64,000 bases of DNA. Source: Scyliorhinus canicula (taxonomy: Eukaryota). The notes under the pieces were generated by a model. The model did no database searches. It was given only the letters and a program-made list of their open reading frames with translations, and had not been told where the DNA came from. This document shows, piece by piece, positions 1 through 64,000 of this stretch (within the stretch, counting starts at the first letter, position 1; each line of letters begins with the position of its first letter). Made by a program: the position numbers and the translations under genes. Location: positions 53,629,990 to 53,693,989 of the forward strand of contig NC_052162.1 in assembly GCF_902713615.1 (NCBI RefSeq), in the 5' to 3' direction.

Positions 1-632
1 ACACAAGTGGAGAAGGTAGTCAAGAAGGCATACGGCATGCTTGCCTTCATTGGCCGGGGCATTGAGTATAAGAATTGGCAAGTCATGTTGCAGCTGTATA
101 GAACCTTAGTTAGGCCACACTTGGAGTATAGTGTTCAGTTCTGGTCGCCACACTACCAGAAGGATGTGGAGGCTTTAGAGAGGGTGCAGAAGAGATTTAC
201 CAGGATGTTGCCTGTTATGGAGGGCATTAACTATGAGGAGCGGTTGAATAAACTCGGTTTGTTCTCACTGGAACGATAGAGGTCTACAAAATTATGAGAG
301 GCATAGACAGAGTGGCTACTCAGAGGCTTTTCCCCAGGGTAGAGGAGTCAATTACAAGGGGGCATAGGTTTAAGGTGCGAGTGGCAAGTTTTTTTACACA
401 GAGGGTAGTGGGTGCCTGGAACTCGCAGCCGGGGGAGGTGGTGGAGGCAGGGACGATAGTGACATTTAAGGGGCATCTGGACAAATACATGAATAGGATG
501 GGAATAGAGGGATACGGACCCAGGAAGTGTAGAAGATTTTAGTTTAGACGGGCAGCACGGTCGGCATGGGCTTGGAGGGCCGAAGGGCCTGTTCCTGTGC
601 AGTACTTTTCTTTGTTCTTTGTTCTTTGTTCT
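1..632 (+). mobile_element. CR1-clade LINE (HER1-like) 3' fragment, 5'-truncated by window edge
   Basis: ORF 7..279 has the CR1 ORF2 C-terminal motifs LYRTLVRPHLEYSVQFWSP and [13 protein letters not shown]; 294..542 has FFTQRVVGAWN; ends in GGGCCGAAGGGCCTGTTCCTGTGC plus a (TTTGTTC)n tail. Confidence 0.92.
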
Positions 633-971
633 ATGTGAGACCCCAAATACCAGCCAAAGTGTGCATTTGTTTAAGCGAGCTAGCGTATGTGTCCTTAACA
701 AATCTAATTATAACCCTTGATTTGATTCCAGCCTAATACTCACACCCATGTATGAATTGTTCTGTATATAAACCAGCAAAGCCCTGTAATTAGACTACAG
801 CTTTTGTCACTCCCAGTGTCCATCATTTAATGTATAAGCTGGGGAACTACATAATTATATCCCATCCAGTAATTTGCTCCGGGGTATACATTGTTCGTCG
901 TATACTCACTAATGGAAGCATTAGAATTGTGTTTTTTTGTACTCATTCTTGTGAACGGTTACTGTTTCTAG

Positions 972-1069
972 GTTTCTCCAGAGTTTCAGCATGAAGTGTT
1001 AATGAGTTTGATGCAGACGGACAGTGATGTTGTTCACTATCTCTTGCGCAGAAAGCTTAAATACCAATC
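972..1069 (+). CDS. Internal coding exon of an ARHGAP6/ARHGAP36-family Rho GTPase-activating protein (segment just after the GAP domain)
   Basis: Acceptor tttctAG (970-971), donor GTAAGT (1070). Translates VSPEFQHEVLMSLMQTDSDVVHYLLRRKLKYQ, matching the recalled ARHGAP6 segment [28 protein letters not shown]. Ends in phase 2. Not in the ORF track. Confidence 0.85.
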
Positions 1070-1182
1070 GTAAGTAATGCTGAAGAGTGAAATAATAATT
1101 TTTTTATTTTAGACATGCGGAAAGCAGTAAAAGCTTTGGTCAAGGGCATTGTTATTAGTGTACTGTGCCACAAATTGGCAGG

Positions 1183-1519
1183 AGAATCACAGAATTCCTA
1201 CAGTACAGAAGGAGGCCATTTGGCCCATCGAGTCTGTACCGACCCTCTGTAAGAGCGCCACGAACCAGCCCCCCCCCCCCCCCCCAGCTCCATCCTGTAA
1301 CACCAACTAAACTTGAGACATACAGGGGCAATTTAGCATGTCCAATCCACCTAACCTGCACATCTTTGGACTGTGGGAGGAAACCAGAGCACCTGGAGGA
1401 AACCCACACAGATACAGGGGGAATGTGCAAACTCCACATAGACAATTACCCAAGGTCAGAATCGAAGTCTGGTTCCTGGCGCTGTGAGGCAGCAGTCCTA
1501 TCCACTGTGCCACCTTGCC
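1183..1519 (-). mobile_element. HE1-like V-SINE (tail type B)
   Basis: Reverse complement has the tRNA-like head, V-domain core GGGTTTCCTCCAGGTGCTCTGGTTTCCTCCCACAGTCCAAAGATGTGCAGGTTAGGTGGATTGG and a GACTCGATGGGCCAAATGGCCTCCTTCTGTACTGTAGG tail. Confidence 0.88.
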
Positions 1520-1741
1520 ACTCCACAGTTGCATTCATACCTATAATTAGCTTTCCAATCTCCTTAAGGTGGCCATTGTGTTCAAATGTCGAACTTTATC
1601 CTAGTTTTTTTTCCAATTCCTGAATGCTCTTGTGACCGTCAGTTATCTCAATACATAGACTCACAAATAGTAGTTGAGGCCCTTGTTTCACTTGAAATAA
1701 GATTTCAATCTGCCCTGATTCCTTTGAAATTAAATAAACAT

Positions 1742-1939
1742 GGCCCAAATTCTCCGGCCGTTGGGATTCTCTGTTCCATGGACAGCGCACCCCTGCCCAT
1801 GGGTTTCCCAGCAGCATGGGGTGGCTTCAATGGGAAATCCCATTGGCAAGTGGGGGAGGTGGGGGGAGAGAGGACCCCACTGCCAGCAAATGACGCATCG
1901 CCGAAAAACACGTTGCTGGGGGATCAGATAATCCCGCCC
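1742..1939. mobile_element. Short (~190 bp) Harbinger-type MITE; related copies at ~5949-6120 and ~23327-23511
   Basis: Degenerate GGGCGGGATTCTCC-type termini and a shared core GGGGTGGCTTCAATGGGAAATCCCATTG. Confidence 0.65.
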
Positions 1940-2140
1940 ATGCAGTCAGAAATATTACAGAGATCACAGCACATTGTTACAGAAAGAAAAATAAATATTG
2001 TTTTGGTGAGAGGAGGGAGGTCTTCACATAATAATCTTTTGAAACAAATTGATTAGAAACTAGCTATGCTTGCTCTGTCATAGATGGGATGGCCAGCAAT
2101 GGTGTCTCAAATAATCCAACATTCCTTAATTTTTGTACAG

Positions 2141-2382
2141 GGGTTCAGATGAAGAAAATGAAGCCTATGTGATGGCAGAACACCATTGCGCAAAGTCGAC
2201 ATGTGACTCCTGCAGCTCCACAAGTGGTGATCTCACACCAATGACAATTTCACCCAGTTTCTGTGAAAGTCTGTCTGTGAAGGATAAGAGCGTGAGCCCG
2301 GGGTCAGAGTTGTTTAAAGTATCAGAAGCACTGGCATTCTTTGGGCAGCATAGAAAGGCCTTTTCCACCCAATCTCTAAAAG
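2141..2382 (+). CDS. Penultimate coding exon of the ARHGAP6/36-like gene
   Basis: Acceptor ttttgtacAG (2139-2140), donor GTGAGG (2383). 242 nt; starts phase 2 (compatible with exon 972-1069) and ends phase 1. Peptide ...STCDSCSSTSGDLTPMTISP...PGSELFKV resembles recalled ARHGAP6 [21 protein letters not shown]...GGSEKLYRV. Confidence 0.82.
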
Positions 2383-3173
2383 GTGAGGGACATGGTTCAT
2401 TCTTTGAGTTGTAATGAAAATGAATCATAAACTAGTCGAAAATAATGCAGAAAGAGTGGGACTGCACTTCTGCAGGACATCCATTGCTCTGAAGGACATA
2501 CGACGAGCTGTCATTAAAGTTTGGGCGGGAGATGGCAGTGGTGAGTGGGGTGAAAACATCCCAAGGAATTTTTTCAACATGTTTACAAAAGGCCCTGCAT
2601 GAGCAATAGGCAGGTTTGCTACTGTTGGACTATCAGTAAAGAGGGAGAGGTGGCCACTACTAAACACCCTTCCTCTGGTGGCTAGAACTTATGAATACAC
2701 GTCTTTGGCTAGACTGTCAACACTTTGTGGAGGTCTTATGGCACAGTAGTAGCGTCTATACCTCTGGGCCAGAAGCTTCAGATTCTAATCCCACTTCAGG
2801 ACTTGAAGGCCACGGAAGGTGTGTTCATAAAGTGGCCCAACAGGTTGATTATCAGCCTGTACATCTTTCCAGTTTGCCTGATGGCAGGTGGTAAGAGCGG
2901 TAAAGTATGTACAGAAGACAACAGCAACTACTGCACTATTGTCCAAGCATAATATTGGACCAATCTGATGGAAGTCCAAGACTGAGAACACCCTCCCAGG
3001 ACCAGAAGGAGGAGGAGGAGGTGGAGGTAGCACTTTTGTGAATGTGTGAAGAAATTGCTGCCCCACACATCCTGGAGGTCATTTTTTCAGTCTCTTTCCA
3101 TTGATCTAAGTATTCTTAATTTCTGAAAATTGCTTATTACCAACCTTTCCCAAGATCCTCATCTGTTTCTTCT

Positions 3174-3514
3174 GGGCAGCACGGTAGCACAGTGGTAGCA
3201 CAGTTGCTTCACAGCTCTAGGGTCTCAGGTTCGATTCTCGGCTTGGGTCACTGTCTGTGCGGAGTCTGCACGTTCTCCCCGTGTCTGGGTGGATTTCCTC
3301 CGGGTGCTCCCGTTTCCTCCCACAGTGCAAAGATGTGCAGGTTAGGTGGGTTGGCCATGCTAAATTGCCCTTAGGTTAGGTAGGGTTGCTGGGTTACCAG
3401 GTTACGGGGAAAGGGTGGAAGCGTGGGCTTAAATAGGTTGCTGTTTCCAAGAGTCGGTGCAGACTCGATGGACCAAATGGCCTTCTTCTGCACTGCAAAT
3501 TCTATTATTCTATG
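3174..3514 (+). mobile_element. HE1-like V-SINE, full length (tail type B)
   Basis: GGGCAGCACGGTAGCACAGTGG head, B-box-like GGTTCGATTC, V-domain, tail GACTCGATGGACCAAATGGCCTTCTTCTGCACTG. Confidence 0.9.
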
Positions 3515-5161
3515 ATCACGTCCCCATGCACCACTGTTCTCCCTCTCATCGCTTCTCCTGCTAGGCTTTTCCTCGCTCCCTCTTACAGTGTTTGGTTGAT
3601 TGTTCTCGTCACTGAGAACCCATATTTTCCTTCTCACTGCAGTATCTTAGCACTTCCATTACTCTCTCAATTCCACATCATTTCAATTCCAGACCTACAA
3701 CATTTTGGTTCTCCACTTTTTAAGGCAACTGCAGTTGACTACCCCGGTTCTCACAGACTCCTGGACACAGCCAGTAATGCACTCCATCAGTCCCAATCCT
3801 AATGTTATCTGAGAATTAATACCTCGGTGTCATATTTCTAATACTCCCACAACCCGGAGCTATCATAATACCACTGTCATCCCCTTCCTGCCAGATTTTG
3901 AAACCTTCTCCGAAATAGCCTCATAACCTAACACGACTATGCCATTACTCTGCCATCTCAGAACCACTACCAATCACATCCACCACTCCCAGTCCCTGAC
4001 AATCTACTCCCATTGCTCTCATAGACCATGACCTGACCTCCACCTAAACCATTGTGATCAGAAGCCCCACTGCCACATCTATACATCTTTTTGCACATTC
4101 CCCCACTACTCCCAAATAGCAAGAACCCTTCGTATCTTTCCTTTCCAAAAGGTGTTATGAAGTTCAGTTTATAAGCTAATAACTTCCAAGATCAGAGGGA
4201 GACAAGGAGATCATCCTGGAAGTAGGGAAAAAAGAACAGTATTCTGCTTTAATGGACAACTGCTAAATTCCAATATACAACCTTGATTCAGTAAACAGTT
4301 CACAGATTTTCATGGTAATCCAGCAGTGTTTGACCCACAAGTCACATTCTGTGATGCTAAAATGTTGTGCCTCCCCATTACTCACCCCATTGTCAGACAG
4401 CAACATAAATACAGGGTGGAATTTAATGCCCTCCCACATGATAAATTTGGAGGCGTGGGTCATTGAATTGGGCTGGAGGATGGTGGATGGTGACCCTACC
4501 ATCTTCCTGCCTCTGCTTTGATTAAACCCAGGGTGGGAATGCTTTCCTGCATTGTCGATTGAGGCCCTTTAGTGGCATTTAATACCCACTTAAAGGCTTC
4601 ATCCGCCACTGCTGGTATTTAACCAACAGCATGCGACTCACCATACAGGAAGCCCAAAAAGCAAACCCTGTCATTTTTGTTCAGAGAAATCAATGACGCA
4701 TTTGCTGCAGAGTTGTATTGCTCCACCTTGATAAGCATCTGGAGCTCTGCTTTCAATTTGCCACAGGTGGTAGTTTAAACAATAATGTCAGCATCACAGA
4801 ATGTGGCCTAAAGATAAAATGTTGATGGATTACCATGGCAATCTGTGAGCTGTTTACTGAATCAAGGCTGTTTATTAGAATTTGGCAATTGTCCATTAAA
4901 AACAGAATGCTGCTCTTTTTTTCCAATTTAAGGGGAATATTCTTGTCTCCCTATGATCCTGGTGGTCACAGGCTTATAAATTGGACTACATAACACCTTT
5001 TTTGAAGCAGGAAGTGCTGCCAGCTGCAAGATAAGCTTGGGGAAGGAAATAAAATTGTACAGTGCCAACATCTAAAACAGGTATCTAGGTCTTTACATGT
5101 GCTCATTGGCATACTGCCACCACTCCCCATCCCTCTGTTTTTATTAAACCAACCATGCCCC

Positions 5162-5900
5162 TGTAAAGATGCACTTTCAGAGATTCCATTAGAAAAAAAA
5201 GATTTATTGATAAGAATTGTTCAGCAGCCTGATGGCTGAAGCTAGCTCCCTACATATCTCCTGCCTCAGAGACCTCCACCCCTGGGGTGATTACACACAC
5301 TGAGTCCCACTTGCTCACCCAAGCCAGCTGACCCTTTTCTGCTCTTGAATGGACAGTCACTGTATCCCCCTCTCTTTAACTCCTTTATACAATCTTCAAT
5401 AACTAATTTACCCAGTCCTACATTCCGACTAAACATTACATGCATGTATTGGACAATTCTTTGAGGGGGTTTTCTTGTAGAGTGGTGTAATTCTGTAGTC
5501 TGAAATAATTCCACAGGATTGACATTAACAGGAACTGCAACAGGAACAGGAACCCACCTGGCACAGGCAGTTCATTACTACTTGCTTCCACAGGACATCA
5601 GTTATGTCTATAACAGGTCAATAAGTACTTTGGTGCTTACAAAACATTTCTTGATGGCAACACTGACTGCTGGAGCATCTCCTCTATTCTTCAAGTGATC
5701 CACATGTTTGCAAACGATCCGTCCCTCCATGTTTACTTGAGGCCAGTTCTTAGAGACAATAATAATTCTGGGGATGTAACTTGACCCACTACCGAAATTT
5801 CATATTATATACTTAATATGGGTTTATTATTCTTGCTGTAGTGTTGGCTCATTGTTAAGACCTTGAGGCTTGCGTTTAAACATAAACACATTTATTGGTA
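5162..5900 (-). mobile_element. Degraded Gypsy 3' end: integrase C-terminal remnant, polypurine tract and short LTR; related LTR piece at ~9565-9732
   Basis: Minus strand reads ...VNMEGRIVCKHVDHLKNR (typical post-integrase R-x-x-R-K-H-V-D-H-L), then purine tract GAGTTAAAGAGAGGGGG (~5366-5382), then ~200 bp ending TTTACA. 5195-5310 is similar to 9565-9680. Confidence 0.5.
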
Positions 5901-6436
5901 GATTTTAACCATTTTAACCAAATATGGTCGTGCCAGTTATTTCACAAAGGGCAGTATTCTCCGTTCGGCCGGCAGCGCACCCATGCCCGTAGGTTTCCCG
6001 GTGGCGTGGGTGGCCATAATGGGAAATCCTATCAGCAGGTGGTGGGAACAGAGAATTCCACTGATGATGGGAGGCCTGCTGCCGAGGAACTCGCGGCTGG
6101 AAGACCGGAGAATCCTGCCCTCAGTCTGTCACGTGTGAAGGAATGGTTGTAGTGCCCTGTTTCTGGTACTTAGGTCATGTGATAACATTTCTTCTCTTTC
6201 CACATTTCAATTCAGCATCTTTTCCATCGACCATTTTATCATATTGGTTCTTGTGCTTTTGTATTAGCGTGACCCTTTCAGCAAGCTGGGTCTGGCACAT
6301 AACTTTGGTTAATTTCTCTGAATGAATTGCTGATTCTACTGCTGATTTCAATGTTTTTACCTCTTGAATTAATTTCTCATTGCCAATCTTCCCTTCTCAA
6401 GCTCTTATTCTTCTGATTCAGTTCTTCACTGGACTT

Positions 6437-8003
6437 TGTAAGGATCCTTCTGCTTAAACTCTGTTTGTTTCCTCTTTTTCCCTTTCTTCTATGTTTTGCT
6501 ACTACAATTTTGATCCATGGATGATTAATGGACCTGGGACTTTAATGCAACCTTTGTCGTGAAATGCTGGGCTTTGCTGGTAACCAATAGAGATTGGTTC
6601 TGGTCCTGCTGACATGTTTCCTAGAGTCACAAGGCTGGTTTTCTTGTTTTCACTTTCAATTCTGCAAGCTGGATGCAGGAATCTGACCAATTCACCCCAG
6701 GAATGTCCAGCTAATTTTCAACAAAAGGTCAGAGAACCTGATAACTCTCAATCCAGTAAAGGCAGAATCCAGAATCAGATAATCTCCTCTCTGCAGCATA
6801 AAGGCTGAGGTGAAGCAGAGACTAGAATATGATAGTTCTCTCTGCAAGAGGCTGCTGAGTAGCCAGAGACCTCTACTGGAAAATCTGTGTGTAAGATATA
6901 CTGCTGAGCTGCAAAGAAGAATGTTAAAAGCTGTAGACCAGCTACTTTAAACCACGCTCATAGTGTGAAGAGGGTGCAATGAAGAACTCATCATCTGAAG
7001 CAAGAACTCTTACATTTTCACCTTAACCCTTATTATTTTTCACCCTTTCCCTTCCCCTCTGTGTTTGTCTGTCTCGTGTGTGTGGATAGAGGGTGAGGGG
7101 CAGCTAAGGAGAATTAGGTATTTGTTCCCATTAACTAGTTGTTTTGCTGCATATTTTATATTTGTTCTGGTTATGAATAAACAGTGAATGTGTTTAAACT
7201 TACAAACCTGGTGACTAATTATTGGACAGCCAAGGACCAAAGATCTTGGGCGGGATTCTCCAACCCCCCGCCAGGCTGGAGAATCGCCGGGGGATGGCGT
7301 GAATCCCGCCTCGCCACCCCGACACCGGCTGCCGAATTCTCCGACGCTGGGATTTTGGCGGGGACGGAAATCGCGCACGCCGGTCGGGGGCCGTTGGCAG
7401 CGGCCTCCCGGCCATTCTCCGCTCCGCGATGGGCCGAGCGGCCGCCCATTTTCGCCCGCTGGCGAAAACTATACAAAGTTCTTACCGGCAGGACCTGGCT
7501 CTGCGGGAGGCCTGCAGAGTTCTCAGGAGGGTGCGGGGGGATCTGGCCCTGGGGGGCCCCCACGGTGGCCTGGCCCACAATCGGGGCCCACCGCGGATGG
7601 GCCTGTGCCGTGGGGCACTCTTTCCCTCCGCGCCGGCTGCTGTAAAGCACTGCCATGGCCAGCGCGGAAGAGAAACCCCCTGCGCATGCGCAGGAATCAC
7701 GGCAGCAGTTCTGGGAACACGCTGGCGCTCCTGCGCATGTGCCGGTTGGCACAGCGCCAATCACTCCAGCGCCGGCGTAGTCCCTGAAGATGCGGAGGAT
7801 TCCGCACCTTCCGGGCAGCCCAACGCCAGAGTGTTTCACGCCACTCTTTGGCGCTGGTATGGCCCGCCCACCGGATACCAGAGAATCCCGGCCCTTATGT
7901 ATTTTCAGAAGAATTATTGATTAAATTACTTGTGTTGTCACTTCAGGAAGAGTGGGACTGGAATTGACCATGCACTTCCCATGCACTTCCCATGCATTAT
8001 GTA
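6437..8003. mobile_element. Solo LTR with 4-bp TSD ACTT, itself containing a MITE
   Basis: Starts TGTAAGG at 6437; ACTT at 6433-6436 and 8004-8007. Removing it rejoins the SYCP1-like frame. Internal AATAAA near 7176. The terminal CA is degenerate. Confidence 0.62.
7248..7893. mobile_element. GC-rich Harbinger-type MITE (~646 bp), TSD CTT
   Basis: TIRs GGGCGGGATTCTC / GAGAATCCCGGCC; CTT at 7245-7247 and 7894-7896; repeated subterminal GATTCTCC/GGAGAATC motifs. Confidence 0.88.
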
Positions 8004-8409
8004 ACTTGTTCTTATTTTCCAGTTTTTTCAGCTTATTTTATATTGTCTCATTAATTTCTCCTTTTTCTTCACTTCATTTTGTAAATTTTTGCAAATTCTT
8101 TTCAAGTTTGCTGTCAGTCATTTCACCCCGTTGATTTCACATTTGCCCTAGAGCTTTAATTATTGCTGATTCTTCTATATGTTCAATAGCTACTTGTTTC
8201 TTTTGAAGTCTTTAATTTCTGTGTTTCTTCTGAAATGTATATGTTCTTACTGGATATATGCATTTCACAAATGGAACCTTCATTTCTATTTGTTTTAACT
8301 TCAGCCAAACCCTTTTGGCTTCACTTAGTCAGGTCTGTCTCCGACGTGTTGACTTGTTTCCATTCTACAATTTTCTCATTGCCCTTCACTTTGGTCATTT
8401 CTTGTCTTT

Positions 8410-8690
8410 TGTTGCCCTCTTTCTGGGGTCTTGCATTGCCCTCCATCTGGCATCTTGCACTGCCTTATTTCTGGGGTCTTTTATTGCCCTTCTGGGTTTT
8501 TTCCTTGCCCTTCTGGGGTCTTTCCTTGCCCTCCTTCTGGGTTGCCCTCCCTCTGAGGTCTTCAATTGCCCTATTTTTGGGGTCTTTCATTGCCTCATGG
8601 GGTCTTTCCTTGCCCTCCTTCTGGGGTCTTTCATTGCCCTCGTTCTGGGGTCTTCTATTGCCTCTGTCCTGAGGTCTACCATTCTTTTTG
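8410..8690. repeat. Degenerate ~23-24 bp minisatellite (TTGCCCTCCTTCTGGGGTCTTTC); ~70-bp duplicate segments at ~8165-8235 and ~8690-8760
   Basis: About a dozen imperfect units are visible; ORFs 8235..8672 and 8258..8731 are translations of the repeat. Confidence 0.85.
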
Positions 8691-8820
8691 CTGATTCTTC
8701 TAAATGTTCAATAGTTACTTGTTTCTTTTGAAGACTTTAATTTCTGTATTTCTTTTGAAGTTTTCTTCCTTGAGGTCTTCATTGCTTCTGGACCTTTTTG
8801 GAGTGTTGCCCTCTATCCTG

Positions 8821-8993
8821 CCACAAGTCCTGAAAGACGTGCTTGTTAGGTGATTTGGGCATTACTACTGAAGTTTCCCTCAGTTTACCCGAGCAGGCGC
8901 CTGAGTGTGGCGACTAGGGGATTTTCACAGTAACTTCATTGCAGTGGTTAATGTAAGCCTACTTGTGACACTAATAAAGGTTATTATTATTAT
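8821..8993 (+). mobile_element. 5'-truncated V-SINE, tail type C ((TTA)n)
   Basis: CCACAAGTCCTGAAAGACGTGCTTGTTAGG...GTGGCGACTAGGGGATTTTCACAGTAACTTCATTGCAGTG...AATAAAGGTTATTATTAT; same tail as 14472-14787. Confidence 0.8.
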
Positions 8994-9439
8994 AAGTGCA
9001 TCTTTACATTTGACAATGAGGATAAATTAATCTGGCATTGCTTCTGGTCAGTATACTGTTTTAATGGAGGTCTGTAAAGAAAATTCGCCAGAATACCTCC
9101 CTTTGGGCGAGTTTGAGACCCCCATTTGAGATATTGAGATAATGCCAGACCTTGGCAAAGAAAAAAAAACTCCGGTGTTCACTGATATGACTTTCCTTCA
9201 GTAAAAGGGGAAGTTTTGAACATTCAAAAAAAAGAGCAGCCATGTTTGTGCCAAAAGTCCTGAAGCATGGGAAAACACAGAGAGAAAGCCAACAGCTGCT
9301 GACAGCTGAGTGGGAACAAAAGAATGACAGTCTTAAAGCGGGAATACACTAAAGTGGGAATGTTTTTAAACTGGCAATACATTTAAAGTAGAAACCACAA
9401 GAAAAAACAAACAGCTATGGACGACAAAATTGGAAAAGA

Positions 9440-9552
9440 CCCCAGACAGAGGAAACCCAAGCAGACATGGGGACAAGGTGCAGAATCCACACAGACAACG
9501 AAGCAAGCGGGAATCGAACCTGGGACCTGGCGCCGTAAAGCAACAGTGCTAA
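9440..9552 (-). mobile_element. Degenerate V-SINE head fragment
   Basis: Reverse complement of CAGGTCCCAGGTTCGATTCCCGCTTG...GTCTGTGTGGATTCTGCAC...GGGTTTCCTC. Confidence 0.65.
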
Positions 9553-11803
9553 TCAGTAAACACAAAAAGGATTTATTGATTAGAATTGTTCAGCAGCCTC
9601 ATGGCTGAAGCTTGCTCCCTACATGTCTCCTGCCTAAGAGAGCTCCACCCCCTGGGGTGATGACTCACTCTGAATCCCAATTGGTCTCCCAAACCAGGTT
9701 TCCTGCTGTGTTGCCCTTAAAGGGGAAATCACAACCTCACCACCCACAGGTCTTTACTTACCCGAGGGCTTCTGCAACATCAGTTAACTCTTCTTCAGCT
9801 GGCTGTTGTCAAAACAACAGCTCGATAAAAACGAAGCTCTTTGGGCCTTGTCATTCAGGTATCGGGATCGGACTCTGCACCCTTGCTGCTCAAAATGAGC
9901 ACACCAAAATTTCTACGATGCTCTTTCTGTAGTAATAATTAGCATTGACTTTAGAGACATACCCACTTAAAAAGAATTGAAGGGTATATAGAACTCAAGG
10001 ATTTGGAGCTGGGAGGAGAAAGGACAAAAAGAAAATCCATTTGAATTTTCCTTCTCGGTGATTGTACCCATGAGGGGAAGTAGCATAGTCCGTCATGCAA
10101 TATTGCTTGTACATTATCTCATCACTGTGACAGCGGTACATTATCATTATCCTCAACCTCTTTGCAAGTTCTAATAAGGTGGACCACACAATTCTCAATC
10201 AAAGCCTTTCTTAATAATTATGAGCTACATTTTCACCCTCGAGTCAGGAGCTTTCGTTGTCAGGGAATAAGTTCAGAGGCAGCCACAGAGGGTTCTGGCT
10301 GTAGAGGCGTGGTCTATTTAAAAGATCCGCCTTGGTGTGGGAGTTTGTGCTAGTTATAATAAAAGCAGAAAGGCCCTCACCCCTCATTACCCCCTCATCC
10401 TCCACAAACTCCCCATGCTCCATCCATGCCACTTCATGCCCCCATAACCCCCAAAGGCTGTCCTGCCTCTGATGCAAAGGTGTGTCCCCAAACAACCCCT
10501 ATGGGTCCCTCATGATCCCCATTCCAAGACATGCCTCCTTAACAAAACTCCACAGTCCCCTATACTTCCCATGCCAAGCTATGACACTTCCATACCCATT
10601 CACCTACAGTATAGAACCAATAAACCCTGAAATGGCAGTCAGATGTGTAAAAATAGCATTAAAGAAACTGTCATGCATTGATAGCTTTCCATTTTATTTT
10701 TTTAAATTCGAACTTCGAACCAGTAAAAGTGTCAATCATCTAGACCTTTTGAAGCATCAAAAACTGAAATTGCAATCATTGAAACCTATTTATCTTGTGC
10801 AACCAAACATTGTGAAATGGACAACATAGATCAGAGAGCCAGAGCTGTCAATCAAGCAATGCTTTTCTTGGGGCTCGGGTATTTCAGTATTCTAATGGAT
10901 AACTGAGCTCTTATCCAATAATAGATCCATCCATCATCTCTCTTGACCCCTCCATTGTCTCTGTGTTATCAGACTGCCTATTTGACTTCAAATGGTGGAT
11001 GAGCCATAATATCCTCTGCAGGCTCTAGCCATCGTTTTCAGCTTCTACCACACATTTATATGAATGTGCAAGTCCAATGAGACTTGTATCAGATGGTGAG
11101 GGAAGCAACAAGATTTTTTAGCATTAAAGTAGTAATATGGAATATGACTTGGATTGCACCACCATTTCGTCATCATTGGTAGGTCAATACTATGGAATTC
11201 CTTACCTTACATCATTGTGGCAGTATTATTACCACAAGGACTTCATACATTCAAGGAAAAGGTCTGTCACCTATTGAGGGCATCTAGAGGTGGGCAATAA
11301 ATATGTATTGCCAGCATTATGTGCATCCCATGAATAAAAGGGGCCTCAGTTGCCAAATTAAGACATCCTCCTGTCAAGATTTACCAAATAAACTAGCTCA
11401 AACCACCATTAGCAACAGACTCCTGAGCACACCCTCCATCATTCGCAACTCTGCACAATTGCAAAGACATTCTCATTGATTCTGTGCAAAACATGTATTG
11501 AGTACTTCAGTGAATGGCTCTGTGAACTTTGTCACAATTCCCTTCTGTTTTTGCTGCCGGAGTATGCTCAGTCAGGTACAGTGTTGTTGTGGTTGACTGG
11601 TGCTTCCTGATTTTTGCCACTCTGTAATGCCTAATTCCACTGCAATTTTGCTCACCTGTAGTGGTCTTTCCTCTGCTACTTCAGTTGTTTTAATAGGCTG
11701 GATTTTCTGCTGGGCTCAGGAAAACCTGACCTGCAGACACTTGAACATTCTGAATTGCATATCGATCTGCATGTGACTTTGCCTGGAATTTTTATCCTTT
11801 TAC

Positions 11804-12143
11804 GGGGCAGCACGGTAGCATGGTGGTTAGCATAAATGCTTCACAGCTCCAGGGTCCCAGGTTCGATTCCCGGCTGGGTCACTGTCTGTGCGGAGTCCGC
11901 ACGTCCTCCCCGTGTGTGCGTGGGTTTCCTCCGGGTGCTCCGGTTTCCTCCCACAGTCCAAAGATGTGCGGGTTAGGTGGATTGGCCGTGCTAAATTGCC
12001 CGTAGTGTCCTAAAAAGTAAGGTTAAGCGGGAGGGGGTTGTTGGGTTACGGGTATGGGTTGAAACGTGGGTTTGAGTAGGGTGATCATGGCTTGGCACAA
12101 CATCGAGGGCCGAAGGGCCTGTTCTGTGCTGTACTGTTCTATG
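11804..12143 (+). mobile_element. HE1-like V-SINE, full length (tail type A)
   Basis: Intact head and V-domain; tail GAGGGCCGAAGGGCCTGTTCTGTGCTGTACTGTTCTATG matches the CR1 LINE 3' end at ~575-632. Confidence 0.92.
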
Positions 12144-13109
12144 TACCTTTAGAAGTACATAATGTGAACCGCAGTGAATTCGATGAGATGCGTAGGTGCT
12201 GAAGCTGGCTTATTAGAAGGTCCGTCTTCGTCCAATATAGCAGGCCAGCCCCAACACCATTAAGCCTTCTCACACTTAACACACACATACTCTGACTATA
12301 CAATCGTATCTGCCACAAATAAAACCACCAAAGTAATGATAGTAAAAGCATAACACAGAAATGACCACGGTAACAGAAATACGTATCTTACATCTGATGA
12401 CTCACTCTAGACACTATGCGGTTAAACTATACACTTGTGCTATACATTCTGCCTGTGTGGTCCATATTAGTGGATCATGCCTGGCATGGTAACTTCATGG
12501 CTTAAAGAAACAAAACGAATCCTCTTGATGTCAGCTGTGGGGGACAGATAGTCCCAGTGCACTAGAGCAAGGTTATCCGAGGATGGTAGGTCTCGTCTAG
12601 GTGACTTGTCTTTCTTTTGGGGCGTGCTTCGAGAGTGCCGCTCATGCATGTCCTGGTCAGGTGTGCGCCTGAATTAGGCTGAGCCCTGTACATGAGAAGG
12701 TGGAATTCACACTCTGTAGTGCCTCGATCCAGAGTCCTATCTCCATTCCTAGTTCCTCCTTCCAAACTTCTTGTGTCTCATCCAGCGGGGCCCTTATCTC
12801 TTCTCACGTTCGTCTGTCGACAGATTTACCATCCCCTAACCCGTCCATCACTAACAGTCTGTCCAGTAGGGTGTGCCCGGGTAATTGGGGGGAACATTGC
12901 GGTCTCATGCGGAGGAAATACCGCAGTTGTAAGTATTGGAGCTTGTTCCATTACGGTAGCTGGAGCTTCTCTGTTAGTTCCTCCATGGACGCTATTCTAC
13001 CATCTACGGACACGTCTCTTGTTGCCAGCACCCCATCATTATTTCTCCACGGTTTGTCAGCATCTATTTTCCCTGGGATGAATCTATGGTTTCTGCAGGT
13101 GGGGGCCGC

Positions 13110-16100
13110 AGCAGACATGTCACAAGTTTGAATGGTGTCTGAACTAGTTCCAGGTACTTAGTTTGGCTATCAACACTGATCTGGTGTACTTGGCAGGGGG
13201 GAATGGGAGTGAGGCAGCGGCAAGTGCTCAGAGGGATGTTCCAAATACAGGAAGTCTCCTCCATCTGCAGCCATTCTGCCTCTGGTTCTGCCAGCCACCC
13301 CCCACTCTTTCTGCATTTGCTGCCCAGTGATTGAATAGAAGGTTCAGCAGAGCCAAGCCTCCCATGCTCCGCCTTCTCTGTAGGATGCTTTCGCGGATCC
13401 TGAGGTTCTTACCAGCCCACACAAATGCCATGATTACCTTAAAGACGTTGGTGAAGAAGGCTTTGCGGATAAAGATCGGGAAAGATGTGAATATGAAGAA
13501 GAACCTTGATTGCACTTTCATTTTTATTGTCTGCAGCTTCCTGCTAGGGAGAACGGGAGTGTGTTCTACCTCCTCAGGTCTCTCTTTACCTCCTCCACTA
13601 TCTAGACAGGTGCCACTTATGGACTATCTGGATCCCCAGGTATCGGAACTTGGTTTGGGCTGTTCCCATTTCTGCTTCTCCCCACTCGGGCTTCACCAGG
13701 AAGATTTCATTCTTGCTCATGTTAAGATAGTGTCCCAAAAAAGCTCCAAACTCCCTCAGGAATTTCATTTTCTATCCCTTGGTGGCTGGGGGTTTGGAAC
13801 ATAGAGGAGCAGGTCATCCACATAGAGTAAGACTCTGTGCTCTCTGCCTCTCCTCTGGATGCCTCTCCACCCCTTTGCTGAACTGAGCATGATAGTGGCT
13901 TGAATGGCAGGGCGAACAGCAGCGGGGACAATGGGCATTCCTGCCTTGTGCTTCTGTGCAGCCAAAAGGATCCTGTGTTGGTGGTGTTCATCAATACGCT
14001 CGCCATGGGAACACTGTATCGGAGTTTCACCTATGTGGTAAACCCTGGCCCAAACCCAAACTATGCCAGTACCTCCACGAGGTACCTCCATTTGACTCTT
14101 TCGAAACCTTCTCTGCGTCCAGGGAGATGATCAGTTCTGGTGTCTCCTCCACGGGTGAGGTCATGATCACGTTCAGTAGGCGTCTAATGTTCGTCATTAG
14201 CTGTCTACCTTTGACCCCCGTCTGATCTTCTGCGATTACTTTTGGCAAGCAACTCTCCAGTCACCTCGCCAGAGCCTTTGCCAGGACTTTGGCGCCAGTG
14301 TTCAGGAGCGAAATGGATTTGTAAGACTCACACTCCTTTGGGTCCTTGTCCTTTTTAGGGATCAATGATATTGAAGCCTGTGCCAACATGGGCAGCAAGG
14401 CCTCTCTTGACAGCAAGTTGTTGAACATCTCCAACAGATATGGGGCCAGTGCTGCTGGAAACTTTTTATTTGGCGGCACGGTAGCACAGTGGATAGCACT
14501 CTTGCTTCACAGTGCCAGAGTCCAAGGTTCGATTCCCAGCTTGGGTCACTATCTGTACGGAGTCTGCACTTTCTCCCAGTGCCTGTGCGGGTTTCCTCCG
14601 GGTGCTCCGGTTTCCTCCCACAAGTCCTGAAAGACATACTTGTTAGGTGAATTGTACATTCTGAATTCTCCCTTAGTGTACCTGAACAGATGCCGGAGTG
14701 TGGCGACTAGGGACTTTTCATCTTAACTTCATTGCAGTGGCTAAAGTAAGCATACGTGTGACACAAATAAAGATCATTATTATTATTAGAAGTCCACCAG
14801 GAACCCATCTCATCCCGGTGCCTTCCCTGACCCCTGACTGCATGGGCTGCACTCCATGACCTCCTCCAGTCCTAACGGCGCTTCCAGTTCTCTTTTCCTC
14901 CCCACTGCTGGTATGTCCAGCCTGCCCAGGAACTGTTTCATCTTCGAGCCCCTGGGATGTACAGTTCCCGGTAAAAGTTGCAAAGACCCTGTTGATCTCA
15001 TCTGACACTGTGACCCTCTTACCGTTCCCGTCCCTCACCTGTGCTGTCTCCTCATGGCTGCCTGCTTCCTCAGCTGGTGTACCAGTAAGCAGCTGGCTTT
15101 GTCTCCATGCTCATAAACGGTTTCTTGTGTCTGGCAGAGGTGGTTCACTGCTTCTCCCGTGGAGAGCAGGTCAAATTCCAATTGGAGTTTTTTGCTCTCT
15201 GCGAACACTTCCAATATGGAGTTGATCTGTTGTTGCCTGGCACCCTTTCGTAGGTGTCCCTGAGGGTCCAATACACTATTATTTCCCCCTTTATCACCAC
15301 CTTCAGTGCCTCCCAGAATGTGGAGGGTGAGACCTCCCTATTTTGATTGCAGGTTACATTCCCGTCGATGGCTCGTGACTTTTTTGTGCGTTGTTGGCCA
15401 GAAGGGTTGTGTCCAGCCTCCAAGAGGAGTGTTGGGCTGACCCGTCTTCAACCTCAACTCCATGTAGTGTGGCACATGGTCAGAGATAACTAACGCAGAG
15501 CATTCCACCCCAACCACCCTTGGAAGCACCGACTTACCCAAGACAAAGAAGGCGATGCCTTCTGGAGTAGGCTTTCTGGACAGAGGAGAAGAAGGAGAAG
15601 TCCTTCTCCCTCAGGTGGTTGAACCTCCATGGGTCATTGCCACCACCTGCTCCGTGAAGGTGTTTAGTTCTCTTGCCATTCCTGATTTTCCCCCCATTTG
15701 GGGCTGGACCTGTCTGCCACTGGGTTCTGCACACAGTTGAAGTCTCCCCTTATGATTAGTTGTTGGGAGTCGAGGTCAGCGACCGCTGCAGTGGTTTCTT
15801 TAATGAACTCGGCGGCATCCCAGTTTGGAGCGTGTATATTTACAAGTACCACAGGGACCCCCTCTATGGTCCCGCTAACCATTATGTATCTTCCTAATGG
15901 TTGTGTCACCTTGTTCAGTGATGTAAAGGTTGTACATTTGTTAAACAGTATGGCCAATCCCATTTCCCTTGTGTTGAGGCACGTCTTAGATGTCTGTCCC
16001 ACCCAGCTTTTCCTGATCCTCAGCCGGTCCTGCTGTCATGAATGCATCTCCTGAAGGAAGACGATGTTGACCCTGAAGCTTTTGAGATGGATGAAGACTC

Positions 16101-16280
16101 TGCATCTTTTCACTGATCCGTTAAGAGTCCCGTCACATTTCAGATGACTATTCTGATGGGGGATTTCTGTCCACCCACTCCTGTGGGGTCAGCCATACAT
16201 ACCTCGTGGATGTGCCACTGTACGGCAGGGTTTCACTTTGTTCATGGGCCATCCAAGATGGCCTTCATCACCTTCCTCTT
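13110..16280 (-). mobile_element. Degraded L1/Tx1-like LINE ORF2 (APE endonuclease plus RT), interrupted by a SINE
   Basis: Minus-strand fragments VLVNIHAPNWD, IRGDFNC, ISDH, GKAPG, YKSISLLNTGAK, ISLDAEK, TRQECPLSPLLF and LLYVDDLLL; many frameshifts. Confidence 0.9.
14472..14787 (+). mobile_element. V-SINE with tail type C, inserted in the L1
   Basis: GGCGGCACGGTAGCACAGTGG head, V-domain, tail ending AATAAAGATCATTATTATTATT. Confidence 0.88.
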
Positions 16281-16630
16281 TCCAACAATTTGCACTTTTC
16301 TTTCAGAATTTTCCCAACTTCTCAGCAGCCAATGGTCATGATCTTTCGAAGGAGGTGCATTTTTTCATGGCCTGCAAAAACAAAACCAACAGAAGGAAGT
16401 TGATTTTTTCATTGGGACTCGCAAAGGGGAACCTGACCTCGGAAGAGGTGTGTGCATTTTCCACCCAAGGCCTTCCTGACCTACCAAAAGGTCACAGGCA
16501 AATGGGTGGGAAAGGCTCAGGAAAATTGCTTTTCCAGGAAAAAAACCCGAGTTCAGCATTTCACAACTGAATTCACACCTCGACAGGGAAATGAAAATCC
16601 AGGCCAATGTCTTTTACTTGCAATTGATAG

Positions 16631-17252
16631 TGTTAAAGGCCAGGGTTTAGAGAACCCCAAAGTGTATCATGGCGTTCACCTGACCCATAACTTTTAATAT
16701 ATTGTGGTATGGGAGCACACGGCCCACTCTACAGGTGTGGTACAGCAGAAATGGAAACGTATTTTTTGAAGCAAAACAATGTTTATTCTGTGAACTCAAG
16801 TGAACCTTTTTGAAACATACCGTGAACATCTTAGCAACCATCAATTCAAATACAACCCCCAAAGAATATAACACTAAGTAATCCATAAACTGTCCTTTTA
16901 ACATCCAGAAGAATTAAGAAACACCTTTAATCAGAAGCACATTAGGTTTAAATCACTACTGTTATTAGTTTTAATTCACCAGGATCGATTTACAGTCTTT
17001 AGATTACAGAGAGAGATTCATACACCTTCTGGCTGTGACTGCAGCTATCCAGCTCTGAAAACGAAACTGAAACACACCCGGCAGCAAACAGCCTAAAACG
17101 AAAGTAAAAAGCTGACAGACAGCCCAGCTCCACCCAGTCTCTGACATCACTGCAGTAATAAACACCCATTTCTTAAAGGTACTCTCACTATAGATATTTA
17201 TATACATACCCATTTATAAACACCCATTTCTTAAAGGTATGCTCACATGACA
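16631..17252 (-). repeat. 3' LTR of the Gmr1-like element
   Basis: TGTTAAAGGCC...CACATGACA; carries an internal duplication of ATAAACACCCATTTCTTAAAGGTA. Confidence 0.93.
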
Positions 17253-17610
17253 CCTCCCACCAAGAAAAAAAAGTAAACCATCAAGATGGTTCCATTTTAC
17301 ACCTTTTCACTATCCTTTAAGAAATGCACACAGTAAATATACTTTATTGTTTCAAAAAACAACACTTGCAAACAGGAGTAATAATATAGTCCATTTTTTT
17401 TCTTCTTCCTCCAACTGAAATCCTTCCCGATTGACAGTCTCTTTGAACAAAAAGGTCCTTGCACAATCCGTCCATTTCTCTACGCCTCGGCATTTTTAAA
17501 GTCAGATACTTTAGTTCAATCTGATCAAAAAGTCCCTTGTAATTCTCCAACACAGGAGCATTGGTTATCACAGCTCTCAGGCAGTCAAATGCCTGTTGAA
17601 AGTCCGCTAT

Positions 17611-18455
17611 CTACTGAAATGTTCGACGTTTCTTCAGCACGTCCATCAGTGGAGCAACCACGCTACAAAACCTTTCCACAAATGTTTGATCAAATCCACT
17701 CATGACAAGAAATCGCATTATTTCCCTTCGTCTTGAGGGCATCGGAAACTCCTCAATAACTGTCGGTTTCACATCCCGTGTGAGCAATCGACCCTGTCCA
17801 TTTGTATGGCCAAGGAAAGTGATTTGGGCTTTTCCAAATTCATTTTTGCTAGGTTTATCACCAAATCCCCCTCCTGAAGTCGATCGAATAACTCCATCAG
17901 ATGTTTTAAATGTTCTTTCCATGTCTGGCTGAAAATAACCAGATCGTCAATGTATACCGCACAATTGGGTAATCCTGAAACGACTTTGTTAGTTAATCGT
18001 TGAAATATGGCTGGAGCTTTTTTCATGCCAAATAGCATAACTTTGAATTGGTACATACCATCTGGAGTCACAAAAGCTGAAATCTCCTTCGCCCTTTCGG
18101 GTAAAGGTATCTGCCAGTAACCTTTAAGTAAATCCAGTTTAGAAATAAAAGCTGATTGTCCCACTTTCTCAATGCAATCCTCCAAAAGTGGGATAGGATA
18201 AGAGCCCAGTCTTGTAACTGCATTAATCTTTCTATAGTCCACATACAACCGATGGGTCCTGTCTGGTTTAGGTACCATCATTTTGGGTGAGCTCCATTGG
18301 CTGCAACCCACTTCAATTATGCCATTTTTAAGCATACTGTCAATCTCTTTGTTAACCTGTGCCAATTTTAAAGGGTAAAGTCCATATGGATGTTGTTTGA
18401 TTGGATCAGCCATTCCCACATCTACATCATGTATAGCCATTTTAGTACTTCCCAA
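17611..18455 (-). pseudogene. Reverse transcriptase remnant of the Gmr1-like element (RNase H largely missing)
   Basis: ORFs 17769..18455 and 17611..17922: SQWSSP, VDYRKINAVT, LDLLKGYWQ, FGMKKAPAIFQR, YIDDLVIFS, ITFLGH. Confidence 0.92.
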
Positions 18456-18828
18456 TTTATGTCCACAAACTTGCCCACGTGATATCTTTCAAGTCAGTTC
18501 GTTCTTCCTCTGGAAGGTAACTCAACAATTTAGCTCAATTTTTAAGAACATCCTCGTTTTCCAATTTAATTTGAGGCATGTCAAATTCACAGTCATCTGG
18601 ATTTGGTTCGTCTATTTGAGTTAGATTCATTAAAACCCCTCCTTTTTCTCTCCTTCCCTTTCAAAGTACCTTTTAAGCATATTCACATGACACACTTGGT
18701 GAGTCTTCCTTCTATCTGGTGTATTAAACCACATAATTCACCTCACTTAATTTCCATTCAATCTGATAAGGTCCACAAAACCTAGCTTTTAAAGGTTCAC
18801 CTACCACTGGTAACAATACTAAAACTTT

Positions 18829-19461
18829 GGGCGGAATTCTCCGACCCCCCGCAGGGTCGGGGAATCGCCCGGGACCGGCGTAAATCCCGTACCCACCGTG
18901 GCTGGAATTCTCCGCCACCCGGAATCGGCGGGAGCGGGAATCGCGCCCCGCCGATCGGCGGGCCCCCCGCGGCGATTCTCCGGCCCATGTTGGGCCGAAG
19001 TCCTGCCGCTGACAGGCCTCTCCCGCCGACATAGTTTAAACCACATCTGTGCCGGCGGGAGCAGGCGGCGCGAGCGAGCCCCGGGGTCCTGGGGGGAACG
19101 CGGGGCAATCAGACCCCGGGGGTGCCCCCACGGTGGCCTGGCCCGTGATCAGGGCCCACCGATCGGCGGACAGGCCAGTGCCGTGGGGGCACTCTTTTTC
19201 TTCCGTGGTCGCCACGGCCTCCACCATGGCGGATGTGGAAGAGACCCCCTCCACCGCACATGCGCCTGTGGTGACGTCAGCAGCCGCTAATGCTACCGGC
19301 GCATGCGCGGACTCACGCCAACCAGCGAAGGCCTTTCAGCCAGCCCTGGCGCCAGGCAGCATGGTGCCAAAGGCAGTCGGGGGAGCGGGAGCCACTCCGG
19401 CGCGGGCCTAGCCCCTAGCCCCGGCACCCCCCGCCCCGCCGGGTAGGGGAGAACTTTGCCC
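18829..19461. mobile_element. GC-rich Harbinger-type MITE (633 bp) inserted in the Gypsy pol, TSD TTT
   Basis: TIRs GGGCGGAATTCTCC / GGAGAACTTTGCCC; TTT at 18826-18828 and 19462-19464. Excision restores VRSFASGDK-VLVLLPVVGEPLKARF on the minus strand. Confidence 0.93.
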
Positions 19462-19549
19462 TTTATCTCCACTGGCAAAACTACGAACTTTGGATTTCTT
19501 GTCCGCGGACCCGTTTCATCACATTTTGCGCAACTTTCAAATGTTGTCT

Positions 19550-20330
19550 AGCCAATTCACCTGCTCGATTTAATCATTCCCTAAAATTTGACACGTAACC
19601 CAATAATGTAATTTCCGATTTCTCACTCGCCAATTTTTCCTGAATCAATTTAAGTGGTCCTCTTACCTCATGACCAAAAAATTAGTTCAAAAGGACTAAA
19701 TTTGGTTGACTCATTCGATGCACCCCTAATTGCAAACAGTACGAATGGAATTCCTTTATTCCAATCCTCTGGATAATCTTGACAATAAGCCCTCAACATT
19801 TTCTTTAATGTCTGATGCCACCTTTTTAATGCTCCCTGTGATTCTGGATGGTATGCAGTTGATTTAAATTGTTTTATTCCTAAGCTATCCATAACTTCTT
19901 TGAATAACCTTGAGGTAAAATTTGATCCTTGATCCGATTGTATTTCTGTGGGTAGTCCATATATCTAGTAAAGAATTTAAGTAACTCCTCCACAATCTTT
20001 TTAGCTGTAATATTACGTACTGGAATGGCCTCTGGAAACCTAGTAGACACATCCATTATAGTGAAAAGATATTGATTCCCACTTTTTGTTTCAGGAAGCA
20101 GTCCGACGCAATCAATTAGGACCATTGTAAAAGGTTCCTCAAATGCTGGAATGGGAATTAAGGGCACTGGTTTTATCACTGCTTGAGGTTTCCCTATCAC
20201 TTGACATGTGTGAAATGATTGACAAAATTTAACGACATCTTTATGTAGTCCAGGCCAATAAAAATGGTTCTGGACTTTAGCTTGAGTTTTCCTTATTCCC
20301 AAATGACCTCCTATTGGTACCTTATGTGCA
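19550..20330 (-). pseudogene. Integrase remnant located upstream of RT
   Basis: ORFs 19880..20302 and 19668..19892: zinc-binding region (HFYWPGL..CQSFHTCQ) and rve core (IDCVG, AYHPESQGALKRWHQTLK, FSPFELIF). Confidence 0.92.
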
Positions 20331-22517
20331 ACTCACAATACCCTACCGGTAATACGACTTGATGAACTTCTGCCCACTTTTCATCCGCCTGCATTTTCTC
20401 ATCAAGACATTACTTTTACGGTAATACACTGGTATACACTCAGATTCCTCTTCCTGTTTTGTACATGCTTTCTGATACATCCATTTTATTTCTACATCTT
20501 TCTGTTGTAACTCCATCAATTTTCCTGAATTATAAAATCCGCCTCATCCTGCACCTGTTCTTTTTCTTTTTCAACCATCTGATCAAAAATTGTTTCTGAT
20601 AATTGCACTTCAACTTCATCTTCACTCTCTGATTTCTCCTCTTGTCTTAACCTGTGACTTTGCTACCTTGTTACTACACAATCTGGAAAAATGCCAGAAT
20701 ATTCGTCCTTCAACACTTCAGTTGTCTGATTTTCCACTGGCTTATCAAGTACAGTAGGCATCAGTCCCACCTGCGATCCAGCTATATCATTACCTAAGAT
20801 AAACTGTATTCCTGGACAACATAGTTTCTCTATTACTCCTACTACCACTTCACCACTATTCACTGGACTTTCCAACCTTACCTTATATAATGAAACACTA
20901 CTTCTTTCACCCTGAATTCCACCTATTACCACCTTTTTTGGCAACATTCTTGCCAAACTACATAACTCCTCATCTCTTACCATTAAAGATTGACTAGCTC
21001 CCGGATCTCTTAAAATTATGACTTCTTTACCTGCTCCTCCTGATACACATGAGTAAACTTTACCCACACAAGTAAATTCTTTAAAGAGATCTGACCCCTT
21101 CTTATCAATCACCTCTTTATCAGGCTGTACAACCTTTTTCACCTCCTTCGCTTCACATGGGCTTTCCTTTACCACTTTAACAAACCCCACTGTCTTATCC
21201 TGTTTTACCACATCAGCCTTTCCAGTGCTTTTCTTCAACCACCAACAGTGACTTTACATGGCCTAGTTTATTACAGTGAAAACATTTGAAACTTTTCATT
21301 TATTTTCTACCCTCCTGGATTTCTTTTTTAATCTGAGGTAATCTCCTTATTATCTCCCATCAGATCACCTTTACCTTTACCTCTTGAGTATTCCTCATGT
21401 CCCCAGTTTCTATCCCTCACATGCTGAAACTGAAGTCGGAAACCAAGCTTTGATTTATGAACTAATTCATAATCATCTGCCATTTCTGCTGCTAATCTCG
21501 CAGTTTTAACCCTCTGCTCTTCCACATGAGTTATCACTGCATCAGGAATTGAATTTTTAAACTCCTCCAAAAATATAATTTCTCTGAGAGCTTCATATGT
21601 TTGGTCTATTTTCAAAGCCCTCATCACCTATCAAAATTACTCTGTTTGATCCTTTCAAACTCCATGTATGTTTGACCAAATTATTTTCTTAAATTTCTAA
21701 ACCTTTGCCTGTAGGCTTCAGGCACTAGTTCATATGCACCTAAGATGGATTTTTTCACCTCCTCATATGACCCAGATACCTCCTCCGGTAGTGATGCAAA
21801 CAAGTCCTACCTATCAGCTTTGTTTCAATCAGTAATACCCACATGTCCTGTGGCCATTTCATTTGTTTAGCCACCTTCTCAAATGAAATGAAAAAGGCTT
21901 CTATATCCTTTGCAATACTTTGACATATTTAAATAGATCCCCACCAAGCCTTCGACTATGACAATCCTTCTCACTATCCTCATCACTATCTTCCAACTAT
22001 CATTTTAACTGACTGTCCTGTTTCATGGCCATTTTCTGAAGTTCAAACTCTCTCTCTTTATCTTTTTCCCTGATCTGTATCTCCCTTTCTCTTTATTTTT
22101 CTTCTCTATCTCTTTCGTATTAAAGCTGCTTTAATTCTTTCTCATGTTCCATTTGTTTAAGTTATAACTGAATTTTTGCCATTTCCAATGAGTAAAACTA
22201 TATCTCAGGCAACTTTAAATGCTTAGCCGCCACTATAATTACCTCACCTTTTCGCATTTTGTCAGGTAATGTTAACTGCAATGTTTTTGCCAAATGTAAC
22301 AGTCTGCTTTTAGTCTCTGTCCGTAAGGTACTGCGTGTGACCGTCTCCACCCCCAAAATCTTCTGAGCCTCTGAACGAGCTCTTGTCCACAACACAACCC
22401 TACTTAAACTAGAATACCATACCTGAAAAGCAACCACAATATGCTCACCCCTCACTGTCTTTAAGTTCACTAAACCAATCCAGTAGATAGACTTTTATTC
22501 CCCCTGAGCCCCCAATT

Positions 22518-23136
22518 TGTTATGGGCCAGGGTTTAGAGAACCCCAAGTGTATCATGGAGTTCACCTGACCCACAACTTTTAATAGATTGTGGTATGGTG
22601 AGCACACGGCCCACTCTGCAGGTGTGGTAGACAAAAATTGCTAAGTATTTTTTAAAGCAAAACAATGTTTATTCAATGAACTCAAGTTACCTCTTTGAAA
22701 CATACAATGAACATTTTAGCAACCATCAATTCAAATACAACCTCCAAAGAATACAACACTAAGAAATCCGTCAGCTGTCCTTTTAACATCCAGAAGACTT
22801 AAGAAACACCTTTAAACAGATGCACATCAGGTTAAATCACTACTGTTATTAGTTTTAAATCACTAGGATCAATTTACAGTCTTTAGATTACAGAGAGAAA
22901 TTCATACACCTTCTGGCTGTGACTGCAGCTATTCAACTCTGAAAATGAAACAAAAACACACCCTGCAGCAGACAGCCTAAAACAAATGTAAAAAGCTGAC
23001 AGACAGCCCAGCTCCACCCACACTCTGACATCACTGCAGTAATAAATACCCATTTCTTAAAGTTACTCTCACTACAGATATTTATATACATACCCATTTA
23101 TAAACACCCATTTCTTAAAGGTACTCTCACATGACA
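22518..23136 (-). repeat. 5' LTR of the Gmr1-like element
   Basis: TGTTATGGGCC...CACATGACA; homologous to 16631-17252 with scattered substitutions. Confidence 0.93.
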
Positions 23137-23609
23137 ATAGCTAATTATGATTAATATTTCTTCCTTCTCACTGACTCTCTCACTGTGCAGCAATTGTAGC
23201 CCAGAAATAGAACATCTAAAACATTGGTAAACCAGCAATACTTATATCTTCTCTTAAAGTTCCTGTTGGATTAATCTTATTGTATGTTCACGATCTCTTG
23301 TGGTTTTTCCCACAATTGGAAACAATGTCCGGAGTTCTCTGGCCATTCACATTCTCTTTTCCCGCTTGCACCCGGCCCGTGGGTTTCCCCGTGGCGTGGG
23401 GTGGCTTCAATGGGAAATCCCATTGACAAGCGGCGGGAAGATAGAATCCCGCCATCAGCAAATGGCGCACCCCTGAGAAGGACACGGCTTGGGGACTAGG
23501 GAATGCCGCCCAGTTTCTCTATGTCCACCTGACCATGATCCCAAAGACCTCTTCAGACTTCTAACATAAAACTAAATACCTGGCTGCAATTAGTTAACTT
23601 AGTAATGCA

Positions 23610-23787
23610 GGGGCAACACAGTGGCGCAGTGGGTTAGCCCTGCTGCCTCACGGCGCCGAGGTCCCATTTCGACGAGCGTGGGTTTCGGCCCCACAACCCA
23701 AAGATGTGCAGGATAGGTGGATTGGCCATGCTAATTTGTCCCTTAATTGGAACAAAATGAATGAATTGGGTACTCTAAATTTTAAAA
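23610..23787 (+). mobile_element. Internally deleted V-SINE with A-rich tail and 14-bp TSD
   Basis: Head GGGGCAACACAGTGGCGCAGTGGGTTAGC; V-domain 3' part; tail ...CTCTAAATTTTAAAAAA; AACTTAGTAATGCA at 23596-23609 and 23788-23801. Confidence 0.85.
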
Positions 23788-24028
23788 AACTTAGTAATGC
23801 AAAGTTTCCATAGCACATGGTTCACCTGTTAACTACTACTATCATGTTTTGATTCACTATAATTTAGCAAATTATTTCTTAAATTGTTAGCCCTATCTGG
23901 TGGTGAAAGATCAGTATTACAATTATTAATTGATCACCTATCTGAAAGAAAATTCGAAGTTATTTGTAAATTGAATCAGCCAAAATAATCTGGAAGTCAT
24001 TGCTTTTCTTCTTCGTCAATTATTTTAG

Positions 24029-24675
24029 ATTCATTTGAAGATACTGGTGAGAAATGGCCCTTCAGTCAACGGAGGGCATCACGTTCACATGAGAACCTTG
24101 CAACAACAGTTCGTTTGGAACCAACAAAAGGATCTGTGAAAGAAGCAGAGAGCACGATGCAAAGCACAACTTCAATTTCGACGAGCAAATCTCAAGATGT
24201 GTCTCTAGCTACCAGTTCCCAGCATCATCATCACAGCTATCACATGCTCACAAGCCTGAACTGCACTCGATTCGTCACAGGCAGCACTGAAGAACTAACA
24301 AAGAAAACAAAAACAGCAACTAAATTGAGAAGAGTACGCTCAGATCTTTATCCAAAATGTGGAAGTCCTATCTTACATTCATGCACTGCTAAAATGGGCA
24401 GGAACTTTAAAAACCCCAGTGACATTGTCAGCTCTACTGGCAATGAATATTTGAGCAAAAAACTAACTATTGAATCTAGTTTCACTCCTCAGGCATCGCA
24501 GGGGAGTGAGGTACTACAAAATGATGCAAGTAAGGAGGGAATAGAAGCTAAAGTGTGGGTGAAAAGGGATAATGGAGCTGGTTCTCCAACCAAAACACAG
24601 GGACAACAGCAACTTCACCGTTACCACTTCAGAAGTGATCAGAAAAAAGATTCTCTTCGCGAAACTGCTGTATGA
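24029..24675 (+). CDS. Terminal coding exon of the ARHGAP6/36-like gene, ending in class I PDZ-binding motif ETAV*
   Basis: Pyrimidine tract plus tattttAG (24027-24028). Phase-1 junction gives G|AT=D, then SFEDTGEKWPFSQRRASRSHENLATT..., open and in frame with ORF 24115..24675. Ends DSLRETAV-TGA (human ARHGAP6 recalled ending ETLV). Ser/Thr-rich and non-repetitive. Confidence 0.78.
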
Positions 24676-25760
24676 CTTTAGAAATTTCCCATCACTGAAC
24701 ACTTCCAAAAGGAAGTTGTTTCATCATTTTTGGGAACATTTTTGAGCTCATATTTCAAATTAGCTGTTATGCATATTACACATCTAGAAACTGTAGGACT
24801 TGCCTGTGTTATCTAATCTCCAATTTGGCTATTATGTGCCCTTAACAAAAAAAAGTGCTACAGAATCCCTGCTGGAAGATTTGTTTAATTGTTACTTCCT
24901 GCTTCCATTGGCAGTTGTCTCTGTGCAGAAGTTTAGCTTTAGCAAAACTGAAATTGTTATATTTTTATGCATGTATACTTTATTTAAAAGATGTAAAACT
25001 CTTTCTCAGTCTATCTTGTCATCTTGTAATAGTATCTTGAACTGTTAACACTTAAAGGAATGTCCAAACCCTTTGGGATTGTAGGAATGAGAACATTTAG
25101 ACCAAGGAAAGGCATTTTGAACCTTGAACCCCACTCTTTCCACACACTCTGTACAATCTGTTCCATCATGGACTCCACCCAATTTATTTAATCCAACCTC
25201 TTGAGGATAAGTTGTGCAAACATTTCTCCTCAACTCGCTGAGTAAACTGGTAAAGCTACAGAGTTCTGATTTACTTTGAACTATTGCAATGGATTCAAGA
25301 ACATTTCAACAAAACAAATCTCTCCATGTATTGGTTAGTCTATACAATTTTGTTTGTGTTTGTAGGCTGGTTCATAATAAGGGAATATTGGGCTAAGACA
25401 CTGCCTTTCATCTGCGTGCAATGCGTTTGAATCCTGTACAATAATTATGGTATGAGAGTCTTCTCTTTGGTTAATCTGAAAGTTCTACACTGAATGGTCT
25501 GAGGCAGATTTCAGGCTAGTTACGACTGGGTGCAGGTCCATAGACAGCCCACAGTTTGGCACTAACTTGACTCAGTATGAAAGCACCGGTATGTGAAATG
25601 GAAATATAGGCTGGGGATAATTGATACTTGCAATGCCTTAGCATTAATATCCCTCACCTTGGTGAGAACAGAATGTCAACTAAATATACAATACATCCAA
25701 GTGTTTATTTTACAAATAGCTGAAAAAAAAGCCACACAAATAGCTGAAAATAAATCCATC
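24676..25760 (+). other. Probable 3' UTR of the RhoGAP gene; candidate polyadenylation signal AATAAA at 25749-25754
   Basis: AT-rich and apparently repeat-free sequence after the stop; the true end cannot be fixed without transcripts (another AATAAA at 26325-26330). Confidence 0.4.
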
Positions 25761-26223
25761 CCAGAGGCTATGTCCTGGACATCCCTCCAAATGTAGGATA
25801 TTCAGTTGTATTATCAAGACCAATGATCCCCTTTTGGATCAAAATAAGTGTTATTTACACTCAGATCACATTTACTTGTTACCTGTGATTGTAACCCTTT
25901 AGTCCAGTGCACTTTAGCATCAGACACATGGTTGCTTCTTTGTTATGTGGGCGGTGATTCTCAGAGTTTCTACTCTTTTCAATCTTGGCATGGTACCAAT
26001 GGTTTGTATATGTATTCCACAGTGGTGAATTAATCAGCATTGAACTTAAAATAAGAAATTGACTGTGTCCATTGGTAGTTGAGCCCCTAGGTTAGGAGGA
26101 AGAAAAATCAATTGGCGTTCTCTATCCTGATTGTTATCCTGGTCATCATGGTGGGAAATTGGGTAAGAGCATCATCAGACTTGACTTCCATACAAAACTA
26201 CTGGAACAATTTTAATGAGTGCA

Positions 26224-27445
26224 GGGTTAATTTAATGTCCTGCTTCAAGCTGAGTTTAGTGGTGATGGAGGTTTAATCGGTGAGGACCCCAACCGCCCTC
26301 ACCCCCGCCTTCTCACCTCTCCCTAATAAAGTTCAGAGCAAGCAGGCTCATGACTGGGCTTCCTGCCACACCGCCAATTAAGGCAATTAAATGGGTAATT
26401 AATACCGTCACTGGTATTCACAACAAATGATTGATTGATTGATATTTATTGTCACATGTAACAAAGAACAGTGAAAAGTATTTTTCTGCGGCCAAGGGAA
26501 TGTACGCAGTATGTACATAGCAGACAAAAGAATAATCAACAGAGTACATTGACAATGGTACATCAACAAATAGTGATTGATTACAGTGTGAAACAAGGGC
26601 CAAACAAGAACAGCATAGGACACTGTGAATAGCGTTCTTACAGGGAACAGATCAGTCCAAGGCAGAGTCGTTGAGGAGTCTGGTAGCTGTGGGGAAGAAG
26701 CTGTTACTATGTCTGGATTTGCGGGTCTTCAGACTTCTGTATCTTCTGCCTGATGGAAGGGTGTGGAAGAGGGAAAAGCCTGGGTGTGAGGGGTCTCTGA
26801 CAATGCTGTTTGCCTTTCTGAGGCGGCGGGAGGTGTATACAGAATCAATGGGAGGATGGCAAGCTTGTGTGATGCGTTGAGCTGAGTTCACCACACTGTA
26901 GTTTCTTGTGATCTTGAGCCGAGCAGCTGCCATATCAAACTGTAATGCAGCCGGATAGGATGCTCTCTATAGCAAGTGGTAGATGCAGGACTTGCCATGC
27001 AAGAAGCCTGATAAATAAACACTGTCAGGATTGCTTGCCGGATTCCTCATTGTCCGATTGAGGGACCCACCATTGGGAAGGGGAAGGTTGAGGCTGACCC
27101 CCCTCCCCCCGGTCCCTCGCCTGTGATCGCCATCCTACCATAACTCACCTGTAATCTGGGTTCCTGGATGATCCTGGGCATCGGATGGGTGCATTGCTAG
27201 AAGCAGCTATTGCTTTCCCAGGAGTGCTGCTGACCAATGTACAGCAGCCGGCCTCTGATTGGTCAGCAGCTCTCAAGGCGAATTCCTGCCCCTGAAGGAC
27301 CTTCTTTCAAGGGAAGGACTGGCTCTGCCCAGTTAACTGCCTGATTGCCACTTAATTTGGCAGGCCTTCCTGAAAGAAGGTGACAGGACCCCCAACTGGC
27401 TCATATAGTCAGCAGGTGAGACTCCCATACCTCCATTAAATACCT
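26224..27445. mobile_element. Old TIR-bearing non-autonomous DNA element interrupted by a Rex1/Babar LINE; related pieces at ~4413-4680 and ~59280-59650
   Basis: Degenerate inverted ends GGGTTAATTTAATG / CATTAAATACCTC; shared AATTAAGGC/CACTTAATT-type core motifs. Confidence 0.4.
26428..26972 (-). mobile_element. Rex1/Babar-clade LINE 3' fragment
   Basis: ORF 26652..26933: DPSHPGFSLFHTLPSGRRYRSLKTRKSRHSNSFFPTATRLLN (characteristic C-terminus); AATAAA followed by a (CAAT)n tail on the minus strand. Confidence 0.85.
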
Positions 27446-27449
27446 CATA

Positions 27450-28013
27450 TGATTGGTTAGGCCACAGCTAGAATATTGTGTGCAGTTCTGAAATCCACAT
27501 TATAGGAGGGATGTGATAGCACTGGAAAGTATGCAGAGGGGATTTACCTGGATGTTGCCTGGGATGGAGAGTTTTAGTTATGAAGAGAGATTGGATAGAC
27601 TGGGGTTGTTTTCCCTGGAGCAGAGGAGACTGAGGGGGGACATGATTGAGATGTATAAGATTATGAAGAGTAGAGATAGAGTAGATAGGAAGAAACTGTT
27701 CTCCTTGTTGGAGGGATTAATGACCTGGAGGCACAATTTGAAGGTAAGGAGCAGGAGGTTTCAAGGGGATGTGAGGAACATCTTTTTCACCCAGAGTGGC
27801 AGTGGGATCTGGGACTCACTCCCTGAAATGGTGGTGGAGGCAGAGACCCTCATAACATTAAAGAAGTATTTAGATCTGTACTTGCGATGCCAAGGCATAC
27901 AATGCTATGGGCCAAGTGCTGGGAAATGGGATTAGAATAGTTAGGTGGTTGAGATTGACCGGTGCAGATGAGATGGCCCGAAGGCCTTTACTGTGCTGTA
28001 GACCTCTATGACT
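27450..28013 (+). mobile_element. CR1-clade LINE 3' fragment
   Basis: ORF 27513..27935: YEERLDRLGLFSLEQRRLRGDMIEMYKIM; tail GGCCCGAAGGCCTTTACTGTGCTGTAGACCTCTATGA. Confidence 0.9.
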
Positions 28014-30240
28014 CGATGACTTTAAGGCTTTCATGCCCCTGCAGGTTTTCATGTTTTGTTGGCCAGTTTGGGACTTGTAAAGTATTAATTTATTAATATT
28101 TGGGTAATTGTGTCAGAACATTTTCCTTTCTCTTGTAGAACCTGAGGCTAGATCCAACCCAATGTTTTGTTTGTGATGATCCTATGTGAAATATTTTATG
28201 TCAGTCTCAACCTAATTGCTTCTGGATAAAAATCAACATTAAAAATGCTCCCTCCTTTGTTCCTAATTAACATTAAATTGTGACATTTCCATTTCCCATG
28301 AGGATGGCAGATACAATTCTGAAACTGAGACTGAGGCATGTGGCATTGATAGACATCTGTAAAATGTACCCTGAGACCGTTCCATATGGGATTTGACCAG
28401 AAATTGGATAGTTGAAAAGGCAACTTTCTGCTGCATCTAACATAAATTTGACCTGTGTTGAGGAACTGTGCACTTTAGCCTACTTTATAAATGTGCAAAG
28501 GTATTTGCAGACAATGATGTAGAGCAAATGTGCCCTCTATCTGATCTGGGTTATTAACATCCCTAATAACCATCCGAGATTAATTTCTCAAATTGCAATC
28601 GTGACCAATTCACCAGTACTAATATCAGTCACCTTGATAAGTATAAAAAATATCAGCAAATAATCCACATTTAGAAGTAGCCATTTTTGTATTGATTGTC
28701 AATATTTTCAATCTATTAATCAGGTCTGTGACAAAATCTTGACGGCTAATGTATTATTGAGTTTTCCCGGTTTCATGATACAAAACATTACGGGACAAAT
28801 GATGTCATGTTGAGGATGATGTACAGTAGCTTTCCTGAAGAAGTTTTCCTGATGACTTAGTGAGCAAACACTCCCTTGTGAAGAGTTACTGAATCATGTA
28901 CTTAATTTGCACTCAACGTGTAGATAGAATCAACAACACTAGAGAGACGGGGTGCTACAATTGGCTTTGGCACCCTTTGGTGGAATATGCACATGTGTCA
29001 AAGTCAGATGAAGACAGAACTAGACGCATCTGTACCATCGTCCATATTCAAACAGTAACTATCCAGCTTATGTTTGAGAAAAGACTACTTAGCTGAGATA
29101 TTGGAGGACTTGAAGAGGTTGTACAACTTGCCTACTCTGAGAGTTAATATCTTCAGTGGATAAAATGATAACCTCCAAACATCTTTGCCACCCATTGGGG
29201 TCCATTATGTAGATGTTGTAATGTAATAGCTTAAATGTATTCCTCTCATCTGGCAGAGGCAGCAATGGTCACTTCTTGTATGCTGATTAACCGAGCAGTT
29301 GCTATTGTGTCCTACTGCAGCATGATTGAACTAAAACAACTATGAATAAAATTAATAAACCAATTCAGACAGAGAATAATGTGATTTCCTATTCCTTGCC
29401 TGACATTTTAGTTATTCCATGGAACTTGCCCCATTTGTAATGGATGCCAGTCACTGAACTGGACTCTGCAAGTAGAGCTTGGTTAAACCTTTTTTGGTGT
29501 AGAAACACATTGAAAGGCATGGCCAGGATGATCAAATTCATATTCAATCCTCATTACAGGTATCTTGGGGCAGGGTTCTCCGTTTGCTGAATGGCAAAAT
29601 CGCGAAATGTGATTGGGCGGAGAATAGTTTCCGATGCCGAAATTGCGGGAGGCACCGGTTTGACACCAAATCGGGATGCTCCGGCACCTCGAAAATGGCG
29701 TAAAATGTGGTTCTTGCAGTACAGTAGGCATATCATTAGCGGGCCTGACACCTTCTGCTCCGGGCCTCCGCGATTCACCGCCTCCGATGGGTCAAATTCT
29801 TGGTGCCCTGGCTGCTGAGCGAGAGAGAGGAGGTAGGAAATGGCATGGAGTGACTGCAGGCTGCTGGCCCGGACACCGGTCATGCTGGCCATGGGGGGGG
29901 GCCAAGCAGCCATGGTGCCCCCCCCCCCCACGGGACTGGGGCAATGCTGAGGCACCAACCACCATCTTGCTGATCACCCACTAACCAGCCACCCACTGTG
30001 TTATACACAGTGGCACCAGCCTTTTACGCCAAAGGCAGACCCCAGTGAGGGCGGTGCCTGCCAATGGTACTCCTGGCAGCAGGGACTGGTACCAGGACTA
30101 GGGGCACCAACGGGGCCGGATCCCAATGGGGCAGTGGTGCAGTGTTGGGTGGGTGGGAGGGCGGCGGCATGCATGGGCGGGGCCCGCAGTGCCAACCAGG
30201 GCCACCATGTAGCCCATGGAACCTGGACGGGGACGGGAGT

Positions 30241-30591
30241 ATTTAGAATTTAGAATTTAGAACAGTACAGCACAGAACAGGCCCTTCAGCCCTCGATGTT
30301 GTGCCGAGCAATGATCACCCTACTCAAACTCACGTATCCACCCTATACCCGTAACCCAACAACTCCCCCTTAACCTTACTTTTTAGGACACTATGGGCAA
30401 TTTAGCATGGCCAATCCACCTAACCCCGCACATCTTTGGACTGTGGGAGGAAACCGGAGCACCCGGAGGAAACCCACGCACACACGGGGAGGACGTGCAG
30501 ACTCCGCACAGACAGTGACCCAGCCGGGAACCGAGCCTGGGACCCTGGAGCTGTGAAGCATTGATGCTAACCACTATGCTACCATGCTGCC
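30241..30591 (-). mobile_element. HE1-like V-SINE (tail A) nested in the Harbinger element
   Basis: Near-identical reverse complement of 11804-12143. Confidence 0.92.
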
Positions 30592-30859
30592 ATGTTAACG
30601 TGCTAACATGTTGGCCTTTCACCCCCTGCAGAGAATGGCATTCGGACACCAACCCGCGATGCAGGCCGCGGTGGTGATGGCTCCCTGCGAGATGCCCTGC
30701 GGCTGCGTGAGCGGGGTCGGCTCAGAGAGGAGGAGGAATCTGCAGAAGAGGAGCGGGCTGCAAAGGACCAGGCTGCAGAGGAACAGGCTATTGAGGGGCA
30801 GGTGGCGGCTTCACAGATAGCAGGGCCAGCCACCAAACAGGCCGAGGAGGTGCCAAGGA

Positions 30860-31236
30860 GGGTGAGGGGGCTGAGGGGGGTGATGGGCTGAGGGGGGCTG
30901 AGGGGGCGTGAGTGGCTGAGGGGGGTGCAGAGGCTAAGGGGGCTGAGGGGGTGCGGGGGCTGAGGAGGAGTGAGGGGGAGTGGGGGGGGTGTCCACACAC
31001 GTTTCATGGGGATCCGCAACTAAGCCTGACGCCGACCTCCCCCTCAGTGGAGGGGGGGTGAGGGGCTGAGGGTGGGTGAGGGGGCTGAGGGGCGTGAGAG
31101 GCTCAGGGGGCTGAGGGGGGGATGATGGGCGTGCGTTGGCTGAGGGGGGTAAGACAGAGTGCGGGGGTTGAGTGGGGAGGTGAGGGGGGTGTGGGGTGGT
31201 GTCCACACACGTGTCATGGGTATCCGCAACTAAGCA
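30860..31236 (+). repeat. G-rich GGGGCTGAGGGG-type tandem array, duplicated as two ~210-bp blocks
   Basis: Both blocks end in GTGTCCACACACGT(T/G)TCATGGG(G/T)ATCCGCAACTAAGC (~30989-31025 and ~31199-31235). Confidence 0.85.
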
Positions 31237-31249
31237 GTGTCTGACTTGC

Positions 31250-31828
31250 TCGCCTGCCGCCGACCTCCATTTCCTCCGGGCCGCCGACCACTTTCAGTGC
31301 CCTCTGCTCAGGCGTGGTGGGGGGCTGCTGGTTTGGTGGGCCCTTCTGGTCTTCACCCACTCTTGGCGGTTGTGCGCAGCCTTCTCCTTGGGGGGTGGGG
31401 GTGGCAAACACAAACAAAGACACCGTTAGACATTCTGATGCATGCAGTCCAGGGGTTGGGTGGATGATGGCATCAATGGCCAGGGCACCCGGCTAATGCG
31501 GCTAGCGTGGACGCTGGCATGTGGGCTGGGTGGGGGTTCGGCTGCCCCCGGGGAGTGAGGGGCTGGGTTATAGGGGCACAGCACTGCCTACTCACCCTTG
31601 CCGCCCTGAGGAGGTTGTGCAGTTTCTTCCGGCACTGCGTGCCAGTCCGGACGATGTTGCCCATGGCACTGACCGCGTCTGTCACCTATGCCCAGGCATG
31701 GTGAACGGTGGCGCCTGGTGGCCTGCCTCCCGGGCCGGGTAAAGGGTCATCCGCCTCTTCTCCGCAGCGTACAGGAGGGTGTCCAGCTCAGCTTCCCTGA
31801 ACCATGGCCCTGCTCTCCTTCCAGCCAT
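31250..31828 (-). pseudogene. Harbinger Myb/SANT-like DNA-binding protein remnant; exon 1 31828-31596, exon 2 from 31386
   Basis: MAGRRAGPWFREAELDTLL...AW..VTDAVSAMGNIVRTGTQCRKKLHNLLRAAR|GTGAGT donor; exon 2 starts EKAAHNRQE; frameshift and stop present. Confidence 0.8.
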
Positions 31829-32873
31829 CTTATTGGCTGGGACGGTGTGTGTGGGGGGAGGGATCGTTTAAGTGCGGCTGCGGCGTGTGAGCCTCATGTG
31901 TGGCAATCACAGACCCGGCGAATCCAGCACCATTTTGCATGAAACCGGTTTTGTTCCACGTGGCGATGGTGCTGGCCCATTTAGATTTGCTGGATCGGTG
32001 CAGCTTTACGCTGTTTTTCCTGTCGTAAAATGCCACTGTTCCCACGCCAGCGTCAGCACTTAGTCCCAGAAACGGAGAATCCAGCCCAATGTGCCTGCAG
32101 AATCAACAGTCTCGGGAGGTATTGCTACAACTTACAAGGTTTATTTCAACAGTGGCTACCTCTTTTGCAAACTCTAGCAGTGCTGTGGGAGCACTATCAG
32201 TTACACATTTCGTCCAAATCACAAACCATTTTGATATATATCAATATTCACTTCATTGCATCCTCTATCCCTGAAATCTGACTAACACCATCAATAGAAT
32301 GACTTCACTGATTCAAGAGAAGATCTACAGACATCTTTTCAAGACCACAGGGACAGATAATTAAAAGCACCAAAATCCAAGACAAAATCAAAAGAAATGA
32401 GAGATTTGTAAAGGACAGGTACAATTCTGCCCACAATGTCATTTGTTTGAGAAAAGCAAGTTGCATTTATTTTTCTTGGGTGTTTTCGCTGTGGTATAAC
32501 TGCACACTTGTGAAGCACAAAATTTACAGGGTGCAATTCTTCGTTGGTCGCCTCTAAAATCAGGAAAGGCAATTGGGCGGAGAATCGGTTTCGACGTCAA
32601 AATCGCGGCAGGCACCGCTTTTATGTCAAATTGCGATTCTCCGATGCCTCGACAGCGGTCTCAGTGCATTCCACTCCACACGCACAGTAAGCACAGTTTG
32701 CATATCATTAGCGGGCCTGGCCCGGTATTTTCCGGGGTGTCCGCAATCCTCCCCCTCCACTGTGGCTGTTGAGGAAGAGAGAGAGGACACGCAGAGGCGC
32801 GACCATGGGCTGCCGATCCTGATGCTGGCCGGGCAGGCTCAGGGACTGGGGTGGCCTGCTAGGGCGGAGGGAA

Positions 32874-32906
<33 letters not shown>

Positions 32907-33410
32907 GACGAGGAGTGACAAGGGGATTGGGGGGCGCAGCATGAGCCCACACAAGACTGGCGTGGTGTCCAGGCATGGACTGCCATTGCCGCACCTGCAA
33001 GGCAGCCATCTTGCTGCGCACCCCACTGACCACCCACCGTGGCCCGTGGTTCTGCAGACTGCTACCGGTTGTATGGGTCCCCATCTACCCGCACCACCAC
33101 CCCCACACACCACCCACTACACACTCTCTCATACCATCCCCCCCAAAAAGACGCCACCTGCCAGTGTGGCAACACGCAGCCCACGCAACGGCAACACCCA
33201 AAGTAATCCCTACAGCTGAATGCTCGTCAACAACCCCTCATGTAGTCCCTGGGTCTGTGACTGCATCTTTACAATCGATGGAACCATCTGTTCCAGAAGC
33301 CCAAAACCAGTCTGGACGGCAGCTAGTCCCCGGGACGTCCCACCATCCGACCCAACCGCCCCCTCCGGAGTTCCTAACTCCACTTGTTGTACCGGAGAAT
33401 GTATGAGGTG

Positions 33411-33808
33411 TGATGTGTTGGGTAAGCTGGGTCTATGTGGACTGTGTTTGAGGCAGTGTAGAGAGAGACAGGCTTCCAACACTTGATGAGATGCAACACA
33501 ATTTTATTTAACATCTAACTATATTACATGCCTACCTGTGGGTTGACACTATGCTAATTTGACTGGAGACCTGAGGCTAACCTGACCAGACTAACTGACT
33601 ACCACATGGTGTTTGTACTAGCTGCTGCTTACGAGCTCTGACTGTCTCAGAGGCTGGATCCCGAGAGAGCGGGAAAACTGGTGCCCTCTGGCTTTATAGT
33701 GGTCGTGTCTGGTGATTGGCTGCTGTGTTCTGTGTGCTCACTGATCATCCTATGTGTCAATCACTGCCTGACTGCACTCCATCATATACATGGATGTATA
33801 TTATGACA
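33411..33808 (-). mobile_element. Solo LTR (~398 bp)
   Basis: Minus strand TGTCATA...CACATCA with CCAAT, TATAAAG and AATAAA in promoter-to-polyA order; flanks AGGTG / TGGTG (TSD with one mismatch). Confidence 0.75.
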
Positions 33809-34054
33809 TGGTGCACATCAGATACTGTTACAGGAGCCTCTTCATTCAAGTGCCCAGCCGAAATGAGTGCCTCTGCGATGGTGGAGGGTGTTGGAGACAC
33901 AGTGACGAGAAATCTGTGTCAACATCGAACGTTGTGGGTGGTCTGGGCTCGCCACCCTCCCCCCCCCCGCCCCTAACCATGCCCACCACTGGCACCACAG
34001 GGATCCGATGACACCAGGTGGATGGTGGAAAGTGCTACCGTGGGCAGGAATCAG

Positions 34055-34708
34055 GGGCGGAATTCTCCGACCCCCGCAGTGTCGGGGAATCGCCCGGGGG
34101 GTAAATCCCGCCCCCATGTGGCCGGAATTCCCCGCCACCCGGGAATCGGCGCGACCCCCGCGGCGATGCTCCGGCCCGTGATGGGCCGAAGTCCTGCAGC
34201 TGACAAGTTTAAACCACCTCTGTGCCGGCGGGATTGGCGGCGTGAGTGGGCCCCCGGGGTCCTGGGGAGGGCGCGGGGCGATCGGACCCCGGGGGGTGCC
34301 CCCACGGTGGTCTGGCCCACGATCGGGGCACACCAATCGGCCGGCGGGCCATTGCCGTGGGGGCACTCTTTTTCTTCCGCCGCCACCACGGCCTCCACCA
34401 TAGCAGAGGCGGAAGAGACCCCCCCTACCGCGCATGCGCCGGTGGCGACATCAGCGGCCGCTGACGCTCCGGCGCTTGCGCGGACTCACACCGGCCGGCG
34501 AAGGCCTTTCGGCCAGCCCTGACGCTGGCCGGCGTAGCGCCAAAGGCCGTTGGCGCCAGTCGGCGGAGCGGGAGCCACTCCGCCGCGGGCCTAGCCCCTA
34601 AAGGTGCGGAGAATTCCGCACCTTTGGGGAGGCCTCATGCCGGAGTGGTTGGCGCCACTCCGCAATGCCGGGACCCTCTGCCCTGCCGGGTAGAGGAGAA
34701 TTTCGCTC
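34055..34708. mobile_element. GC-rich Harbinger-type MITE (654 bp), TSD CAG
   Basis: GGGCGGAATTCTCC / GGAGAATTTCGCTC; CAG at 34052-34054 and 34709-34711; close relative of 18829-19461. Confidence 0.9.
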
Positions 34709-35060
34709 CAGATGTCGCCGTATGATATGGAGCATCAGAGGTCATCGCAGAGTTGTCATCATCCTCCACCCCATGGACCAGACCCGCTGTTACTACCAAC
34801 CCAGGGACCACAGCTCGTAGTTTGGCAATAAACAAAATTGCTTATTGTCACAAGTAGGCTTCAAATGAAGTTACTGTGAAAAGCCCCTAGTCGCCACATA
34901 TCGGCACCTGTTCAGGGAGGCTCTTTTGATTCACAGAATGGGTGCAGACGAGGGGGTGGACAGGAGGGTGCGGCCGGCGGGGGTGGGGTGGGTGGGATGG
35001 GGTGTCCATACCCCTGGTCAGTGTTCCCCCCCCCCCCCCACCCCGTCGGTGAACCTGGAG

Positions 35061-36664
35061 TCAATCAGAGCTTCCCATGCACATTGGACCTGGCGCATAT
35101 GTCATGCTGCCTCCCGCGCCTGTCTTGGCTCCATGTTCTGCCATCTCCACCTCCCCTGTAGCCTCCTCTACAGACAAGGCCTGGTGTTCATCCTCCTCCT
35201 CCAGCACTGTGGGTTGATGTGGAGCAAGCAGCAGGCGGCCACGATGCGGACGACCCACTCGGAATCATATTGGAGGGCCCCTACAGGGCAGTCCAGGCAA
35301 CTGAGCCGCATCTTCAGGAGGCCCAAGCACAGCTTGATCACGTGCATGGGCGAAGTTGTAGAGGGTCTCCGCATTGGTCTGTGGCCTTCGGATAGGTGTC
35401 ATCAGCCACGACCGTAGTGGATAACCCCTATCACCCAGGAGCTAATTTGCCGGGGGGAGAACAGTTCAGGAATCTTCGAGTGTGCCAGGATGAAGGCTTT
35501 GTGCACACTCCCGGGTATCTGGCGCAGGCGTGCATGATGTGCAGCAGATGGTCACATATCAGCTGCACATTCATCGAGTGGAACCCCTTTCGGTTTGTGC
35601 AGAGCACCTACCATCTGCAGGTGCTTGTAGGGGGAGTTACATCCTGTTGATCACCCCCTGGACCTGGGGCATGTTGGCGATGGAGGTGAACCCCACTGCC
35701 CGGGCATCCGGGTGTGCCCATCCACATTGAAGTGGATGTATTGAGCCGACTGGGCATAAAGGGCGTCCGTGATGGTGCAATGCACCTCTGCACCGGGCTC
35801 TGTGAGATACTGGACAGGTCCCCACTCAGTGCCTGGAAGGACCACATGGCATAAAGGTTTAGGGCGACCATAACCTTGACAGCCACCAGGGGCGGGTGTC
35901 CTCCCCCATACCCCAGCAGTGCCAGGTGTGCCATGATCTGGCAAATATGTCGTACTGTCTCCCTGCTCAGCCAGAGCCTTTGACGGCATGCCCGGTCCGG
36001 TAGGTCCTCGAATGATAGGCACTGCCAGTACACATGAGGCCTCATAGAATTTACAGTGCAGAAGGAGGCCATTCAGCCCATCGAGTCTGCACCGGCTCTT
36101 GGAAAGAGCACCCTACCCAAGGTCAACACCTCCACCCTATCCCCATAACCCAGTAACCCCACTCAACACTAAGGGCAATTTTGGACACTAAGGGCAATTT
36201 ATCATGGCCAATCCACCTAACCTGCACATCTTTGTGACTGTGGGAGGAAAGCGGAGCACCCGGAGGAAACCCACGCACACACGGGGAGGATGTGCAGACT
36301 CCGCACAGACAGTGACCCAAGCCGGAATCGAACCTGGGACCCTGGAACTGTGAAGAAATTGTGCTATCCACAATGCTACCGTGCTGCCCCGCGGCACCTC
36401 CTTTGCACCTCCTCCTCCTCGGTCTGTTGGGCGGCGGCTCTCCATCCTTGGTGGCTGCCTTCTGTTCCTCTGGGGCACGCTCCATTGCTGCATGTTCCAT
36501 TGCTGCACGCTCCACTGCTGCATGCCGCGCAGCTGCAGCTTCCTCCTCCTTGTCGAGCAGCTCCAGCTGGTACAGACGCAGGCACACCCCCCCCCCTTCC
36601 CCCTTCCCAGGACTGAGGCGACTAGCAGGAAGGCTACCATTGCTGGTTGAATTCCACTATCCAT
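35061..36664 (-). pseudogene. HARBI1-like DDE transposase remnant, frameshifted and split by a SINE
   Basis: RPHVY..LSFEDLPDRACRQRLWLSRETV; ALNLYA..SFQ..GDLSSISQS; QVQGVI; [16 protein letters not shown]....RIVAACCLLH, all Harbinger/DDE_Tnp_4 hallmarks. Confidence 0.9.
36044..36390 (-). mobile_element. HE1-like V-SINE (tail B) inserted in the transposase
   Basis: Full head, V-domain and tail on the minus strand; interrupts the transposase between CKGGAA and RPHVY. Confidence 0.92.
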
Positions 36665-37278
36665 TGTCTTCAGGGGGTGAAAGGCCGACATGATATCATG
36701 GAACGTACTCTGTGCCCAGTCAGGTCCACCAGGCTACATGGTGGCCCCAGTTGGTACTCTGGACTCTGCCCCTGCATGTCGTCCCGCCCATCTCCCCATA
36801 CCTGGCCCCACCGTTGCCCGGCACAATGGGAACTTCTGGTCAATGCACCCATCTCTGTTGCTTTGACAATGGTGTGCTCCGCGGCCCCCGGCCAGTGGCC
36901 CCATAGTGGCTACAATAGGCGTTGCCGTTGAGTGGGGCGCATGATGCCCCTCCGGTGGGTGGCGGTCGGGTGCAGGGTATGGTGGAGGGTGTGGTGGGGG
37001 AAGGGGATGGGCCACCCATATAGGCCGTGTCATTTTGCAGGTCGCGGCAATAGCAGTCCAGGACTGGACACCGCCCCAGTCCAGTGGGGGGTCAACTCAG
37101 CCACATGGCCCATTCCTTGTCACTCCCCCACCCCCCTCCACAGCCCTGGCAGGGCCCCTCATCCCAGCCAGCCCGGCCAGTATCCAGCCCGCAGCCCACG
37201 GTTGCGCCTCTCTGTGTCCTACCTCATCAGCCACAACACCAGTTTCACGATTTTTAAAACCACATGTGAACCTGTGAA

Positions 37279-37630
37279 GGGGCAGTAGGGTAGCATAGTG
37301 GTTAGCATAAATGCTTCACAGCTCCAGGGTCCCAGGTTTGATTCCCGGCTGGGTCACTGTCTGTGTGGAGTCTGCACGTCCTCCCCGTGTGTGCGTGGGT
37401 TTCCTCCGGGTGCTCCGGTTTCCTCCCACAGTCCAAAGATGTGCGGGTTAGGTGGATTGGCCATGCTAAATTGCCCGTAGTGTCCTAATAAAAGTAAGGT
37501 TAAGGGGGGGTTGTTGGGTTACAGGTATAGGGTGGATACGTGGGTTTGAGTAGGGTGATCATGGCTCGGCACAACATTGAGGGCCGAAGGGCCTGTTCTG
37601 TGCTGTACTGTTCTATGTTCTATGTTCTAT
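37279..37630 (+). mobile_element. HE1-like V-SINE (tail A)
   Basis: Near-identical to 11804-12143; (GTTCTAT)n tail. Confidence 0.92.
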
Positions 37631-37935
37631 GAACCGCGCCATCGGGAACTCGGGCCATCGGAGATGGAGAATCGCGGAGGTCCCAGAGAATACCAGGTCA
37701 GTCCCGCTAATGATATGCAAATGGTGTTAACTGAACGTGCGTTCCGGACCGGATTGACACCGCTGTCAAGGTGACGGAGAATTGCGATTTAGTGTCAAAT
37801 CGCCACCTGCCACGATTTCGGCATTGGAACCGATTCTCCGCCCAATCGCGTTTCCTGATTTCGGCATTAGCCAATGGAGAATCCTGCCCACAGTATGCCA
37901 AATGGAGAATAGCGGCCCATTTGTGCAGACATGTG

Positions 37936-38455
37936 GGGCGAGATTCTCCGCAAATGCGGAGAATCGTAAAGGCTGCCGTTGGACAGGCCGTGACCCACGT
38001 CAGCCTTCACGCCCACTTCCGGGGCCAATTCTCCCCCCGGGCAGGGCTAGGAGCACGGCCCCGTGCGTCACGGCGGCGCGGCCTTGACGACGGTCATCAA
38101 GGCCGCACGTCAAGCGTCACGCCGGCTGACGCATGCGCAATTGGCGTCTTTCCCTCAGCCACCCCGCAAGATGTGACGGCTTGATCTTGCGGGGCGGCAG
38201 AGGGAAAAGAGTGCGTCCATTACGGACGCACGGCCCGCTATCGGTGTGCACCGATCGTGGGCCTATGCCCCCCTTGGCACGGCCGTGGTACTGCCATGCC
38301 AATCGGGCCCCCAGATGCCCCAAACGGGCATCTGGCACCCGTTTCACGACGGCAGCGAGCAGGTGTGTTTGCTACCGTGTTGAAACAGGCGTGAAGGCCC
38401 GGCCGCTCGGCCCATCGGCCTCGGAGAATCACCACTCGCCGTAAAAAACGCGATT
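37936..38455. mobile_element. GC-rich Harbinger-type MITE, right end lost at the L1 insertion
   Basis: Left TIR GGGCGAGATTCTCC; internal similarity to 53188-53832 (TTGATCTTGCGGGGC..AGGGAAAAGAGTGCGTC). Confidence 0.75.
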
Positions 38456-38608
38456 CGGGACTTCCGGTTGTGGCTATGCGGAGCTAAGGCGCACGTTCGG
38501 CAGCTCCCGCTATTTAGGGACTTTTGGGCCGTTTCGAGGGCCCCAAACGCCGCTGTTTCTACGCATCCCGGTGGGGGAAGGTGCCTGGAAGAACTTGCCC
38601 CACACTAT

Positions 38609-39625
38609 ATGGTGCTCACCCGGAGTGGGAAGAAGAAAAAGGCTGCAGTAACTCCCCAAAAAAACGGGGGAAGAAAAACAAAATGGCGGCCGGCGCTCCC
38701 GCTATTTAGGGACTTTTGGGCCGTTTCGAGGGCCCCAAACGGTGCTGTTTCTACGCATCCCGGTGGGGGAAGGTGCCTGGAAGAACTTGCCCCACACTAT
38801 ATGGTGAAAAAGGCTGCAGTAACTCCCCCAAAAAAACGGAGGAAGAAAAACAAAATGGCGGCCGGTGCAACACCCGAAGACTGGTGGAAGTGGGCGCAGG
38901 AGCAACAGGCCTCGCTCCTACGTTGTTTTGTTGAGCTGAAGGCTGAGCTGCTGGACTCCATGAATGCAACTACGACCAAGGTGCTTGGGACCCAGGCGGC
39001 CCAGGAGGAGTCTATTAGGGAGTTGCAGCTGCAGGCCGTTGAAAGAGAGGAGGAGGCCGTGGTCCTCGTGGGGAAAGTGGAGTTGCACGAGGCACTTCAT
39101 AAAAAGTGGCAGGACCGCTTGGAGGAGCTGGACGTTCGCACGAGGCGAAAGAATCTGTGGATCCTGGGCCTGGCGGAGGGGCTGGATGGGTCGGATCTCC
39201 CGGCGTATGTGACCACGATGTTGAGCTCGTTGATGGGAGCGGGGTCCTTCCATTTGCTCCTGGAGCTTGAGGGAGCGCACAGAGTGATGGCCAGGAGGCC
39301 CAAGGCAGGTGAGCCCCCGAGGGCGGTGCTGGTGTGGTTCCACCGATTCAGTGACCGGGAGTGTGTGCTGCGCTGGGCCAAGAAAGAGAGGAGCAGCAAG
39401 TGGGAGAATTCGGTAGTGAGGATCTACCAGGACTGGAGTGCGGAGGTGGCTAAGCAGCGGGCCGGGTTTAACCGGTCGAAGGCGGTGCTGCATGCCAAGC
39501 AGGTCAGATTTGGAATGCTGCAGCCTGCGCGCCTGTGGGTGACATACAAGGACCGGCACCACTACTTCGAGTCCCCGGAGGAGGCGTGGGCCTTTGTACA
39601 GGCGGAGAAGCTAGACTCGAACTAG
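38609..39625 (+). CDS. L1-type ORF1 protein (coiled coil, RRM, CTD); start codon uncertain
   Basis: In ORF 38468..39625: RRKNLWILGLAEG, LELEGAHRV, PPRAVLVWF, RIYQDWSAEVAKQRAGF, PARLWVT...FESPEEA; first ATG at 38609. Confidence 0.88.
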   Translation: MVLTRSGKKKKAAVTPQKNGGRKTKWRPALPLFRDFWAVSRAPNGAVSTHPGGGRCLEELAPHYMVKKAAVTPPKKRRKKNKMAAGATPEDWWKWAQEQQASLLRCFVELKAELLDSMNATTTKVLGTQAAQEESIRELQLQAVEREEEAVVLVGKVELHEALHKKWQDRLEELDVRTRRKNLWILGLAEGLDGSDLPAYVTTMLSSLMGAGSFHLLLELEGAHRVMARRPKAGEPPRAVLVWFHRFSDRECVLRWAKKERSSKWENSVVRIYQDWSAEVAKQRAGFNRSKAVLHAKQVRFGMLQPARLWVTYKDRHHYFESPEEAWAFVQAEKLDSN

Positions 39626-40279
39626 GGCCTGGGGACATACTTTGGCCGGCGTTGTTTCCGCTGTGGCTGTTTCGTTCCAACTGTTTCAACTTTTTTAACT
39701 TCGACATGTGTGTTATGTATGATGGTTTTCTGTTTGCTCTGGTTACAGGTGGGTTTGTTTGTTGGGCATGATTGTGGGTTAGGTGGGGACTGTTGGGGGT
39801 TTGTTTTCTATATGTTCTCTTCTGTACGGGGCTGGGGATTGAGGGGAAACTGGATTTTGGGGAGCTGCGTCAGAAGGGTGGGGTGTGGCAGTGTGAAAGC
39901 GCGGGCTTTCCTCTGGTTTCCCGCGTTGCGGGGCGGGGGGTGGAGCTTGCGGTGGGGGCGGGGCCTCGATGGGTCTTCTTTCACGCGCTGCAGCAATGCC
40001 AAGGAGGTGTGGCAAGAGGGGGATGACCCCATGCCGGGAGGGGATAGGTTTTGGCGGGAGCTGCCGGGGTCAGCAGAAGTCAGCTGACTCACGGAAGTAC
40101 CATGGAGGGTGCGTCGCGGCTAGGAGGGGTCCTAGCCTTGGAGGGGGGGGGGTACCGGGTTGCTGCTGGAACGACTAGGAAGGAGCCGATAGGGGCTGGG
40201 GGAGAAGAGGAGAGGCGCTATCGCCATGGGGAACGGGTCAAGCGGGGTGTGCTGGCCTGGGGCGAACATCTGCCAAGCT

Positions 40280-42193
40280 ATGGCTAGTCGGCGGGCGAGG
40301 GGGGCGGGTTGCCCTCTGATCTGGCTGATTACCTGGAACGTGAGGGGGCTGAACGGGCCGGTTAAGAGAACCAGGGTGTTCTCCCATCTAAGGGGGTTGA
40401 AGGCGGACGTGGCTATGCTCCAGGAGACCCACCTGAAGGTGGCGGACCAGGTCCGTCTGAGGAAGGGGTGGGTGGGGCAGGTTTATCATTCAGGATTGGA
40501 CGCGAAGAACCGGGGGGTGGCGATTCTAGTGGGGAAGGGGGTGGCGTTTGAGGTGGCTGAGGTGGTGTCAGACAAGGAGGGCAGATATATCATGGTGAGG
40601 GGTAGGCTGCAGGGAGAGAAGGTGGTGCTGGTGAACGTATATGCCCCGAATTGGGATGATGCTGGCTTCATGAGGCGATTGTTGGGCCGCATCCCGGACC
40701 TGGAGGCAGGGGGCCTGATCATGGGGGGAGACTTTAACACAGTGCTGGATCCCACACTGGACCGGTCCAGTTCAAGGACGGGTAGGAGACCGGCGGCGGC
40801 CAAGGTGCTGAGGGGATACATGGACCAGATGGGAGGGGTGGATCCCTGGAGGTTTGGGAGACCGAGAGCGCAGGAGTATTCCTTTTTCTCTCATGTCCAT
40901 AGGATTTATTCCCGGATAGACTTTTTTGTCCTGAGCAGGGGATTGATTCCGATGGTGCAGGATGCCGAGTACTCGGCCATAGCGATTTCGGACCATGCCC
41001 CGCACTGGGTTGATCTGGAGATGGGAGAGGCGCGGGACCAGCGCCCGCTTTGGCGCCTGGATGTGGGGATGCTGGCGGAGGAGGAGGTGTGTAAGAGGGT
41101 TCAGAGAAGTATTGAGGGGTATCCGGATACCAATGATACGGGGGAGGTCCAGGTGGGGATGGTCTGGGAGGCTCTGAAAGCAGTGATCCGGGGGGAGCTG
41201 ATCTCCATCCGGGCCCACAGGGAAAGGAGGGAGAGGAAGGAGAGGGAGAGACTGGTGGGAGAGCTTCTGGAAGTGGACAGGAGATATGCGGAGGCACCAG
41301 AGGAAGGGTTGTTGGGAGAACGGCGCAGGTTGCAGGCCAATTTTGACTTGTTGACCACCAGAAAGGTGGAGACACAGTGGAGGAGGTCGCAGGGCGCGGT
41401 ATATGAGTATGGAGAGAAGGCGAGCAGGATGTTGGCGCATCAGCTCCGTAGGCGAGATGCGGCTAGGGAAATTGGGGGAGTGAAGGATGGGGGTGGAAAT
41501 GTAGTGCAGAAGGGGACAGAAGTAAACGGGGTCTTTAGGGACTTATACGAGGGATTGTACCGGTCGGAACCTCCGAGGGGGAGAGAGGGGATGGAGAGCT
41601 TCATGAACAGGCTATGTTTCCCAAGGGTTCAAGAGAGGGTGGTAGAGGGGCTGGGGGTGCCGATAGAGTTGGAGGAGCTAGTCAGGGGGATCGGGCAAAT
41701 GCAGTCAGGTAAGGCCCCGGGGCCGGACGGGTTCCCGGCAGAATTTTACAAAAAATATGCGGACCTGGTGGGTCCCCTGCTGGTGCGAACTTTCAATGAG
41801 GCGTGGGAGGGGGGGGCTTTGCCCTCGCCGATGTCGCGGGCACTGATCTCTTTGATCCTAAAACGGGATATGGACCCCTTGCAGTGCGGATCATATAGGC
41901 CTATCTCGCTCCTTAACGTAGACGCTAAGTTGCTAGCGAAGATCCTGGCTACCAGGATAGAGGATTGTGTGCCAGAGGTAATTCATGAAGATCAGACAGG
42001 ATTTGTCAAGGGGCGGCAGCTCAACACGAATGTGCGGAGACTGCTCAATGTTATCATGATGCCGGCAGTGGAGGGGGAGGCGGAGATAGTGGTGGCGCTG
42101 GACGCAGAGAAATCGTTTGATAGAGTTGATGGGGGTACCTGTGGGAGGTGCTGGAGAGGTTTGGATTTGGGGAGGGATTCATCAAATGGGTGA
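40280..42193 (+). CDS. L1-type ORF2: APE endonuclease and N-terminal RT; frameshift near 42130, truncated
   Basis: ITWNVRGLN, LQETH, NVYAPN, GGDFN, SRIDFF, ISDH, GKAPGPDGF, YRPISLLNVDAK, LDAEKSFDRV. Confidence 0.92.
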   Translation: MASRRARGAGCPLIWLITWNVRGLNGPVKRTRVFSHLRGLKADVAMLQETHLKVADQVRLRKGWVGQVYHSGLDAKNRGVAILVGKGVAFEVAEVVSDKEGRYIMVRGRLQGEKVVLVNVYAPNWDDAGFMRRLLGRIPDLEAGGLIMGGDFNTVLDPTLDRSSSRTGRRPAAAKVLRGYMDQMGGVDPWRFGRPRAQEYSFFSHVHRIYSRIDFFVLSRGLIPMVQDAEYSAIAISDHAPHWVDLEMGEARDQRPLWRLDVGMLAEEEVCKRVQRSIEGYPDTNDTGEVQVGMVWEALKAVIRGELISIRAHRERRERKERERLVGELLEVDRRYAEAPEEGLLGERRRLQANFDLLTTRKVETQWRRSQGAVYEYGEKASRMLAHQLRRRDAAREIGGVKDGGGNVVQKGTEVNGVFRDLYEGLYRSEPPRGREGMESFMNRLCFPRVQERVVEGLGVPIELEELVRGIGQMQSGKAPGPDGFPAEFYKKYADLVGPLLVRTFNEAWEGGALPSPMSRALISLILKRDMDPLQCGSYRPISLLNVDAKLLAKILATRIEDCVPEVIHEDQTGFVKGRQLNTNVRRLLNVIMMPAVEGEAEIVVALDAEKSFDRVDGGTCGRCWRGLDLGRDSSNG

Positions 42194-42298
42194 GGCTGCT
42201 TTACGCGGCGCCGATGGCGAGTGTAGTCACAAATGGAAGGAGATCGGAGTATTTTAGGCTCTATCGTGGGACCAGGCAGGGGTGTCCCCTGTCCCCCC

Positions 42299-42770
42299 CT
42301 GTGGGGGAGGACAGGAAAAGGGGTTTGGAAGAACCACTAGAACTGGGAGAGATCATGGAGAGTATTAGCTCCATGCAGGCAGGGATGGCACCGGGACTGG
42401 ACGGGTCCCCGGCGGACTTCTACAAAACATCTGCGACAGCGCTGGCCCCGCACCTGCGGGAGATGTTCACAGACTCACACTGGCTGGGGGAACACTGCCA
42501 CCTACGGTAGCACAGGCCTCAATCTCGCTAATACCTAAGAAAGACAAAGATCCAACAGAATGCGGGTCATACAGACCCATCTCACAACTAAAAGTAGATG
42601 CCAAAATACTGGCTAACATCCTAGCCAAAAGGCTAGAGGACTGCGTTCCAGGGGTGGTTGTAGAGGACCAGACGGGCTTTGTCAAAGGTAGATAGCTAAC
42701 ATTGAACATTAGGCATCTGCTGAACGTGATAATGACCCCATCCGGCGAGAGAACACCAGAGGTGATCGTT
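42299..42770 (+). mobile_element. Fragment of a second, different L1 subfamily (pre-RT region)
   Basis: LEEPLELGEIMESISSMQAGMAPGLDGSPADFYK...YRPISQLKVDAK...EDQTGFVKG repeats the region already encoded at ~41630-42090, with different nucleotides. Confidence 0.82.
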
Positions 42771-42792
42771 AGCACCCAATAAGGTTAGTGAA

Positions 42793-43660
42793 AATGGCAA
42801 TGATCAGAAAGCTAGAACCATCCTAGGTGGCCGAAGACTGGAGCCAGTGCGATGAAAAGCTCCGCTATTTCTTCACAGCGAATTAAATAGCGAGGAAGAC
42901 AAGCAGAAAATGATACCTTTGACGGTTTGTGGGTATCAAACCTACAACCTGAGAAGAAATCTTACATCCCTGGAACCTCCCGGCTTAAAGAACTTCGGCC
43001 AGTTAGTTTCATTGGTTAAGGAACATTTTAACCTCAGGTCTTCGATCATCCTGCATTGGTACAAATTCAACTCTGCTGTTCGCGTCCCAGAAGAGGCCAT
43101 CTCTGCCTTTGTAGCCAGGCTCCACCAAATGGCCGAGCATTGCGAGTTAGGTGCAGCACTCATTGATAGGCTGCATGACCGTCTAGTGTGAGGAATTAAC
43201 AACCTCAGGATCCCAAACAAACTCCTGGCTGAAACTAAAATCACATTAGACAAAGTGATCGAGACAGCTCATGAGATGGAATGAGCCAAAAAAGGCACAT
43301 CTGAGCTCCAAAACATGGCAGACAGGGAAGTGAATCACTTGTGGGGCAGTATGGCCACGAGGCGCGTGACAAAATAACAGACACAGTAGAGAATCAGACA
43401 CGGTCCTCGGGACCAGATTGAAGTCAGAGAACCAGGATAAGAATGGGTTGTCAGCCCAATACAGAGGGGGATTGAATTCATATAGGGTGGATATCACTCG
43501 CAGGAAGCTTGCCATTGTCGCCAGTTTTTCAGTTTACATTGCAACAGAGGAGGCCGTATCCAGGCCTGTTTCCGCGTGAGGCTGTGAGCCAATTCATAAA
43601 AACAGCAGCAATCCACAACACCACTGAAGCAAGTGAAGAGCTCTGAGGAGGAACAGGAAA
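42793..43660 (+). mobile_element. Degraded Gypsy gag fragment
   Basis: EDWSQC.EKLRYFFTAN; LTVCGYQTYNL; HFN..SSIILHWYKFN; AFVARLHQMAEHCELG..L.DRL.DRLV.GIN. Confidence 0.78.
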
Positions 43661-44221
43661 TATGGAATCATAGAATCCCTACAGGGCAGAAGGAGACCAT
43701 TCAGCCCATCGAGTCTGCACCATCCCCTATCTAGGCCCACTCCCCGCCCTGTCCCCGTAACCCCCAGTAACTTATGAGCCTTTCAAATACAAAAGATACC
43801 AAAACATTCCAATTTTTGGCCTTTTTTCTGAGCAGCGTTCAATGACTTCACAAAGCCATTGTTAAATTCACCACACATGGCAACTGGAATTTGCACATCA
43901 GAAGCTTACAAACAAAAATTAGAAATCTGGGTCTCAAGTTAGGTCAGGAACCCAAGTCTTCCAATAAAAAGCCATTATAGGCCAATAAAATGGAAGCATT
44001 AATGTTACATTTACACTCCAAGATACTTTATTCAATTCTCATTCTTTTTTTTAAACAGACCTATTTTCCAATTTCACTGCCTTTTCCCATAAGTTGGCTA
44101 GTAGCCCAGTTCTACTCTCAAATTTCTGTTTGTCACGAAGTGACAAGTTAAAATGAAATGTCAGGAATGTGCTACTGCAGGTGGCGCTGTTGTATCAGGG
44201 ACAATGACTTGGAAAAATCAC

Positions 44222-45040
44222 TACGGATTCAACGGCCTTTTTGCGCCCGACTTGGTCTCGGGACTAGGCCATTGAATCTCGTGAAGGGCCTCTCGCGAGA
44301 TTCACGACGCTTGAAGCGTCTTGTGAGATTCAACCGAATCTTGCGAGGTGCCTCAATCTGAATCTCACTGGGCAAGATCAGCAAATTTAAATCAGCCAGA
44401 TGATTCACTTAAATAAACGTTCGCCAGATTAACTTGGCGCCCGGACTTCAAAGGCCACGCCTGGGAGAACTCATCGAGGCGCTGGTTAGTACAGGTCCCC
44501 ACAAACGTGGACCGGCCGTAACGGCACCTGGGGGGATTTCCCAGGCCATTGGAGACTCCCAGGAGGCCAGGGACAGTGTAGGGTGGCACCCTGACTCTTC
44601 CCTGACAGCTGGGCCCTTTGGCACTGCCAAATTGGCACCCTGGTGGTGCCACCTGGGTGTCAGATTGACAGTGTCATAGTGCCCGGGTTCAAGGTTCCAG
44701 GTTGGCACTACCAGGGCTCAGTCCCTGGGGGGGCGGGGGGGCATGCCAAGTAGAGGGGGAGGTGAGGGGGTTCCCAGGGGCCTCCCCAATGGTGGGGGGG
44801 GGGCACGGAGGGGGTCAAAAACAGAGGGTAGCTGAAAGGGGTAGGAGAGAATATTCGGGGCAGTTCGATAAAATGGCGCCCTGATCTGCGCAGAGCAGCC
44901 CGCCAGCAGAAAATCCCTCTCAGTGCGTCCTCGATGGTGAGAACCCCATCGAGGCCAAAAAAACAGCAAAGTGCCGTTGAATAGTAGGATCCGAGAAACA
45001 CCCCATTAAACGCACTGTTCAGCGGAGTTTATCTTGAATC
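44222..45040. mobile_element. Non-autonomous DNA element related to the left end of 51338-54790
   Basis: Shares TTGAATCT(C/T)GT..GGCCTC..GATTCACGACGCT..ATTCAAC and ACAGGTCCCCACAAACGTGGACC-type segments with 51338-52260; degenerate GGATTCAA / TTGAATCA ends. Confidence 0.55.
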
Positions 45041-45149
45041 ATCTGTATCGCATCTTACATCTAAATTAATCAACACCCCGCTACTCAATGGCACTTGCCT
45101 TGGGGAGATTCTCTCCGCTGACGCCGTATGATCAGTAAGATCGCAGGTG

Positions 45150-46053
45150 GCACAAAAATTGGTGGTGTGGTAAATAGTGATTAGGAAAGCCTTTGATTAC
45201 AGAGCGATATAGACAACCTGGTTAGATGAGCAGAATAGGGGCAAATGGAATTTAACCCTGAAAAGTGTGAAGTAATACATTTTGGGTGATTAACAAAGCA
45301 AGGGAATATACAATGAATGGTGGGACCCTTGAAATGACAAAGGATCAGAAGGACCTTGGTGCCCATGTCCATGCATCAGTGAAGACAGCAGGATAGGTAG
45401 ATAAGGTGGTTAAGGAGGCATATGTGATACTTGCCTTTTTTGCTAAGGCATAGAATATAAGAGTAAGGGGGATATGATGGAGTTGTATAAAATGTTGGTT
45501 GGACAACAACTTAAATACTGCATGCAGTTCTGGTCGCCACACTGTAAGAAGGAAGTGATTGCACTGGAGAGGGTGCAGAGGAGATTCACCAGGATGTTGC
45601 AGAGTTTCAGCTATCAAGAGAGACTGGATGGGATGGGGTTGTTTTCCTTGGAGCAGGGAAGACTGAGGGGGGGACCTGATTGAGCTGTATAAAATTGGGA
45701 GGGGCATTGATAAGGGTGGATTGGGAGGAGCTTTTTCCCTTAGCGGAGAGATCAATAACCAGGGGGCATGGATTTTAGGTGAGGGGCAGGAGGTTCAGAG
45801 GGGATTTGAGAAAAATCTTTTCCGCCCAGAGGATGGTGGAGATCTGGAACTCACTCCCTGAAATAGTGATGGAGGCGGGAACCCTCACAACATTTCAGAA
45901 ATATTTAGATGAGCATTTGAAACACCATAGCACACAAAGCTACAGGTTGAATGCTTGCAAATGGGATTAGAATGGATAGGTGCTTGATGGCCACAGTGGA
46001 CACGATGAGCCGAAGGACCTCTTTCCGTGTTGTAAACCTCTATCACTCCATGA
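45150..46053 (+). mobile_element. CR1-clade LINE 3' fragment
   Basis: YCMQFWSPHCKKEVIALERVQRRFTRML, FSLEQGRLRG, FSAQRMVEIWNSLP. Confidence 0.9.
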
Positions 46054-46961
46054 TGGCTGGAAGATGAAGTTTGTTGCAGACATTTAAGGCTGGTAATTCA
46101 CAGTTAAACAACCTGTTACGACATGATTTATAGACCTGACATGAGACACAACACTGGAAACCAGAAGGTGAACAATAAAACTTTGCAGTCTCAGTCCTGC
46201 AAGCAGAAGATTATTTGCAGAGGGTTTTCTTTTTACTTTTCAATTTTTAAATGCTTTTCTTTCTTTTCCTTGCTGTTTCTTTTTTTCCCTTTTCCAATCC
46301 ACATATTCCTTTTCTCTCAGTATTTCTCTTTCTGTGTCTAAGTGGACACCAATTCATTCTATTTTCTTCCTTGTCAGTTCTGTTTCTTCCTCTATGCTTT
46401 AATATAATTGGTTGAAGAGATAGACTAATGTTCGGGGATCCCAGACATCCTGGTGACCTTGTGTTCCCTGCAACGTTTGGCAAAAGTAATGCTATCTGAG
46501 GATGCGGATTAAAAATCCAACACTCGATGCTTGCCATGAGATGCCCCACCCCAGCAGAGCTGGATCAAGAAATGCTCCGTCCTTGAATATCAGGCTAGAT
46601 ATTCCTGTTGCCAAAAACAAGAGGTAAATTCTTAGAGCATATGTCTAACATTCCCTTGTGAACAATTTAAAAAGATGAATTGGTCTATTTATTTTAAACT
46701 GATAATGTTAGCTTGACCCAGATTTTCCATCAATGTTGAGATTAACAATTTAAGTCCCAAATCTTTGCCATCTATAACACCAATCTCACCATTATTAAAT
46801 TTCTCCAAATATTTCTGGCCTCCTAATTAACATTCAGTGCAGTTAATCTAAAAGCTGAAGAAACCCTACATTCACCATCCGGAGTTGCAGGGAGATTTAA
46901 CAGAATGGAAATGTAATCTAAATATGTTTTTGTACTTAAATTGTCAGGCTTGTTTGCAAAT

Positions 46962-47132
46962 GGGTGGCATTGTAGCACAGTGGTTAGCACTGTTGTTTCA
47001 CAGCGCCAGGGTCCCAGGTTCGATTCCTGGCTTGGTCACTGTCTGTGCGGAGTCTGCACTTTCTCCCCATGTCTGCGTGGGTTTCCTCCTGGTGCTCCAG
47101 TTTCCTCTCACAAGTCCCAAAAGACGTGCTGC
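46962..47132 (+). mobile_element. V-SINE 5' part, abutting a MITE right-end fragment (47133-47385)
   Basis: Head and V-domain to CACAAGTCCCAAAAGACGTGCTG, then GC-rich sequence ending GGAGAGTTCCGTCC. Confidence 0.75.
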
Positions 47133-48754
47133 TAGACCAGGTCCCGCTGGTAAGGAACTAACTCCAATTTACGCCGGCGGGACCGGCATAGAACGGGTGG
47201 GACTTTGGCCCACCTTGGGCCGGAGAATCCAAACAGCCCCGGACCCCGCCATTCTCTGAGGCGGGTGGCGTGACTCACACCGGGCCGGTTTTTGTGGGGC
47301 GAGCGAATTTGGAGGACGGCGGGGGTGGGATTCACGCGACCCCCGGCGATTAACCCACCCGGCGGGGGGTCGGAGAGTTCCGTCCATTAAGTTTTAAAAT
47401 TGACCTGAGTTTTACATTTTAAATATGATACAGATCCTACAGATAGCTGAGAATGTAAAGAGAGTCTTGGACAGAATTGGCTGCAGGGGGTTTATCTGAG
47501 GAACAATGGAACTCTTCCTTGTGCTTCCAGACAAGATAATTCTAAACAAATCTAAAGACTGATCACCATCTCTGGTAAAGACAAAGGAACATAATGGCTA
47601 TCTAGGTATAAGACACAAGGTGTAATTGCCCAAACCTGTAAGTACACTTCACTTCAAATAAAAGACAGGGGTTAAAATCTAGCTGAGAGAATTTCCCAGG
47701 GTCTTTCTGTGTGTGCAAGCGATGAGAAAAGCAGCTGGGTGTTTGCCACATTGAAGGTGATATTTTAACCAAGGCAGGGCCCCTGCAGAAAGTCAGCTTC
47801 TGCAGGAACACCCAAAACTCTCTCTCCAACTGTGAAAGTCAATTAGCCAACAGAAGGACTGCAACTGAAACAATATCTGAAATCTCTCTACTGAACTACA
47901 GAACACCTGAACCGAGGAATCAACCACTGGAAACAACCTCTGTCATCTGGAACACATCATCATCTATTCCTCACAACTCAAGGACTGTTCCTTATAACTT
48001 TTTATTTATACTTACTTACTATTGGACTCAGATCTTATTTGCTATCCGTATGAACGTAGATGGATCTGTTTTACCATTTCTCCTTACCTTTTTAATTACT
48101 TACTGCATCTTACCTCAAGAAAGGCTGGCTAAATTGGCCCCTTTTTAAACATAACTATTGGGTCTGGAAAAGTTGACCAAGGGGAAGGGAAACTTGTTAT
48201 CTTAAACCAGAGGGTGGGTCAAATAAAGACACAGAGCCACTGTTTGTACAATTTGAGGGGTATCAAAGTGTTTGAAGAAGTATATTTGGTAGATTTTCCC
48301 TTTTTTTTTTCTCTTTGTCTTTGCTGACCCTGGAGATTTCAAATGCTGATTATGTGTTAATAAGTATGAACTTGTTTGAGTGATATCCCTCTTTCTACTG
48401 TTTTATTCCAAAAAGATTACTGGCTCACTAAAGTAACACAAGAAGGAATTTCAGTTGAACATATTGAGCATTGAGTATTGCCCCACAGCATGATTTTAAA
48501 GCTACAATGTTTTTGACAGCTTAGAACAATTGTGGATATTACCATAGTGATAGTAACTAGGCAACAGTATCTACATTGTAAGGCTCAGCATCAAGAATCC
48601 ACCTTCATGGTGAACAATTGAAAATAAATGAGAAAATCTTTTCCCATATCTTTGATATTTGATTTCTCTCATTTCTGTTCCCTGTTTAAGTTTTATGTGA
48701 TGATATTATTTGAAGGAACAATTTGTTGGAAATACCAAGTCAAAAGGCTCTCAT

Positions 48755-48960
48755 ACACACACACACACACACACAACATAATGCTCCACATGTGATAGAC
48801 TACACATATACAACACACGCCACAAAAACTACACACCACACACAACATGCAATGCATCATACAACACTGCACAATAAACATCAAGCAAAATACACTTCAA
48901 ATACACTGCACGCACACCATACAATATTCAACACACACTATACAATATACACACCACGGC
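48755..48960. repeat. (CA)n microsatellite and degenerate CA-rich low-complexity tract
   Basis: Pure ACACAC run at ~48755-48774 decaying into CA-rich sequence. Confidence 0.85.
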
Positions 48961-48991
48961 CAACATCACAAAAAATACTCATCGCCTGACA

Positions 48992-49472
48992 AATTAAAAA
49001 ATTTGTGGACGATACAAAATTTGGAAGTATTGTGAACTGTGAGACTAATAATATAGAACTTCAGAAAGACAACTGACAGGTGATAGAATAGGTGGACACG
49101 TGACAGTTGAAATTTAATGCAGAGATGCGTGAAGTGATTCATTTTGGTCAAAAGGACACAGAGAGACAATACAAAAGTATGTAATTCTAAAGGGGTTGCA
49201 GGAGTAGAGGGACTTGAGTGTATGTGTATGCAGAAACATTTAAGGTGGCAGAACAGGTTGAGAACGTGGAGAAAAATGGTATATGGCATCCTGGGCTTTA
49301 TATATATGGACATAGAGTGTAAAGGCAAGGAAGTTATATTGAACGTCTATAAAAAACTACTTTAGCCTCAGTGGGGTATTGCATTCAGTTCTGGGCACCA
49401 CGCTTCAGGAAGGATGTGAAGGCATTAGATAGAGTGCAGAAAAGATTCACTAGAATGGTTCCAAGGATAGTG
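48992..49472 (+). mobile_element. Degraded CR1 LINE fragment
   Basis: [29 protein letters not shown]. Confidence 0.82.
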
Positions 49473-49477
49473 AACTC

Positions 49478-51313
49478 GTTGTGTGGAAGGTCCATGATAA
49501 AGCTGAAGCTAATTTACAATTTGGCCAATGTGCCAAAATATTATGAAGCATTTCATCTATCACAGCATGATTTTTCTCACACAGATCATTACTGAATGGC
49601 CTTTTTGCAGCTGTATTCATAACTATTGTGTTCATGTTCTCACACATAACACATAATGAAATTCATCGTTAGAAAATTCCCCTCATTACCAGTGAGAAAC
49701 TTTGTCGGTGAACCCAGTCTGACCTCTATCCATTTTTCCCATTATCTGTTCCATCATTGTTTTCTTTACTACTTATAATCGCCGACTGACTAAACACAGT
49801 TGCCAAGTCTCCAAAGTGTAAAATGAAAATGTTCTTCTCTTTATCCCACACCTTAAGATCCATAGCCACAACTTCATTAAAATCTCTTGCGAAGGACATA
49901 CTCACTATGTGCCACGATGGTGTTTGTCTATATTTTTTACAACTTTCACATCTATCACTTGTCTTTTCTATAAGTTTGCTATATTCTTCATCTCTCATAC
50001 CCACATGCCTGTGCAAAATGTTTAATCTTTGGGAAGGCGGATAGCCAAACCGCCTGTTTTTTTCCAAATACTTGTTGGTTTCCATGTCAAGTTTCATATG
50101 TGCTTTCTTCATCAATGGTAGGCTGAATAATAAAGATATTTTGCTGGATACGACATCTGTGCTAATAAAATGATTGATTCTTTCTGGCAATTTGACAAGG
50201 AATCACTACTCTTTTCAGCGATTTAAGGGTATTATAATCCACAAATCTGAATATTATGGAACTTCCAAATTCTTTAATCTTGTTCCAATCTTTGTCACCT
50301 ATAGAGTCCAGGTAACATTTCAATCAGTCTCCTCCACATACTGTAGATGTACATCCGCAGCCTAATACAGCAGAAGGACTCTGTGACCAGCACATTCATC
50401 ACTGAACTGAAACTTCTCGTTGCTAAGACAATGCCTTCTCTTTGATTAATCTCTTCCTCTCCTTCCTCTGAGTCTCCTGCCTCATGTTTTATCACTATTG
50501 TATCACTGAGGACAATTTATTGCACAATGGAACTTTGACTCACACCTAAAACAACGATTAACCCTAAGGGTTACTGGGGTTAATTTTTCTGTTGAAATTT
50601 CCTAATTCATTCCTCCAGCCATTATTGTTAAAGGTGTTCCTGTCCTTGTTATTTTTAACTATAAATCTTCTTTCATGTTGACACTGACAAAATGTTCCTC
50701 GACCACCTTACCATCCCATTAACATTACGTCTTCCATAGTCTGTCTTATTGCCGATTGGCCCATTTGTGTTGTGATTGCTGCTGGAAAGGAATGTTTGCT
50801 CAGGAACTCTTTTAGAGCCTCTGACATTTGTTCTAACAGATTGTGTCTTTCCATACATGTAACTCCCATCAAAAGCAGAACTTTATTATTGAGCCGACCA
50901 TTGATGAAGAAAGCACATATGAAACTCGAAGATAAAGGAATTTCTACAGAATATTTGCAGCCTGGTATACAATCTGTTAAATTCCATTATATACTCTTTT
51001 ATGGAGGCACCTTCCGACTTTCTAAATTTGTCAAAATCTGACCAAGCCTCTTAGCACTTAATAAGTCGTCCTTTTGGTAAATCTTAACCATAAAAGTTAA
51101 TACTGTATCCAAACCTTCATCTGAGTTTAAATGCCCCAGTTCCAATTCTAAAAATACCTTCCATCTTATTTTGTTTTCATAAGGCAGCGAAAAAGCCAAG
51201 ATTATGTTTTTTTTCTTGTGCAAGAACGTTACACATGTCCACATGGTAAATTCATTCTTCAATTGGTCTACCCTTGGATTCAGCCATTTATATTCCAAGT
51301 TACTCAAAATCAT
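49478..51313 (-). mobile_element. Copia-like LTR retrotransposon internal remnant (gag, protease region, integrase)
   Basis: Minus strand: gag-like KNEFTMWTCVT...LNSDEGLDTVLTFM.KIYQKDDL; RFGYPPSQRL...CESC; FNEVVAMDLK; KFLTGNEGEFSN (degenerate DNGGEF); [16 protein letters not shown] (degenerate NG.CER). No RT between protease region and integrase. Confidence 0.62.
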
Positions 51314-51400
51314 TCTTCAGGTTAGGATTCAGAATATAGGCTGAGATTCAGCGGCCTCAGCATGCCCGGCTTGCTGTCGGGATGAGATAGTTGAATCTTG

Positions 51401-51953
51401 CGTCATGTGAGAGTACCTTTAAGAAATGGGTGTTTACCACTGCAGAGATGTCAGAGATTGGGTGGAGCTGGGCTGTATGTCAGCTTTTTACTTTTGTTTT
51501 AGGCTGTTTGCTGCAGGGTGTGTTTTAAGTTTCGTTTTCAGAGCTGGATAGCTGCAGTCACAGCCAGAAGGTGTATGAATCTTTCTCTGTAATCTAAAGA
51601 TTGTAAATTGATCCTGGTGATTTAAAACTAATAACAGTAGTGACTTTAACCTGATGTGCTTCTGGTAAAAGGTGTTTTAAATTGTATGGATGTTAAAAGG
51701 AAAGCTTAAAGGATTACTTACTGTTGTAGTCATTGTGGGTTGTATTCGAATTAATGGTTGCTAAGATGTTCACTATATGTTTTAAAAAGGTTAACTTGAG
51801 TTCATAGAATAAACATTGTTTTGCTTTAAAAAATACTTTTCCATTTCTGCTGTACCACACCTGTGTGCTCCCCATACCACAATCTAGTAAAGGTTGTGGT
51901 TCAGATGAACTCCATGATACACTTTGGGGTTCTCTAAACTCTGGCCCATATCA
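51401..51953 (+). mobile_element. Solo LTR of the Gmr1-like family, TSD CTTG
   Basis: Reverse complement of the 16631 and 22518 LTRs; CTTG at 51397-51400 and 51954-51957. Confidence 0.92.
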
Positions 51954-52481
51954 CTTGTAAGAGGCCTCGTGTGTGATTCACGACGCTCAAAAGGTCTCGC
52001 AAAATTCAACGGGATTTCGTGAGGCATCGCGATCTGGATCTAACACTCGCTGAGCGAGATCCAGATCTGCAAATTTAAAGCTAATTTAAATATGTGTTTC
52101 CCATATTCACCAGTGGCCCGGGAATCACCGGCCTAGACTGGTAGGCCTCGTCAGGGTGTGGTTTATTACTGGTCCACACAAACGTAGATCAGTCGTAACA
52201 GCACATGGGGGACCACAGGCAATCAGAGATAGGGCACCCTGGCACTCTCTCTGGCACCTCAGCATTTTGGCACTGTCACCTGGGCATCCTGGCAGAGATG
52301 ATTCTGCACCATCTCTTGCTCCTGCACATGTTTGGATACTCCAACTGCACCAGCAGGTACTGGATGCTCGGCGACAACCCCTCATGTTGTTCCTGGCTCT
52401 GCAACTGCATCTCCATAATCGATGGGACCATCTGTTCCAGAAGCCCAAAACCCGTCTGGACGGCAGCTGGTTTAAAAAAAA

Positions 52482-52690
52482 CATTTAATTCATTTTACGG
52501 GATGTGGGCATTGCTGGTTAGGCTAGCATCTATTGCCCATCCCTAGCTGCCCTTCAGAAAATGGTGTTGAGTTGCCTTCTTGAACAGCTGCAGTTCTTAA
52601 GATGTAGGTATACAAACTTCACTGTAAGGGAGAGCGTTCCAGGATGTTGCCCCAGCGGCAGTGAAGGAACGACGATATATTTCCAAGTTG
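52482..52690 (-). mobile_element. LINE-type 3' tail fragment; related degenerate copy on + at ~11170-11340
   Basis: Minus strand GCAGCTGTTCAAGAAGGCAACTCAACACC...GGGATGGGCAATAGATGC...CACATCCCGTAAAATGAATTAAA. Confidence 0.6.
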
Positions 52691-53020
52691 GGGGGGGGGG
52701 GGGGGGGGGAGCACATAGCACACACAGTGTCAGACAGTCAGATGCATGCAGCTCATGGGGTGGGTAACTGGTGGCCTCAGTGACCGGGCACCAGGCCATG
52801 GTGGCTGGTATGGGTATCGGCATGTGGCACAGGCTGAGGGTTCAGCCGCCTTCCAAGTGAGGGGGTGGTGGTTACGGGTGTGTGAGACAGGAGTTGGTGC
52901 TAAGGGCACAGTGCAGCTTACTCACCCTGGCCACCCGAGGCGTTTGTGCAGTTTCATCTGGCTTATCGGTCCGGAAGGTGTTGCCCATGGCACTGACCAC
53001 CTCGGCCACCTGTGTCCAGG

Positions 53021-54471
53021 TGTTGCTCGTTTTGATCCCAACAATGTCGCCAATACTGTTACTAATATTAATGATAATATTGGTGAACCCAAGCCTTATA
53101 TTGATCAAATGACCATACAACCAGTAAGTTAGTTCAAAAGATGGTTTATTTACAAACACAAGAGTTACCTCAACATGCAAACATAATGGGCGCAATTCTC
53201 CCAAAGGGAGACAAAGTGCCGACGCCGGAGTGAAAACCGGAGTGTTTCACTCCGGCGTCGGAGGCCGCTCCTCACCCCCTATTCTCCCACCCCCAGGGGG
53301 CTAGGAGCGGCGGCGCATCAATCTCGTGGGCCAGGCCTTGACGCCGCGTCAAAGCGGCGCCGCCTGAATGACGCGGCCGGCAGCGCCTGAATGACGTCAC
53401 CCGCGCATGCGCGGTTGCCGTCCTCCCCTCCGCTGCCCCGCAAGACATGGAGGATTGATCTTGCGGGGCAGCGGAGGGAAAAGAGTGCGTCTTTCAGAGA
53501 CTCCGGCCCGATGATCGGTGGGCAGCGATCGTGGGCCAGACCCCTCCTGAGAACCCCCCTGGTGCTCGATCCTCCCTCCGCTCCACACAGGCCCCACACA
53601 CAGCGGTCGCGCGCTGTTCACACCGGCAGCGACCAGGTGTGGTCGGTGCCGGCGTGAACCGGTCGTATTAGGCAGGCCACTCGGCCCATTTTCCGAGCGG
53701 CCTGTCGCAAAACACGACACGCCGTTTTGGGGGGGTGGGAGAATCGCGTACGGGTGCCAGGGCGGCATGGCATGAATCGCCCGGCACTCCCGCGATTCTC
53801 CCACCCGGCGTGGGGGTCGGAGAATTGCGCCCAATATCTACGACGAGTTAAACTACACCTATCAGCTACAATAACCTATTCTTAGCTTCAGGGCGACCGG
53901 CACTGTGCAAATGGATAAGGCCTTTATCTGGATTTCACTTGGCTGGTTCGAAGAAAGTGGCTCTGTCTCTGCTGGGCTCATCTATCAGGTAGCGATCGTT
54001 GGTCTTGAACTTGGCTGGCTGTTCCGGCTACAGTTGGGCTGGCACAGGCTGGATCCAAAAGAGACAGAACACATGGCTGTGCTCTCTTTTATCCCTCTGG
54101 GATTTTGCGCTCTTTGGGGCGGTCTTTAACCTTCAACCCAATAGTTTGACAGGGCTCTGATCACTGTCTTCGATTTCGGCCAATAACGGGGCGGGTGCCT
54201 TGGTGGCTGGTGGGGTCCTTAGAGGTCATTGACCTTGGCAGTTGGGCTTTCTGAGTCAAGGGAGTGGCGCCGATCAGTCTGTGGCTGTACCGGTTTCTTG
54301 ATTGGAGTTCTATTGTCCTGGGAAAATGGGTCATTAAAATGCAAACGAGCAGGGTTTCGATCAGGCTTGGTTACTTGTGTTTCAAATACACATAGGCTCT
54401 GTATCTGTCTGAGTCCTGGGTTGGCCATAATTCCCTTGGTCCTTTGCAGGTGGCCATCTTAGATGGCTACA
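53021..54471 (-). mobile_element. Solo LTR, TSD CAGG, containing a MITE
   Basis: Plus strand TGTTGCTCG...GATGGCTACA; CAGG at 53017-53020 and 54472-54475; AATAAA on the minus strand near 53150; splits the Myb exon. Confidence 0.85.
53188..53832. mobile_element. GC-rich Harbinger-type MITE (645 bp), perfect 14-bp TIR, TSD AAT
   Basis: GGGCGCAATTCTCC / GGAGAATTGCGCCC; AAT at 53185-53187 and 53833-53835. Confidence 0.93.
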
Positions 54472-54794
54472 CAGGCCAGGAAAATGGCAACAGCAGGCAG
54501 CCTCCTTCGCAACCCAGGCTACAAAGTCACCTACCTCTCCTCCATGGCATCTGAATCGGGGCACGCGTCTTGCTGTCATCTTGTTGGCTGGGATGGTGTG
54601 TGTGGGGAGTGCAGCGTGTATTTGTAGCTGCATCCTGTCAGCCTCCTGAGTGTCAATCCTGGGCCCGGCGAATCTCACATCATTTGTCATTGAATTAAAC
54701 TGTGTTCCACATGGTACTGGTGCTAGTCCCTGAACAGTCATTGAATCGGTCCAGGTGTGACTACAGTTTTGCTGTCGTAGAAGTCCACTCTTTA

Positions 54795-55048
54795 GTCTGT
54801 GTGGAGTCTGCACGTCCTCCCCCTGTGTGCGTGGGTTTCCTCCGGGTGCTCCGGTTTCCTCCCACAGTCCAAAGATGTGCGGGTTAGGTGGATTGGCCAT
54901 GCTAAATTGCCCGTAGTGTCCTAATAAAAGTAAGGTTAATGGTGTGGGGGGTTATGGGTTTAGGGTGGATACGTGGGTTGAGTAGGGTGATCATGGCTCG
55001 GCACAACATTGAGGGCCGAAGGGCCTGTTCTGTGCTGTACTGTTCTAT
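54795..55048 (+). mobile_element. 5'-truncated V-SINE (tail A)
   Basis: V-domain and tail match 37279-37630. Confidence 0.88.
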
Positions 55049-55327
55049 TACCAGATGTAAAGTTTCTGAGACTAATGGACATTGTGGACACATCCTCCAA
55101 TGAGGATGGAATGACTAGACGTTGAAGGAGGAGTAGAAGACAGAGAGGAGGAAGGGAACACGGGAGGCTCAGGATACTGTTTTTCATTCAGGAAGGGGAC
55201 ATAACAGCACCAGACCCCAAGAGTCAAGAGAACCCCTGAAACCCTCAGAGGAGGTGTAGACAATGTTATTCTTCCCAAGAGTATGCGATTCCTTGTGCCC
55301 TTCCTCAACCCTTTAATTCTTCGTAAT

Positions 55328-55665
55328 GGGTGCTATGGTAGCACAGTGGTTAGCACTGCTGCCTCACAGCACCAGGGACCCTGGTCAATTTCAGCCTTTG
55401 GTGACTGTCTGTATGCAGTTGTTCCCGTGTCTGCGTGGGTTTCCTCCGGGTGCTCCGGTTTCCTCCCATAGTCCGAAGATGTGCAGGTTAGGTGGATTGG
55501 CCATGATAAATTGCCCCTTCATGTCCAAAAAGGTTAGGTGGGATTACTGGGCGACGTGATAGGGTGGAGGTGTCGGCCCAGGTCAGGTGCTCTTTCCAGA
55601 GGGTTGGTGCAGACTCAATGGGTCAAATGCCCCACTGGTGCACTGTAGGGATTTTATGTTTCTAT
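55328..55665 (+). mobile_element. Older V-SINE (tail B)
   Basis: Head GGTAGCACAGTGGTTAGCACTGCTGCCTCACAGC, V-domain, degenerate tail. Confidence 0.85.
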
Positions 55666-55776
55666 CGTGCCCTAAACCTGCAGACACTAATTACACAGCC
55701 ACAACAATCAATAAGAACATCAGCATGAGGGAATGTGAGATTTGTGTTGAACCACAAGCTTAAAATATCTAACAAC

Positions 55777-56356
55777 TGTTATGGAACAGGGTTTAGAGAA
55801 CACCAAAGTATATCATGGAGTTCACCTGACCCACAACTTTTAATAGATTTTGGTTATGGGGAACACAAGAGCCCATTTTACAGGTGTGATGCAACAGAGA
55901 TCTTAAGTATTTTAAAACAAAACAATGTTTATTCGATGAATCCAGTTAATATTTTATAAACACCCAGTAAACAGTTTATCAACTACCAACACAAATAATC
56001 CCCACAGATACAATACTCGATAGGTAACCCTAAATAACTTTCCTAACAACATCCATAAGTCACATATCCTTTTTAGCAAGACAGTACGTTTGAATTCTCT
56101 ACAGAGAAATCAGGTATCATTTTTAAATTATCAAATGGTCTGGAGACATTCTTTAGCCTGCAGAGAGAGAATTTAAAATACACCTTCTTGCTTGAATGCA
56201 GCTCCCCAATGACCTAAAATGAAAGTAAAACATAAAGCAGCTTCCAGCTCAAAACAAAAGTAAAAGACAGAATCACATTCCAGCTCCACCCAAACAATGA
56301 CATTACATACAGCTATTTGATAAACACACTTTTCTCAAAGGGACCCTCACATGACA
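55777..56356 (-). mobile_element. Solo LTR of a sister Gmr1-like subfamily, TSD CAAC
   Basis: TGTTATGGAACAGGGTTTAGAGAAC...CTCACATGACA; CAAC at 55773-55776 and 56357-56360. Confidence 0.9.
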
Positions 56357-56399
56357 CAACATCAATGAATAAAAATCTCACCCGTGTGCCCTAATTCGT

Positions 56400-58158
56400 G
56401 ACTCATATGAATATTTACTCATCCTGTTCTGAGTGCTGTGGTGCAGTGCTCCCTCTTGCTTGCAGCAGCACTGGAGAGGAGTGTCTGATCTGCCACCTCC
56501 CTTGCCCAGGATGCCTTTGGCGGGTGTCCTCTGTGTGGCACTGGGCTCGAGCAGCCCACCGCTCGAGCAGAGTCTTGCTGAGTTGCACGCATTGTCACTT
56601 CAGTAGTCCTGTCTGTTGCAGTTGGACAGTCCCCCACCCCCCCTCCCTCCCCTGCCACCTCCGTCACTAGAACCGATTGGCCCTTCCTGTCAATCGGTGA
56701 GGTTCCAAGAGCTGGATGGGTGACCAACCTCCGAGTTGCCTTATTGCCCTGGGTCTGTGCCCTGAGCTGCGAGGCAGGGTGATGGTGTGCAGGTCAGAGC
56801 ACATCCCAACAATTGCATCTGCAATGCAATTGCAGACATCGAGGGCCTGTTCTGTGCTGTACTGTTCTATGTTCTATGTTCTAATGCATTCATTTCCCCC
56901 TCCAGGACAGTTACCAGTCACTTTATGGAAGAAACTTGGTGCTCTGAAGCATGGGTGATCACAGTGCTCATGGCCTGAATGGTCACTTCCAGAGTCTGAG
57001 CCGGAGGATGCAATCCCTATGTATGCCCGCCAAATCTTCACAGTCCTTGTACTGAACATCCAAGGGTTCCTCCTCTTCGGAGGAGGTGAAGGAGGGAGGT
57101 GCTGGTTGGCTTCTGATGCAGCTTGTATGAAGACGATTCTCCTGTAACAGAGAGAAAGTAGTAAGGGGGTAGTTGGGTATCTAATGACTTGATACATTAG
57201 CAATATTACATAATGCACATCAACTGTTTCACAGTCCGACATGAGTGATTAATCACTGGAGGCACAATGAACCCTTGAACAATGATCTGAAGCTTGAGTT
57301 CATGAAGCTTGTCAAGGTGCCAATATGTGAAGTCTGTTCACCAGACAGATTGCATCATTTCTGACCTCCGTTAAACTACCAATAGCCATCTCCTCTTATC
57401 AACCAGTCTGATACTTTGGCCATCTCAACAGGACTAGCCTTTCCTCCAATTTCAAGCTGCCTATACTCTTGGATAGGTTGGGCTCCAGCAGGGCCAGCAC
57501 TTGCTCCTCATAGGCATAAGGAGTTCCAGAGTGGGTAGACACCCACCTTTACGGACTTACTCATTGGAGTTGTGGGCTCACTTCCGAAGAGATTTGACAA
57601 AAGCGATTTCATAAAAACTTCAAACTATCGCTTGTGATGCCTCCAACCCATTAATACATCAGTGCAAGCCAACCTGAAGCCTATGCTCATGCGTCAGAAG
57701 GTGATCCTGCAAAACACCCTTTGTACAATAAAACCATTGCCTGAAATGCACAATGGCGTGGTCTAGGGCAGCTGTGTGCATATGGAATCATTCTGCTTTG
57801 GATGAGCAGTTAACCTCAATTACTTCCTGCATTCGCTGGCGATACCTGTATCACACTGGAAGAAGTTGGCTCATATTGATGCCACACTCACCCCGGCCAA
57901 CCCCATGAAGTCATTGAGCTGTTTGTGGCACTGAGTTTAAGTCCTGCTCGCCACATGCACACTGTTACCTTCTTCAATCATCTCCTCCCAAGCAGCACCA
58001 TTCTGGCTGCGTTTCCTTTTCTTGCCAAATGTTGGCATAAACTGGTCATGTTGATCCCATACTGCACACAGGAGGGCAACAAGGGCAGCCTTACTGAATC
58101 TAGGGGCAGCGTTGCCCCTTTTAGAACTCTCCTTCCCTTGCTCTGATGGTGAAGACAT
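56400..58158 (-). pseudogene. Divergent multi-exon Harbinger Myb/SANT gene remnant
   Basis: ORF 57937..58158 AAPRFSKAALVALLCAV...AAWEEMIEEGNSV..ASRT*TQCHKQLNDF, followed by a GTGAGT donor (~57892); downstream YEEQVLALL piece (~57500) and acceptor ctgttacAG (~57142). Confidence 0.62.
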
Positions 58159-61100
58159 CTACGTATGGAAATGTGTAATAAATGTAAAACTCCTCAATGT
58201 CAAAAGGTTGCAGACTTGCTGATTTGTATGATTTGCAGAAATTAACGAAAATTTAAATTCAGTTAATTGGCCAGATTGGAACATGAGCAAATGTTCTCTA
58301 TGTATAGCCGATCCATTCTGTTGATCATCTGATGGGTCATCTCACATTGTCTTATGCCAGACCACAGAAGCTAAATTAAACTACTGAAAATTACAGGTAG
58401 CCTTAGAGAACAGACATCCCATCCTCCAGCACTTATTGGGCAGGATGACAGTCTCTGTGCTGCCCTTGCAGTTAATTAACATGAATTACTGTATTATTGT
58501 GCATACTCTGATGGTGGGCCCAGATGTCAGAACACCTCCAACATCTGGGTACCTGCTTTCATTATTATTCAGCCCACAGACATCACACATCATACATACA
58601 TGCACCATACACCACACAAACAAATCCCACTGACACATTTTATAAACCTCACACATCAAACAAATTCACTTATCATACCAGTCAGGTATAAAGCTGCGGA
58701 CTTCAGGTCTATGGCATTGGGACCAAATGTGTATCCCAAAACCACACTTTCGGGAAGACTGGTTGCAGGAGTTATTTTCCCAGCTCTGGAACTGAATCCA
58801 ACTGGAAGAGGTGGGAATTACTCAAGCAAGTCAGAGACTGCAAGGGTGCCTCAAACTGGAGATTCCCGAAAAGGGGGCAAGTTTAAAATAAATCTCTGAA
58901 GGGTGATGTGGTGTTCTTTGTGATTCTGTTGTCAGGATGGATGTTGTACTGTTCACAAAGACCGTAGAAGATAAGTTCATGAGGGAAGCTAACTTTTATT
59001 TACACTACTTATTAAAGCTTGACCACTTACTCCTATAGTAAACAATAATCTACTAATCTACAATCTATACTCTACTAACACTAGTCTGTAAACTCTATCT
59101 ATAACTGTACTCGACACTCTCTAGACCTCTCCCCTGAACATTCTCCAGGCCTCTCCAGCCTTCCAGAATTCTGTGAGTCAGTGCTTTATATAGTTCTGCA
59201 TCTAGCGGTTAATTATGATATGACATTAACCCTTTGTATTCTGAACATTTCACATAATGTCACAGGTAAAACTGTTAGGCCCCTCTGATCAGAGGGTAAT
59301 CCCATCCAATGGCAGCATTCAGACCCTTTGTGCAGCTTTCCCTGATCATGACCTCCTCTTTGCAATATGGACCGGCTGACTCCAATTGCCAGCACCCAAT
59401 CTGCCACAGAGAGGCTGCCTGCACTAAAATGGCACACAGCAGGAGAGAATGCCCCTCAGCTATCAAAATTAATGAGTGCTTTAACAGGCCCCTAATTGGG
59501 GCCATAAATATAATCTGCCTGCCGGTCTGTTCCTCAGAAACTTCCCCAGCAGTGGGAATATATCGGGGAGTCATCCTGATATAGGTCCCCACTATTCTAC
59601 CCCTCCCAATGTCCAATACAGCCGCCCAGGGCCAGGAGAATTCTGCTCGGATACTTTCTCTCACCTAGAACTTAGAAGCAGTGCGATGGACTGATATTAC
59701 TTCAGCTCCCTCAGGATGTGCCAATCAGGATGTACTTAAAGAGTTTATCATCGCAATTATTTTAAAATAATAACATCAAAATAAATGGCTGTGATGTGAT
59801 TTCTTTTAAAGCTGTTTCAAAATATCCTGTTACATTATATGACAAAAAAAAGAATGGTTCCAAACTGCAAGGTTTGTTTGCTGACCCAACAGTAAGTTTT
59901 CCTAGATGAAATAATTATTCCTCTATACTTATTCAGATAAAAGGTAAAATATTTATCCAGCTGTGCCTGAGTTTAATTACAGAGGCAGCTTCAAGGAATC
60001 CATCTGCCTGTGCAGCTGCTTATTACATGTCCAAATGTGTATCTGTCTGTTCCACAAACTGGCTTCCCCTGTTTTCTTAAATCTGCCCATGGTACATGAA
60101 GCGCTGATTGAACAGTAAAGAACGAGAGGAAGAACAGCCCATTCAAGACTGAGCTGTGGAATTTAAAATGCAGAACACGAGTGATTCACATTGAAAAGGG
60201 GGAGAGGGGCAAACAGGGCAATCAAGAACCAAATGAGAAAGTGAGATGCAGGAAAAGGAAATGGTGAAAAAGGCAAAGGGAACAGAAGCTTCACTTTAAA
60301 GTGATACTTGAAAGCTGTCTGGAGTAGTTAGTTTGACATCTAGATCCACACCAGACATCATTCGTTCCTGGTCGCTTTTAGCTTTTGCAGCATATTATCT
60401 CATGTAACTGCAACAATTTCAGGAGGTGCAGGCTAAAACGTTCATATAAAACAAATGCTCCAGTCTGGGAACTCCCCGTAAGGGTCCGGGGGTTGATACT
60501 TAAGGCCTCCCTGGTGAGCCTGTATTGTGCAGAACTCTGCCCGCTTAATGCAGGATCTCATATTCTACAAAGCCCATGGGAAGATCAATTGGCGATCCCC
60601 CTGTGGTCTTCGTGAGGGTTATATTTATATTCACATTTATACCATTCTTATATATAACATCCCTCCCCACCCATTTTATCCCCTATCACCTAACTTGATT
60701 GTTAACTTTATTTATAAGTGGTATTTGAACTATATTGGACAGCTTGATTGGAATATATATTGGCAGCTGTAGGGAGTAAGTTAAAGTTTTTCCTTTTGCT
60801 CAAGAACTGTTATAACAGTTACCTGTAAAGCAATTTCTTCGCTGCTAATTTGGTTAATTCTGTGTATAAATGAAAGTTTGTTTTAACACAAACGATACCT
60901 TTTGGTCAGTCTGATTACTCCTGTGCTGCAGTCACATGTCCTCACAGTTTTACAAATTGCAAAATGTTTGGTTCTCATCTGGGATCCCAACAAGGTGCTT
61001 GAGACAGTTGGTGATGTTGTAATCTTTCTGAAGCTGGTGTCCTCAGTGTTGTCGACCTGGAGCATTCCATCAGCCTTTTTCCCTGGGTGCAGGGCTCACT

Positions 61101-61179
61101 GCGTAGGCCTTTGGAGGAGTCTGCATGTCCACTGGTGTAGGGAGCCTGAGTCATAGGCCGGATGACTGGAGTGCTGTGT

Positions 61180-62170
61180 TATCTGATGGTGCTGGTTCTG
61201 ATCAATACCTGTAGGAGATGACGGTGATTACATATATAGTGGGCACTGTCTGAGGCTACCTCGTAACTGTTGTGTTTTGGAGCATGGCTGTGTACCATTG
61301 CTAACTGGCCATGGTCACTTGCGGTCTGAAACCTGATGGTTTGACGTAGTCTTAGAAGGCCGAGTCTGTGGACATGTCAATCATACTGCGTCTAGCTTCT
61401 CAGCCTGCTTTGTAGCAGGGCACCATTCACGTTGGATTTAAGTTTGGGTTGCAGCAGAGCAGTAGCAGTAAGAATCGTGGTCCTGGAACAGCTGGAAAAT
61501 AGTCATTGCACTGATGAGGGCAGACCCCGTTGTGGTAGATTTCACAGGAGTGTGGCATAGTAATCTGTGTGATCCTGTGCTCATTTCTGAAGAAGATGCA
61601 CGGCAGAGTGGACTGTCCATTCCACCAGACCATTTAGGTAGGGAAACCGGGATAGAGCAGGGGAGTGGGCCAAGGCAGGGTACTCTTTCGGAGGGTCGGT
61701 GCAGACTTAATGGGCCGAATGGCCTCCTTCTGTACTGTAGGGATTCTATGGAATCTTTGGATTTAATTGTGGATATATGCTCAAAGTCCCATGTGTGTGC
61801 AAAGTTATGAAATTCAGTGAAGACAAATTGCCTCTTGAGCTTGACGATGACTGTGTTACTCTTCTTGTTTGGCAAGTAGTTGAGTTCAAACCACCCGGAA
61901 TACGAATCAACTAGTATTGTTTACCATTCCTTTTGAAGACGTCAGCTGCTGTGAGTGACCAATGTCTTTCTAGGACCTCATGTAAATACAAGTGTTATTT
62001 TAGCTTGACGGGGTTTGAGTGCATTGCATGGTGCACATATGGAAACGTCTCTTTCCATGTCTGCATATATTGAAGACCAGTACAGTGACTCATTGTCCCA
62101 GTATCTGGTTGCTTCCAACCTGGTGTTCCCTTGGTGAAGTTGTTGCGTGTAGTACCTCTGAAGAGAAGGA
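61180..62170 (-). mobile_element. Highly degraded Gypsy pol remnant with a SINE tail (61634-61750, +) inside
   Basis: Minus strand HNSYEVASDSAHYICNHRHLLQV resembles the post-integrase SYxV...RNRRHL motif. Confidence 0.4.
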
Positions 62171-62229
62171 GGAATGGCAAATTTCTGGCCTTGCAGTATC
62201 AGTCCATCCTGTACAGTTAGTTCATCTTT

Positions 62230-63575
62230 GTTAAGAAGAATGGGTGGAGCTCGTGGGGAAGCTCCTTCGAGGCCAGCTCCTCATGGTGATTCCGCGCCCC
62301 CCCCTCACCCTGCCCCATTGATAGTCTGGTTCTTTCCTGGCACCACCTTTCGCCCTGGATGTTGTGTTCCTGAGCTCCGCTCTTCTCTTCTGCAGTTCCT
62401 GTTGTCTTTGTGGGTTCAATGGGGGGGAGGGAGGACAGGGGTGGGGTTGGGGTGGGGTTGAGGGGGGGAGGGGGGGTGCTCCTGTCCCCTCCCCTCCTCC
62501 GTGTTCCCCCAATATCTCCCTCTGCGACTCCCTTGGTTTCCCGACTTGACTCATTTCCCTTCCCCCCTCTGCTCCTCTCCATTGTGTGTGTTCTTATCTG
62601 TTCTCAGTCCTCCCTTCCCCCCTTCTTCCAAGTCGCTTCTGGCTTCGAAAAGACTGGCTGATGAATAGCCCCCACGCTTTGTGGAAGCCTTTGTCCGACC
62701 CTCGGATGTTGTACTTGATCTTCTCCAGGTGGAGAAATTCTGACATGCCTGCCAACCAGTTTGCAGCTGTGGGTGGTGCTGCTGATCGTCGGCCAAGCAG
62801 GATTCTCCGGTGTGTGAATAAGGAAGCAAAAGCCAGGGCATCGGCCCTCTTCTCCTTATGTAGTTCTGGCTGGTCTGATACCCCAAAGACTGCCACTCTC
62901 GGGCATGGCCCCACCCTCACACACATAACCTTGGACTTTGCCTCGAAGAAGGCTGTCCAAAACCCAACAAGTGTGGGGCAGGCCCAGAACATGTGGGTGT
63001 GGCTGGCCGGGCCTCCCTGGCACCGTTCACATTTATTCTCCACCTCAGAAAAGAACCTGTTCATTCGAGTTTTAGTTAGACGAGCTCTCTGCACCACTTT
63101 AAACTTCATGAGGAGGTGGAGTTGGCCCTACTTAGTGCTTCATTCCAGAGTCCCTACCCCACTTCCATCCCAGGTTTGTCCTCCCATCCCTGCCTCGCTC
63201 CATCCAATGGTATCCTTTCCCTTTCCATAACTCATCCGTAGATGTCTCCTGAGTTCCCCCTCTCCTTGCTGTTCATGTTAACTTGCTACTCAAGTAGAGT
63301 GTCTCTCGGGGCCCTAGGGTACCTTGACGTCTTCTTGCAAAGCAAGGGCTTGATTTGCAGGTGCTGGAGTTCTTGTCCTGTCGGTAGCTCCAGTCCGTCT
63401 GTCAATTCGTCCAAGGTCACGAGTCTGTCTCCTATGTAACAGTCCCTGACTGCTGGTGTCCCCCACCCAGTCTCCATATTTTGAAGGTGGCATCGAACAT
63501 GGCTGGTTGGAATTTATGGTTACGGCAGATGGGGGCCATGGAGGACATCTTGGTTAGATCGAAATGCTGCCTCAT
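62230..63575 (-). mobile_element. L1/Tx1-like LINE 3' end (ORF2 C-terminal CCHC region and 3' UTR)
   Basis: ORF 62594..63109: FKVVQRA.LT..RM..F....KCERCQGGPASHTHMFWACPTLVGFW...LEKIKY.IRGS...FHKAWGLFI. Confidence 0.88.
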
Positions 63576-63964
63576 TTAATTTTATCTATTCCTTGGAAAA
63601 AGGCCTTAGGGATGAAGATTGGTATGGATCTGAACAGCTCCTCATAATGATGTGCAGTTGTCTGCATGTGATGTCTGCCCGCTAGGCACCTCTGAGTTCC
63701 TGGATTCTATGTGAGGACAGCACCTCTATTGTCATGATGCTTCATGTCTTCCTCATGATCTGCCTTATCTGTAGGGGTAAGAAACCTCTGGAAAGGCCAG
63801 CAGGCAAGTGCAGCTCCTTACTGCATTTATAGATGACGCTGAGATCATAGCGTAGTAGCATCATGTGCTGCAATCGTGCAAAGTGTGGAGAGATTTTTTA
63901 AAGATATCATGGGTGGCTGGTGAGTCACTTAAGCAGCTGCAGGATGACCAAATATAAAGTCAAT

Positions 63965-64000
63965 GGGAGGGATTCTCCAACCCCCCGTCGGGTCAGAGAA
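63965..64000. mobile_element. Left end of another GC-rich MITE, cut by the window edge
   Basis: GGGAGGGATTCTCCAACCCCCCG matches the start of 7248-7893. Confidence 0.75.

Follow-up and report, generated by a model that had tools for sequence, protein, structure and literature searches.

The window analysed here is a 64-kb stretch of Scyliorhinus canicula DNA, in which transposon fossils lie within a catshark intron; it provided 22 element ends from about 14 independent insertions. Four of the elements are complete and about 640 bp long. These are c1 (7248..7893, + strand, 646 bp), bounded by the duplicated triplet (TSD) CTT at 7245-7247 and 7894-7896 and flanked by AGAT and ATGT; c2 (18829..19461, + strand, 633 bp; TSD TTT, flanks AAAC and ATCT), nested in a Gypsy-type LTR element; c3 (34055..34708, + strand, 654 bp; TSD CAG, flanks GAAT and ATGT), nested in a decayed Harbinger; and c4 (53188..53832, - strand, 645 bp; TSD AAT, flanks ACAT and ATCT), a member of a diverged subfamily that is inverted with respect to c1-c3. 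All four share the TIR GGGCNGNATTCTCC, and their 3-bp TSDs are perfect yet all different. The sites on which the original prediction was built, including a truncated copy at 37936 (ACAT-gtg) and a large element (ATTT-aca and aca-GTAT), are thus all present in the sequence with the flanks and triplets quoted. Its grouping of the four copies into a single MITE family held only in part: the TIR and some internal blocks are common to c1-c4, but the copies fall into three subfamilies and are not close relatives, identity in aligned columns being 86% for c2/c3, 67-69% for c1 versus c2 or c3, and 52-56% for c4 versus the others. No protein-level similarity was found when the ORFs of c1, c2 and c3, three of the four copies, were compared.

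Matches to this TIR with at most one mismatch number 14 in the window, against 0.3 expected by chance. Beyond c1-c4, we found three partial copies, a family of MITEs of about 190 bp, and a decayed autonomous Harbinger of 5.4 kb. The partial copies comprise a truncated c4-like one (37936..38435, - strand, with its end and the ACAT-gtg flank at 37936), one retaining the first ~275 bp of the family (47085..47385, - strand, end at 47385, flank ACTT-aat when read toward the element), and the start of a c1-like copy which runs off the window (63965..64000, + strand, flank AGTC-aat). The ~190-bp family is represented by three + strand copies, given here with their inward flanks: B1 (1742..1939; TAAA-cat and ACTG-cat), in which the register of the TSD has a 1-bp ambiguity; B2 (5949..6120; TCAC-aaa and AGAC-tga), in which the two TSD copies differ; and B3 (23327..23511; AAAC-aat and AGAA-act), with one mismatch between the TSDs AAT and AGT. 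Two orphan ends lie on the - strand, namely a perfect TIR match, GGGCTGGATTCTCC, at 32074..32087 (flank GCAC-att), and a TIR-like end with one mismatch at 59635..59648 (flank AGTA-tcc), for which neither a partner end nor family homology was found within the window. The core heptamer of the TIR, GATTCTC, occurs 5.6 times per kb inside copies of the ~640-bp family versus 0.5 times per kb outside them. Both the ~640-bp and the ~190-bp elements are MITEs, as they are short, non-coding, and have their 14-bp TIR in common with the element carrying DDE_Tnp_4 remnants. Directly beyond the truncated end of the 37936..38435 copy there is a LINE whose ORFs, starting from 38468, contain endonuclease and reverse-transcriptase domains; its ORF2 (40226-42193), used as the query of a protein search, matched only L1s of teleosts (~46% identity) and a single ray protein, with no catshark loci among the matches.

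The 5.4-kb Harbinger (32529..37889, 5361 bp, assigned to the - strand after its transposase remnant) is bounded by the TSD ACA with flanks ATTT and GTAT, and ends on both sides in inverted regions of ~240 bp, of which the outermost 14 bp are the MITE TIR. A solo terminal region at 29568..29795 (+ strand, flank TATC-ttg) represents a second copy of its family. The frameshifted transposase remnant (35171..36072, - strand) consists of an N-terminal piece and three colinear DDE_Tnp_4 pieces, at 35434-35607, 35268-35441 and 35171-35398 of the same strand, which cover positions 23-61, 78-117 and 118-157 of the 158-position profile with E-values of 0.0027, 0.00046 and 0.057, respectively. Each of these is below the Pfam cut-off alone; their summed score is 51.6 bits versus a cut-off of 24.8. 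The N-terminal piece (35611-36072) resembles DUF8040, Plant_tran and DDE_Tnp_4 clusters, with scores of 0.93-0.96. Later Pfam queries on this element covered it up to 37285 and then from 37559 on. The transposase gene is frameshifted and dead. A scan of ~40 ORF pieces from 32529-37889 detected no Myb, SANT or MADF domain, where decay and introns could hide such a gene. Membership in the PIF/Harbinger superfamily (PHIS), as had been proposed, is upheld by the summed fragments of a DDE_Tnp_4-type (IS5-like) transposase at 35171-35607 in an element with the TIR of the MITEs, and by 3-bp TSDs beside TIRs starting with G or A, found in all five complete elements.

A preference that extends beyond the TSD is a further feature of PHIS elements, and it was the central point of the original prediction. 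Our numbering runs outward from the element end, with the TSD at -3..-1. In the eight half-sites of the four MITEs, A occupied position -7 in 7/8 and position -5 in 8/8, T occupied position -4 in 7/8, and the best 4-position information sum, 5.22 bits, was matched by none of 20,000 random sets, whether drawn from random positions or from positions 5' of any GGG. The wider set of 22 ends with the shared TIR was curated by hand, and the 14 of them lying outside the four complete MITEs served for replication. Among these 14, A recurred at -7 (10/14, p 5e-4) and at -5 (8/14, p 0.014), and the mean ASAY match score was 2.64 versus 1.5 under the null (p 5e-5); T at -4 was found in only 3/14, the base there being more often C, and S at -6 was not significant. 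Thus, of the proposed ASAT/ATST flanks, the two A positions stood and the two others did not, and the general motif becomes AnAY-NNN-RTnT. Measured against local flank composition, 17 of the 22 ends carried A at -7 (p 3e-6), all 22 carried A or T at -5 (p 6e-6), and 18 carried Y at -4 (p 0.003). The curated set omits seven TIR matches with two mismatches and no family support (at 16725, 31374, 31930, 32432, 37917, 60542 and 62795); an all-inclusive test which took them in, and in which about 5 chance matches remain, gave weaker values (A at -7 in 12/20, p 0.0015; A at -5 in 11/20, p 0.006). As a negative control we took eight internal repeats resembling the TIR, and they showed no such bias. 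After small-sample correction, a half-site of the four MITEs carries ~4 bits of information; over the 22 ends the figure is ~2.5 bits. The flank bias is real, strand-symmetric and replicated, but modest.

Several other accounts of this pattern could be considered. The motif was defined after inspection of only 4-5 sites, which might point to a fortuitous likeness among a few sites selected by eye; we regard this as very improbable, as no random set equalled the observed information even with the best 4-position stretch chosen afterwards, the motif replicates on the 14 other ends, and the internal TIR-like repeats lack it. Still harder to defend is an error in the boundaries, by which the flanking 4-mers would belong to the inverted repeat as its outer ends, with the true TSD elsewhere, or by which the copies would share repeated host sequence. 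In formal terms, a palindromic flank does constitute an inverted repeat; however, perfect 3-bp direct repeats abut GGGC...GCCC in 5/5 complete elements, where accident would account for 1/64 each, and flank similarity does not extend beyond 7 bp, the contexts being as different as unique intron DNA, the interior of Gypsy and the interior of Harbinger. Neither paralogous nor orthologous empty sites spanning an insertion point were recovered, the paralogous ones having been sought by BLAST and local alignment of the reconstructed empty sites.

Indirect read-out, in which the transposase would favour AT-rich, bendable DNA shape with no specific base contacts, would fit the AT-rich local flanks (A 0.285 and T 0.295 at -30..-9), the exclusion of G and C from position -5, and the TSD centre, which is mostly A or T. 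We consider it unlikely, since the bias is strand-specific and not plain AT richness (A:T is 17:3 at -7 and 16:6 at -5), and position -4 is C or T in most ends. A similarly low probability is given to a strict bipartite palindrome, ASAT-NNN-ATST, with a truly free 3-bp spacer and targeting of high, restriction-site-like specificity. Such a site is occupied perfectly by c1 and c4, two of the four complete MITEs, and is found unoccupied only twice in the 64-kb window, and the near-invariance of A at -5 and T at -4 in the four MITEs speaks in the same direction. In c2, c3, the Harbinger and most sibling ends, however, between one and three positions out of four in a half-site deviate, neither T at -4 nor S at -6 is reproduced in the replication set, and the spacer is itself biased. 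The comparison with an interrupted restriction site, drawn in the original prediction, overstates the specificity: the corrected information is ~4 bits per half-site at best, and only 2/5 TSD-validated insertions (c1 and c4) match the strict palindrome in full. Nor do these elements constitute a new sequence-targeting transposition system, because extended palindromic target preference is already a described hallmark of PIF/Harbinger (PMC2836001; PMC3016246).

The explanation we favour, with a probability of about 0.72, is that these are fossils of a catshark PHIS lineage with a weakly palindromic target preference, in which the flanks agree in consensus with those of zebrafish Harbinger3_DR and the outer TSD bases are relaxed. 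Such a lineage would comprise a single decayed autonomous element along with three or more groups of non-coding MITEs, and one transposase, presumably aided by a Myb-like partner protein, might have mobilised them all in trans. The shared 14-bp end and the subterminal GATTCTC copies make trans-mobilisation by a single transposase possible. On this reading, insertion took place through a 3-bp staggered cut, and the transposase complex preferred a weakly palindromic 11-bp site, AnAY-NWN-RTnT, with the ~640-bp group favouring ASAT-NNN-ATST. The most informative positions are those at +/-3 and +/-5 from the TSD centre, which is where a symmetric dimer contacting or bending the flanks would be expected to leave them. 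In other DDE transposases and integrases, a symmetric flank preference around a staggered cut is commonly explained by a dimeric enzyme, although these belong to other superfamilies and differ in TSD length and motif. All copies are probably immobile now.

The unusual point here is the TSD, which does not fully agree with any of the groups so far defined by TSD (TWA, CWG, ANT, C|TNA|G). In the subdivision of PHIS by TSD (Han et al. 2015, PMC4482050), PIF/Harbinger is characterized by TWA, NuwaI includes the CWG type, and Pangu has ANT, whereas NuwaII, ISL2EU and Spy have TNA between C and G, a 2-bp AT, or no TSD within AAATTT. As anticipated, the shark triplet is fixed neither as TWA, since TAA/TTA occurs at 0 of about 14 sites, a poor fit to the strict PIF/Harbinger group, nor as CWG, to which only c3 (CAG) conforms, so that NuwaI does not fit either. 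NuwaII, ISL2EU and Spy do not agree with TSDs that are 3 bp long, variable and not TNA between C and G. The expectation of a free spacer failed, as AAT/ATT, the commonest TSD, was found at 5 of about 14 sites, where base composition alone would give roughly 7%, and 17/22 ends have A or T at the centre. With regard to Pangu, ANT-type AAT/ATT triplets are a likeness, but nine sites, the majority, are non-ANT (CTT, TTT, CAG, ACA, GTG, TTG, TCC), and the comparison is one of TSDs.

The preference is of the same kind as that of PIF, mPing and Harbinger3_DR, the difference being relaxation of the outer two bases of the triplet. Target preference in the superfamily exceeds the TSD, spanning 9 bp for plant elements and 15 bp for vertebrate ones (PMC2836001). 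Harbinger3_DR, of the CWG type (NuwaI), integrates into the palindromic consensus AAACACCWGGTCTTT, in which a 3-bp TSD lies within the extended palindrome AAACAC-CWG-GTCTTT (PMC3016246). Taking that source for its target consensus, the predicted likeness is confirmed: the ACAC/GTCT flank fits the shark AnAY/RTnT at every informative position, and zebrafish and shark elements alike have A or T at the TSD centre, a likeness of target sites. Against the same consensus, the outer TSD bases C/G of Harbinger3_DR are relaxed in the shark elements, the ~640-bp group favours T and not C beside the TSD, and of the A/T-rich positions further out in the 15-bp consensus there is no sign except a weak A at -9. 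The plant elements PIF and mPing/Ping, with their Tourist MITEs, resemble the shark ones in that MITEs share ends with an autonomous element (a two-gene one in plants), and in a 3-bp TSD with a preference reaching 3 bp either side of it (PMC2836001). They differ in the TSD, which is TTA/TAA in plants and TWA at none of about 14 shark sites, and in the plant TIR motif G(N)5GTT (PMC2213677), absent from the shark TIR.

It is conceivable, though we put it forward only tentatively, that the shark PHIS lineage constitutes one more target class in addition to the six groups defined by TSD, with base-specific reading mainly in the flanks, at +/-3 and +/-5 from the TSD centre, and with a loosely constrained N-W-N triplet and an AAT/ATT bias. 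With a flank code equal to the one in Harbinger3_DR, the reading of flanks and that of the TSD would then seem to be separable, and the former would be ancestral among vertebrate Harbingers. Should the pattern hold genome-wide, it would add a shark Harbinger lineage with a non-canonical, loose TSD to a superfamily subdivided by TSD, make the Harbinger3_DR flank preference common to distant vertebrates, and be useful for shark repeat annotation and for understanding transposase target choice. On present evidence, it offers no programmable or highly specific integration system. The fossils also bear on the reported distribution of PHIS elements, which one survey found absent from sharks (PMC4482050), and which a later one did not detect in elephant shark, calling for analyses of other cartilaginous fish (PMC9179366).

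In a scan for the TIR together with subterminal bases, three metagenome contigs emerged; they showed no family homology by nhmmer and were taken as chance matches. A search of read sets found the region 5800-8100 in runs of one species from four studies, and part of it (0.13 of sampled words) in a related species.

The four complete ~640-bp MITEs lie where they had been placed, and their quoted flanks are all present in the sequence of the window: AGAT-ctt and ctt-ATGT around the copy at 7248-7893 (c1), AAAC-ttt and ttt-ATCT around 18829-19461 (c2), GAAT-cag and cag-ATGT around 34055-34708 (c3), and ACAT-aat and aat-ATCT around 53188-53832 (c4), which is inverted relative to the others. The large 5.4-kb element (32529-37889) is bordered by ATTT-aca and aca-GTAT, and the end of a truncated copy at 37936 by ACAT-gtg. 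Since perfect 3-bp direct repeats abut the inverted ends in all five complete elements, the element boundaries are sound. The sequences of the four MITEs are not closely alike. Over aligned columns, c2 and c3 are 86% alike, c1 is 67-69% alike to these two, and c4 only 52-56% to the other three. Common to all four are the terminal inverted repeat (TIR) GGGCNGNATTCTCC, some internal blocks and subterminal repeats of the TIR core, which reach 5.6 per kb inside the ~640-bp MITEs versus 0.5 per kb outside.

Among ORF pieces of the 5.4-kb element, the long ones had no Pfam matches; in shorter minus-strand ones, fragments of DDE_Tnp_4 were found at 35434-35607 (profile 23-61, E 0.0027), 35268-35441 (profile 78-117, E 0.00046) and 35171-35398 (profile 118-157, E 0.057). 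The three are colinear with the profile and their summed score is 51.6 bits. A piece upstream of them (35611-36072) is similar to DUF8040, Plant_tran and DDE_Tnp_4 clusters, with scores of 0.93-0.96. Together with this piece, the DDE_Tnp_4 fragments mark the large element, as judged from its coding remnants, as an autonomous Harbinger, decayed and frameshifted. No Myb-like ORF was detected among its ORF pieces. Its first 14 bases are common to the MITEs, and the assignment of the latter to a Harbinger family thus holds. All copies in the window look dead; the transposase carries frameshifts, and one copy is cut short where it abuts a LINE.

Matches to GGGCNGNATTCTCC greatly exceed chance, with 14 in the window at up to one mismatch (0.3 expected) and 35 at up to two (5.9 expected). 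Selection by family homology (nhmmer) left 22 credible ends in the 64-kb window. Eight belong to c1-c4; partial copies of the ~640-bp group (37936-38435, 47085-47385 and a third from 63965 up to the window end) provide one each; both ends of the 5.4-kb element are counted, as is a solo end at 29568 from a second copy; six come from the ~190-bp MITE family (1742-1939, 5949-6120 and 23327-23511), and two, at 32087 and 59648, are orphans. A further eight TIR-like matches inside MITEs are subterminal repeats and were used as a negative control for flank bias.

Numbering flank positions outward from the element end, with the target-site duplication (TSD) at -3 to -1, we found A at -7 in 7/8 half-sites of c1-c4, A at -5 in all eight and T at -4 in 7/8. 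The best information sum over four positions was 5.22 bits; all 20,000 random sets fell short of it, both with positions picked at random and with positions lying 5' of any GGG. The 14 ends outside c1-c4 replicate this signal in part. The original prediction of ASAT-NNN-ATST stood for A at -7 (10/14, p 5e-4) and A at -5 (8/14, p 0.014; A or T in 14/14), and not for T at -4 (3/14) or G or C at -6 (9/14), neither of which is significant; C or T at -4 was present in 10/14 (p 0.09). Matches to A-S-A-Y per half-site averaged 2.64 at these ends versus 1.5 at random positions (p 5e-5). Keeping in seven unsupported two-mismatch matches weakens the bias and does not abolish it (A at -7 in 12/20, p 0.0015; A at -5 in 11/20, p 0.006). 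With the composition of the outer flanks of these ends as background, the full set of 22 has A at -7 in 17 (p 3e-6), C or T at -4 in 18 (p 0.003), and either A or T at -5 in every end (22/22, p 6e-6). The A:T ratio of 17:3 at -7 indicates strand symmetry rather than mere AT richness, and no flank bias was seen at the internal TIR-like repeats. The bias is a real but modest palindromic target preference, typical of Harbingers.

From the pooled statistics of ends in the window, the shared motif is A-n-A-Y / NNN / R-T-n-T, and the stricter ASAT/ATST can be claimed at most for the ~640-bp group. Perfect ASAT-NNN-ATST sites are occupied only by c1 and c4, and two further occurrences in the window are unoccupied; the relaxed motif is found every 1.1 kb on average. 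With small-sample correction, the information amounts to ~4 bits per half-site in c1-c4 and ~2.5 bits over the 22 ends, which is a preference only and does not bear out recognition resembling that of an interrupted restriction site. Nor is the 3-bp spacer free, since AAT/ATT is the TSD at 5 of ~14 insertion sites, and 17/22 ends have A or T at the TSD centre. The variable, non-TWA character of the duplication was upheld, with no TWA and only one CWG among the ~14 sites. The triplet is thus variable yet not free, and unusually relaxed. On balance, the original observation is confirmed and its interpretation partly supported.

Insertion preference is described as reaching past the 3-bp TSD in all characterised PIF/Harbinger members, with a preferred stretch of 9 bp for plant elements and 15 bp for those of vertebrates (PMC2836001). 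The integration target of zebrafish Harbinger3_DR is the palindromic consensus AAACACCWGGTCTTT (PMC3016246). The likeness proposed previously is apparent there, as the published flank ACAC/GTCT fits the shark A-n-A-Y / R-T-n-T exactly, and A or T likewise stands at the TSD centre. In the TSD-based grouping of the PIF/Harbinger superfamily by Han et al. (2015), the classes are TWA, CWG (NuwaI), ANT (Pangu), C|TNA|G (NuwaII), AT (ISL2EU) and none (Spy) (PMC4482050); in this scheme the shark set has no clear place. The same authors reported such elements absent from sharks (PMC4482050), and a later survey did not detect Harbingers in elephant shark and urged analysis of other cartilaginous fish (PMC9179366). 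What is new here, namely a shark Harbinger lineage, a relaxed TSD triplet and a flank code in common with zebrafish, is modest, because extended target preference was already known in PIF/Harbinger.

One plausible mechanism builds on the ends and subterminal repeats that the autonomous element has in common with several groups of non-autonomous elements, and on the 3-bp TSDs with symmetric flank bias. By analogy with the superfamily, a Myb-like protein would bind the element ends and recruit the DDE transposase, and a dimeric complex would cut the target with a 3-bp stagger. Favoured targets would have, counted in both directions from the TSD centre, A/T at 3 and 5 bases and a pyrimidine/purine pair at 2 bases. 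Such a preference could act via direct contacts or DNA shape.

A separate matter is the composition of the ~640-bp group. Its copies at 7248-7893, 18829-19461, 34055-34708, 53188-53832, 37936-38435 and 47085-47385 look like CpG islands (GC 64-71%; CpG observed/expected 0.85-1.01 versus 0.39 in the rest of the window), although divergence among the complete ones is 14-48%. All eight window matches to the NRF1-type palindrome GCGCATGCGC (up to one mismatch) fall within these copies, and the CRE TGACGTCA adjoins it at 19272 and 53392. The copies may represent dispersed, unmethylated, promoter-like modules. Near c1, a minus-strand ORF (6175-6351) appears coiled-coil-like. In the ~190-bp family, the elements at 1742-1939 and 23327-23511 bear, outside the end that matches the terminus of 5949-6120, an extra 18-bp TIR-like unit, which is the terminal motif duplicated in tandem. 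A perfect TIR-like 21-mer in metagenome contig AAUQ01032391.1 (1119-1139) is preceded by AAAC-AAT, fitting the shark flank motif; beyond it there is no homology to the MITE family, and the match is probably due to chance.

Among neighbouring repeats, c2 is nested in a Gypsy-type LTR retrotransposon (16804-23131; LTRs 16804-17247 and 22689-23131, 90-93% alike), between its reverse transcriptase (17769-18455, minus strand) and integrase (19880-20302, minus strand), which may bound the age of the c2 insertion. An L1-like LINE (38468-42193) starts just past the truncated end of the MITE copy at 37936-38435. Its 385-aa ORF has no Pfam match, its 655-aa ORF contains endonuclease and reverse-transcriptase domains, and its nearest database relatives are teleost L1s (~46% identity). 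Members of a SINE-like repeat family that share a conserved tail are present at 3165-3385, 11796-12142, 14494-14622, 37271-37616, 46953-47173 and 54707-55048.
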